Below the pieces are notes generated by a model that was not told where the DNA came from, searched no databases, and was given only the letters and a program-made list of their open reading frames with translations. The position numbers and the translations under genes are program-made. From Schmidtea polychroa (Eukaryota), in contig CM097885.1 in the NCBI GenBank assembly GCA_044892525.1, forward strand, positions 1,738,001 through 1,802,000: DNA of 64,000 nucleotides. The letters run 5' to 3'. Positions 1 to 64,000 of the stretch are shown piece by piece; position 1 is the first letter of the stretch; each line of letters opens with the position of its first letter.

Positions 1-5
1 TTAAA

Positions 6-1238
6 TTGTGGGTGAGTCAGTGCATCGGTTGTCAACAACACAAGATCACTAGACACACTAAGCCACAGATGATTCACTATCCGACCGGAAATAGGTTCGA
101 AATTCTTCACATCGACCTGGTCGGCCCCTTGCCTTCTGATCGCGGTTTTTCTTACTTATTAACCATGATTGACCGGAAAACGCGTTGGTTTGAAGTTATT
201 CCTCTAAAAAACATTTCTGCTGAAATTGTAGCAAATTCAATTTTGCAACATTGGATTTCTAGATACGGTGTTCCAAAATCAATAATCACAGACAGGGGAT
301 CTCAGTTTGAATCCCAGCTATTTCAACAACTAACTGAAAAGCTCGGTATACAACACCTCCGTTCAACTGCTTACCATCCTCAGACAAACGGCATGATCGA
401 AAGATTTCACCGTACTTTGAAGACTTCTCTTGGAATACTTTCATCGAGACTTAATTGGACTAAAGCTTTACCTTTTGTCCTTCTTGGTTGGCGTAACACA
501 CCCTCCAGGACTACCGGAACTACACCGGCACAGTTACTTTTCGGTTCTTCAACATCGTTACCTAACGAATTAGTTGATTTCGATAACGCTCCTACCTTTG
601 AGGAATTAGATATGGCTAGAGATCATTTTCTTTCGATCGATAGCAACCCACAGTTTTCGTATGCTTCCTCATATACACCGTACGTCCCAAAGTCCTTCAA
701 GGACGCAACTCACGTTTATCTTCGTAATATTACGGATTCAGGTTTCAAACCGAGATATTCGGGGCCTTACAAATTGATCGACATTAAGGATAACAATGCT
801 CACATCGTTATTAACGGTGTTACCCAAAATATAAATCTGTGCCGACTTAAACCTGTTTTTATGATTTCTGATGACGTGGACAAAGACAAACTTCACTCTG
901 ATTTAGAGAAAGTCTCAGTCGAACCCATTTCAACTACGTCGAACGAAAACCTTTCAGTAGAACCTGCCACGGACTCAAACGAAATCGCGCGTACCATGAT
1001 CACAAACTACCAACGCGATGAAAATTTAGCTACAGAGAATACACATTCAGCAACAACAAATCCACTAAATCTTCGCTCAATTGTTTCGAAACCCGACAAG
1101 CAGCGAACCGCAAAAAATGTGAAACATAGTGATAAGATTTGGGTGCGCCAAATTGGTGAAGACATTTCCAAACCTCCAAGACTTGCCAGAGTCTATTCCA
1201 ATGAAAATTTGACACATCTGATGCTGAAATTCACTTAA
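6..1238 (+). mobile_element. Ty3/Gypsy LTR retrotransposon pol 3' end (integrase core plus GPY/F region), 5'-truncated by the window edge
   Basis: Uninterrupted ORF with the zinc-finger tail (CIGCQ), rve DDE motifs HIDLVGP / ITDRGSQF / NGMIERFHRTLK and GPY motif PRYSGPYKL. No LTR pair identified in the window. Confidence 0.92.
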
Positions 1239-1411
1239 CTTTATTCCATGTGATCAATTAATTCATCAATCGCCGATTTCCTTTTTAGACACTATCCACC
1301 TTTGATAAATTGTCACTACTTTTCGACTTACATCTTGTTTCTAGTAGATCTTTCATCAATCTCGATTCTTGAGTCCCTGTGCGCTCCGCGACTTCCCGTG
1401 GCCTTAACAAT

Positions 1412-1466
1412 ATCTATATACCTATTATACTATATTATATTATATTATATTATATTATATCTATAA
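1412..1466. repeat. (ATATT)n low-complexity run
   Basis: tatactatattatattatattatattatattatatctataaa. Confidence 0.7.
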
Positions 1467-2118
1467 ATGCGCGGTCACCAGCGATTAAGGACCAAGCAGA
1501 ACACAATTACAGTCAATCAAAATTCGTGCGATCAGCTAATACTTCTACTTATCAATCAGGCTCTATTAATCAATCTCAGGCGAGTAAAGCAAATTCGATG
1601 CCATGTTATCATTATCAAGATAAACTGTATTCGGCTCCCAATAATTTTAGTGTTGGCTCTCATAGACCAACACCCTCATCCATTACAATTCGCGAAATAC
1701 GTAACAAATCCTAACAATAATATGAACCCGAATAGATCTTTTTATCAAACCACCATCTTTACTAATTCTGATCAATGTGATAATGCAAAAAAGGATCAGA
1801 ACGGCAAAGGATATACATTTCCTCAAATATTGTATGCGAATGACAATGGTCAAATTGGTTCATGGACAAATCGGCAGGCTGTAAAATCTTTAGAAATAAT
1901 CGGACTATATGAAATTAGTATTTTTAGTTAACATTTTGTAAATGAGAAATGCCTGTTGAATATGTTTACCTGGTCTGATTATATTTACATTTTTTATGTA
2001 GTTTCTATTATATATATATTTTTGTTTTACTCAGATCTGTAAATTTTTGTAATTCAAATTAAAAACCTTGTAATTAAAATTAAAAATATCTTTACCTGCA
2101 ATTTGACTTATTCATCAG

Positions 2119-2620
2119 AATATTTTTATGAGTAAAATAAACGATATGCAAAAACCTCAATTGGGTTGTTTTTCGCTAGCTAAAAATTCTTATTGTTATT
2201 CCAAAGATTCATTCGAATGCATGGATTCTCTAAAATATCTCAATGTAGAGAACTTTGGAAATGATAACTTGCATTTTGCTGCATTATTAATAAATGGTCA
2301 TAATTGCCGAATTATAGTAAATAAATTATGTAAAAAAATTAAAGTCGAATTCGATGGAAGAAATTTTACGTCACTCACGGATTCCGATTCTATAATGAAT
2401 TATATTGGAAATGTTTTAGAGAAAATCGAACAAAATTTCTTCAATGCAATGTCTAATTTATTCAAGAACAAATCAGATCTTTTGCAAACCTGTAACTTAA
2501 AATTTGAAGTTGAACAAGGTAAAATATTAATTGAAATAGACAAAATAGATGATCAATTGAAAAGTGGGGCAACTATTGCCAAATTACCAGAAAGGACTAC
2601 GCCAACCACAACATTATTCA
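2119..2620 (+). other. Possible exon or gene fragment of unknown function, abutting the truncated end of the hAT element
   Basis: About 165 stop-free codons in very AT-rich DNA (ORF 2128-2745), preceded by acceptor-like ttcatcag in phase 0. No recognisable motif. The ORF tail is antisense hAT sequence. Confidence 0.3.
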
Positions 2621-2643
2621 TCACTCAAAAATCAAAATACTTT

Positions 2644-5124
2644 TTACATATTTACTCTCCTAGCTTTAGCAGCTACAAAGTTTTTTATGAGATCGTTAAT
2701 ATCTATAGAATCCAAAATATCGCTTTCTATAGATATTATGGATAAGTCCGTTAATCGTTCTTCTTTCATGGTAGACCGTAAATAGTTTTTAATTAGTTTT
2801 AACTTAGAGAAACTTCTTTCTCCAGAAACAACAGACACAGGTAATGTTAAAAAAATGCGTAATACAATAGTTATATTCGGGAAGATCTCATTTAATGCAT
2901 TTTTATAAATGTAATTTAAAACCTCGTGAGGAGACAAGTCAGATTTTATAAAAAATTGAATGGTTTTTAATTCTTCTTTTAGAGCTATACCATCAATATC
3001 TTCATCGTTTAAGTTTGCACCGTCGGTTAATTTTATATGCAAATCTTTGCAGTGTTTCAATAAATCCTCATTATCTAATTGTTTTAGTTGGTTAATGTTG
3101 TGTATTATTTTAAAATCTTCGTTGTGTTGTTGCAATTGAAATCGTTCTGAAATTGACGATATAGTGGTGTCCAGAATCGCGAAGTAGAAGTTAATTTTAA
3201 AATCATGTTTTGCATCCTTCACTGTATCATCTGATGCTTCGTAATCGAATAACTTCCTTTTTTTTCGCTTTCGAGTTTCAGGGAAATCAGGCTCAATATC
3301 AAGTTCTCTAGCTTTAGCCATTGCAGACGTCACAAGTTCTTCAAATTTATCATCAGTTCTAAGACTTTTTAAGTTGTTCAAAATTGAATTAAGATTTTCT
3401 GTTACTAATTGTAAATCGAATGTGGGCTTTTGCATTTTTTGCTGACAATATTGACAAGATTCAATATATCATACCAAATTGAGACGGAACACAAAAATTT
3501 AAAAGAACAAATTTTTGAAATTATATTATTTGCTTGAGCTCTAGAATCCATGTCTTTTGTGTGGTCATTAGTGATATCTAATAGAACTTGATAAATTTCT
3601 GACATATACATTTTCAGAGGTTTCAGGGCTTCTATCCGACTTTCCCATCTAGTTGCAGAAAGTGGTTTTAGGGTTAAGTTTTTATCGTAATTTTTTAATA
3701 CATCCCACCGTTTCACACTAATTGAAAAATAATTATATAGTTCTTGAATCACACTAAAAAAATTTACCGTCTCAAATGAAATTTTAGCTGCATCGTTCAC
3801 TACCAAATTTAATGAATGAGCAGCGCATGGAACGAAAGAAGCTCGTGAATTTATTTCAATAATTTTTTGTTGAAGTCCATTATGTCTCCCACGCATATTA
3901 GCTCCGTTATTGTACGACTGTCCGTGTAAATCTGATATATTAATGTTCATTAATTTCAAATGGTTAATGATGAACTCGAATAAACCTACACCGGTTGTGT
4001 CAGCTACACTTTGGAATACTAAAAAATGCTCACGAATTTCTGCAACATTTCTCGATTTATTGTGATAAACAAATCTTATGACAATGGTTAACTGTTCAGT
4101 ATGGCTTATGTCTGGTGTTGTATCAAGAATGATTGAATAATATTTTGAAGAGTGGAGCATTTCTAAAACCTTTTTCTTAATAGCATCACTTATAATACTA
4201 ATTATTTCATTTTGAATCTGATCACCTAAATAATGACTAATATTCTTTTTCGCAAACGTTTGAACGCGATGTAAATGTTCAGACATTATTGGATCGAATT
4301 TAGCTATGGTTTCTATTAATTTCAAAAAGTTTCCGTTGTCGTTTTGAAAAGGATTTTTAGATGAACCTCTAAATGCCAAGCATTGTCTTGATAAATACTG
4401 TATTATATGAATAATTCGTTCCACGACCGATTGCCAATATTTTTTTTCGGTTTCGTAGAGTCGTTGTTGCATTGCATCAATTGTACAATTTTTTTTAGTG
4501 ACATTCTCAATTCGCTATATTTTGAACTGTTTTTATGCGCCCAACACTAGTTTCGTGAACTTTTAATATGTGGCTTAAGTGTTGCCAATCATTACAACCA
4601 CTAGTAAGTTGTGTAGTATTGTCAGACATTAATTTGCAAAAGTAACAAAATACTGAATTTTGAGTTTTCGAATAAAGCAAATAACTCCTGCAAATTTTTT
4701 CCCCGTTTGATAAAGTTCGATAATAATAATTATCAGAAAATTTACGCCCAGACTCATTTTTTGGGAAGTCTTTCAAAATTAATTGCTTAGGATCATTTTC
4801 TATTAAACAATCTCTTAATTTTATATTAATTTGTTTTGGCCAAGTAGCCGGATCGTTAAAATCAATTTTTTCGGAATCGGAATCGGTTTTATTACTTTCT
4901 TTCGATTCGTTTTCTATTGTAGAGTTTGTGGATACACCAGAAGAACTTTGTGTTTCGAGATTCAGGTCTTGATTTTCTTCCGTTGCAGTCGTAGTAGGAT
5001 TAATAGTTTTAATAGTGAATTTATCTAAAGAACCTGATAGCTTTTGTCGAGCGTCTTCTCGCTGAAGTCTATTTTTCTTATTTTGCGCGCCTGATAATTT
5101 TGATTTTTTTCCGATTCCAGACAT
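2644..5124 (-). pseudogene. hAT transposase pseudogene split into three ORFs (TTF zinc finger 4507-5124; DUF4371/catalytic 3405-4472; hATC dimerisation 2644-3435)
   Basis: Motifs RSYLLYSK..VFCYFC..W..L..HE; LAFRG..NGNFL; ILDTTPDISHTEQL; CAAHSLNL; TRWESR; PVSVVSGERSFSKLKLIKNYLRSTM..RL. Frame breaks near 4500 and 3420. Confidence 0.9.
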
Positions 5125-5671
5125 CTAAGGATTTTAAGTTAAAATTTATTATACATTGTAATTATTTAATATTGTTATTTAATATATAATTAGTTATTTA
5201 ATATTGTAAATTATACTTACGTTGAAATGTTAAAATGAATGTCTGATGAAAATCAATAAATATTTGATTTACGCAGAAGACAAATGCAGTGGGGGTCTTG
5301 ACTAGACGTAAATTTGCGTAAACTTGACTAAACGTAAACTTGACTAGACGTAAATGTGAAATGCCGCGCGTCGCAGTGACGCCTTTATCGAACGAAGTTG
5401 AGCGATCTACACCGATCGCATCGCACGAAGTTACGAGCGCGCTTTCATAGCGTGGTAGAATAAGGTATACGTTGCGCCCGCGTTTCCAGTATCTCTCTAA
5501 TAAATCCATATTTGTCACTTTTTCTTTTTTATCATTTAATTTTTTTATATTTAATCTTAATTCTTTTTATTTAGTGAGGTGGCGCCGAGTGAAAGAGGCG
5601 CCTGCCGGCGCCTTTTTCACTCGGCGCCCTTGTGCGGGGCACAATATGAACAATCGTACGCGGCTGCCCTG
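2644..5671 (-). mobile_element. hAT DNA transposon (ZMYM1-like / Tip100-type); 5' terminus present, 3' terminus not found
   Basis: Minus-strand terminus CAGGGCAGCCG at 5671, GC-rich subterminal hairpin 5581-5628, and the transposase ORFs below. No matching TIR or 8-bp TSD found left of 2644. Confidence 0.88.
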
Positions 5672-6339
5672 AGTGCTTATTACGACACTCTGTCATTACT
5701 TTATTATTTAGGTATCCTCAACATTATTTATTAATTACTATTTATAGCAATTTATTATTTACTTATTACTATTTATACTGACCTATTTCTTATTTATTGA
5801 TATTTATAATTATTAATTATTTTAATCAATATTTAATTACTAATCATTGGTATGTTCTATTTATAGTGTAGAAACTATAAAAGGCGTTTAGTGGTCAAAT
5901 AAATAGTTAAGAGTGGTTGTGAAAGGAATGAATATACAGCGAAGGCGTTGAGAGGACAAGACACATATCAATACGAAGGGTTTCCCCACTCATAATCCAC
6001 AACTATGTAAAACAAAAATACAGAGTCAAACGAACGATATGCATGCAAATTAGAACTTATAACAATAAAATAATTCGGTAAAGATTGCGCTTTAGATGAC
6101 AAATATGTGGTTGTATTATGACGAGGGTCAAGATTATTGTGGATTACCACAAGTAACTATAATTGAGAAAATTGATCAACAGTTACAACCCGACAGAATT
6201 CATAACAAATAGTTTTGTTAACTGTGGCCACATTTCAATTAGTCCTTAGCGGCGTTATACAATATTAACACAGTGGTAAAGAAAATTGGCATTGGGTATA
6301 ACGGGGTAGATTAAAACCATTTGAGGATCGGGTCAAGAA

Positions 6340-6520
6340 CGTTCCGTAATCATAAAAACATCGTTATTTACATCCCGGAACTCCAACAATATTTAAATTT
6401 AAAGTTCACATCTTTCCTTATAAATAAAAAGTAATTTCCTAAAACACAAAAACAGAAAATTGGGCATCCCTGTCTTAAACCTTTATTGCAAAGTGTGGCC
6501 AGTTTCCTTTACTATGCGGT
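6340..6520 (-). mobile_element. Possible highly degraded non-LTR retrotransposon RT remnant
   Basis: Minus strand at about 6458-6487 reads N-K-G-L-R-Q-G-C-P-I, resembling the LINE RT GLRQGCP motif. Surrounding frames are broken. Confidence 0.35.
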
Positions 6521-6849
6521 CACTAACCATTGTGATTATTATATAAAAAATATTTTGTTACATTTTATTTTGAGAAAATATTGATCTTCATTTTTAGAAA
6601 TTCGATGTGTTCTCGCTTTTCTTTATAAATAAGTTTTATTTATAAAATGAATAATATATATTAAAGATCCTGCTGGTTCGTGTATTGAAATGAAATAAAT
6701 TATTTTTCCGCCCAACATTTTTTGTAAAATTAAATTACTGATTTTATTATAATTATTTTTTTTTATATTTGTTTTAATACACAAACTAAATTTTTTATTT
6801 AATTAATCAGATTTCAAGTAAAATTTGAAATTATTTCATCTTTGCAGAA

Positions 6850-6952
6850 ATGAATTGTCAAGTTATTATTCATTCGAACAATATCATTTCAACTGAAGGT
6901 GTTGTTGTCAAAGGATTTGGACGTGGAAGTAAAGAATTAGGAATTCGAACTG
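6850..6952 (+). CDS. RFK: Riboflavin kinase, coding exon 1
   Basis: ATG at 6850 translates MNCQVIIHSNNIISTEGVVVKGFGRGSKELGIRT, matching the RFK G-x-VVxGFGRGSKxLGxPT signature. Then G|GTAATT phase-1 donor. Confidence 0.93.
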
Positions 6953-7870
6953 GTAATTATCATAATATTTGAGTTATGAAGTACAGCTAAGATTTATATT
7001 TTATACTTAATCATATTTATTCAACTGAATATTTCTTGCTTTTCATTTATCTAAATGATGCTTTTCTGAGTTCTGATAACTTTGCTATTTTTTCTCGTAA
7101 TGTCGCTGAACAATATTTAAGCCTAATTTGCTATTATTAGTGTAGATAGCTGTGAATTATTTCATCAGTATTCATAATTTTGGCTTGAAATTTATTTAGT
7201 TATCTTGTAAAAGATTAGGCATTATACGCATTATACGTGTGCATTATATGCATTATACGTGTTTATTATTTATAATTTATAATCTTTTATGCTTTTACTG
7301 AACAATTAAAATTTATTATTGTATTGTATTTATTGATTGTATCAGAAGGGATGAATTCTGAATTATTAGCTGACAAATAGTCAATAGCTAAACTATTGCT
7401 TTATGAATTTTGGTGAATTTATTTACAATTGGACTCAAATTCAATTATTTTAATGTCGCGATAGTTGAAACTTTAGTTTTGGCTGGCTGGGAAATATTTT
7501 TTCCGGATTTTTATTCGATTAAATGCTATTAATTTGTCCCTTTATCGATTTAATAGTGCGTATGTGCAGTTGTAGAATTAAGTTTTTCTTTTACCTTTTC
7601 TGATAGAGCCTTGAGAGTTATATCACATTTCTCGTATAAAGCTTTTAATATCATCATTAATTTTTATAATTTCTTCTTCCGCCTACAATATTTGTTTCAA
7701 CGCGTCCTTCACTCTTGTAAACTCGCATAATACTTCTAATTGAGGATTCGAGAAGATTAAAAATTCTTGATATTTATTCTATTAATTTGAGGTCGATCTA
7801 GTTTTTAATAATAAATTTCCTCGTGCAATTTGATATTTTATTTCTTGGCTCTGTTATTAAGGATTCGTCT

Positions 7871-10800
7871 TTTTAAAAATATTAAATTGAACTTTATAAA
7901 TATTTAATTGAATTTTATAAATATTAAATTGAATTTTACAAATATTAAATTGAATTTTATAAATATTTTATTGAATTTTATAAATATTTAATTGAATTTT
8001 ACAAATATTAAATTGAACTTTAAATATTTAATTGAATTTTAAAAATATTAAATTGAATTTTAAAAATATTAAATTGAACTTTATAAATATTTAATTGAAT
8101 TTTATAAATATTAAATTGAATTTTATAAATATTTAATTGAATTTTATAAATATTAAATTGAACTTTATAAATATTAAATTGAATTTTAAAAATATTAAAT
8201 TGAACTTTAATCGATTTTTATAAATATTTAATTGAATTTTACAAATATTTAATTGAACTTTAAATATTTAATTGAATTTTAAAAATATTTAATTGAACTT
8301 TAAATATTTAATTGAATTTTAAAAATATTTAATTGAACTTTAAATATTTAATTGAATTTTAAAAATATTTAATTGAACTTTAAATATTTAATTGAATTTT
8401 AAAAATATTAAATTGAACTTTATAAATATTTAATTGAATTTTATAAATATTAAATTGAATTTTATAAATATTAAATTGAACTTTATAAATATTAAATTGA
8501 ATTTTAAAAATATTAAATTGAACTTTAATCGATTTTTATAAATATTTAATTGAATTTTACAAATATTAAATTGAATTTTATAAATATTTAATTGAATTTT
8601 ACAAATATTAAATTGAATTTTACAAATATTAAATTGAATTTTAAAAATATTAAATTGAATTTTATAAATATTAAATTGAATTTTATAAATATTTAATTGA
8701 ATTTTATAAATATTTAATTGAATTTTAAAAATATTAAATTGAACTTTATAAATATTAAATTGAATTTTAAAAATATTTAATTGAACTTTATAAATATTTA
8801 ATTGAATTTTATAAATATTAAATTGAACTTTATAAATATTAAATTGAATTTTAAAAATATTAAATTGAACTTTAATCGATTTTTATAAATATTTAATTGA
8901 ATTTTACAAATATTTAATTGAACTTTAAATATTTAATTGAATTTTAAAAATATTTAATTGAACTTTAATTGATTTTTAAAAATATTAAATTGAATTTTAT
9001 AAATATTTAATTGAATTTTACAAATATTTAATTGAATTTTATAAATATTTAATTGAATTTTAAAAATATTAAATTGAACTTTAATCGATTTTTATAAATA
9101 TTTAATTGAATTTTACAAATATTAAATTGAATTTTATAAATATTTAATTGAATTTTACAAATATTAAATTGAATTTTACAAATATTAAATTGAATTTTAA
9201 AAATATTAAATTGAATTTTATAAATATTAAATTGAATTTTATAAATATTTAATTGAACTTTAATCGATTTTTATAAATATTTAATTGAATTTTACAAATA
9301 TTTAATTGAACTTTAAATATTTAATTGAATTTTAAAAATATTTAATTGAACTTTAAATATTTAATTGAATTTTAAAAATATTTAATTGAACTTTAAATAT
9401 TAAATTGAATTTTAAAAATATTTAATTGAACTTTAAATATTTAATTGAATTTTAAAAATATTAAATTGAACTTTATAAATATTTAATTGAATTTTATAAA
9501 TATTAAATTGAATTTTATAAATATTAAATTGAACTTTATAAATATTAAATTGAATTTTAAAAATATTAAATTGAACTTTATAAATATTAAATTGAATTTT
9601 AAAAATATTAAATTGAACTTTAATCGATTTTTATAAATATTTAATTGAATTTTACAAATATTAAATTGAATTTTATAAATATTTAATTGAATTTTACAAA
9701 TATTAAATTGAATTTTACAAATATTAAATTGAATTTTATAAATATTAAATTGAATTTTATAAATATTTAATTGAATTTTATAAATATTTAATTGAATTTT
9801 AAAAATATTAAATTGAACTTTATAAATATTAAATTGAATTTTAAAAATATTTAATTGAACTTTATAAATATTTAATTGAATTTTATAAATATTAAATTGA
9901 ACTTTATAAATATTAAATTGAATTTTAAAAATATTAAATTGAACTTTAATCGATTTTTATAAATATTTAATTGAATTTTACAAATATTTAATTGAACTTT
10001 AAATATTTAATTGAATTTTAAAAATATTTAATTGAACTTTAAATATTTAATTGAATTTTAAAAATATTTAATTGAACTTTAAATATTTAATTGAATTTTA
10101 AAAATATTTAATTGAACTTTAAATATTTAATTGAATTTTAAAAATATTTAATTGAACTTTAATTGATTTTTAAAAATATTAAATTGAATTTTATAAATAT
10201 TTAATTGAATTTTACAAATATTTAATTGAATTTTATAAATATTTAATTGAATTTTAAAAATATTAAATTGAACTTTAATCGATTTTTATAAATATTTAAT
10301 TGAATTTTACAAATATTAAATTGAATTTTATAAATATTTAATTGAATTTTACAAATATTAAATTGAATTTTACAAATATTAAATTGAATTTTAAAAATAT
10401 TAAATTGAATTTTATAAATATTAAATTGAATTTTATAAATATTTAATTGAATTTTAAAAATATTAAATTGAACTTTATAAATATTAAATTGAATTTTAAA
10501 AATATTTAATTGAACTTTATAAATATTAAATTGAATTTTAAAAATATTAAATTGAACTTTAATCGATTTTTATAAATATTTAATTGAATTTTACAAATAT
10601 TTAATTGAACTTTAAATATTTAATTGAATTTTAAAAATATTTAATTGAACTTTAAATATTTAATTGAATTTTAAAAATATTTAATTGAACTTTAATTGAT
10701 TTTTAAAAATATTAAATTGAATTTTATAAATATTTAATTGAATTTTACAAATATTTAATTGAATTTTATAAATATTTAATTGAATTTTAAAAATATTAAA

Positions 10801-13800
10801 TTGAACTTTAATCGATTTTTATAAATATTTAATTGAATTTTACAAATATTAAATTGAATTTTATAAATATTTAATTGAATTTTACAAATATTAAATTGAA
10901 TTTTACAAATATTAAATTGAATTTTAAAAATATTAAATTGAATTTTATAAATATTAAATTGAATTTTATAAATATTTAATTGAATTTTAAAAATATTAAA
11001 TTGAACTTTATAAATATTAAATTGAATTTTAAAAATATTTAATTGAACTTTATAAATATTAAATTGAATTTTAAAAATATTAAATTGAACTTTAATCGAT
11101 TTTTATAAATATTTAATTGAATTTTACAAATATTTAATTGAACTTTAAATATTTAATTGAATTTTAAAAATATTTAATTGAACTTTAAATATTTAATTGA
11201 ATTTTAAAAATATTTAATTGAACTTTAATTGATTTTTAAAAATATTAAATTGAATTTTATAAATATTTAATTGAATTTTACAAATATTTAATTGAATTTT
11301 ATAAATATTTAATTGAATTTTAAAAATATTAAATTGAACTTTAATCGATTTTTATAAATATTTAATTGAATTTTACAAATATTAAATTGAATTTTATAAA
11401 TATTTAATTGAATTTTACAAATATTAAATTGAATTTTACAAATATTAAATTGAATTTTAAAAATATTAAATTGAATTTTATAAATATTAAATTGAATTTT
11501 ATAAATATTTAATTGAATTTTAAAAATATTAAATTGAACTTTATAAATATTAAATTGAATTTTAAAAATATTAAATTGAACTTTAATCGATTTTTATAAA
11601 TATTTAATTGAATTTTACAAATATTTAATTGAACTTTAAATATTTAATTGAATTTTAAAAATATTTAATTGAACTTTAAATATTTAATTGAATTTTAAAA
11701 ATATTTAATTGAACTTTAAATATTTAATTGAATTTTAAAAATATTTAATTGAACTTTAAATATTTAATTGAATTTTAAAAATATTTAATTGAACTTTAAT
11801 TGATTTTTAAAAATATTAAATTGAATTTTATAAATATTTAATTGAATTTTACAAATATTTAATTGAATTTTATAAATATTTAATTGAATTTTAAAAATAT
11901 TAAATTGAACTTTAATCGATTTTTATAAATATTTAATTGAATTTTACAAATATTAAATTGAATTTTATAAATATTTAATTGAATTTTACAAATATTAAAT
12001 TGAATTTTACAAATATTAAATTGAATTTTAAAAATATTAAATTGAATTTTATAAATATTAAATTGAATTTTATAAATATTTAATTGAATTTTAAAAATAT
12101 TAAATTGAACTTTATAAATATTAAATTGAATTTTAAAAATATTTAATTGAACTTTATAAATATTAAATTGAATTTTAAAAATATTAAATTGAACTTTAAT
12201 CGATTTTTATAAATATTTAATTGAATTTTACAAATATTTAATTGAACTTTAAATATTTAATTGAATTTTAAAAATATTTAATTGAACTTTAAATATTTAA
12301 TTGAATTTTAAAAATATTTAATTGAACTTTAATTGATTTTTAAAAATATTAAATTGAATTTTATAAATATTTAATTGAATTTTACAAATATTTAATTGAA
12401 TTTTATAAATATTTAATTGAATTTTAAAAATATTAAATTGAACTTTAATCGATTTTTATAAATATTTAATTGAATTTTACAAATATTAAATTGAATTTTA
12501 TAAATATTTAATTGAATTTTACAAATATTAAATTGAATTTTACAAATATTAAATTGAATTTTAAAAATATTAAATTGAATTTTATAAATATTAAATTGAA
12601 TTTTATAAATATTTAATTGAATTTTAAAAATATTAAATTGAACTTTATAAATATTAAATTGAATTTTAAAAATATTTAATTGAACTTTATAAATATTAAA
12701 TTGAATTTTAAAAATATTAAATTGAACTTTAATCGATTTTTATAAATATTTAATTGAATTTTACAAATATTTAATTGAACTTTAAATATTTAATTGAATT
12801 TTAAAAATATTTAATTGAACTTTAAATATTTAATTGAATTTTAAAAATATTTAATTGAACTTTAATTGATTTTTAAAAATATTAAATTGAATTTTATAAA
12901 TATTTAATTGAATTTTACAAATATTTAATTGAATTTTATAAATATTTAATTGAATTTTAAAAATATTAAATTGAACTTTAATCGATTTTTATAAATATTT
13001 AATTGAATTTTACAAATATTAAATTGAATTTTATAAATATTTAATTGAATTTTACAAATATTAAATTGAATTTTACAAATATTAAATTGAATTTTAAAAA
13101 TATTAAATTGAATTTTATAAATATTAAATTGAATTTTATAAATATTTAATTGAATTTTAAAAATATTAAATTGAACTTTAATCGATTTTTATAAATATTT
13201 AATTGAATTTTACAAATATTTAATTGAACTTTAAATATTTAATTGAATTTTAAAAATATTTAATTGAACTTTATAAATATTAAATTGAATTTTAAAAATA
13301 TTAAATTGAACTTTATAAATATTAAATTGAATTTTAAAAATATTAAATTGAACTTTAATCGATTTTTATAAATATTTAATTGAATTTTACAAATATTAAA
13401 TTGAATTTTATAAATATTTAATTGAATTTTACAAATATTAAATTGAATTTTACAAATATTAAATTGAATTTTAAAAATATTCAATTGAATTTTATAAATA
13501 TTAAATTGAATTTTATAAATATTTAATTGAATTTTATAAATATTTAATTGAATTTTAAAAATATTAAATTGAACTTTATAAATATTAAATTGAATTTTAA
13601 AAATATTTAATTGAACTTTATAAATATTTAATTGAATTTTATAAATATTAAATTGAACTTTATAAATATTAAATTGAATTTTAAAAATATTAAATTGAAC
13701 TTTAATCGATTTTTATAAATATTTAATTGAATTTTACAAATATTTAATTGAACTTTAAATATTTAATTGAATTTTAAAAATATTTAATTGAACTTTAAAT

Positions 13801-16800
13801 ATTTAATTGAATTTTAAAAATATTTAATTGAACTTTAAATATTTAATTGAATTTTAAAAATATTTAATTGAACTTTAAATATTTAATTGAATTTTAAAAA
13901 TATTTAATTGAACTTTAAATATTTAATTGAATTTTAAAAATATTTAATTGAACTTTAATTGATTTTTAAAAATATTAAATTGAATTTTATAAATATTTAA
14001 TTGAATTTTACAAATATTTAATTGAATTTTATAAATATTTAATTGAATTTTAAAAATATTAAATTGAACTTTAATCGATTTTTATAAATATTTAATTGAA
14101 TTTTACAAATATTAAATTGAATTTTATAAATATTTAATTGAATTTTACAAATATTAAATTGAATTTTACAAATATTAAATTGAATTTTAAAAATATTAAA
14201 TTGAATTTTATAAATATTAAATTGAATTTTATAAATATTTAATTGAATTTTAAAAATATTAAATTGAACTTTATAAATATTAAATTGAATTTTAAAAATA
14301 TTTAATTGAACTTTATAAATATTTAATTGAATTTTATAAATATTAAATTGAACTTTATAAATATTAAATTGAATTTTAAAAATATTAAATTGAACTTTAA
14401 TCGATTTTTATAAATATTTAATTGAATTTTACAAATATTTAATTGAACTTTAAATATTTAATTGAATTTTAAAAATATTTAATTGAACTTTAAATATTTA
14501 ATTGAATTTTAAAAATATTTAATTGAACTTTAATTGATTTTTAAAAATATTAAATTGAATTTTATAAATATTAAATTGAACTTTATAAATATTAAATTGA
14601 ATTTTAAAAATATTAAATTGAACTTTAATCGATTTTTATAAATATTTAATTGAATTTTACAAATATTTAATTGAACTTTAAATATTTAATTGAATTTTAA
14701 AAATATTTAATTGAACTTTAAATATTTAATTGAATTTTAAAAATATTTAATTGAACTTTAAATATTTAATTGAATTTTAAAAATATTTAATTGAACTTTA
14801 AATATTTAATTGAATTTTAAAAATATTTAATTGAACTTTAATTGATTTTTAAAAATATTAAATTGAATTTTATAAATATTTAATTGAATTTTACAAATAT
14901 TTAATTGAATTTTATAAATATTTAATTGAATTTTAAAAATATTAAATTGAACTTTAATCGATTTTTATAAATATTTAATTGAATTTTACAAATATTAAAT
15001 TGAATTTTATAAATATTTAATTGAATTTTACAAATATTAAATTGAATTTTACAAATATTAAATTGAATTTTAAAAATATTAAATTGAATTTTATAAATAT
15101 TAAATTGAATTTTATAAATATTTAATTGAATTTTAAAAATATTAAATTGAACTTTATAAATATTAAATTGAATTTTAAAAATATTTAATTGAACTTTATA
15201 AATATTTAATTGAATTTTATAAATATTAAATTGAACTTTATAAATATTAAATTGAATTTTAAAAATATTAAATTGAACTTTAATCGATTTTTATAAATAT
15301 TTAATTGAATTTTACAAATATTTAATTGAACTTTAAATATTTAATTGAATTTTAAAAATATTTAATTGAACTTTAAATATTTAATTGAATTTTAAAAATA
15401 TTTAATTGAACTTTAAATATTTAATTGAATTTTAAAAATATTTAATTGAACTTTAAATATTTAATTGAATTTTAAAAATATTTAATTGAACTTTAAATAT
15501 TTAATTGAATTTTATAAATATTTAATTGAATTTTACAAATATTAAATTGAATTTTACAAATATTAAATTGAATTTTAAAAATATTCAATTGAATTTTATA
15601 AATATTAAATTGAATTTTATAAATATTTAATTGAATTTTATAAATATTTAATTGAATTTTAAAAATATTAAATTGAACTTTATAAATATTAAATTGAATT
15701 TTAAAAATATTTAATTGAACTTTATAAATATTTAATTGAATTTTATAAATATTAAATTGAACTTTATAAATATTAAATTGAATTTTAAAAATATTAAATT
15801 GAACTTTAATCGATTTTTATAAATATTTAATTGAATTTTACAAATATTTAATTGAACTTTAAATATTTAATTGAATTTTAAAAATATTTAATTGAACTTT
15901 AAATATTTAATTGAATTTTAAAAATATTTAATTGAACTTTAAATATTTAATTGAATTTTAAAAATATTTAATTGAACTTTAAATATTTAATTGAATTTTA
16001 AAAATATTTAATTGAACTTTAAATATTTAATTGAATTTTAAAAATATTTAATTGAACTTTAATTGATTTTTAAAAATATTAAATTGAATTTTATAAATAT
16101 TTAATTGAATTTTACAAATATTTAATTGAATTTTATAAATATTTAATTGAATTTTAAAAATATTAAATTGAACTTTAATCGATTTTTATAAATATTTAAT
16201 TGAATTTTACAAATATTAAATTGAATTTTATAAATATTTAATTGAATTTTACAAATATTAAATTGAATTTTACAAATATTAAATTGAATTTTAAAAATAT
16301 TAAATTGAATTTTATAAATATTAAATTGAATTTTATAAATATTTAATTGAATTTTAAAAATATTAAATTGAACTTTATAAATATTAAATTGAATTTTAAA
16401 AATATTTAATTGAACTTTATAAATATTTAATTGAATTTTATAAATATTAAATTGAACTTTATAAATATTAAATTGAATTTTAAAAATATTAAATTGAACT
16501 TTAATCGATTTTTATAAATATTTAATTGAATTTTACAAATATTTAATTGAACTTTAAATATTTAATTGAATTTTATAAATATTAAATTGAACTTTATAAA
16601 TATTAAATTGAATTTTAAAAATATTAAATTGAACTTTAATCGATTTTTATAAATATTTAATTGAATTTTACAAATATTTAATTGAACTTTAAATATTTAA
16701 TTGAATTTTAAAAATATTTAATTGAACTTTAAATATTTAATTGAATTTTAAAAATATTTAATTGAACTTTAAATATTTAATTGAATTTTAAAAATATTTA

Positions 16801-19800
16801 ATTGAACTTTAAATATTTAATTGAATTTTAAAAATATTTAATTGAACTTTAAATATTTAATTGAATTTTATAAATATTTAATTGAATTTTACAAATATTA
16901 AATTGAATTTTACAAATATTAAATTGAATTTTAAAAATATTCAATTGAATTTTATAAATATTAAATTGAATTTTATAAATATTTAATTGAATTTTATAAA
17001 TATTTAATTGAATTTTAAAAATATTAAATTGAACTTTATAAATATTAAATTGAATTTTAAAAATATTTAATTGAACTTTATAAATATTTAATTGAATTTT
17101 ATAAATATTAAATTGAACTTTATAAATATTAAATTGAATTTTAAAAATATTAAATTGAACTTTAATCGATTTTTATAAATATTTAATTGAATTTTACAAA
17201 TATTTAATTGAACTTTAAATATTTAATTGAATTTTAAAAATATTTAATTGAACTTTAAATATTTAATTGAATTTTAAAAATATTTAATTGAACTTTAAAT
17301 ATTTAATTGAATTTTAAAAATATTTAATTGAACTTTAAATATTTAATTGAATTTTAAAAATATTTAATTGAACTTTAAATATTTAATTGAATTTTAAAAA
17401 TATTTAATTGAACTTTAATTGATTTTTAAAAATATTAAATTGAATTTTATAAATATTTAATTGAATTTTACAAATATTTAATTGAATTTTATAAATATTT
17501 AATTGAATTTTAAAAATATTAAATTGAACTTTAATCGATTTTTATAAATATTTAATTGAATTTTACAAATATTAAATTGAATTTTATAAATATTTAATTG
17601 AATTTTACAAATATTAAATTGAATTTTACAAATATTAAATTGAATTTTAAAAATATTAAATTGAATTTTATAAATATTAAATTGAATTTTATAAATATTT
17701 AATTGAATTTTAAAAATATTAAATTGAACTTTATAAATATTAAATTGAATTTTAAAAATATTTAATTGAACTTTATAAATATTTAATTGAATTTTATAAA
17801 TATTAAATTGAACTTTATAAATATTAAATTGAATTTTAAAAATATTAAATTGAACTTTAATCGATTTTTATAAATATTTAATTGAATTTTACAAATATTA
17901 AATTGAATTTTACAAATATTAAATTGAATTTTAAAAATATTAAATTGAATTTTATAAATATTAAATTGAATTTTATAAATATTTAATTGAATTTTAAAAA
18001 TATTAAATTGAACTTTATAAATATTAAATTGAATTTTAAAAATATTTAATTGAACTTTATAAATATTTAATTGAATTTTATAAATATTAAATTGAACTTT
18101 ATAAATATTAAATTGAATTTTAAAAATATTAAATTGAACTTTAATCGATTTTTATAAATATTTAATTGAATTTTACAAATATTTAATTGAACTTTAAATA
18201 TTTAATTGAATTTTAAAAATATTTAATTGAACTTTAAATATTTAATTGAATTTTAAAAATATTTAATTGAACTTTAAATATTTAATTGAATTTTAAAAAT
18301 ATTTAATTGAACTTTAAATATTTAATTGAATTTTAAAAATATTTAATTGAACTTTAAATATTTAATTGAATTTTATAAATATTTAATTGAATTTTACAAA
18401 TATTAAATTGAATTTTACAAATATTAAATTGAATTTTAAAAATATTCAATTGAATTTTATAAATATTAAATTGAATTTTATAAATATTTAATTGAATTTT
18501 ATAAATATTTAATTGAATTTTAAAAATATTAAATTGAACTTTATAAATATTAAATTGAATTTTAAAAATATTTAATTGAACTTTATAAATATTTAATTGA
18601 ATTTTATAAATATTAAATTGAACTTTATAAATATTAAATTGAATTTTAAAAATATTAAATTGAACTTTAATCGATTTTTATAAATATTTAATTGAATTTT
18701 ACAAATATTTAATTGAACTTTAAATATTTAATTGAATTTTAAAAATATTTAATTGAACTTTAAATATTTAATTGAATTTTAAAAATATTTAATTGAACTT
18801 TAAATATTTAATTGAATTTTAAAAATATTTAATTGAACTTTAAATATTTAATTGAATTTTAAAAATATTTAATTGAACTTTAAATATTTAATTGAATTTT
18901 AAAAATATTTAATTGAACTTTAATTGATTTTTAAAAATATTAAATTGAATTTTATAAATATTTAATTGAATTTTACAAATATTTAATTGAATTTTATAAA
19001 TATTTAATTGAATTTTAAAAATATTAAATTGAACTTTAATCGATTTTTATAAATATTTAATTGAATTTTACAAATATTAAATTGAATTTTATAAATATTT
19101 AATTGAATTTTACAAATATTAAATTGAATTTTACAAATATTAAATTGAATTTTAAAAATATTAAATTGAATTTTATAAATATTAAATTGAATTTTATAAA
19201 TATTTAATTGAATTTTAAAAATATTAAATTGAACTTTATAAATATTAAATTGAATTTTAAAAATATTTAATTGAACTTTATAAATATTTAATTGAATTTT
19301 ATAAATATTAAATTGAACTTTATAAATATTAAATTGAATTTTAAAAATATTAAATTGAACTTTAATCGATTTTTATAAATATTTAATTGAATTTTACAAA
19401 TATTTAATTGAACTTTAAATATTTAATTGAATTTTAAAAATATTTAATTGAACTTTAAATATTTAATTGAATTTTAAAAATATTTAATTGAACTTTAATT
19501 GATTTTTAAAAATATTAAATTGAATTTTATAAATATTAAATTGAACTTTATAAATATTAAATTGAATTTTAAAAATATTAAATTGAACTTTAATCGATTT
19601 TTATAAATATTTAATTGAATTTTACAAATATTAAATTGAATTTTATAAATATTTAATTGAATTTTACAAATATTAAATTGAATTTTACAAATATTAAATT
19701 GAATTTTAAAAATATTAAATTGAATTTTATAAATATTAAATTGAATTTTATAAATATTTAATTGAATTTTAAAAATATTAAATTGAACTTTATAAATATT

Positions 19801-22800
19801 AAATTGAATTTTAAAAATATTTAATTGAACTTTAATCGATTTTTATAAATATTTAATTGAATTTTACAAATATTAAATTGAATTTTATAAATATTTAATT
19901 GAATTTTACAAATATTAAATTGAATTTTACAAATATTAAATTGAATTTTAAAAATATTAAATTGAATTTTATAAATATTAAATTGAATTTTATAAATATT
20001 TAATTGAATTTTAAAAATATTAAATTGAACTTTATAAATATTAAATTGAATTTTAAAAATATTTAATTGAACTTTATAAATATTTAATTGAATTTTATAA
20101 ATATTAAATTGAACTTTATAAATATTAAATTGAATTTTATAAATATTTAATTGAATTTTAAAAATATTAAATTGAACTTTATAAATATTAAATTGAATTT
20201 TAAAAATATTTAATTGAACTTTATAAATATTTAATTGAATTTTATAAATATTAAATTGAACTTTATAAATATTAAATTGAATTTTAAAAATATTAAATTG
20301 AACTTTAATCGATTTTTATAAATATTTAATTGAATTTTACAAATATTTAATTGAACTTTAAATATTTAATTGAATTTTAAAAATATTTAATTGAACTTTA
20401 AATATTTAATTGAATTTTAAAAATATTTAATTGAACTTTAAATATTTAATTGAATTTTAAAAATATTTAATTGAACTTTAAATATTTAATTGAATTTTAA
20501 AAATATTTAATTGAACTTTAAATATTTAATTGAATTTTAAAAATATTTAATTGAACTTTAAATATTTAATTGAATTTTAAAAATATTTAATTGAACTTTA
20601 AATATTTAATTGAATTTTAAAAATATTTAATTGAACTTTAAATATTTAATTGAATTTTAAAAATATTTAATTGAACTTTAATTGATTTTTAAAAATATTT
20701 AATTGAATTTTACAAATATTAAATTGAATTTTACAAATATTAAATTGAGTTTTAAAAATATTAAATTGAATTTTATAAATATTAAATTGAATTTTATAAA
20801 TATTTAATTGAATTTTAAAAATATTTAATTGAACTTTAAATATTTAATTGAATTTTAAAAATATTTAATTGAACTTTAATTGATTTTTAAAAATATTAAA
20901 TTGAATTTTAAAAATATTAAATTGAATTTTAAAAATATTTAATTGAACTTTATAAATATTTAATTGAATTTTATAAATATTAAATTGAACTTTATAAATA
21001 TTAAATTGAATTTTATAAATATTTAATTGAATTTTAAAAATATTAAATTGAACTTTATAAATATTAAATTGAATTTTAAAAATATTTAATTGAACTTTAT
21101 AAATATTTAATTGAATTTTATAAATATTAAATTGAACTTTATAAATATTAAATTGAATTTTAAAAATATTAAATTGAACTTTAATCGATTTTTATAAATA
21201 TTTAATTGAATTTTACAAATATTTAATTGAACTTTAAATATTTAATTGAATTTTAAAAATATTTAATTGAACTTTAAATATTTAATTGAATTTTAAAAAT
21301 ATTTAATTGAACTTTAAATATTTAATTGAATTTTAAAAATATTTAATTGAACTTTAAATATTTAATTGAATTTTAAAAATATTTAATTGAACTTTAAATA
21401 TTTAATTGAATTTTAAAAATATTTAATTGAACTTTAAATATTTAATTGAATTTTAAAAATATTTAATTGAACTTTAAATATTTAATTGAATTTTAAAAAT
21501 ATTTAATTGAACTTTAAATATTTAATTGAATTTTAAAAATATTTAATTGAACTTTAATTGATTTTTAAAAATATTTAATTGAATTTTACAAATATTAAAT
21601 TGAATTTTACAAATATTAAATTGAATTTTAAAAATATTAAATTGAATTTTATAAATATTAAATTGAATTTTATAAATATTTAATTGAATTTTAAAAATAT
21701 TTAATTGAACTTTAAATATTTAATTGAATTTTAAAAATATTAAATTGAACTTTATAAATATTAAATTGAATTTTAAAAATATTTAATTGAACTTTATAAA
21801 TATTTAATTGAATTTTAAAAATATTAAATTGAACTTTAATCGATTTTTATAAATATTTAATTGAATTTTACAAATATTTAATTGAACTTTAAATATTTAA
21901 TTGAATTTTAAAAATATTTAATTGAACTTTAAATATTTAATTGAATTTTAAAAATATTTAATTGAACTTTAATTGATTTTTAAAAATATTAAATTGAATT
22001 TTATAAATATTTAATTGAATTTTACAAATATTTAATTGAATTTTATAAATATTTAATTGAATTTTAAAAATATTAAATTGAACTTTAATCGATTTTTATA
22101 AATATTTAATTGAATTTTACAAATATTAAATTGAATTTTATAAATATTTAATTGAATTTTACAAATATTAAATTGAATTTTACAAATATTAAATTGAATT
22201 TTAAAAATATTAAATTGAATTTTATAAATATTAAATTGAATTTTATAAATATTTAATTGAATTTTAAAAATATTAAATTGAACTTTATAAATATTAAATT
22301 GAATTTTAAAAATATTAAATTGAACTTTAATCGATTTTTATAAATATTTAATTGAATTTTACAAATATTTAATTGAACTTTAAATATTAAATTGAATTTT
22401 AAAAATATTAAATTGAACTTTATAAATATTAAATTGAATTTTAAAAATATTAAATTGAACTTTAATCGATTTTTATAAATATTTAATTGAATTTTACAAA
22501 TATTAAATTGAATTTTATAAATATTTAATTGAATTTTACAAATATTAAATTGAATTTTACAAATATTAAATTGAATTTTAAAAATATTAAATTGAATTTT
22601 ATAAATATTAAATTGAATTTTATAAATATTTAATTGAATTTTATAAATATTTAATTGAATTTTAAAAATATTAAATTGAACTTTATAAATATTAAATTGA
22701 ATTTTAAAAATATTTAATTGAACTTTATAAATATTTAATTGAATTTTATAAATATTAAATTGAACTTTATAAATATTAAATTGAATTTTAAAAATATTAA

Positions 22801-25800
22801 ATTGAACTTTAATCGATTTTTATTAATATTTAATTGAATTTTACAAATATTTAATTGAACTTTAAATATTTAATTGAATTTTAAAAATATTTAATTGAAC
22901 TTTAAATATTTAATTGAATTTTAAAAATATTTAATTGAACTTTAAATATTTAATTGAATTTTAAAAATATTTAATTGAACTTTAAATATTTAATTGAATT
23001 TTAAAAATATTTAATTGAACTTTAAATATTTAATTGAATTTTAAAAATATTTAATTGAACTTTAATTGATTTTTAAAAATATTAAATTGAATTTTATAAA
23101 TATTTAATTGAATTTTACAAATATTTAATTGAATTTTATAAATATTTAATTGAATTTTAAAAATATTAAATTGAACTTTAATCGATTTTTATAAATATTT
23201 AATTGAATTTTACAAATATTAAATTGAATTTTATAAATATTTAATTGAATTTTACAAATATTAAATTGAATTTTACAAATATTAAATTGAATTTTAAAAA
23301 TATTAAATTGAATTTTATAAATATTAAATTGAATTTTATAAATATTTAATTGAATTTTAAAAATATTAAATTGAACTTTATAAATATTAAATTGAATTTT
23401 AAAAATATTTAATTGAACTTTATAAATATTTAATTGAATTTTATAAATATTAAATTGAACTTTATAAATATTAAATTGAATTTTAAAAATATTAAATTGA
23501 ACTTTAATCGATTTTTATAAATATTTAATTGAATTTTACAAATATTTAATTGAACTTTAAATATTTAATTGAATTTTAAAAATATTTAATTGAACTTTAA
23601 TTGATTTTTAAAAATATTAAATTGAATTTTATAAATATTTAATTGAATTTTACAAATATTTAATTGAATTTTATAAATATTTAATTGAATTTTAAAAATA
23701 TTAAATTGAACTTTAATCGATTTTTATAAATATTTAATTGAATTTTACAAATATTAAATTGAATTTTATAAATATTTAATTGAATTTTACAAATATTAAA
23801 TTGAATTTTACAAATATTAAATTGAATTTTAAAAATATTAAATTGAATTTTATAAATATTAAATTGAATTTTATAAATATTTAATTGAATTTTATAAATA
23901 TTAAATTGAACTTTATAAATATTAAATTGAATTTTAAAAATATTAAATTGAACTTTAATCGATTTTTATAAATATTTAATTGAATTTTACAAATATTTAA
24001 TTGAACTTTAAATATTTAATTGAATTTTAAAAATATTTAATTGAACTTTAAATATTTAATTGAATTTTAAAAATATTTAATTGAACTTTAAATATTTAAT
24101 TGAATTTTAAAAATATTTAATTGAACTTTAAATATTTAATTGAATTTTAAAAATATTTAATTGAACTTTAAATATTTAATTGAATTTTAAAAATATTTAA
24201 TTGAACTTTAAATATTTAATTGAATTTTAAAAATATTTAATTGAACTTTAAATATTTAATTGAATTTTAAAAATATTTAATTGAACTTTAATTGATTTTT
24301 AAAAATATTTAATTGAATTTTACAAATATTAAATTGAATTTTACAAATATTAAATTGAATTTTAAAAATATTAAATTGAATTTTATAAATATTAAATTGA
24401 ATTTTATAAATATTTAATTGAATTTTATAAATATTTAATTGAATTTTAAAAATATTAAATTGAACTTTATAAATATTAAATTGAATTTTAAAAATATTTA
24501 ATTGAACTTTATAAATATTTAATTGAATTTTAAAAATATTAAATTGAACTTTAATCGATTTTTATAAATATTTAATTGAATTTTACAAATATTTAATTGA
24601 ACTTTAAATATTTAATTGAATTTTAAAAATATTTAATTGAACTTTAAATATTTAATTGAATTTTAAAAATATTTAATTGAACTTTAATTGATTTTTAAAA
24701 ATATTAAATTGAATTTTATAAATATTTAATTGAATTTTACAAATATTTAATTGAATTTTATAAATATTTAATTGAATTTTAAAAATATTAAATTGAACTT
24801 TAATCGATTTTTATAAATATTTAATTGAATTTTACAAATATTAAATTGAATTTTATAAATATTTAATTGAATTTTACAAATATTAAATTGAATTTTACAA
24901 ATATTAAATTGAATTTTAAAAATATTAAATTGAATTTTATAAATATTAAATTGAATTTTATAAATATTTAATTGAATTTTAAAAATATTAAATTGAACTT
25001 TATAAATATTAAATTGAATTTTAAAAATATTAAATTGAACTTTAATCGATTTTTATAAATATTTAATTGAATTTTACAAATATTTAATTGAACTTTAAAT
25101 ATTTAATTGAATTTTAAAAATATTTAATTGAACTTTATAAATATTAAATTGAATTTTAAAAATATTAAATTGAACTTTATAAATATTAAATTGAATTTTA
25201 AAAATATTAAATTGAACTTTAATCGATTTTTATAAATATTTAATTGAATTTTACAAATATTAAATTGAATTTTATAAATATTTAATTGAATTTTACAAAT
25301 ATTAAATTGAATTTTACAAATATTAAATTGAATTTTAAAAATATTAAATTGAATTTTATAAATATTAAATTGAATTTTATAAATATTTAATTGAATTTTA
25401 TAAATATTTAATTGAATTTTAAAAATATTAAATTGAACTTTATAAATATTAAATTGAATTTTAAAAATATTTAATTGAACTTTATAAATATTTAATTGAA
25501 TTTTATAAATATTAAATTGAACTTTATAAATATTAAATTGAATTTTAAAAATATTAAATTGAACTTTAATCGATTTTTATAAATATTTAATTGAATTTTA
25601 CAAATATTTAATTGAACTTTAAATATTTAATTGAATTTTAAAAATATTTAATTGAACTTTAAATATTTAATTGAATTTTAAAAATATTTAATTGAACTTT
25701 AATTGATTTTTAAAAATATTAAATTGAATTTTATAAATATTAAATTGAACTTTATAAATATTAAATTGAATTTTAAAAATATTAAATTGAACTTTAATCG

Positions 25801-28800
25801 ATTTTTATAAATATTTAATTGAATTTTACAAATATTAAATTGAATTTTATAAATATTTAATTGAATTTTACAAATATTAAATTGAATTTTACAAATATTA
25901 AATTGAATTTTAAAAATATTAAATTGAATTTTATAAATATTAAATTGAATTTTATAAATATTTAATTGAATTTTAAAAATATTAAATTGAACTTTATAAA
26001 TATTAAATTGAATTTTAAAAATATTAAATTGAACTTTAATCGATTTTTATAAATATTTAATTGAATTTTACAAATATTTAATTGAACTTTAAATATTTAA
26101 TTGAATTTTAAAAATATTTAATTGAACTTTATAAATATTAAATTGAATTTTAAAAATATTAAATTGAACTTTATAAATATTAAATTGAATTTTAAAAATA
26201 TTAAATTGAACTTTAATCGATTTTTATAAATATTTAATTGAATTTTACAAATATTAAATTGAATTTTATAAATATTTAATTGAATTTTACAAATATTAAA
26301 TTGAATTTTACAAATATTAAATTGAATTTTAAAAATATTCAATTGAATTTTATAAATATTAAATTGAATTTTATAAATATTTAATTGAATTTTATAAATA
26401 TTTAATTGAATTTTAAAAATATTAAATTGAACTTTATAAATATTAAATTGAATTTTAAAAATATTTAATTGAACTTTATAAATATTTAATTGAATTTTAT
26501 AAATATTAAATTGAACTTTATAAATATTAAATTGAATTTTAAAAATATTAAATTGAACTTTAATCGATTTTTATAAATATTTAATTGAATTTTACAAATA
26601 TTTAATTGAACTTTAAATATTTAATTGAATTTTAAAAATATTTAATTGAACTTTAAATATTTAATTGAATTTTAAAAATATTTAATTGAACTTTAAATAT
26701 TTAATTGAATTTTAAAAATATTTAATTGAACTTTAAATATTTAATTGAATTTTAAAAATATTTAATTGAACTTTAAATATTTAATTGAATTTTAAAAATA
26801 TTTAATTGAACTTTAATTGATTTTTAAAAATATTAAATTGAATTTTATAAATATTTAATTGAATTTTACAAATATTTAATTGAATTTTATAAATATTTAA
26901 TTGAATTTTAAAAATATTAAATTGAACTTTAATCGATTTTTATAAATATTTAATTGAATTTTACAAATATTAAATTGAATTTTATAAATATTAAATTGAA
27001 TTTTACAAATATTAAATTGAATTTTAAAAATATTCAATTGAATTTTATAAATATTAAATTGAATTTTATAAATATTTAATTGAATTTTATAAATATTTAA
27101 TTGAATTTTAAAAATATTAAATTGAACTTTATAAATATTAAATTGAATTTTAAAAATATTTAATTGAACTTTATAAATATTTAATTGAATTTTATAAATA
27201 TTAAATTGAACTTTATAAATATTAAATTGAATTTTAAAAATATTAAATTGAACTTTAATCGATTTTTATAAATATTTAATTGAATTTTACAAATATTTAA
27301 TTGAACTTTAAATATTTAATTGAATTTTAAAAATATTTAATTGAACTTTAAATATTTAATTGAATTTTAAAAATATTTAATTGAACTTTAAATATTTAAT
27401 TGAATTTTAAAAATATTTAATTGAACTTTAAATATTTAATTGAATTTTAAAAATATTTAATTGAACTTTAAATATTTAATTGAATTTTAAAAATATTTAA
27501 TTGAACTTTAATTGATTTTTAAAAATATTAAATTGAATTTTATAAATATTTAATTGAATTTTACAAATATTTAATTGAATTTTATAAATATTTAATTGAA
27601 TTTTAAAAATATTAAATTGAACTTTAATCGATTTTTATAAATATTTAATTGAATTTTACAAATATTAAATTGAATTTTATAAATATTAAATTGAATTTTA
27701 CAAATATTTAATTGAATTTTATAAATATTAAATTGAATTTTATAAATATTTAATTGAATTTTAAAAAAATTAAATTGAACTTTACAAATATTAAATTGAA
27801 TTTTATAAATATTAAATTGAATTTTACAAATATTAAATTGAATTTTATAAATATTAAATTGAATTTTATAAATATTTAATTGAATTTTATAAATATTTAA
27901 TTGAATTTTAAAAAAATTAAATTGAACTTTATAAATATTAAATTGAATTTTAAAAATATTAAATTGAACTTTATAAATATTTAATTGAATTTTATAAATA
28001 TTAAATTGAACTTTAAAAATATTAAATTGAACTTTAAATATTTAATTGAATTTTAAAAATATTAAATTGAACTTTACAATATTTAATTGAATTTTATAAA
28101 TATTTAATTGAATTTTATAAATATTAAATTGAATTTTAAAAATATTAAATTGAACTTTAATCGATTTTTATAAATATTTAATTGAATTTTACAAATATTA
28201 AATTGAATTTTAAAAATATTTAATTGAATTTTACAAATATTAAATTGAATTTTACAAATATTAAATTGAATTTTAAAAATATGAAATTGAATTTTATAAA
28301 TATTAAATTGAATTTTATAAATATTTAATTGAATTTTATAAATATTTAATTGAATTTTAAAAATATTAAATTGAACTTTATAAATATTAAATTGAATTTT
28401 AAAAATATTTAATTGAACTTTATAAATATTTAATTGAATTTTATAAATATTAAATTGAACTTTATAAATATTAAATTGAATTTTAAAAATATTAAATTGA
28501 ACTTTAATCGATTTTTATAAATATTTAATTGAATTTTACAAATATTTAATTGAACTTTAAATATTTAATTGAATTTTAAAAATATTTAATTGAACTTTAA
28601 ATATTTAATTGAATTTTAAAAATATTTAATTGAACTTTAATTGATTTTTAAAAATATTAAATTGAATTTTATAAATATTTAATTGAATTTTACAAATATT
28701 TAATTGAATTTTATAAATATTTAATTGAATTTTAAAAATATTAAATTGAACTTTAATCGATTTTTATAAATATTTAATTGAATTTTACAAATATTAAATT

Positions 28801-31800
28801 GAATTTTATAAATATTTAATTGAATTTTACAAATATTAAATTGAATTTTACAAATATTAAATTGAATTTTAAAAATATTAAATTGAATTTTATAAATATT
28901 AAATTGAATTTTATAAATATTTAATTGAATTTTAAAAATATTAAATTGAACTTTATAAATATTAAATTGAATTTTAAAAATATTTAATTGAACTTTATAA
29001 ATATTTAATTGAATTTTATAAATATTAAATTGAACTTTATAAATATTAAATTGAATTTTAAAAATATTAAATTGAACTTTAAAAATATTAAATTGAATTT
29101 TATAAATATTAAATTGAATTTTATAAATATTTAATTGAATTTTATAAATATTTAATTGAATTTTAAAAATATTAAATTGAACTTTATAAATATTAAATTG
29201 AATTTTAAAAATATTTAATTGAACTTTATAAATATTTAATTGAATTTTATAAATATTAAATTGAACTTTATAAATATTAAATTGAATTTTAAAAATATTA
29301 AATTGAACTTTAATCGATTTTTATAAATATTTAATTGAATTTTACAAATATTTAATTGAACTTTAAATATTTAATTGAATTTTAAAAATATTTAATTGAA
29401 CTTTAAATATTTAATTGAATTTTAAAAATATTTAATTGAACTTTAATTGATTTTTAAAAATATTAAATTGAATTTTATAAATATTAAATTGAACTTTATA
29501 AATATTAAATTGAATTTTAAAAATATTAAATTGAACTTTAATCGATTTTTATAAATATTTAATTGAATTTTACAAATATTAAATTGAATTTTATAAATAT
29601 TTAATTGAATTTTACAAATATTAAATTGAATTTTACAAATATTAAATTGAATTTTAAAAATATTAAATTGAATTTTATAAATATTAAATTGAATTTTATA
29701 AATATTTAATTGAATTTTAAAAATATTAAATTGAACTTTATAAATATTAAATTGAATTTTAAAAATATTTAATTGAACTTTAATCGATTTTTATAAATAT
29801 TTAATTGAATTTTACAAATATTTAATTGAACTTTAAATATTTAATTGAATTTTAAAAATATTTAATTGAACTTTAAATATTTAATTGAATTTTAAAAATA
29901 TTTAATTGAACTTTAATTGATTTTTAAAAATATTAAATTGAATTTTATAAATATTTAATTGAATTTTACAAATATTTAATTGAATTTTATAAATATTTAA
30001 TTGAATTTTAAAAATATTAAATTGAACTTTAATCGATTTTTATAAATATTTAATTGAATTTTACAAATATTAAATTGAATTTTATAAATATTTAATTGAA
30101 TTTTACAAATATTAAATTGAATTTTACAAATATTAAATTGAATTTTAAAAATATTAAATTGAATTTTATAAATATTAAATTGAATTTTATAAATATTTAA
30201 TTGAATTTTAAAAATATTAAATTGAACTTTATAAATATTAAATTGAATTTTAAAAATATTAAATTGAACTTTAATCGATTTTTATAAATATTTAATTGAA
30301 TTTTACAAATATTTAATTGAACTTTAAATATTTAATTGAATTTTAAAAATATTTAATTGAACTTTATAAATATTAAATTGAATTTTAAAAATATTAAATT
30401 GAACTTTATAAATATTAAATTGAATTTTAAAAATATTAAATTGAACTTTAATCGATTTTTATAAATATTTAATTGAATTTTACAAATATTAAATTGAATT
30501 TTATAAATATTTAATTGAATTTTACAAATATTAAATTGAATTTTACAAATATTAAATTGAATTTTAAAAATATTAAATTGAACTTTATAAATATTAAATT
30601 GAATTTTAAAAATATTTAATTGAACTTTATAAATATTTAATTGAATTTTATAAATATTAAATTGAACTTTATAAATATTAAATTGAATTTTAAAAATATT
30701 AAATTGAACTTTAATCGATTTTTATAAATATTTAATTGAATTTTACAAATATTTAATTGAACTTTAAATATTTAATTGAATTTTAAAAATATTTAATTGA
30801 ACTTTAAATATTTAATTGAATTTTAAAAATATTTAATTGAACTTTAAATATTTAATTGAATTTTAAAAATATTTAATTGAACTTTAAATATTTAATTGAA
30901 TTTTAAAAATATTTAATTGAACTTTAAATATTTAATTGAATTTTAAAAATATTTAATTGAACTTTAATTGATTTTTAAAAATATTAAATTGAATTTTATA
31001 AATATTTAATTGAATTTTACAAATATTTAATTGAATTTTATAAATATTTAATTGAATTTTAAAAATATTAAATTGAACTTTAATCGATTTTTATAAATAT
31101 TTAATTGAATTTTACAAATATTAAATTGAATTTTATAAATATTTAATTGAATTTTACAAATATTAAATTGAATTTTACAAATATTAAATTGAATTTTAAA
31201 AATATTAAATTGAATTTTATAAATATTAAATTGAATTTTATAAATATTTAATTGAATTTTAAAAATATTAAATTGAACTTTATAAATATTAAATTGAATT
31301 TTAAAAATATTTAATTGAACTTTATAAATATTTAATTGAATTTTATAAATATTAAATTGAACTTTATAAATATTAAATTGAATTTTAAAAATATTAAATT
31401 GAACTTTAATCGATTTTTATAAATATTTAATTGAATTTTACAAATATTTAATTGAACTTTAAATATTTAATTGAATTTTAAAAATATTTAATTGAACTTT
31501 AAATATTTAATTGAATTTTAAAAATATTTAATTGAACTTTAAATATTTAATTGAATTTTAAAAATATTTAATTGAACTTTAAATATTTAATTGAATTTTA
31601 AAAATATTTAATTGAACTTTAAATATTTAATTGAATTTTAAAAATATTTAATTGAACTTTAAATATTTAATTGAATTTTAAAAATATTTAATTGAACTTT
31701 AAATATTTAATTGAATTTTAAAAATATTTAATTGAACTTTAAATATTTAATTGAATTTTAAAAATATTTAATTGAACTTTAATTGATTTTTAAAAATATT

Positions 31801-34800
31801 TAATTGAATTTTACAAATATTAAATTGAATTTTACAAATATTAAATTGAATTTTAAAAATATTAAATTGAATTTTATAAATATTAAATTGAATTTTATAA
31901 ATATTTAATTGAATTTTATAAATATTTAATTGAATTTTAAAAATATTAAATTGAACTTTATAAATATTAAATTGAATTTTAAAAATATTTAATTGAACTT
32001 TATAAATATTTAATTGAATTTTATAAATATTAAATTGAACTTTATAAATATTAAATTGAATTTTAAAAATATTAAATTGAACTTTAATCGATTTTTATTA
32101 ATATTTAATTGAATTTTACAAATATTTAATTGAACTTTAAATATTTAATTGAATTTTAAAAATATTTAATTGAACTTTAAATATTTAATTGAATTTTAAA
32201 AATATTTAATTGAACTTTAAATATTTAATTGAATTTTAAAAATATTTAATTGAACTTTAAATATTTAATTGAATTTTAAAAATATTTAATTGAACTTTAA
32301 ATATTTAATTGAATTTTAAAAATATTTAATTGAACTTTAATTGATTTTTAAAAATATTAAATTGAATTTTATAAATATTTAATTGAATTTTACAAATATT
32401 TAATTGAATTTTATAAATATTTAATTGAATTTTAAAAATATTAAATTGAACTTTAATCGATTTTTATAAATATTTAATTGAATTTTACAAATATTAAATT
32501 GAATTTTATAAATATTTAATTGAATTTTACAAATATTAAATTGAATTTTACAAATATTAAATTGAATTTTAAAAATATTAAATTGAATTTTATAAATATT
32601 AAATTGAATTTTATAAATATTTAATTGAATTTTAAAAATATTAAATTGAACTTTATAAATATTAAATTGAATTTTAAAAATATTAAATTGAACTTTAATC
32701 GATTTTTATAAATATTTAATTGAATTTTACAAATATTTAATTGAACTTTAAATATTTAATTGAATTTTAAAAATATTTAATTGAACTTTAAATATTTAAT
32801 TGAATTTTAAAAATATTTAATTGAACTTTAAATATTTAATTGAATTTTAAAAATATTTAATTGAACTTTAAATATTTAATTGAATTTTAAAAATATTAAA
32901 TTGAACTTTATAAATATTTAATTGAATTTTATAAATATTAAATTGAATTTTATAAATATTAAATTGAATTTAATAAATATTAAATTGAATTTTAAAAATA
33001 TTAAATTGAACTTTAATCGATTTTTATAAATATTTAATTGAATTTTACAAATATTAAATTGAATTTTAAAAATATTTAATTGAATTTTACAAATATTAAA
33101 TTGAATTTTACAAATATTAAATTGAATTTTAAAAATATGAAATTGAATTTTATAAATATTAAATTGAATTTTATAAATATTTAATTGAATTTTATAAATA
33201 TTTAATTGAATTTTAAAAATATTAAATTGAACTTTATAAATATTAAATTGAATTTTAAAAATATTTAATTGAACTTTATAAATATTTAATTGAATTTTAT
33301 AAATATTAAATTGAACTTTATAAATATTAAATTGAATTTTAAAAATATTAAATTGAACTTTAATCGATTTTTATAAATATTTAATTGAATTTTACAAATA
33401 TTTAATTGAACTTTAAATATTTAATTGAATTTTAAAAATATTTAATTGAACTTTAAATATTTAATTGAATTTTAAAAATATTTAATTGAACTTTAATTGA
33501 TTTTTAAAAATATTAAATTGAATTTTATAAATATTTAATTGAATTTTACAAATATTTAATTGAATTTTATAAATATTTAATTGAATTTTAAAAATATTAA
33601 ATTGAACTTTAATCGATTTTTATAAATATTTAATTGAATTTTACAAATATTAAATTGAATTTTATAAATATTTAATTGAATTTTACAAATATTAAATTGA
33701 ATTTTACAAATATTAAATTGAATTTTAAAAATATTAAATTGAATTTTATAAATATTAAATTGAATTTTATAAATATTTAATTGAATTTTAAAAATATTAA
33801 ATTGAACTTTATAAATATTAAATTGAATTTTAAAAATATTTAATTGAACTTTATAAATATTTAATTGAATTTTATAAATATTAAATTGAACTTTATAAAT
33901 ATTAAATTGAATTTTAAAAATATTAAATTGAACTTTAATCGATTTTTATAAATATTTAATTGAATTTTACAAATATTTAATTGAACTTTAAATATTTAAT
34001 TGAATTTTAAAAATATTTAATTGAACTTTAAATATTTAATTGAATTTTAAAAATATTTAATTGAACTTTAAATATTTAATTGAATTTTAAAAATATTTAA
34101 TTGAACTTTAAATATTTAATTGAATTTTAAAAATATTTAATTGAACTTTAAATATTTAATTGAATTTTAAAAATATTTAATTGAACTTTAAATATTTAAT
34201 TGAATTTTAAAAATATTTAATTGAACTTTAAATATTTAATTGAATTTTAAAAATATTTAATTGAACTTTAAATATTTAATTGAATTTTAAAAATATTTAA
34301 TTGAACTTTAATTGATTTTTAAAAATATTTAATTGAATTTTACAAATATTAAATTGAATTTTACAAATATTAAATTGAATTTTAAAAATATTAAATTGAA
34401 TTTTATAAATATTAAATTGAATTTTATAAATATTTAATTGAATTTTATAAATATTTAATTGAATTTTAAAAATATTAAATTGAACTTTATAAATATTAAA
34501 TTGAATTTTAAAAATATTTAATTGAACTTTATAAATATTTAATTGAATTTTATAAATATTAAATTGAACTTTATAAATATTAAATTGAATTTTAAAAATA
34601 TTAAATTGAACTTTAATCGATTTTTATTAATATTTAATTGAATTTTACAAATATTTAATTGAACTTTAAATATTTAATTGAATTTTAAAAATATTTAATT
34701 GAACTTTAAATATTTAATTGAATTTTAAAAATATTTAATTGAACTTTAAATATTTAATTGAATTTTAAAAATATTTAATTGAACTTTAAATATTTAATTG

Positions 34801-37800
34801 AATTTTAAAAATATTTAATTGAACTTTAAATATTTAATTGAATTTTAAAAATATTTAATTGAACTTTAATTGATTTTTAAAAATATTAAATTGAATTTTA
34901 TAAATATTTAATTGAATTTTACAAATATTTAATTGAATTTTATAAATATTTAATTGAATTTTAAAAATATTAAATTGAACTTTAATCGATTTTTATAAAT
35001 ATTTAATTGAATTTTACAAATATTAAATTGAATTTTATAAATATTTAATTGAATTTTACAAATATTAAATTGAATTTTACAAATATTAAATTGAATTTTA
35101 AAAATATTAAATTGAATTTTATAAATATTAAATTGAATTTTATAAATATTTAATTGAATTTTAAAAATATTAAATTGAACTTTATAAATATTAAATTGAA
35201 TTTTAAAAATATTAAATTGAACTTTAATCGATTTTTATAAATATTTAATTGAATTTTACAAATATTTAATTGAACTTTAAATATTTAATTGAATTTTAAA
35301 AATATTTAATTGAACTTTAAATATTTAATTGAATTTTAAAAATATTTAATTGAACTTTAAATATTTAATTGAATTTTAAAAATATTTAATTGAACTTTAA
35401 ATATTTAATTGAATTTTAAAAATATTAAATTGAACTTTATAAATATTTAATTGAATTTTATAAATATTAAATTGAATTTTATAAATATTAAATTGAATTT
35501 AATAAATATTAAATTGAATTTTAAAAATATTAAATTGAACTTTAATCGATTTTTATAAATATTTAATTGAATTTTACAAATATTAAATTGAATTTTAAAA
35601 ATATTTAATTGAATTTTACAAATATTAAATTGAATTTTACAAATATTAAATTGAATTTTAAAAATATGAAATTGAATTTTATAAATATTAAATTGAATTT
35701 TATAAATATTTAATTGAATTTTATAAATATTTAATTGAATTTTAAAAATATTAAATTGAACTTTATAAATATTAAATTGAATTTTAAAAATATTTAATTG
35801 AACTTTATAAATATTTAATTGAATTTTATAAATATTAAATTGAACTTTATAAATATTAAATTGAATTTTAAAAATATTAAATTGAACTTTAATCGATTTT
35901 TATAAATATTTAATTGAATTTTACAAATATTTAATTGAACTTTAAATATTTAATTGAATTTTAAAAATATTTAATTGAACTTTAAATATTTAATTGAATT
36001 TTAAAAATATTTAATTGAACTTTAATTGATTTTTAAAAATATTAAATTGAATTTTATAAATATTTAATTGAATTTTACAAATATTTAATTGAATTTTATA
36101 AATATTTAATTGAATTTTAAAAATATTAAATTGAACTTTAATCGATTTTTATAAATATTTAATTGAATTTTACAAATATTAAATTGAATTTTATAAATAT
36201 TTAATTGAATTTTACAAATATTAAATTGAATTTTACAAATATTAAATTGAATTTTAAAAATATTAAATTGAATTTTATAAATATTAAATTGAATTTTATA
36301 AATATTTAATTGAATTTTAAAAATATTAAATTGAACTTTATAAATATTAAATTGAATTTTAAAAATATTTAATTGAACTTTATAAATATTTAATTGAATT
36401 TTATAAATATTAAATTGAACTTTATAAATATTAAATTGAATTTTAAAAATATTAAATTGAACTTTAAAAATATTAAATTGAATTTTATAAATATTAAATT
36501 GAATTTTATAAATATTTAATTGAATTTTATAAATATTTAATTGAATTTTAAAAATATTAAATTGAACTTTATAAATATTAAATTGAATTTTAAAAATATT
36601 TAATTGAACTTTATAAATATTTAATTGAATTTTATAAATATTAAATTGAACTTTATAAATATTAAATTGAATTTTAAAAATATTAAATTGAACTTTAATC
36701 GATTTTTATAAATATTTAATTGAATTTTACAAATATTTAATTGAACTTTAAATATTTAATTGAATTTTAAAAATATTTAATTGAACTTTAAATATTTAAT
36801 TGAATTTTAAAAATATTTAATTGAACTTTAATTGATTTTTAAAAATATTAAATTGAATTTTATAAATATTAAATTGAACTTTATAAATATTAAATTGAAT
36901 TTTAAAAATATTAAATTGAACTTTAATCGATTTTTATAAATATTTAATTGAATTTTACAAATATTAAATTGAATTTTATAAATATTTAATTGAATTTTAC
37001 AAATATTAAATTGAATTTTACAAATATTAAATTGAATTTTAAAAATATTAAATTGAATTTTATAAATATTAAATTGAATTTTATAAATATTTAATTGAAT
37101 TTTAAAAATATTAAATTGAACTTTATAAATATTAAATTGAATTTTAAAAATATTTAATTGAACTTTAATCGATTTTTATAAATATTTAATTGAATTTTAC
37201 AAATATTTAATTGAACTTTAAATATTTAATTGAATTTTAAAAATATTTAATTGAACTTTAAATATTTAATTGAATTTTAAAAATATTTAATTGAACTTTA
37301 ATTGATTTTTAAAAATATTAAATTGAATTTTATAAATATTTAATTGAATTTTACAAATATTTAATTGAATTTTATAAATATTAAATTGAATTTTAAAAAT
37401 ATTTAATTGAATTTTACAAATATTAAATTGAATTTTACAAATATTAAATTGAATTTTAAAAATATGAAATTGAATTTTATAAATATTAAATTGAATTTTA
37501 TAAATATTTAATTGAATTTTATAAATATTTAATTGAATTTTAAAAATATTAAATTGAACTTTATAAATATTAAATTGAATTTTAAAAATATTTAATTGAA
37601 CTTTATAAATATTTAATTGAATTTTATAAATATTAAATTGAACTTTATAAATATTAAATTGAATTTTAAAAATATTAAATTGAACTTTAATCGATTTTTA
37701 TAAATATTTAATTGAATTTTACAAATATTTAATTGAACTTTAAATATTTAATTGAATTTTAAAAATATTTAATTGAACTTTAAATATTTAATTGAATTTT

Positions 37801-40800
37801 AAAAATATTTAATTGAACTTTAATTGATTTTTAAAAATATTAAATTGAATTTTATAAATATTTAATTGAATTTTACAAATATTTAATTGAATTTTATAAA
37901 TATTTAATTGAATTTTAAAAATATTAAATTGAACTTTAATCGATTTTTATAAATATTTAATTGAATTTTACAAATATTAAATTGAATTTTATAAATATTT
38001 AATTGAATTTTACAAATATTAAATTGAATTTTACAAATATTAAATTGAATTTTAAAAATATTAAATTGAATTTTATAAATATTAAATTGAATTTTATAAA
38101 TATTTAATTGAATTTTAAAAATATTAAATTGAACTTTATAAATATTAAATTGAATTTTAAAAATATTTAATTGAACTTTATAAATATTTAATTGAATTTT
38201 ATAAATATTTAATTGAATTTTAAAAATATTAAATTGAACTTTATAAATATTAAATTGAATTTTAAAAATATTTAATTGAACTTTATAAATATTTAATTGA
38301 ATTTTATAAATATTAAATTGAACTTTATAAATATTAAATTGAATTTTAAAAATATTAAATTGAACTTTAATCGATTTTTATAAATATTTAATTGAATTTT
38401 ACAAATATTTAATTGAACTTTAAATATTTAATTGAATTTTAAAAATATTTAATTGAACTTTAAATATTTAATTGAATTTTAAAAATATTTAATTGAACTT
38501 TAATTGATTTTTAAAAATATTAAATTGAATTTTATAAATATTAAATTGAACTTTATAAATATTAAATTGAATTTTAAAAATATTAAATTGAACTTTAATC
38601 GATTTTTATAAATATTTAATTGAATTTTACAAATATTAAATTGAATTTTATAAATATTTAATTGAATTTTACAAATATTAAATTGAATTTTACAAATATT
38701 AAATTGAATTTTAAAAATATTAAATTGAATTTTATAAATATTAAATTGAATTTTATAAATATTTAATTGAATTTTAAAAATATTAAATTGAACTTTATAA
38801 ATATTAAATTGAATTTTAAAAATATTTAATTGAACTTTAATCGATTTTTATAAATATTTAATTGAATTTTACAAATATTTAATTGAACTTTAAATATTTA
38901 ATTGAATTTTAAAAATATTTAATTGAACTTTAAATATTTAATTGAATTTTAAAAATATTTAATTGAACTTTAATTGATTTTTAAAAATATTAAATTGAAT
39001 TTTATAAATATTTAATTGAATTTTACAAATATTTAATTGAATTTTATAAATATTTAATTGAATTTTAAAAATATTAAATTGAACTTTAATCGATTTTTAT
39101 AAATATTTAATTGAATTTTACAAATATTAAATTGAATTTTATAAATATTTAATTGAATTTTACAAATATTAAATTGAATTTTACAAATATTAAATTGAAT
39201 TTTAAAAATATTAAATTGAATTTTATAAATATTAAATTGAATTTTATAAATATTTAATTGAATTTTAAAAATATTAAATTGAACTTTATAAATATTAAAT
39301 TGAATTTTAAAAATATTAAATTGAACTTTAATCGATTTTTATAAATATTTAATTGAATTTTACAAATATTTAATTGAACTTTAAATATTTAATTGAATTT
39401 TAAAAATATTTAATTGAACTTTATAAATATTAAATTGAATTTTAAAAATATTAAATTGAACTTTATAAATATTAAATTGAATTTTAAAAATATTAAATTG
39501 AACTTTAATCGATTTTTATAAATATTTAATTGAATTTTACAAATATTAAATTGAATTTTATAAATATTTAATTGAATTTTACAAATATTAAATTGAATTT
39601 TACAAATATTAAATTGAATTTTAAAAATATTAAATTGAACTTTATAAATATTAAATTGAATTTTAAAAATATTTAATTGAACTTTATAAATATTTAATTG
39701 AATTTTATAAATATTAAATTGAACTTTATAAATATTAAATTGAATTTTAAAAATATTAAATTGAACTTTAATCGATTTTTATAAATATTTAATTGAATTT
39801 TACAAATATTTAATTGAACTTTAAATATTTAATTGAATTTTAAAAATATTTAATTGAACTTTAAATATTTAATTGAATTTTAAAAATATTTAATTGAACT
39901 TTAAATATTTAATTGAATTTTAAAAATATTTAATTGAACTTTAAATATTTAATTGAATTTTAAAAATATTTAATTGAACTTTAAATATTTAATTGAATTT
40001 TAAAAATATTTAATTGAACTTTAATTGATTTTTAAAAATATTAAATTGAATTTTATAAATATTTAATTGAATTTTACAAATATTTAATTGAATTTTATAA
40101 ATATTTAATTGAATTTTAAAAATATTAAATTGAACTTTAATCGATTTTTATAAATATTTAATTGAATTTTACAAATATTAAATTGAATTTTATAAATATT
40201 TAATTGAATTTTACAAATATTAAATTGAATTTTACAAATATTAAATTGAATTTTAAAAATATTAAATTGAATTTTATAAATATTAAATTGAATTTTATAA
40301 ATATTTAATTGAATTTTAAAAATATTAAATTGAACTTTATAAATATTAAATTGAATTTTAAAAATATTTAATTGAACTTTATAAATATTTAATTGAATTT
40401 TATAAATATTAAATTGAACTTTATAAATATTAAATTGAATTTTAAAAATATTAAATTGAACTTTAATCGATTTTTATAAATATTTAATTGAATTTTACAA
40501 ATATTTAATTGAACTTTAAATATTTAATTGAATTTTAAAAATATTTAATTGAACTTTAAATATTTAATTGAATTTTAAAAATATTTAATTGAACTTTAAA
40601 TATTTAATTGAATTTTAAAAATATTTAATTGAACTTTAAATATTTAATTGAATTTTAAAAATATTTAATTGAACTTTAAATATTTAATTGAATTTTAAAA
40701 ATATTTAATTGAACTTTAAATATTTAATTGAATTTTAAAAATATTTAATTGAACTTTAAATATTTAATTGAATTTTAAAAATATTTAATTGAACTTTAAA

Positions 40801-43800
40801 TATTTAATTGAATTTTAAAAATATTTAATTGAACTTTAATTGATTTTTAAAAATATTTAATTGAATTTTACAAATATTAAATTGAATTTTACAAATATTA
40901 AATTGAATTTTAAAAATATTAAATTGAATTTTATAAATATTAAATTGAATTTTATAAATATTTAATTGAATTTTATAAATATTTAATTGAATTTTAAAAA
41001 TATTAAATTGAACTTTATAAATATTAAATTGAATTTTAAAAATATTTAATTGAACTTTATAAATATTTAATTGAATTTTAAAAATATTAAATTGAACTTT
41101 AATCGATTTTTATAAATATTTAATTGAATTTTACAAATATTTAATTGAACTTTAAATATTTAATTGAATTTTAAAAATATTTAATTGAACTTTAAATATT
41201 TAATTGAATTTTAAAAATATTTAATTGAACTTTAATTGATTTTTAAAAATATTAAATTGAATTTTATAAATATTTAATTGAATTTTACAAATATTTAATT
41301 GAATTTTATAAATATTTAATTGAATTTTAAAAATATTAAATTGAACTTTAATCGATTTTTATAAATATTTAATTGAATTTTACAAATATTAAATTGAATT
41401 TTATAAATATTTAATTGAATTTTACAAATATTAAATTGAATTTTACAAATATTAAATTGAATTTTAAAAATATTAAATTGAATTTTATAAATATTAAATT
41501 GAATTTTATAAATATTTAATTGAATTTTAAAAATATTAAATTGAACTTTATAAATATTAAATTGAATTTTAAAAATATTAAATTGAACTTTAATCGATTT
41601 TTATAAATATTTAATTGAATTTTACAAATATTTAATTGAACTTTAAATATTTAATTGAATTTTAAAAATATTTAATTGAACTTTATAAATATTAAATTGA
41701 ATTTTAAAAATATTAAATTGAACTTTATAAATATTAAATTGAATTTTAAAAATATTAAATTGAACTTTAATCGATTTTTATAAATATTTAATTGAATTTT
41801 ACAAATATTAAATTGAATTTTACAAATATTAAATTGAATTTTAAAAATATTAAATTGAATTTTATAAATATTAAATTGAATTTTATAAATATTTAATTGA
41901 ATTTTATAAATATTTAATTGAATTTTAAAAATATTAAATTGAACTTTATAAATATTAAATTGAATTTTAAAAATATTTAATTGAACTTTAAATATTTAAT
42001 TGAATTTTAAAAATATTTAATTGAACTTTAAATATTTAATTGAATTTTAAAAATATTTAATTGAACTTTAAATATTTAATTGAATTTTAAAAATATTTAA
42101 TTGAACTTTAAATATTTAATTGAATTTTAAAAATATTTAATTGAACTTTAATTGATTTTTAAAAATATTAAATTGAATTTTATAAATATTTAATTGAATT
42201 TTACAAATATTTAATTGAATTTTATAAATATTTAATTGAATTTTAAAAATATTAAATTGAACTTTAATCGATTTTTATAAATATTTAATTGAATTTTACA
42301 AATATTAAATTGAATTTTATAAATATTTAATTGAATTTTACAAATATTAAATTGAATTTTACAAATATTAAATTGAATTTTAAAAATATTAAATTGAATT
42401 TTATAAATATTAAATTGAATTTTATAAATATTTAATTGAATTTTAAAAATATTAAATTGAACTTTATAAATATTAAATTGAATTTTAAAAATATTAAATT
42501 GAACTTTAATCGATTTTTATAAATATTTAATTGAATTTTACAAATATTTAATTGAACTTTAAATATTTAATTGAATTTTAAAAATATTTAATTGAACTTT
42601 AAATATTTAATTGAATTTTAAAAATATTTAATTGAACTTTAAATATTTAATTGAATTTTAAAAATATTTAATTGAACTTTAAATATTTAATTGAATTTTA
42701 AAAATATTAAATTGAACTTTATAAATATTTAATTGAATTTTATAAATATTAAATTGAATTTTATAAATATTAAATTGAATTTAATAAATATTAAATTGAA
42801 TTTTAAAAATATTAAATTGAACTTTAATCGATTTTTATAAATATTTAATTGAATTTTACAAATATTAAATTGAATTTTAAAAATATTTAATTGAATTTTA
42901 CAAATATTAAATTGAATTTTACAAATATTAAATTGAATTTTAAAAATATGAAATTGAATTTTATAAATATTAAATTGAATTTTATAAATATTTAATTGAA
43001 TTTTATAAATATTTAATTGAATTTTAAAAATATTAAATTGAACTTTATAAATATTAAATTGAATTTTAAAAATATTTAATTGAACTTTATAAATATTTAA
43101 TTGAATTTTATAAATATTAAATTGAACTTTATAAATATTAAATTGAATTTTAAAAATATTAAATTGAACTTTAATCGATTTTTATAAATATTTAATTGAA
43201 TTTTACAAATATTTAATTGAACTTTAAATATTTAATTGAATTTTAAAAATATTTAATTGAACTTTAAATATTTAATTGAATTTTAAAAATATTAAATTGA
43301 ACTTTAATCGATTTTTATAAATATTTAATTGAATTTTACAAATATTAAATTGAATTTTATAAATATTTAATTGAATTTTACAAATATTAAATTGAATTTT
43401 ACAAATATTAAATTGAATTTTAAAAATATTAAATTGAATTTTATAAATATTAAATTGAATTTTATAAATATTTAATTGAATTTTAAAAATATTAAATTGA
43501 ACTTTATAAATATTAAATTGAATTTTAAAAATATTTAATTGAACTTTATAAATATTTAATTGAATTTTATAAATATTAAATTGAACTTTATAAATATTAA
43601 ATTGAATTTTAAAAATATTAAATTGAACTTTAATCGATTTTTATAAATATTTAATTGAATTTTACAAATATTTAATTGAACTTTAAATATTTAATTGAAT
43701 TTTAAAAATATTTAATTGAACTTTAAATATTTAATTGAATTTTAAAAATATTTAATTGAACTTTAAATATTTAATTGAATTTTAAAAATATTTAATTGAA

Positions 43801-46800
43801 CTTTAAATATTTAATTGAATTTTAAAAATATTTAATTGAACTTTAAATATTTAATTGAATTTTAAAAATATTTAATTGAACTTTAAATATTTAATTGAAT
43901 TTTAAAAATATTTAATTGAACTTTAAATATTTAATTGAATTTTAAAAATATTTAATTGAACTTTAAATATTTAATTGAATTTTAAAAATATTTAATTGAA
44001 CTTTAATTGATTTTTAAAAATATTTAATTGAATTTTACAAATATTAAATTGAATTTTACAAATATTAAATTGAATTTTAAAAATATTAAATTGAATTTTA
44101 TAAATATTAAATTGAATTTTATAAATATTTAATTGAATTTTATAAATATTTAATTGAATTTTAAAAATATTAAATTGAACTTTATAAATATTAAATTGAA
44201 TTTTAAAAATATTTAATTGAACTTTATAAATATTTAATTGAATTTTATAAATATTAAATTGAACTTTATAAATATTAAATTGAATTTTAAAAATATTAAA
44301 TTGAACTTTAATCGATTTTTATAAATATTTAATTGAATTTTACAAATATTTAATTGAACTTTAAATATTTAATTGAATTTTAAAAATATTTAATTGAACT
44401 TTAAATATTTAATTGAATTTTAAAAATATTTAATTGAATTTTAAAAATATTTAATTGAACTTTAATTGATTTTTAAAAATATTAAATTGAATTTTATAAA
44501 TATTTAATTGAATTTTACAAATATTAAATTGAATTTTATAAATATTTAATTGAATTTTATAAATATTTAATTGAATTTTAAAAATATTTAATTGAACTTT
44601 AAATATTTAATTGAATTTTAAAAATATTTAATTGAACTTTAAATATTTAATTGAATTTTAAAAATATTTAATTGAACTTTAATTGATTTTTAAAAATATT
44701 AAATTGAATTTTATAAATATTTAATTGAATTTTACAAATATTAAATTGAATTTTATAAATATTAAATTGAATTTTATAAATATTTAATTGAATTTTATAA
44801 ATATTTAATTGAATTTTAAAAAAATTAAATTGAACTTTATAAATATTAAATTGAATTTTAAAAATATTAAATTGAACTTTATAAATATTTAATTGAATTT
44901 TATAAATATTAAATTGAACTTTAAAAATATTAAATTGAACTTTAAATATTTAATTGAATTTTAAAAATATTAAATTGAACTTTACAAATATTTAATTGAA
45001 TTTTATAAATATTTAATTGAATTTTATAAATATTAAATTGAATTTTAAAAATATTAAATTGAACTTTAATTGAATTTTACAAATATTAAATTGAATTTTA
45101 CAAATATTAAATTGAACTTTATAAATATTTAATTGAATTTTATAAATATTAAATTGAATTTTATAAATATTTAATTGAATTTTAAAAATATTAAATTGAA
45201 CTTTATAAATATTTAATTGAATTTTATAAATATTAAATTGAACTTTACAAATATTAAATTGAATTTTATAAATATTAAATTGAATTTTACAAATATTTAA
45301 TTGAATTTTATAAATATTAAATTGAATTTTATAAATATTTAATTGAATTTTAAAAAAATTAAATTGAACTTTACAAATATTAAATTGAATTTTATAAATA
45401 TTAAATTGAATTTTACAAATATTAAATTGAATTTTATAAATATTAAATTGAATTTTATAAATATTTAATTGAATTTTATAAATATTTAATTGAATTTTAA
45501 AAAAATTAAATTGAACTTTATAAATATTAAATTGAATTTTAAAAATATTAAATTGAACTTTATAAATATTTAATTGAATTTTATAAATATTAAATTGAAC
45601 TTTAAAAATATTAAATTGAACTTTAAATATTTAATTGAATTTTAAAAATATTAAATTGAACTTTACAATATTTAATTGAATTTTATAAATATTTAATTGA
45701 ATTTTATAAATATTAAATTGAATTTTAAAAATATTAAATTGAACTTTAATTGAATTTTACAAATATTAAATTGAATTTTACAAATATTAAATTGAACTTT
45801 ATAAATATTTAATTGAATTTTATAAATATTAAATTGAATTTTATAAATATTTAATTGAATTTTAAAAATATTAAATTGAACTTTATAAATATTTAATTGA
45901 ATTTTATAAATATTAAATTGAACTTTACAAATATTAAATTGAATTTTATAAATATTAAATTGAATTTTACAAATATTTAATTGAATTTTATAAATATTAA
46001 ATTGAATTTTACAAATATTTAATTGAATTTTATAAATATTAAATTGAATTTTACAAATATTTAATTGAACTTTAAATATTTAATTGAATTTTACAAATAT
46101 TTAATTGAACTTTAAATATTAAATTGAATTTTACAAATATTTAATTGAACTTTACAAATTGAATTTTACAAATATTTAATTGAACTTTACAAATTGAATT
46201 TTACAAATATTTAATTGAACTTTAAATATTAAATTGAATTTTACGAATATTTAATTTAACTTTAAATATTAAATTAAATTTTACGAATATTTAATTTAAC
46301 TTTAAATATTTAATTGAATTTTAAAAATATTTAATTGAACTTTAAATATTTAATTGAATTTTAAAAATATTTAATTGAACTTTAAATATTTAATTGAATT
46401 TTACAAATATTTAATTGAACTTTAAATATTAAATTGAATTTTACAAATATTTAATTGAACTTTAAATATTAAATTGAATTTTACAAATATTTAATTGAAC
46501 TTTAAATATTAAATTGAATTTTAAAAATATTTAATTGAACTTTAAATATTAAATTGAATTTTACAAATATTTAATTGAACTTTAAATATTAAATTGAATT
46601 TTAAAAATATTTAATTTAACTTTAAATATTTAATTGAATTTTAAAAATATTTAATTGAATTTTAAAAATATTTAATTGAACTTTAAATATTTAATTGAAT
46701 TTTAAAAATATTTAATTGAACTTTAAATATTTAATTGAATTTAAAAATATTTAATTGAACTTTAAATATTTAATTGAATTTTAAAAATATTTAATTGAAC

Positions 46801-47248
46801 TTTAATTGATTTTTAAAAATATTAAATTGAATTTTATAAATATTTAATTGAATTTTACAAATATTAAATTGAATTTTATAAATATTAAATTGAATTTTAT
46901 AAATATTTAATTGAATTTTATAAATATTTAATTGAATTTTAAAAAAATTAAATTGAACTTTATAAATATTAAATTGAATTTTAAAAATATTAAATTGAAC
47001 TTTATAAATATTTAATTGAATTTTATAAATATTAAATTGAACTTTATAAATATTAAATTGAATTTTAAAAATATTAAATTGAACTTTAATCGATTTTTAT
47101 AAATATTTAATTGAATTTTACAAATATTAAATTGAATTTTATAAATATTTAATTGAATTTTACAAATATTAAATTGAATTTTACAAATATTAAATTGAAT
47201 TTTAAAAATATTAAATTGAACTTTATAAATATTAAATTGAATTTAAAA
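7871..47248. repeat. ~39.4-kb AT-rich tandem satellite; basic unit 21 bp AATTGAA(T/C)TTTA(T/A/C)AAATATT(A/T), with 19-bp and 32-bp variant units
   Basis: Directly visible head-to-tail array in one orientation with no insertions seen. Variants AATTGAACTTTAAATATTT (19) and AATTGAACTTTAAT(C/T)GATTTTTA(T/A)AAATATT(T/A) (32). Roughly 1,900 units, estimated from length. Confidence 0.99.
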
Positions 47249-47357
47249 CCCTGTAAAAGTTTATAATTAAAATTAAAATTTGGGATATTTTATAAAATAC
47301 CTAAAACAATTAATATATAAAAATAAATTAAAAAAAAATATATTTAAAAACACATTT

Positions 47358-47783
47358 GGGTCATTGCATAATTACTTCACCCCAAAAATGACCATTTTTG
47401 ACCCACCTACACACCCTGTCACTTTTGGTCACATTTCTGTTGATCCATTCACCCCACCCCCCCCCCACACACACACAGTGTCGTCATTTTATTGTTCACG
47501 AAATGAGGGTAGCCTAGTGGTACCATACGGTCCTCTAGACTGCTTGGGAGCTTGCTGTAGCAACTATAATTGTTAGTCATCGTTGTCTAGTCAAAGTATC
47601 AGCATCACTGTGGCTTAATAGCAGAGGAAGATTGTTGCAATAATAATTCTTGTGGTCCATAAAATACAGCTAGCGTGACGTCACATTCAGCTCAACTCAT
47701 CCACCCACCACGTCACGTTTCGTCACGTTTTCAAGGAAACTACCCACCTACCCTCGAGCGTGATGTAATTATGAAATGACCCC
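47358..47783. mobile_element. MITE with ~23-bp TIRs (PIF/Harbinger-like termini)
   Basis: Left GGGTCATTGCATAATTACTTCAC; reverse complement of the right end GGGTCATTTCATAATTACATCAC (21/23). TSD ambiguous. Confidence 0.75.
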
Positions 47784-48552
47784 TTTAAAGAAAATTGAGA
47801 TAAAAAATAAATAAAGAAAATATAATTAAATCTAGAAGTTGCCAAAAAAACTAGAGAATCTAATACATTAATACAAAATTGCTAAAAAATAAAAATGTTG
47901 GGAGCACACTAAAACTAATTGAAAGAGCCGATTCCAACTTTGTTGAAGTTCAAAAAGAAAGAAATACGAGTTATTTCAGAATTTATGATAAAATACGACG
48001 ATTTTGTAGTTGTTCCACAGATAAAGAATTGGGCTATATGCGTGAACATGCCTGTAGGGTTATACAACGTTTTGGAGAACCTGGAAATTGGACCATTTTT
48101 GTAATAATTCTTTTTTTTCTATTTTGTTAAAATATCAATTTACTATTTATCAATAATACGGAGTTCGGTAAAAATATGTATGAAATTTTGTCCGTAAATT
48201 GGGTTAAATAATGTAGATATTAAACATAATTTAAGTTATAGCTTCAAAAAATAAAAATGGCGCAACAATGATTATTTGATTGTACCGATTGTACGATCTC
48301 ATTAACCAATGTCTATTTTTTATAATATCCTGCCACTGGAATAAGTTGATATCTGGAAGATTGGAGACAATTACAAAATGAATACGAGTGTAATTCATTA
48401 ACAAAGTTTACAATAAAATTATAGAAATTCCTATGTATAAGATATATTTTCTAACATATTTTCGTTCCGGGCCCCCTTATTGTTTATTCAACCGTGTTTA
48501 TAGGGCATGTTTTAGGTATGACTATAATGTTATATTTCTAATTAATAGCAAA

Positions 48553-48713
48553 TCTAATATATAAAGATGAAAGTTTGTTTGTTTGTTACCCATAGAATTC
48601 CCCACCGTTGGACCTAGGGCGCTGAGATTTTGCATGTGACCCTCATTTGACTTGGGACAGGTCATAGTCCTAGTTTCAACTCCAGATGACCATCCCATAG
48701 GGTACCCTAACCT
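48553..48713 (+). mobile_element. Non-autonomous Helitron-like (Lep1/DINE-type) 5' end
   Basis: A|TCTAATATATAAAGATGAAAGTTTGTTTGTTTGTT: TC start after A followed by a GTTT microsatellite, as I recall for Lep1-type elements. 3' end not found. Confidence 0.55.
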
Positions 48714-50160
48714 CATGGGCGTCCGCAGGAATCTTTCCAAGGGGGGGGGGGGGACAAAAAAAACAAAGTAGAGAACTTCTACATATTAATGTAATACTTA
48801 AACATACAACGATTAGTATCATTTAAATTCTTGTTATGCTCATTTACGAAAAAAAAGTTGTTACTATATATAATCAGTTTCAATTAAAGTCATTTTTATC
48901 GTTGAAACATTAATGTGATTTTAGGAATTAATAGAATAAAAAAACGTAAAAAAAGTTCTTTGTTGTATATTTCCCATAAATATTTATTCAATTATAAAAC
49001 AAAATTACAGACTTATTCATAAATATTACTTTTTGAAAAGAAACTGCAAATGTCTGTGATCTTGACCAAATTTATTGATCCCTTTGTCCATTACTTTTCG
49101 CTTATTTTTTCTGTCACTAGAAAGTCTATTTTCACACATTGTTGACCTTAGCCACGTTTTGACTCTTCTCAGTGTGCTAAATGATCTTTTAACCGTGCAA
49201 GTTGGCACTGACAATTTTAAAGCAATAAGAACTGCTTTCTTAATAGCTGGAAAAAGGTCTGTGAATTGTAATAAATCCATCATCCCATCGCGACTTATGA
49301 TTTCAAAATCCGACTTTTTAGTTGACCACATCTCAAATCAAGTGCTTGCCTCAGCATCAAAGTTTTCAATTTGATAATCCATTATGATGTTTTCTGTGTG
49401 AGTTTTGAATTCATCTTTTGAAAGTTTGAACATTTCCACTGGGTGAAGTGAAAATAGACTAAAATTTGATTATGTTTTTGTCATTGAATCTGCTCTCCAA
49501 CGATGAGATGATTGAATCCAAGTATGGTATAAAGACAGATCTTCGAAAGTATTCTTCAACAGTTGACCACCATTATTTGAACGATGTTTTTGCCTCTTAC
49601 ATTGTCTGGGAATTGGCAACTAGATGTTCAATTGTTCTGCCAATTTGTCACTTTGAGAAATAATGGTCTTAAAAACACTTCGTCATTTTGTCTGCGCTGC
49701 ATTTAGCGCCATTCTCTTTTATCAAAACTCACAAACCTTTCATCTTTATTTTCTCAAGTAAAATAATATTGTTAGACAAACACTTCAAAAAATGCAAAAA
49801 AAATGAAAAAAAATATTGATCTATAGTCGAAAATGAAGATACATAATTTGAATTTCAAAATAATCAATCAGTAAATAAGAAAATAAAGGATTTATTGATA
49901 ATTATTAAGCTTTACAATTTGTCGATAAGTTCCTTTATTATTTTCATTATTAATCAATTTATTTATAAATCAATATTTGAGTGAAATAAATAAAAACAGT
50001 GTTTTACTTTATAAACAAACAGGAAGCCGCTTTAAATTAAATTTTTTTATTATTTTTTTTGTCTTGGGTTTTCCCAACATTGTTTGAGCGCGTCTATTAA
50101 AATGTGTTTAAATTCATCAAAAAATAGAATGGTTTGGGAAATCCAGGGAGGGGGGGGGCA
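48714..50160 (-). mobile_element. Internally deleted hAT element with transposase C-terminal remnant (THAP12/PRKRIR-like type)
   Basis: Terminus-like CATGGGCGTCCGCAGGAATCTTTCCAAGGGG at 48714. Minus-strand peptides VEEYFRRSVFIPYLDSIISSLESRF (~49490-49560) and LFPAIKK..VPTCTVKRSFSTLRRVKTWLRSTM..RLS (49026-49331). G-rich subterminal run near 50146-50160; the second TIR is missing. Confidence 0.78.
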
Positions 50161-51058
50161 ATAACTTACATATTACATTTTGAAGCAGTAAATTTTCTCA
50201 TTACAATATTTACTCATAAATTTTATTCCCAAATTCATTTCCTCGATAAAATTTCCTAAATTATTATTAGGGTTCATTTTCACATGCAAGATTGATTACA
50301 TCCGTAACTTTTATTTATCCTCTTTATTTCTACTTTCAATTATTCTCTATACTCGTTTTTATAGTTTGTCCATATAGTTTGTCAGTTGTTGAAGGATCAT
50401 TTGAACGATAATGTAATGATTGCCATAACTTAGTTGCCTTCCTACAGTGAACTCATTGGTTTGTTTGACTTATATTATTTCCAAATTGAAATTAGTTCTG
50501 TTTCAGGTTTCCCATTAAATATAGTTTTGAATGAGGTGGAATCATTTTACTTATTACGTATTTCATATTCTAATTTAATGATTTACTAAAGACTTCCTGT
50601 GGGAACCGAATATCGGGGGAGCTTCGTTGCTGGCATTTTTTCTGTTGTGAAAATTTTTAATTAATGATCTTAGTTGATAAATGCAATTGATATAGGAGGC
50701 TTGATATTCACCTCTACGTCTATTATGATACTGTGACAAAGGATACTTGCCTTTGATTCACGACCAGTTGATTCGTCAATGCGATACTGAGTAAGGGAAC
50801 GAAAACAATTATCGAAAACCTAAATTCTGCTGCATAGTTATTATCTGAAAAGTTACCCAGTCCAATTAAATGCGATAATTATCTGAAACCTATTCAATGT
50901 TTTGCTAACTAATTTGTCCAATTTCATAATCTTCTTCATCATTCCTTTTCAGTGCAACAGAAGCATAGCGATGCAATTTCCCTTCCCATATCTTATTAGC
51001 CATTATCACTGTCAATTAATCAACTCATCTAATATATTTTATAGAAATTATTAGATCA

Positions 51059-52530
51059 CCCCCTCCCTCTATTTGCAATGGATTTATTTTCCTAGCATTC
51101 AAATCGTTTTCAATGGAATTTAATTATGAAATTTCTCGTATCAAATGAAGAGATTGATTAACATTTTCCATCTTGTTGAAATCTTTTGTATGAAAATTTT
51201 CAATTTTATGTGATTTTGCATCGTTTCTAGTTTGTCAAATTTGACTAATTTTGCATCAATAATTTACCATTTGTATTGTTTGCTATTGTTTTGGTATCTT
51301 TAGTGCTTCTAGTAATTAGGAATTCCACAACAATGTTTTCTGTATATTAGTTTTAGTAGTGTGGCAAATAATATTCTTTTCTAGAGGAAAGGATCTAGCT
51401 AAATGATCTAGTTCAATGTGGATTGATTACGACTGCTAACATTGGTCATTTTTATACCAATAGATTTAGGTGATTTAGTAGTGATGATTGTTACTTAACC
51501 TTCTCTTTGTACAGTAATGCAAACACTCCAGGTTAATAAAACCCTAAATAAAAAGAAAAATTTTCAAAGTTTTCATTAAACTACCTGCACAAATTTCATA
51601 TAGTAGTAAGACTTCAAAGTGGGAAAGGCTTAACATGGCTTCAAACAGTTTTTGCAAGCATATTGTATTTATTAAAAAAACTTGACTGTGAATCAGTAAA
51701 GATATCGATGTTTTTTATATCCACGAATTTTCGACACTGTCTTTTCCCAGTGATTTTGATATATACTCCAATGTCAATTTTGGGTTTTCAACTATGTCTA
51801 TTTCTGCAGTCTACTAGTAAATTGTAGTGTGATAAGAAATCAGCACCGATTATTGGTTGCCGTACTTCGGATGTAATAAACGACCAGCTGTATTCTTTGT
51901 TGTTGACTGTTATTATCGTTGAGTGTTCTCCTAATGTATTTATATTGGTACCATTAGCCGCGGTAAGTTTGTTATTTGTTGTTTTGAAGTTTTTCAACAT
52001 TTTGTAAGGTAATAGTAAAATGAATGAACCTGTTTCAATCAGGAAATTTTAGTTTTGCGAAATTTAGCCATTTTCGGGGTGTTCCATTTTCGTCGACGAA
52101 ATAGTTAGGGATATTCGGTTTAAGGTTTATTATTGAATTTATAGAAAAGGGATTATATATAGGGTTGAACCTAGGGTTAGAGTTGTCGTTTGTTGGCGGA
52201 GTGTTTTCTTCACTTATGTCTGTGAATCTTTTAAATACTCGATCGCCTTCTTGCTGAAAAGGGTTGTTTGCATTAGTTAATTATGTTTGTTTGTTCTTTG
52301 AAATATATTAATTTAGTCAAGGATATAGCTTACTGTGTTCAGTCAAAAGTGCCACCATTCTTTATGCCTCTGTATTAGGTATGATAAAAGAAAGGGCTTG
52401 AAATTTTTTTTCGCGAGTGTGTGTGTGTGTGTTATTTTCTGCTTCTGGCACCAGCTATGCTACGTAATATAATTGTTTCATTATAATTGTTGTGTTATCA
52501 TTTGATGGACCCAACCGAGTCACCTTTAAA
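51059..52530 (-). mobile_element. Degraded, internally deleted Gypsy-like relic (aspartic protease remnant)
   Basis: Minus strand ~52050-51788 reads NFLIETGSFILLLP...LTAANGTNINTLG...FITSEVRQPIIGADFLSHYNLLVDC (retropepsin with DTG degraded to ETG). PPT-like AGAGGGAGGGGG-TG at 51070-51057. Boundaries approximate. Confidence 0.7.
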
Positions 52531-53320
52531 ATTTGTATTGGGACTGCTGGTGTGCGTGTGTAAAAGTTAATATTTTATTATATGTTATGATTATGACAAA
52601 GTAATTAATAATAATACGAACCAATCTGATTTGAAGGATACATAACAAAATTCTTTCTTTGAATCTTCCAGAATTTTTCCAATCGTTTTTTATTTTTTAC
52701 TTTAATTTTATTTCCAATGATATTCTTGTTTTTTATTTAACTTTTTATTGGTTTTATTATTCGAATTCGTTTTTTTCATTATATGAACTTTTTATAATTA
52801 TGGCAATAAACCTTCATCCAACTGTCCTGAGTGAGGCCATTTATTCATCAATTATTTATCCCATTCCACGTGACGTAACTTATCAGGTCTTGTGAATATC
52901 AAATTGTATATCAAATATTAATCACTTCATACTCAAGGAAGTTTAACAGTTAAACAAAAATATAATAAAACACATTTTAACGTTACGTTATTTCCGAGAA
53001 CACAGATTTATGACTGACACCTAAAATTGATTTACAGCAAACAAAAAAATAACACGCATACATATATACAGTTTGCTGAAATATAAGCTTTGAAACTATA
53101 TCTGAATTTTGTATGATCATGTATATTTTTAGAAGTTTTATGAAAAATACCATTTGTAGAACTTCTCATTTTGCACATCAATTAGCTTCTTTTTCATTTA
53201 TAATTTTACTTTTTTCATTTTTAAAATAATACATTTTTCTACTGATAATTTTATTAATATTATTTATTGTAAATAAAGAAATAAACATGCCAATGATTTC
53301 ATTAAAACGCGTTATAAGTA

Positions 53321-53932
53321 CAGGAATACCTCGAACAGTACGGTTAATCGGTTCTGGAATTTAGCCGTACTATTTGAAACCAGAGCACACTGGCGCTAAT
53401 AAATTTACGATTAAGAAATTTAAAAATCGTGATTATAATCTAGTAAACAAAAAATATTTTGTTATGTATTTTTATTTTTCTGATATTCAAGAGCAAAACA
53501 AGCATATTTAACACAGTTGTACACTTAAATAAGCCGGCAATACAAATTCATTGCAACTAAATCAAAAAAAAGAATTTATTTCATTTTAAAAATATTAAAA
53601 ATAGCTGATGAAAAATAAGTAAATAAAATTAAATAAACACAACAATTTAATTTAAAAAAGATCAACAAAAGCAATTCACTTAAATTCTAATGTTTAGATT
53701 CATTTTTTATTGTTTAAAAATTTCAATAACGATGTCTGAACTTTTTTTGGTCGTTTCAAACAAATTATTAAACACGTGCCGTATGATTTTATAATAACGA
53801 ATAAATTCTAAAAATTAATTTAAAAAAACTTTTTTAAATTTCGAGATTTTTATTTAATCATTTTAAAAACAATCATATTTTGAAAATTTTAAAACCGTAC
53901 TGGTTGAAACCGTATTATGTGAGGTATTCCTG
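53321..53932. mobile_element. 612-bp Tc1/mariner-superfamily (pogo/Tigger-like) MITE with TA TSD
   Basis: TA|CAGGAATACCTCGAACAGTACGGTT ... AACCGTATTATGTGAGGTATTCCTG|TA. Confidence 0.85.
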
Positions 53933-54956
53933 TAATCTAATAATTAAATTACCTAATTAATAATTAGGTTGAATGGTTTGATGCATATGTGTATTTTAAT
54001 GTATGTCTGAAACATGTCTTATATTTCATGTTTATTACTACATAATAGTCGATACTTGAACTATTATGACATAAGAGATTTTAGAATATACTAAACTTTG
54101 AATTATTTAACAAGAATCACTCAATAAATTTTACATTATACGCCTAATTCCAAAATTTACCATAATCTAAAATAAATCAATAGTATAGGAACACACAAAC
54201 ATACATGTGTGTAAAAATTTAATGTTCCGAAATTTAATATATTTATTATTGGAATTGAGAAAGTGGCAGGAAGATAATTTAACATACCAACACAAAACAC
54301 AATCGAAGAATGCATGCAAATTTATTATAGCATTTTTTTCCGAAATTTATCATTAATTAACATATTGTTAACATATTATTATTAAAAAATTATGGAAGAA
54401 AAACTTTTTGATTCAGAATCTACCTTGAGCTACAGAGAAAAAGACGATAAAACATTGTCAGATTTAATTATAAAATAATTTTGAATTTAACATTTCCTTA
54501 GATTTTCAGATATTTTCCAATATTAATTCCAATTAATTTCATAAAATTCCTAAAATAACTGAAATTTAATTAAAAATAATTTCTATTATAAATGCTGACT
54601 AAAAGTAATATTTAAGAACTTGAATAATGATCTTATAATTATATAAAATCAAAATTCAAGTCTTAAAAGTTACTTAATATTAAAATACTTACCTGAAAAC
54701 CACTTTAAAATTAAATAAATGAAGTTATAAACTTCATTTTCACATAAATGGCGAGTCACCTCAAATGGTGTGTACACCAACGTGTATTATAGACAATGTT
54801 AAATTTTGGAATTAGGTGTATTTCAACAGTGTCATTCTCAGGTATGATAGAAAAAATTATAGATAATATAAATTTATTAAAAAACAATCTATAAAAAAAT
54901 TTTAAAAACAAAATTATTTATCTTCATAAACCACAATCAATTTAACATTCAGACTA

Positions 54957-55076
54957 CCCTTGAATCGCGCAGATAAGCCGCGGCTTATCTGAAAAAAAAC
55001 GTCAATTTTTTCAGAAAAATTGTCGAGTAATTTTTAAAAAAATACATAAATGCATTTTATCTGCGCGATTTTAGGG
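54957..55076. mobile_element. 120-bp MITE with TA TSD (Tc2/pogo-like termini)
   Basis: TA|CCCTTGAATCGCGCAGATAA ... TTATCTGCGCGATTTTAGGG|TA (18/20 inverted match). Confidence 0.75.
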
Positions 55077-56420
55077 TAGTTAAAAACATTCACAGCATTT
55101 TGCATATCAATTTTTGGATGCAATGATCTTAACAATAACGATTTGCATATCAAACATTCTCAATATTTTCAAACATGAATCCTTAGAATTATTAATACAT
55201 TTAACAAAAGTCGCTTTTATCAGCATTAAAAAAGATTTTGATTAACCCATTCTTCATTAGAAACTCAACCAAATTATCAGAATTTTGCTGAATTCCAGAA
55301 GTATTAGTCAGTTAAAAATCGCAAACATAGAAATTCTCTTTTAGGTGATGGTCCCATCATCCATTTAAAATCATTAATTTCTGAAACTTCAACTGATTTA
55401 CTTTTAAATTATATTTAAAATTAAGTAAATTAGAGTAATAATTTAAAATTTATGGTAAGATATTTTGAAAAATCGACGTCCACTGAGAATTTTAAAAAAG
55501 TAAAGCAGTTTTTAATGAAAATTTTTATGAAATAAATTTTTGTGAATAATAATAATAATTCAACCAATAACGAAGTATCAATAAATAGTTTAACCACTAT
55601 GCATCATCAACCAAATACCAACTACCATACATTTACTACCAGTTAATAACCAGTAAGTATTTACAAACAGCTAACAACAAACACAAAAAGATGCAATAAA
55701 AGAAAATATGCATTGCAAAGTTTATTCTTCATCACATATTTGCTTTTTATAAGCTCTTAATGATTCTGCCAGTAAAATATGGTTGTTTGAAAATAAATTT
55801 TTAATTTAAATTAAATTTTAAATAATAATTAGTTTAATTAATCTATAATATCTGTTAGACGCAATTAATTCAAGTCTTCTTCAAGCATTTATTTTTATAA
55901 CAACTTCAAAATTGAGCCGTTTACTAGCGTATTTAAACACCGAGGCGTGATAATTATTAATATTAATGTAATTACTGGTCATACATTTAATTGATTTAAT
56001 TTAATATATAATTTAAATATAAAAATTTAACAGAAATAATTATTTCTACTAACTGATCTCACTTCTACCATTTAACCATAATAATTTTATATAGAGATTT
56101 ACTAAATCCTTACAATATCTATAGTTATTTTTATCCTACTAAAGATGGCAATGAGAATGTCGAAATATTTATGAATAAAGATTATTTATATGAGTATAAT
56201 TATAACATTTATAAACGATAAAATCCAGGTTAGTCTTGACGGTTACCTACCTAATATGTAGCCTTGGCCTGAAATATATATTTATTATAGAATTAGTAAA
56301 AGCACCCTGCGATTAATGTATTGTAACACACTTATATTGGATACGCAATTGTCAATAATTTCTGGTGCGTTCTAGAGATTCGTTGTGAAATTTGTCGGCC
56401 ATTGGCTTTATCGACAAGTT

Positions 56421-56424
<4 letters not shown>

Positions 56425-56476
<52 letters not shown>
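56425..56476. repeat. (TA)26 microsatellite
   Basis: Perfect TA run. Confidence 0.97.
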
Positions 56477-56479
<3 letters not shown>

Positions 56480-56533
56480 CTGGTTAATATGTTGCTCATT
56501 TTTGTCAATTAATGATAATATTTGCATTCGCAG

Positions 56534-56685
56534 CAAATTACGATCAAAATCTGGTGGATGAATTACCTGAAGACTTCAAAACTGGTGTTTATTACGGTTG
56601 GGCGCAAGTAAACAATGGTGAAGTGTTAAAATGTGTCATCAACGTTGGCTGGTGTCCATATTACCAAAACAAGCGCAAGTCATTT
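56534..56685 (+). CDS. RFK: Riboflavin kinase, coding exon 2
   Basis: cag|CA-NYDQNLVDELPEDFKTGVYYGWAQVNNGEVLKCVINVGWCPYYQNKRKSF|GTAAGC, with the RFK motifs GVYYGWA and GWxPYY. Confidence 0.95.
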
Positions 56686-56732
56686 GTAAGCAACGCATGT
56701 GATCGTGACCATTTATATTGCGTTGAAAATAG

Positions 56733-56835
56733 GAAACCCATATCATGGAAGTGTTTGACGAGGATTTTTATGGTGAAATTCTGCGTGTTATTATTGCCGG
56801 TTATATTCGACCAGAAATGAACTTTGATAATCTCG
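56733..56835 (+). CDS. RFK: Riboflavin kinase, coding exon 3
   Basis: After a 47-nt GT-AG intron (56686-56732): ETHIMEVFDEDFYGEILRVIIAGYIRPEMNFDNL+G|GTAAGT, with the catalytic ExH and the DFYG and YIRPE motifs. Confidence 0.95.
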
Positions 56836-57435
56836 GTAAGTATTCTGTGTGCATGCGTGTATGTGAGAGCGAGAGAGATTGTGAGGTCGAATAAACATAG
56901 TGATATTATGATCGTCGGCATTCGTCGTTGGTATATTAATTGAGTGTGATCTGGTTGTGTTTTGACAAGGTTCAAGGTCGCCAGAGTAAAATTGTCGATC
57001 ATCGGGCTTCTTTCATATATTTGCCGTCTCTCTCTGTCTCTGGTATTTCTAGCTTGTGTTACCGACAATTATCATGTCGGTAGTACAGTATTCTAATTTG
57101 GCATTCCTTGATCCTATCATATTTGCGGTCACATTTCAGATTGAATTGATTGCACTCTCCAGTCGATTTCGCCACATTTCACTTGAGCAATGTTTAGGAA
57201 TGTTGCAATTTTATGGAAATGCTGTTGGCATTTAAAAGCTTAATTACCTTTGTTAGCTGTTTGTTGAGGTCTCTGTCCATCTACCAGGTTGTTTGTCCAT
57301 TTTTACTGTCATCACATTCAGCCTTATAATTCTTTTCACAACTCTTTGCGACTTGCTAGTGTATAATAAATGTTTGCTTTGATATTTGGGCTCTTCTGCC
57401 ACAAGTTGCGAGCAATTGTTTTTATCTAATTACAG

Positions 57436-57554
57436 ATGCGCTTATCCGAATGATCCACAGCGACATTGATATTGCCAGCACTCAGCTGAATTGGCCGTCC
57501 AATTCCAGGATAAAATTGTTGTTTCACGAAATGTTTCAATCAAGATCAAATTAG
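57436..57554 (+). CDS. RFK: Riboflavin kinase, coding exon 4 (to stop)
   Basis: After a 600-nt phase-1 intron (ctaattacag acceptor): (D)ALIRMIHSDIDIASTQLNWPSNSRIKLLFHEMFQSRSN*, matching the LIxxIxxDIxxA C-terminal helix. TAG at 57552-57554. Confidence 0.9.
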
Positions 57555-59028
57555 ATTAACAAGAATGCATAATATTTTTAAATACATTACTATATATTAG
57601 GTATTACTAATAGGTATTCCCGCTCTTGTTCTTTTTATTTTTATTATTATTATGATTATTATCATTATCTAGTTAAAGAACATCTAGATCCTGGTGGAAA
57701 ATCCTCGGTATACAGACATTTCCAACAAAGTTAACGAAGGAAGGAAAGAAAAAATATTTTAATTTAAGTCTTAGCAATAGAAAAATACCAAATTTAAATA
57801 GGCAATTCTCATCATAAACAGACGACCAACAATACACTGAGGAAAAGATCAATGAAATCACCAGTCTGATAAGTCGTTATTGACATTGAGAATATTTTAT
57901 TTTTAAAAAATAATATAATTAATTAGGTCAAATTTTAAATTTTGTTTATGGAGAACTAGTTGCAAAACCTTTAAAAACTTGGACATTTTTTATTTTTTAC
58001 CTATAAGAAGAGAGAAGATCAAAAAGCTTTGGAAATTTAAGCGTCTAAATTCCAGAAAATTGAAAAGGATTATTTTTATAGTTGGAAATTCTTTCACTTT
58101 ATTGAAATATATACCAAGCAGCAAGGGGGTCATATTATCATTTAATTGTTTATTATTATTAATAAAACCTAGAAGTCCAAACGAATGAAATATATTTCAA
58201 AGAAATTATCTTCATAATTACTGTGCTATCGTTATGTATTATACGTAAAAACTGATGATGTAATAGTTATGATCTGATGAGTTAATTAAAGGTTCGTAGG
58301 TCATCAACTCAGCATTCACATTTTTGCTGTTCATGAATTATAAAAATTTGCAATTGAAATTCTGCGGTTCTATTGCGAGGTTTGATTATTTTCATGATGG
58401 TAATGATAAATAATAATTATAACACTCATTTAAAATTAAACACTAAAAAATTTTAAATTTAAACAAACAATTTTCATTAAATACGATGAAAAAACGATAG
58501 TTAATAAAAACGCCAAACTAATGTACTATATATTAAGGAAATTATCCTCATCATTCGTTTGCCTTTATAATCTATGTTAACAGTTATACGGAAACAATAA
58601 TGACATAAAGTTAATATTTAATGAGTTAATTTAATCAACCTTGTCTCCCATAATATTCTTTCCTAATTATTTTTAAATAATTTTTAAAATATTCACATTG
58701 AACATTTTTAATGCTTGCCCACGCCTTATATGACAATAATTCTCTCCAATGTATGTCGCATAGTGTGTCTCATAAAATATGCAAATTTGATGTTTTCTGG
58801 GTCTCATCAGCTAAAAAGTTTCTTTCTGGGCGAGTTAAAGGAAAAATTTCATAATAAAAAAATATTTAGGGGTCCCCCATACATGTCAAATTTTGTATTT
58901 TATTTTAAAAAAATATTCCGCTAATCATTTCTCCAACTAATAATTACAATAAATGATTTCAAATCCACTCTTTGAACACAATTATGCAGTATTTACTATT
59001 TAATATATTTACTGTGTAGTGTGTATAT

Positions 59029-59766
59029 CAGGGATTCAGGGTGGTGGTTTAAAACGCTCCTCTCCAGGCACCGCTTCATTAGTAAGCGATCCTGCTCCGC
59101 TCCATTAAAAAAATCGCTCTGGATTTAATATTTTAATGCATATTTTTCAGTTTTTTACCGCATATTTTTCAGTTTTTACCGCATTTTTTTCAATTATAAG
59201 TGCATGAACATCACAGCCTTACTAATAATATATAAATAATAAAATTTAAATGTACCTTTATTTAAGCTTCTTAATTTAAATTTATTTAAATTTTGTGTTT
59301 GACATTAGATATAAATTCATGTAAATATAAATCAATAAGTTTTATATGTTTTATATTACTCGTATATTTTTCCTATAAAGAAAAGTGAAGAATAATGAAA
59401 CTAAATATCAAGAGGATAATGATAAACTTACTTACTCAAGAATATTTAAAAAGACAAACAGTAAATAATTAAAAATTCTAAGACAAAATATAGATCGAAA
59501 TATTCAAATTATAATCAGCTGTTATTTGACACATCAACAAAAACTTAGATCCCAACATGCAAACTTCATTTTCCCGACAAGCAAAATTTTGATATCTAAG
59601 TAACAAAACTTACTAATTTTCCGAAACTGACACTATATTCGTTTTCGAATGGGACTTTAAAAAAATATGGGGCGGAACCGCATCGCCCTGCTCCTTCTAA
59701 ATGTTTTAGTCACTCCGCTCTTTATTCCAAGCAAATTTTCCGCTCAGGAGTCGCCCAGAATCCCTG
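59029..59766. mobile_element. 738-bp hAT-like MITE nested in the 58761-61938 element
   Basis: TIRs CAGGGATTCAGGGTG / rc CAGGGATTCTGGGCG (13/15). Internal ~21-bp triplicate gcatatttttcagtttttacc near 59138-59190. TSD degraded. Confidence 0.7.
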
Positions 59767-60356
59767 GTTAAATACAATTGGCTGGAAATTTTTATTATTA
59801 GGAACATCATTGTTGTCATATGCCGGTATGCCAAATCATACATTTACAGTAAATTTCTTTTAAAAGGTTCAATTATTATTAGCAGTCTGTACTAGCAGTA
59901 TAATATTGCTACACCAAACACCATCGAGATACATTTCCTATAATGTAAGAAAAAAATTAATAATCTTACATTATAGAAACATACATACTTACTTTGATTA
60001 CACGTTGATGATCTCATTTATAGTGCAGTGAGATACATCTTATACTATGGAAATCTAAAAATTGGAAGAAAAATTAAAAACTGCATACAAGCACAACACA
60101 TATTAAAAAACACATACAAACTTTTGGTTCATAGAAATGCACCGCTGAAATACGTTTCTATAATAACTTTATTTTAGACAATTTTGAGAGGAAAAAAAGA
60201 TGGCAGAAAATTTTTAAAAATATATTTTTAATGAAAATACGTTAAAATATCATAAAAATGACAAATTATCATCATGAGATTTATTTTATCAGTTAAAATT
60301 GGTCAAAGGACAAGGTAGGTGGCAGGAAACAAAAAATATAAGAAGAAGGATACAAA

Positions 60357-61130
60357 TTGTTGGGCTTTGTTAAAGGAAACATATGTGCTTCAATTGAAGA
60401 AATGAGAATTTACCTCCTTTTCGTAAACTGTGACGTATCAAAAACGACGTTTTCTTGTTTTTTAAAGAAACATCTCATAACAATGAAGGAATTTAGGCCA
60501 TGTGTTGCTGAACATAATTCAGATCGAGTAATGGAAATGAGATTACAGTTTGTAACTCGATTCCTGGAAAAAGAATGGAGTAATAAGAAATTTATTTATA
60601 TCGATAAATGCCGGTTTAATAGCTGGACAGGCCAAAAACGGGGAAGGAACAAAAAAAGTGAAATGTTATACAAAAGCCAAACAATAAACAGAGGACGAAA
60701 TAACACTTTTGCTCTGGCAATAGGCGTCAAAGGGTCAATTCTCCATAAATTAATTATAGGATCCTATAAAAGGGATACATACCAAACTTTTATTTGTGAG
60801 ATAACATCCAAATTGAATGAAACTGTATTGAATGAAACTTCATTCATGATAATGCCTTAATTCATGGAGTAGCATTATCACCAAATTATATGATTTAGCA
60901 TTTACCGCCATAGAGCTCATTCCTTAATCCAATTGAAGGCATGTTTAGCAAGATAAAATTTAATATTAGTAAAAGAATATCAAGAGCAGATGGATTTGGA
61001 TCAATGGTGTTTCAATTTACTGAAAAAAGCCCTTGATGTTGAGCTCATAAAAGAAGATTACAAATATTATTTTATTCATACTAGGCGATTTTTCCCAAAA
61101 TGTTTAAAAAATACATATTTTTGGTGATTA
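60357..61130 (+). pseudogene. Tc1/IS630-type (DDE_3) transposase pseudogene
   Basis: FIYIDKCRFN (YIDExGFN), RGRNNT..LAI, then after a frameshift IHDNALIH ... HLPP*SSFLNPIEGMFSKIK. In-frame stops present. Confidence 0.85.
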
Positions 61131-61422
61131 ATGTTTTTTATAGTTAAAGATATATATGACTCACATTTTTTTGAAATAATTCCAAAATACTTAAAAATAA
61201 ATGTCATAAAATTCCTAAAAAACGTTGGACTCAAAATGATGATACGTCCCTCTTGGTATATGAATCAAGAACTTGCCTCACTTGTTGTGTTCTCACAGCT
61301 GCCATGAGAAATCTAGGCTGATTTCTAACATGATTATGGGCGTGGCTCTTATCTATTGAAGACATTGCCAAGTAGCATTACTGAACTGAAAATCTCACAC
61401 AGAATCTTCAGCACAACCGGCA

Positions 61423-61665
61423 TTGACGACAGTTTCCTTGACATTCCCATTCCTTAGAGGCAACATGATTCACAACATAGCTTGTGTAAACGATGTTGCT
61501 GAGAGAGATGTTGCTGTGATACAGATGTTCAATCCCAGAACTAAAGATGAGGCTCAAAAGCAGTATCTGCTTGAAGTCGTCGAGCGGCATCAGAAACAGT
61601 TCCCCAGTGACAATCGTGACAGTCTTATGAACATGTATATTGTAGAAACTGGAGAAGAGACATGA
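61423..61665 (+). pseudogene. C-terminal transposase remnant of the enclosing hAT-like element
   Basis: VNDVAERDV..IQMFN..TKDE.QKQYLLEVVERHQKQFP resembles the VNDxAERxV...TxDE...QxLLQVVxxHR tail of invertebrate transposase-derived proteins. It lies just inside the right TIR. Confidence 0.6.
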
Positions 61666-62439
61666 GGTTTACAACTGAAATTTTTTTTAAATAGTGCTAC
61701 ACTGCTGCGTAATTCTAGTGATAATTATATGAGAAATTTGGGTATGTGCCTTTAAAAAGTATCGTTTTTAATATTTTTTAGCTAGCAACGTGAATATATA
61801 ATTGTTTGGCATGCTTGGGGACATCTAAATAATTTTGAAAAATTAAAAAAAAATTCCCTGTGATATCAGGTTGGCAAAAAAACTTTTTAGCAGGTGAGAG
61901 CAGGACTTTTCAAACTTTTATTTTTATAGGACACCTTAATGTCGCATATCATTCATTACATGGAAACTTATGTAGTAGATCAGATACTACGCTTAATTGA
62001 GGTTTGGGATGTCATGGTGATTTTGACACTTAAATATATTAGAATTGGATCCAGACCTTTTCAATGATTGATAGACTCGACATTAACTCTTGATCATAAA
62101 TTACTTGTCAAATTAAATAAATCTTTTAAATATGAAGTAGTTCAAAGCTTCATAAACTTGTTCGAATTCAACAAATCGTTGATGAAATTATCGAGTTGGA
62201 TGATATTTCTAAATGATATTAACATTACAGAATTTAACATGCTCACTGTTTCGATTCTCCATAGGCAAATGTGCATTAAATAGAAATGCAAATCCAAGAT
62301 CATCTGGAATAAGAAAGAATTAAAATTTCTACATGTTCAAAACACTAATAATTGTGAACTTTGTAATGTAAATATTGAAGAATATCATTTTGTAAATATT
62401 TAATGTTGTATGGATCAAGTTTTCCCATTTGACTATACG

Positions 62440-62441
<2 letters not shown>

Positions 62442-62495
<54 letters not shown>
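62442..62495. repeat. (AT)27 microsatellite
   Basis: Perfect AT run. Confidence 0.97.
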
Positions 62496-62497
<2 letters not shown>

Positions 62498-64000
62498 TCC
62501 CGGAACAATAAAAGAAATACGCCGTGTGCTCAATATGAAATTTTGATTTTTCTAAAATAAAGTTTTTTCTTAAATTGAAATTTGATCATTAGGGTTGTTT
62601 TATACGTTGGTTTAATCGTAAGGTAAATAAATTTTCAAAAAACAAAATGACGATTAAAACAATTTATCTATTATATAGGACCACATTAAATCGAAGGAGA
62701 TAATTTCATTGACTTAGGGGAAATAATGACTTAAAATTGATAGACGTGCTATTTTCTTATTTGATAGGTATCACCAATAGGGTAAAGTTATTTTTTGACA
62801 TTCTGTCATAGGTGACTCTAGCATCGTCATGTATATTTTATGCTTAGAAATATTTTGTTTAAATTAGATTTAATTAGTATGGCTCGGATGGATAAATTCT
62901 ACAAAGATGTGACGCGGTACACTATAGAAGTGGCTATCCAAGTCAAGACAGCCGAGTCTCTTGTAAGAAAATGTAGATGAATGGAAGGTACTTGATTCAG
63001 ACCGAAACAGGTACGAAAACTCCATCAAAAGATTGAAGATCTAAAGAAAGACCAATGAACAATTAGAAATAATAAAATAACTATTCTGAAGCAAGCTCAG
63101 AGAATTATAGATCTCTGGGCGCGAAATCATATTAACGCCGTCTCTTACAACGAGTTTGTACATCACCATCATATGTATCATCATGGGTACATATGTCGGA
63201 ACACATTAGTCATGTAGCGTTTAACCAAGAGCTGATACACACAATTTGAATTATCTTTTCGTTTCTCCCCGTAAATGCCAATAATAATAATGATAATAAT
63301 CATAGTGATTGTAATGGTCATGGTGGCACCATAAGAAGGAGGCGTATATCATTTGCCTAACTGAAGGATCACACAATACATAGATCCAAGCCTTAAAAAG
63401 AAGCCGATAACGACATGTTGAAATATTTTTTTTAATTTATTTAGTTCAAACAAATGAATAATTATTTTAAATATTTTCACGATGTTCCGTGGATAGCTTT
63501 CTTCATCTCGTTGATGGAATATCAAATGTTCGAGTTGGTTGAAATCAATAGAAATGGTGTACCAACCATCAAGGAGAGTAATTATGAGTATAAACGAACT
63601 ATAGAAAGATAATCGGATCAATGCATTATCAAGGGTTTCCAAGTTTCACTAGTGAAGCTCAGCCTTTGCTGACGACCGCCCATTTGAAAAAGTATTGCAA
63701 TTGCCTTGCAGTGAATTTCAAATGGTCTTTGAAGTTGCGTTGGAATATGGAAATTGAGTCAATCACAAAAAAGAACATTAGGAGAAAATGAATTTAGAAA
63801 AAGAAATTAATCAAATAGAAAAAGGTTCGGGAGCAGCCATCAACGGAGCGGATCAGTTGAATATAATTTATTTATTTTGCATTTATATAACTGTACATTT
63901 TATATGATTCTATAATTTTGTTAAGTTATTGGGTTGGTGACAATGTGTGTTTTATTAATTTGTTTTATTAATTCACAAATTAACACTCTCGAACACGATA

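Follow-up and report, generated by a model that had tools for sequence, protein, structure and literature searches.

A tandem array of probable transposon origin fills most of the first intron of a riboflavin kinase gene in Schmidtea polychroa

How a short, essential gene comes to have an intron that consists mostly of one simple repeat, and whether such a gene can still be expressed across it, are the questions raised by the riboflavin kinase (RFK) locus of Schmidtea polychroa. We analyzed a window of 64,000 nt (GCA_044892525.1 CM097885.1:1738001-1802000), in which positions are counted from the first nucleotide. A preliminary description made from the sequence had presented the locus as a housekeeping gene split by a giant, satellite-filled intron. 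The features of the locus are collected in Table 1.

Table 1. Coordinates of the RFK gene and of the repeats in its first intron
Feature	Position in window	Strand	Remarks
RFK exon 1	6850..6952	+	ATG...ACTG/gtaatt; residues 1-34 including GFGRGSKELGIRT; ends in split codon G/
RFK intron 1	6953..56533	+	49,581 nt, phase 1, gtaatt...ttcgcag
Inner part of truncated dispersed repeat, probably Tc1/mariner-like	7577..7870	-	antisense to RFK
Tandem array, 21-bp unit (AATTGAAYTTTAWAAATATTW; 19- and 11-bp variants)	7871..47244		TRF, autocorrelation
Last repeat unit and transposon terminal tip ...AAAACCCTGT	47227..47254	-	closes array; tip = 47245-47254
High-copy dispersed repeat, unrelated to array	47358..47785		1,416 first-look candidates; 40 scored, 79-92% identity
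hAT-transposase C-terminal fragment, weak	49029..49337	-	Pfam Dimer_Tnp_hAT E 0.0024, below cut-off
(TA)26 microsatellite	56425..56476		ends 57 nt before exon 2 acceptor
RFK exon 2	56534..56686	+	ttcgcag/CAAAT...; 1 genome match
RFK intron 2	56687..56733	+	47 nt, gtaagc...aatag
RFK exon 3	56734..56835	+	Pfam Flavokinase match; exon 2/3 joint forms Glu of FETH
RFK intron 3	56836..57435	+	600 nt, gtaagt...ttacag
RFK exon 4	57436..57554	+	coding part, TAG stop; 36/38 identical to P0001 C-terminus

The RFK gene and its predicted product

The exon and intron coordinates given earlier were recomputed and agreed apart from the end of exon 3, which is at 56835. Four exons on the + strand are separated by three introns with GT..AG borders, of 49,581 nt and of the 47 and 600 nt already claimed for the two shorter ones. 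Splicing yielded a coding sequence of 477 nt for 158 aa with no internal stops. The phases of the exon 1 donor and the exon 2 acceptor match, and the split codon G/CA restores ...GIRT-A-NYDQ, so that the in-phase join, the canonical splice sites and the intact 158-aa RFK of the preliminary description were all reproduced. The spliced model was identical at 138 of 158 positions to a 158-aa database protein, P0001, and colinear with it across all three junctions, including GIRTANYDQ at the exon 1/exon 2 joint; identity was 29/34, 43/50, 27/33 and 36/38 in exons 1 to 4. Because of this colinearity and identity, the gene model is not a product of chance, and the contiguity of P0001 suggests that the protein derives from a spliced transcript.

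When the exons were compared one by one with the Pfam Flavokinase profile (PF01687), the matches were in colinear order and did not overlap, with exon 1 covering profile positions 5-25 (E 0.014, alone below the cut-off), exon 2 positions 37-71 (E 4e-7) and exon 3 positions 75-106 (E 3e-6); exon 4 gave no match to PF01687 in this search. In the structural literature on RFK, roles are assigned to the Thr and Asn of the Gly-rich segment GxGRGSxxLGxPTAN, and the conserved Glu of the S-x-E-T-H segment has a catalytic role. The first segment is represented by GFGRGSKELGIRTAN, restored across the exon 1/exon 2 joint with both Thr and Asn present, and FETHIMEVF aligns through P0001 with METHIM of the human enzyme (1NB0). 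In place of the Pro of the PTAN motif there is an Arg, which is shared by 3 of 121 homologues. P0001 itself matched the Flavokinase profile over positions 5-122 of 124 (E 1.9e-34) and human RFK 1NB0 over residues 16-146 (E 1.5e-49), and by this proxy the protein shares a full-length Flavokinase domain with human RFK, a monofunctional enzyme of the eukaryotic type (PDB 1NB0/1P4M/1Q9S; PF01687). Diverse animal RFKs were 50-64% identical to P0001. Its neighbors in the protein collection were 423 animal-type RFKs with identities of at most 64%, and among the 120 neighbors listed none was named as a flatworm RFK. Apart from P0001, with 86% over exon 2, a search of the collection for longer homologues returned a fungal RFK and nothing else, and a full-length RFK from the species itself was not found there. 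In a planarian, RFK is reported to be broadly expressed, with strong regeneration defects after RNAi (bioRxiv 10.64898/2026.10.12.758197).

A search of the 781-Mb assembly with P0001 gave exactly four matches, which were the four exons of this locus, and the peptides of exon 1 and exon 2 matched the genome once each. No second RFK copy was found in the assembly by the searches with P0001 and with the exon peptides, and the genome-wide check proposed earlier for other copies thus ended with a single-copy gene. Within the window no second exon 1 was detected, the best other candidates being one upstream of exon 1 (E 3.1) and one on the minus strand of the intron (E 16), and the essential N-terminal motif of RFK was confined to exon 1, which lies 49.6 kb upstream of exon 2. 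Judged from these comparisons, the RFK gene is real, single-copy and probably functional.

The array and its transposon borders

Intron 1 had been described as a tandem array for about 80% of its length, with more than 90% AT. The measured values bear this out: the array spans 39,374 bp, or 79.4% of the intron, and is 92.4% AT, with a GC content of 7.6% in every 2-kb bin. It is built from 1,980 G-delimited units of 34 types, 13 of which account for 1,913 of the 1,979 units counted. Exact repeats within it reach 3,072 bp, and a block of 2,529 bp is present 2.2 times. No strict higher-order period was found in the array, and a regular higher-order repeat was rejected since the best local lags differ from place to place, varying from 533 to 5,647 bp. 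With a probe of two units, all 972 genome matches fell in the RFK intron array, 972 forward and 0 reverse, in a search that covers assembled, similar arrays and that divergent or unassembled arrays would escape. The label "satellite" was therefore not retained: the repeat is not a genome-wide family but, from its borders, a subterminal transposon repeat expanded at one locus.

The 294 bp preceding the array had 34 matches in the genome, at 79-89% identity, most of which ended exactly at the array border. On the minus strand of this region, ORFs at 7550-7663 and 7657-7773 carry frameshifted remnants of an HTH-like N-terminus, and the matching ORFs in two other copies gave sub-threshold Pfam hits (HTH_SB E 0.025, HTH_32 E 0.01, HTH_Tnp_Tc3_2 E 0.084). 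At the other border, the 28-mer formed by the last unit and the tip matched the genome 15 times, 8 times forward and 7 times in reverse, as against 0 for the control; 47227-47254 itself is among these matches. To compare copies, 23 others were fetched, and 21 could be anchored by one script criterion that was also applied to the window. The 21-bp unit was found at the equivalent place in 16 of these 21, one to three times (0 units in 5 copies, 1 in 10, 2 in 2 and 3 in 4), as against 1,811 units counted in the window. In 8 of the 21 the tip CAAACCCTGT directly followed the units, and the array in the window ends in AAAACCCTGT. A copy of 705 bp had perfect inverted arms of 27 nt built from the 21-bp unit; such arms were perfect in one of three short copies, and the other two had the unit inverted at both ends, with one tip decayed. 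In most copies that retained the tip, ...CCCTG was followed by TA (scored by eye, at one end). These sub-threshold HTH matches and the usual position of the tip before TA point to a parent element that was probably Tc1/mariner-like.

The two borders of the array thus correspond to one transposon copy, its inner part on the left and its tip on the right, in the same order and orientation as in other copies. The family looks old and decayed, with 79-89% identity between copies, frameshifted ORFs and 15 intact tips. The array, by comparison with this flank and its 79-89% identity to other copies, appears young and homogeneous, as it consists of few unit types.

This arrangement bears on whether the locus was assembled correctly. 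The array could have been given a wrong length, or the repeat could have served to link two separate loci, in which case exon 1 does not belong with exons 2-4; that the array is made of only 34 unit types, with exact repeats as long as 3,072 bp and the 2,529-bp block present 2.2 times, would make either error easier. However, the flanks belong to a single transposon, no other locus or contig end of the 781-Mb assembly has the repeat, 99.6% of the 3-kb windows of the array are unique, and the window contains no N. For these reasons a mis-join through the array is unlikely, and an assembly artefact of either sort is improbable overall; an incorrect copy number is the possible error. Since nearly all 3-kb windows are unique, accurate long reads can order the array, and nested tandem repeats in planarian genomes are reported to be resolvable with such reads (PMC11410931).

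The copies of the transposon family suggest how the array may have arisen. An old, truncated DNA transposon copy, probably Tc1/mariner-like, lies antisense in intron 1 of RFK, and its family carries one to three 21-bp motifs near an inverted terminal tip. In the intronic copy this motif has probably multiplied to about 1,800-1,900 units, or 39.4 kb, most likely by replication slippage together with unequal exchange of ever larger blocks. A similar course is known from Tetris of Drosophila virilis, in which tandem repeats within or close to the terminal inverted repeat of a DNA transposon are reported to have expanded into a long array with transposon sequence still at its flanks (PMC4079207; reviews PMC9659126, PMC12628747). 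In contrast to Tetris, there is a single expanded copy in the whole assembly here, it lies in the intron of an essential gene, and the 23 other copies have 0-3 units; unlike transposon-derived satellites such as Tetris, the array is not a dispersed or heterochromatic family. In the repeat-rich and AT-rich genomes of planarians, introns are reported to have grown at least in part by transposon insertion (PMC11410931). Growth of the RFK intron differs from that pattern in being mostly due to amplification of a 21-bp motif after insertion and not to the insertion itself.

Transcription and splicing across the array

On the RFK-sense strand the array contains one GT and one AG, where composition predicts about 926 and 903; the opposite strand has 912 GT and 612 AG. 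All G residues of the sense strand fall in three contexts (TGA 1,864, CGA 115, AGT 1). We do not claim selection against GT and AG, because the array stems from the amplification of one 21-mer that has a single G, in a few unit types, so that a statistical test would have no power; by composition such a 21-mer lacks both dinucleotides about three times in ten. Practically devoid of GU and AG, the RNA-sense strand would offer neither decoy splice sites nor internal exons, and this may be why the array is tolerable in its present orientation. The same strand contains 787 ATTAAA hexamers, each of which might serve as a premature poly(A) signal, and read-through is less self-evident for that reason.

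The nearest in-frame stop upstream of the RFK ATG is 8 codons away. Expression without read-through would make exon 1 either a relic or part of a transcript of its own, with exons 2-4 driven from a nearer promoter, or would call for trans-splicing between two separate RNAs. Flatworms are known to use spliced-leader trans-splicing, an acceptor-like ...ctttgcag is located 2 nt before the RFK ATG, and the 787 hexamers could favor termination within the array. Against these points, the indispensable GxGRGSxxLGxxTAN segment is encoded in exon 1, the sole such sequence in the genome; exon 1 is intact, with the same start Met as P0001 and 29/34 identical residues; its donor agrees in phase with the exon 2 acceptor; and exons 2-4 alone provide no in-frame Met before residue 90. 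A gene that avoids the array in one of these ways is very unlikely. Because no other first exon exists, the most economical reading is that Pol II transcribes the array from end to end. Transcription of RFK would most likely start at exon 1 and run straight across, and the whole 49.6 kb would most likely be spliced out in one piece, like any ordinary long intron.

We also considered whether the array is kept because it does something: it could delay transcription, supply abundant repeat RNA or small RNA antisense to the transposon, or act as a sponge for transposase with its roughly 1,800 sites. The transposases of IR/DR-type Tc1 elements bind subterminal repeats at the transposon ends, and the 21-bp unit is a repeat of that position; transcription of RFK would yield unit RNA antisense to the transposon, and the orientation is the one without splice signals. 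The array is, however, confined to a single locus, very young and homogeneous, and shows no sign of conservation, and the family has the 79-89% identity, frameshifted ORFs and 15 intact tips of an old and decayed one, so that there would be little left to defend against. Retention for a function is accordingly rated as highly improbable. A more specific proposal, in which read-through of a constitutively expressed housekeeping gene gives every cell about 1,800 antisense terminal repeats as a source of small RNA or a transposase sponge against the family, and in which only the GU/AG-free orientation was kept because it spares splicing, is hardly credible. The transcription delay, dedicated processing mode and abundant satellite RNA suggested in the preliminary description are guesses. 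The array most likely has no function and is carried along as a neutral or mildly costly passenger.

Taken together, we assign a probability of about 0.7 to the reading that the RFK gene is real, that the array was derived in situ from the transposon, that it is read through and removed as one long intron, and that it is a neutral or mildly costly passenger.

Comparison with giant introns and significance

The Y-linked fertility genes kl-2, kl-3 and kl-5 of Drosophila are reported to have introns that contain satellite DNA and extend over hundreds of kb to Mb (PMC6508621, PMC11207136). The RFK intron resembles these in being mostly a simple, AT-rich tandem repeat that apparently has to be transcribed and spliced out. 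It differs from them in three respects: it is 50 kb long and not hundreds of kb to Mb, it interrupts a gene for a housekeeping enzyme and not a testis-specific gene, and its repeat is unique to one locus, whereas the repeat there is a genome-wide satellite. Since gigantism as seen in the introns of these Y-linked genes means hundreds of kb to Mb, the term does not fit an intron of 49,581 nt, which is better regarded as an ordinary long animal intron. Literature searches on planarian intronic satellites, on intronic arrays in housekeeping genes and on planarian RFK gave no report of this locus.

The locus opens no long-standing question and is a tidy case of known processes, not a new gene organization or a new kind of gene expression. 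Its value is that a 39-kb array can be followed back, base by base, to its origin in a motif present in one to three copies at a transposon tip, and that the state before the expansion is still preserved in sister copies of the transposon in the same genome. An essential gene of 477 coding nt apparently survives the conversion of 79% of a 50-kb intron into a repeat of 92% AT, and there may be a simple mechanical reason why the array is harmless, namely that the transcribed strand is without GU or AG. The RFK locus could thus serve as a natural test bed both for how Pol II copes with a 39-kb stretch that yields about 800 AUUAAA hexamers and lacks U1-type sites, and for whether splicing filters the orientation of repeats in introns.

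Gene model and copy number of riboflavin kinase

The riboflavin kinase gene (RFK) was reconstructed from its reading frame as four exons on the forward strand (see table). When joined, the exons formed a CDS of 477 nt with 158 codons followed by TAG, and all three introns (49,581, 47 and 600 nt) were bounded by GT..AG. This frame bore out the exon coordinates and in-frame joining given in a preliminary description of the locus, except that exon 3 ends at 56835. The codon G|CA, split across the joint between exons 1 and 2, rebuilds ...GFGRGSKELGIRT-A-NYDQ.... Exons 1, 2 and 3 matched the Pfam Flavokinase profile at the colinear positions 5–25, 37–71 and 75–106; exon 1 by itself reached only E 0.014, below the cut-off, and exon 4 gave no match to this profile. 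Without exon 1, the Gly-rich ...TAN segment is lost and the first in-frame Met does not come before residue 90.

When the exon 2 peptide was searched against a protein collection, with longer proteins requested, P0001 was returned, a 158-aa protein with the source label 'metaclust'. It is a complete Flavokinase domain (Pfam, E 1.9e-34) and matched human riboflavin kinase 1NB0 (E 1.5e-49), and its next relatives were animal RFKs at 50–64% identity. P0001 was colinear with the spliced RFK model over its full length, first Met to final residue, with 138/158 residues identical (29/34, 43/50, 27/33 and 36/38 in exons 1 to 4), including the exon 1-exon 2 joint, present as GIRTANYDQ. A close relative thus makes a protein in which the exon 1 peptide runs directly into the exon 2 peptide, just as modelled, and its contiguity suggests that P0001 was derived from a spliced transcript. 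The window RFK carries RTAN (residues 32–36, window 6943–6951 and 56534–56538) instead of the usual PTAN; this position was P in 117 of 121 homologues, A in one and R in three, namely P0001 and two vertebrate entries.

The preliminary description had raised further RFK copies and a nearer alternative first exon as possibilities. In the window's own assembly (781 Mb, 1,012 contigs), a single match was obtained with the exon 1 peptide and likewise with the exon 2 peptide, and P0001 gave exactly four, which were the four RFK exons; the gene is thus single-copy. A permissive local tblastn gave no further exon 1 in the stretch separating the array from exon 2; the next-best matches in the window had E 3.1 (5′ of exon 1) and E 16 (in the intron, on the minus strand).

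The locus is rich in transposons. Among ORFs of at least 50 aa in intron 1, two of which were put to Pfam, no non-transposon gene was recognised. An ORF at 60342–60857 (+) resembles by eye a Tc1-type transposase fragment and had no Pfam match at E 0.01 or better. Another ORF that by eye looks like a Tc1-type transposase fragment, with a D..DNDPKH-type segment, lies in L005, a stretch with a genomic copy of the transposon discussed below (reverse complement 942–1419).

Features of the RFK locus (window positions) and a short transposon copy elsewhere in the same assembly (G000)
Feature	Position	Strand	Basis
rve integrase, retroelement, upstream of RFK	3-1235	+	Pfam rve E 1.9e-16
hAT transposase, three adjacent frames, upstream of RFK	2647-5124	-	DUF4371 E 1.4e-13, Dimer_Tnp_hAT E 1.1e-12
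RFK exon 1	6850-6952	+	reading-frame reconstruction
Tandem array	7871-47244		
Further high-copy repeat	47358-47785		genome matches
hAT fragment, weak	49029-49337	-	Pfam
RFK exon 2	56534-56686	+	reading-frame reconstruction
RFK exon 3	56734-56835	+	reading-frame reconstruction
RFK exon 4	57436-57554	+	reading-frame reconstruction
L031, internally deleted parent-transposon copy, MITE-like derivative	G000 C4:21179600-21180420		

The array in intron 1 and its transposon origin

Intron 1 had been described as about 80% tandem repeat, and this held: as assembled, the array spans 39,374 bp, or 79.4% of the intron, in a window that contains no N. Its basic period is 21 bp and its GC content 7.6% in each 2-kb bin. 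The 1,980 G-delimited units fell into only 34 types, 13 of which covered 1,913/1,979 units. The array had no regular higher-order period, with local best lags from 533 to 5,647 bp, and 99.6% of its 3-kb windows were unique. Its longest exact repeat measures 3,072 bp and belongs to a block of 2,529 bp that occurs about 2.2 times. This block lies at about 30867–36467 with zero differences and the exact repeat at a lag of 2,529; it represents a very recent duplication or else a spot needing an assembly check.

A 49-base probe of two units, with up to 3 mismatches, matched the whole genome 972 times, all on the forward strand (control 0). Within the window alone the count was again 972, from 7885 to 47193, so every assembled copy lies in this one array. 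The repeat is not a genomic satellite, as it had been called.

The 294 bp directly 5′ of the array (7577–7870) belong to a dispersed repeat that matched the genome at 34 places with 79–89% identity; most of these matches end exactly at the array border. Twenty-three other copies of this transposon were fetched (L004–L006, L011–L030), and the script anchor was found in 21. The unit run after the anchor was zero in five copies, one in ten, two in two and three in four; the window gave 1,811 units under the same script criterion. Four of the five zero-unit copies were near-identical and diverged before the 21-bp motif, and the fifth had a first unit too diverged for the script and three or four units by eye. 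Both unanchored copies (L021, L026) had one unit each by eye. L027–L030 (G000 C1012:5642–6339 and three places in C2:150.85–150.92 Mb) are four near-identical copies of the transposon inner part; their similarity to the transposon ends ahead of the 21-bp unit, and all four continue into one common downstream sequence. They resemble a segmental repeat into which a piece of the transposon has been incorporated.

The terminal tip of the transposon, CAAACCCTGT, directly followed the units in 8/21 copies, beyond which the DNA was unrelated. In the window, the array terminates in ...AAATTGAATTTAAAACCCTGTAAAAG, and a 28-mer of unit plus tip had 15 genome matches (8 forward and 7 reverse; control 0), one of them at 47227–47254. 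With the inner part before it and the tip at its end, the array is located within one transposon copy, between these two parts. A mis-join of two loci through the repeat is argued against by the irregular order of the units, by the fact that both borders consist of transposon sequence and by the absence of the repeat elsewhere in the assembly, contig ends included. Within the limits of the assembly, both RFK and its intron filled with repeat are real.

The parent family has inverted ends, as seen from the perfect 27-nt inverted arms of the 21-bp unit in the 705-bp copy L031. In two other short copies, the unit lay inverted at the two ends, and one tip of each copy had decayed. Remnants of an HTH-like N-terminus were found on the strand opposite RFK at the transposon fragment. 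The corresponding ORFs of two other copies matched the HTH domains of the Sleeping Beauty and Tc3 transposases at E 0.025 to 0.084, and because these matches were only sub-threshold, the label Tc1/mariner-like is tentative. The array contains very few private changes, whereas the transposon flank is 11–21% diverged from its relatives, which suggests an old insertion followed by recent block-wise expansion.

Proposed transcription and splicing through the array

RFK is present once, as is its exon 1; its splice sites are canonical and in phase, with the array between them. Transcription would begin at exon 1 or 5′ of it and continue across the array, and the entire 49.6-kb intron would be excised as one unit. 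On the RFK-sense strand, the array contains one GT and one AG (a single AGT at 20748–20750), compared to about 926 and 903 expected from base composition and 912 and 612 on the opposite strand. The cause lies in the unit, whose only G stands in a TGA or CGA context. The array can therefore supply no decoy donors, acceptors or recursive splice sites, making read-through and one-unit removal plausible, and we treat this near-absence as the reason that the array is harmless in its present orientation. Selection against GT and AG is not claimed, since roughly 3 in 10 single-G units of this composition would lack both. The sense strand also has 787 ATTAAA and 3 AATAAA hexamers and no U1-type sites, so premature polyadenylation is a fair question and a possible cost of the array.

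The RFK start codon is preceded, at a distance of 2 nt, by a good acceptor-like site (ttatttcatctttgcag, 6833–6849), so RFK may have an upstream non-coding exon or receive a spliced leader. A perfect (TA)26 microsatellite (56425–56476) stops 57 nt short of the exon 2 acceptor, near the place where the branch point of the 49.6-kb intron has to be.

Relation to known repeat-filled introns

If the genome is that of a planarian, two papers bear on the locus. Planarian introns are reported to have expanded through transposons, with nested tandem repeats resolved by long reads (PMC11410931), and planarian RFK is reported to be broadly expressed and required for regeneration (bioRxiv 10.64898/2026.10.12.758197). 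Intron 1 is like the gigantic introns of the Drosophila Y type in composition but unlike them in scale, gene type and the genome-wide nature of the repeat. The proposed satellite-driven intron gigantism with special processing is not supported; the preliminary interpretation is partly supported. Tetris and similar transposon-derived satellites are like the array in origin, whereas the array is confined to one locus. The analysis adds two things: it follows the 39-kb array, confined to this one locus, back to a motif in a transposon tip, and it shows that the array lies in a splice-silent orientation. On these accounts, the locus belongs with Drosophila Y-type gigantic introns and Tetris-like transposon-derived satellites, both already known kinds.

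What the first reader, a model, noticed from the sequence alone, without database searches (positions are those of the whole stretch)
7871..47248. Sense strand of the intronic satellite is essentially devoid of GT and AG dinucleotides
Seen: on the + (RFK-transcribed) strand G occurs only as TGA or CGA, so neither a donor GT nor an acceptor AG is formed. Reading by eye I found one exception in 39 kb (TTGAGT, 20748-20750). The opposite strand has many hundreds of AAAGTT (from AACTTT) and donor-like TTGTAAAA (from TTTTACAA). The variants that spread (C, TC, ATG, TTA) also create no GT or AG. Inference: the array is invisible to the spliceosome in this orientation, which could explain why it was free to expand inside an intron. 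Caveat: for a single array the orientation is a coin toss.
Basis: partly seen in the sequence, partly recalled or inferred. Interest (0 to 1): 0.7.

Follow-up and report, generated by a model that had tools for sequence, protein, structure and literature searches.

The report
Satellite-filled intron lacking splice signals
A 39-kb AT-rich repeat fills the first intron of a riboflavin kinase gene and has almost no GT or AG on the read strand, but this most likely follows by chance from its single short repeat unit, which probably grew out of a broken transposon, and is not a sign of splice avoidance.

Summary
The count is right. The + strand of 7871-47248 has 1 GT and 1 AG (both at 20748-20750); the - strand has 912 GT and 612 AG. 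The array lies in the 49,581-bp intron 1 of an intact riboflavin kinase gene.

The pattern is not beyond chance. The 1,979 units are 34 variants of one ~21-mer with a single G in TGA. A neutral simulation gives a GT/AG-free sense strand 10-28% of the time. Only 3 new-G variants exist, too few to test selection. The flipped strand has no YAG and no GT[AG]AG either. The rest of the same intron has 487 GT and 402 AG. Drosophila giant introns carry GU- or AG-rich satellites in sense (papers).

New here: the array begins 13 bp upstream of a multi-copy, probably Tc1/IS630-like transposase remnant, and ends in a candidate TA|CAGGG terminus. A diverged copy elsewhere also runs into the repeat. It is likely a transposon-internal repeat expanded in place. 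No earlier scan note covered this.

The parts
6850..6952 (+). Riboflavin kinase (RFK) coding exon 1; donor CTG|GTAATT, phase 1. An acceptor-like TTTGCAG ends at 6847.
   Evidence: Pfam PF01687 E=0.014, below cut-off alone; 84% identical to P0001 residues 1-37; covered by contigs of X8 and X9
6953..56533 (+). RFK intron 1, 49,581 bp, GT..AG, phase-compatible
   Evidence: exon 1-exon 2 junction in one X9 contig, whose loose end equals 56541-56570
7577..7857 (-). 5' remnant of a multi-copy, probably Tc1/mariner/IS630-type transposase gene: two in-frame stops, a frameshift near 7661, no 3' part. Its first codon reads ATA here and ATG in other copies.
   Evidence: Pfam HTH_SB E=0.012 and HTH_24 E=0.0036, both below cut-off; Atlas leads of 0.84-0.87 to Tc1/Tc3/SB HTH clusters; several diverged contigs, with 7855 T>C in 9 X1, 8 X5 and 2 X8 contigs
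7871..47248 (+). Tandem array, 92% AT, 1,979 G-to-G units of 34 types (13 types make 1,913), basic unit 19-21 bp, with higher-order blocks and exact internal duplications up to 3,051 bp. Sense strand has 1 GT and 1 AG.
20748..20750 (+). The single AG and single GT of the array's + strand (one substitution; weak in both roles)
   Evidence: U1 pairing -2.1 kcal/mol and G before the AG
47249..47255 (-). Candidate transposon 5' end: reads TA|CAGGG directly into the first repeat unit. The partner end and second TA were not found.
   Evidence: sequence; no CAGGG in 6953-7870; TA target from PMC2581405 passages; the CAG(G) start is recalled
56534..56685 (+). RFK exon 2
   Evidence: Pfam PF01687 E=4.8e-07
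56733..56835 (+). RFK exon 3 (after a 47-bp intron)
   Evidence: Pfam PF01687 E=4.5e-07
57436..57554 (+). RFK exon 4 with stop codon (after a 600-bp intron)
   Evidence: 95% identical to P0001 residues 120-158

Best explanation
The GT/AG-free sense strand is real but is likely a by-product of one AT-rich ~21-bp unit with a single G in TGA, copied about 2,000 times, and the array probably grew in place from a short repeat at the 5' end of a broken Tc1/mariner-like transposon lying antisense in intron 1 of the riboflavin kinase gene. Shown: the counts, the unit make-up, the gene model, a multi-copy remnant next to the array, and a diverged copy that also runs into the repeat. Inferred: (a) the element inserted antisense and lost its 3' part; (b) slippage and unequal exchange amplified its repeat block recently, given multi-kb exact duplications; (c) the intron is removed by the ordinary flanking GT..AG sites, and the array is neutral filler for the spliceosome. 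The lack of splice dinucleotides is at most permissive. The orientation was set by the insertion.
For: 1,077 of 1,979 units are GT/AG-free on both strands; the C-free 21-mers have no G at all on -. Neutral P(sense free) is 0.10-0.28. The - strand has no YAG and no GT[AG]AG and only weak U1 pairing. The same intron tolerates 487 GT and 402 AG in its other 10.2 kb. The array starts 13 bp from the remnant's first codon, which is ATG in other copies. X1 contig 8 (7809-7925, 11 other letters and 3 gaps in 116) is a diverged copy that bridges remnant and repeat; X5 contig 15 (7696-7904) bridges too. The far end reads TA|CAGGG on the same strand. Exact duplications of 1-3 kb, 41 of at least 40 units. 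Published precedent for repeats amplifying inside DNA transposons: Tetris TIR-220 and Tc1/mariner MITE miDNA4. Published giant introns with GU- or AG-bearing sense satellites.
Against: All three C-bearing variants that are common sit on +, and no new G became common (two-sided p=0.25). A 10-28% chance is not large, so a weak filter is not excluded. The transposase call is weak: Pfam below cut-off, Atlas under 0.9, and no relative. The spliced contig comes from another sample than the window, so splicing across a 39-kb allele is not shown. Array length rests on the assembly.
Confidence: 0.68

Rival explanations
1. Splice-silence filter: the array could reach 39 kb inside this gene only because its sense strand offers no donor or acceptor; the opposite orientation or GT/AG-making variants would be purged.
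For: 1 GT and 1 AG on + against 912 and 612 on -. Common new C variants but no common new G variants on +. A repeated cryptic site would be multiplied hundreds of times, unlike scattered decoys (inference).
Against: Chance level is 0.10-0.28. The - strand sites are poor. The test on variants has n=3. kl-5 intron RNA is detected with an (AAGAC)6 probe, so I infer GUCUU in sense (PMC6508621 passages). AAGAG-strand-specific RNAi lowers ORY, kl-2 and Pzl, which the authors ascribe to intronic AAGAG (10.1101/2025.01.10.632443 passages).
Confidence: 0.17
2. Polyadenylation filter instead of splicing filter: what matters is premature cleavage, and the present orientation is the less poly(A)-like one.
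For: + has 787 ATTAAA and 0 TGTA; - has 1,179 ATTAAA and 298 TGTA. With no GT, + also has no GU-rich downstream element. Intronic AATAAA is counter-selected across eukaryotes (PMC5499120 passages). The role of UGUA and GU-rich elements is recalled.
Against: AATAAA is equally rare on both strands (3 and 4), and 74-91% of shuffled monomers lack it. 787 ATTAAA remain on +. [quoted passage not shown] One array only.
Confidence: 0.07
3. The array is an independent satellite that landed in, or was carried into, the intron next to an unrelated repeat remnant; GT/AG absence is again a by-product.
For: The transposase identity is weak and no second end was found. One X8 contig matches only 7871-7906 with unrelated flanks. 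No flanking duplication is visible.
Against: A diverged copy bridges remnant and repeat in X1, and a contig of another study (X5) bridges as well. The array lies exactly between a TA|CAGGG end and the first codon, on one strand.
Confidence: 0.08

Closest known systems
Satellite-filled gigantic introns of Drosophila Y-linked genes kl-3, kl-5, ORY, kl-2 and autosomal Pzl (PMC6508621, PMC11207136, PMC6508613, 10.1101/2025.01.10.632443)
   Same: A simple tandem repeat makes up most of an intron flanked by ordinary splice sites. The kl-3 AATAT satellite is also AT-only and so free of GT and AG.
   Different: Those are hundreds of kb to Mb, testis-specific, with 5-bp units, and some carry GU or AG in sense. 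This is 39 kb of a ~21-bp unit with higher-order blocks in a metabolic gene. No dedicated expression programme is shown here.
Satellite arrays amplified inside DNA transposons: Tetris TIR-220 of Drosophila virilis (PMC4079207) and the Tc1/mariner MITE miDNA4 of Xenopus (as reviewed in PMC12628747, PMC9659126)
   Same: A tandem repeat that is part of a DNA transposon amplifies in place into a long homogeneous array and leaves a disrupted element.
   Different: Here the unit is about 21 bp, the array is about 2,000 units (up to 66 for TIR-220), it abuts a transposase-like start and sits in a host intron. Full element copies were not available to confirm the anatomy.
IS630/Tc1/mariner DNA transposons (features as in PMC2581405)
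   Same: N-terminal helix-turn-helix-like remnant, multiple dispersed copies, a TA next to a candidate end.
   Different: Only about 280 bp of coding remnant and one candidate end survive; no catalytic domain, no paired TIRs and no duplicated TA could be shown.

Membership tests
Satellite-filled giant intron | Array lies between two exons of one intact gene with canonical, phase-compatible splice sites | tested here: met
Satellite-filled giant intron | Flanking exons are joined in RNA | tested here: met
   1 X9 contig joins exon 1 to exon 2; the run is guessed to be RNA and is another sample than the window
Satellite-filled giant intron | The full-length array itself is transcribed and spliced out in the allele that carries it | not testable with these tools
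   only contigs of other samples are available
Splice-silent (selected) array | GT/AG absence on the sense strand exceeds what the monomer and its variants give by chance | tested here: not met
   P 0.10-0.28; 0.25-0.38 per monomer
Splice-silent (selected) array | GT/AG-creating variants are depleted | tested here: inconclusive
   1 of 3 new-G classes against 69% expected, P=0.23
Splice-silent (selected) array | The opposite orientation carries credible splice sites | tested here: not met
   0 YAG, 0 GT[AG]AG, U1 pairing -1.2 to -1.9 kcal/mol; 300 GTAA do occur
Splice-silent (selected) array | Orientation bias among intronic arrays of the family | not testable with these tools
   no genome held; 0 hits in metagenome contigs
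IS630/Tc1/mariner transposon | Transposase with N-terminal HTH | tested here: inconclusive
   Pfam HTH_SB E=0.012, below cut-off; Atlas leads 0.84-0.87; no hit
IS630/Tc1/mariner transposon | DDE/D catalytic domain | tested here: inconclusive
   not present in this truncated copy (translation); full copies not available
IS630/Tc1/mariner transposon | Paired terminal inverted repeats and duplicated TA | tested here: inconclusive
   one candidate end at 47249-47255; no partner in 6953-7870, as expected if the copy is truncated
IS630/Tc1/mariner transposon | Dispersed multiple copies | tested here: met
   several contigs with distinct letters over about 7577-7870 in X1, X5 and X8
Transposon-internal repeat amplified to satellite | Other copies of the element carry the same repeat at the same place | tested here: inconclusive
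   1 diverged X1 contig and 1 X5 contig bridge remnant and repeat among the 25 pieces listed (880 not shown); the X5 one may be the same locus

The most novel reading that the evidence does not exclude
RNA-processing silence is a gate on satellite growth in genes. A transposon family scatters the same short repeat into introns in both orientations, and only copies whose sense strand lacks GT and AG can swell to tens of kb. In the present allele RNA polymerase would cross 39 kb with about 790 AUUAAA and no U1 docking site, a natural test of whether telescripting is needed in long introns.
Probability: 0.12. Interest if true: 0.55.

Novelty: new member of a known kind. Interest (0 to 1): 0.2.

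Why it matters
As it stands this is an ordinary lesson: a dinucleotide absence over 39 kb of tandem repeat is one observation, not 39,000. Satellite-filled introns and satellites born inside transposons are both described. The locus is still useful. If the repeat travels with a multi-copy transposon, the genome holds many independent insertions of the same repeat in either orientation, which would make the splice-silence idea testable by a simple count. The allele also offers 39 kb of pre-mRNA without any 5' splice-site-like sequence.

Tried and rejected
Whole-genome test of orientation: no genome is held. Satellite pattern in metagenome contigs: 0 matches. Relatives of the transposase remnant: none (0 of 6 candidates; 0 of 373 stretches; 0 at E<=0.001; 38-aa query). 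These are short, broken queries, so the blanks are weak. No RNA holder is listed on record; X8 and X9 are guessed RNA. An alternative exon 1 closer to exon 2: a motif scan and tblastn found none. The remnant is not similar to the IS630-like ORF at 60342. No monomer-like copy lies elsewhere in the window. The letter-shuffle null was rejected as the wrong unit. Summed contig depth was not used as a copy number. Of the 13 other tandem repeats in the window, 5 are GT/AG-free on + and 6 on -; of the 4 in intron 1, 2 carry GT on +; too few and too short to test. Earlier scan notes held nothing on this array. Paper searches for the splice-silence idea showed no listing that states it; only listings were seen, so this does not show it is unpublished. 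A hint that Y-loop satellites are always AG-free in sense (PMC6879302 passages) was dropped. Supplements were not read; probe sequences in them could bear on the strand inferred for kl-5.
Full report
Observation. A script count over 7871-47248 gives 1 GT (20749), 1 AG (20748) and no GC or GG on the + strand. Of 1,980 G, 1,864 are in TGA, 115 in CGA and 1 in AGT. The - strand has 912 GT and 612 AG, with 612 AAAGTT and 289 TTGTAAAA.

The gene. Four exons (6850-6952, 56534-56685, 56733-56835, 57436-57554) with GT..AG introns of 49,581, 47 and 600 bp give 158 codons and one terminal stop. Exons 1-3 hit Pfam Flavokinase (E 0.014, 4.8e-07, 4.5e-07; exon 4 no hit). An unnamed 158-aa relative, P0001, aligns colinearly to all four exons, including across the exon 1-2 join. 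In one search, the one X9 contig laid covers 6875-6959 and its loose end equals window 56541-56570, which is the spliced exon 1-2 junction. An X8 contig covers 6847-6959 the same way; its loose end was not listed. These runs are guessed to be RNA and share a variant (6885) with X5, not X1, so they come from another allele. The array is intronic. That a 39-kb allele is transcribed and spliced is not shown.

The array. It is 92% AT and has 1,979 G-to-G units of 34 types; 13 types make up 1,913. The basic unit is 19-21 bp with one G in TGA. Units form higher-order blocks, with 41 exact repeats of at least 40 units and the longest 3,051 bp. I read this as recent amplification by slippage and unequal exchange (inference). 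Its length rests on the assembly.

Is it more than chance? Against shuffled letters about 900 of each dinucleotide are expected, but the array is one unit copied. Shuffling each of the 13 commonest monomers gives a GT/AG-free + strand in 25-38% of cases, and 1,077 of 1,979 units are free on both strands. I simulated a random monomer of this composition in random orientation with six common substitutions and two deletions. The sense strand was free in 28%, 17% or 10% of runs, for 30%, 50% or 70% of changes going to G or C. For the variants, 69% of possible changes to G on + would create GT or AG. Three new-G classes are seen (AGT once, CGA twice, ATGA five times; the last read as T>G by inference), and one of them does: P(1 or fewer of 3) = 0.23. 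Four C classes are seen, three common, against no common new G (two-sided p = 0.25).

Would the other orientation be worse? The - strand has no YAG, while all four acceptor-type sites of the gene are YAG. It has no GT[AG]AG. Its GT contexts pair with the U1 5' motif (recalled) at -1.2 to -1.9 kcal/mol, against -4.3, -5.1 and -8.8 for the real donors. It does hold 300 GTAA. The other 10,203 bp of the same intron contain 487 GT and 402 AG; 23 of 485 scored GT sites match or beat the true donor, and 48 YAG sites have a pyrimidine tract. The gene already tolerates real decoys. The array is also not invisible to all RNA processing: + has 787 ATTAAA and 3 AATAAA, - has 1,179 and 4. [quoted passage not shown]

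What the literature says. Satellite-filled giant introns are known from Drosophila (PMC6508613, first part of text; PMC11207136, passages). kl-5 intron RNA is detected with an (AAGAC)6 probe (PMC6508621, passages), from which I infer GUCUU in sense. AAGAG-strand-specific RNAi lowers ORY, kl-2 and Pzl, which the authors ascribe to intronic AAGAG (10.1101/2025.01.10.632443, passages). So neither GT nor AG absence is required for an intronic satellite to grow large. Four searches (listings only) showed no paper stating the splice-silence idea, which does not prove it is unpublished.

Where the array came from. Left of the array, the - strand reads as a broken ORF with two stops and a frameshift. 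It gives weak helix-turn-helix hits (Pfam HTH_SB E=0.012 and HTH_24 E=0.0036, below cut-off) and Atlas leads of 0.84-0.87 to Sleeping Beauty, Tc3 and homeodomain-like clusters. Six other searches found no relative, so the family call is a lead only. In one search the stretch from about 7577 to 7870 is covered by several contigs with distinct letters in X1, X5 and X8, so it is multi-copy. The codon at 7857-7855 reads ATA here, and 9 X1, 8 X5 and 2 X8 contigs carry the change at 7855 that reads ATG. The array starts 13 bp upstream of that codon. X1 contig 8 (7809-7925; 11 other letters and 3 gaps in 116) is a diverged copy that runs from the remnant into the repeat; X5 contig 15 (7696-7904) bridges too but may be the same locus. 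Only 25 pieces were listed, 880 were not. At the far end the - strand reads TA, CAGGG, then the first unit (47255-47249). TA is the mariner target (PMC2581405, passages); the CAG(G) start is recalled. Amplification of repeats inside DNA transposons is described for Tetris (PMC4079207, abstract and section 20) and miDNA4 (PMC12628747 and PMC9659126, passages).

Mechanism. Most likely a Tc1/mariner-like element with a short AT-rich repeat between its 5' end and its start codon inserted antisense into RFK intron 1, lost its 3' part, and its repeat grew to 39 kb. The spliceosome uses the normal flanking sites. The missing GT and AG come with the monomer; they are permissive at most, and the orientation was set by the insertion. 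Shown: counts, unit make-up, gene model, multi-copy remnant, one diverged bridging copy. Inferred: element identity, order of events, neutrality. Confidence 0.68; splice filter 0.17; independent satellite 0.08; poly(A) filter 0.07.

Verdict. Observation confirmed, interpretation only partly supported. It is a new member of known kinds (satellite-filled intron, transposon-born satellite). Interest 0.2. The orientation test across other copies could not be run without the genome and remains the way to settle the selective reading.

Noticed in passing
window 2644-5124 (-), 5581-5628, 5667-5671: hAT-type transposase split into three ORFs (Pfam Dimer_Tnp_hAT E=1.1e-12, DUF4371 E=1.4e-13) just upstream of RFK, with a GC-rich palindrome and a candidate CAGGG end at 5667-5671. 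Many contigs cover 5400-5870. No partner end was found in 1-3000.
   Followed up: partly
window 6846-6849: RFK's ATG is preceded by an acceptor-like TTTGCAG, and the X8 contig has 20 unaligned letters before 6847: an upstream UTR exon or a trans-spliced leader. The letters were not listed.
   Followed up: no
window 49026-49337 (-) and 51788-52048 (-): Further mobile-element debris in intron 1: a hAT C-terminal fragment (E=0.0024) and a retroelement protease-like fragment (E=0.066).
   Followed up: no
window 60342-60860 (+): IS630-like transposase fragment (NCBIfam NF033545 E=0.0033, below cut-off), unrelated to the remnant beside the array.
   Followed up: partly
window 6850-6952: RFK has Arg where most homologues have Pro in the G-x-P-T-A-N motif: 116 of 120 listed proteins have P, 3 have R including P0001. 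Shared with the relative, so not a sign of decay.
   Followed up: yes
window 46000-46800: The array's right end has a different unit mix, with loss of the TGA G in a few units and both CGA-from-CAA variants; most singleton variants lie near the two ends, as expected for less homogenised edges.
   Followed up: no
window 7218-7269: A 22-bp intronic tandem repeat with 4 GT on the sense strand; X5 lacks one 22-bp unit.
   Followed up: no
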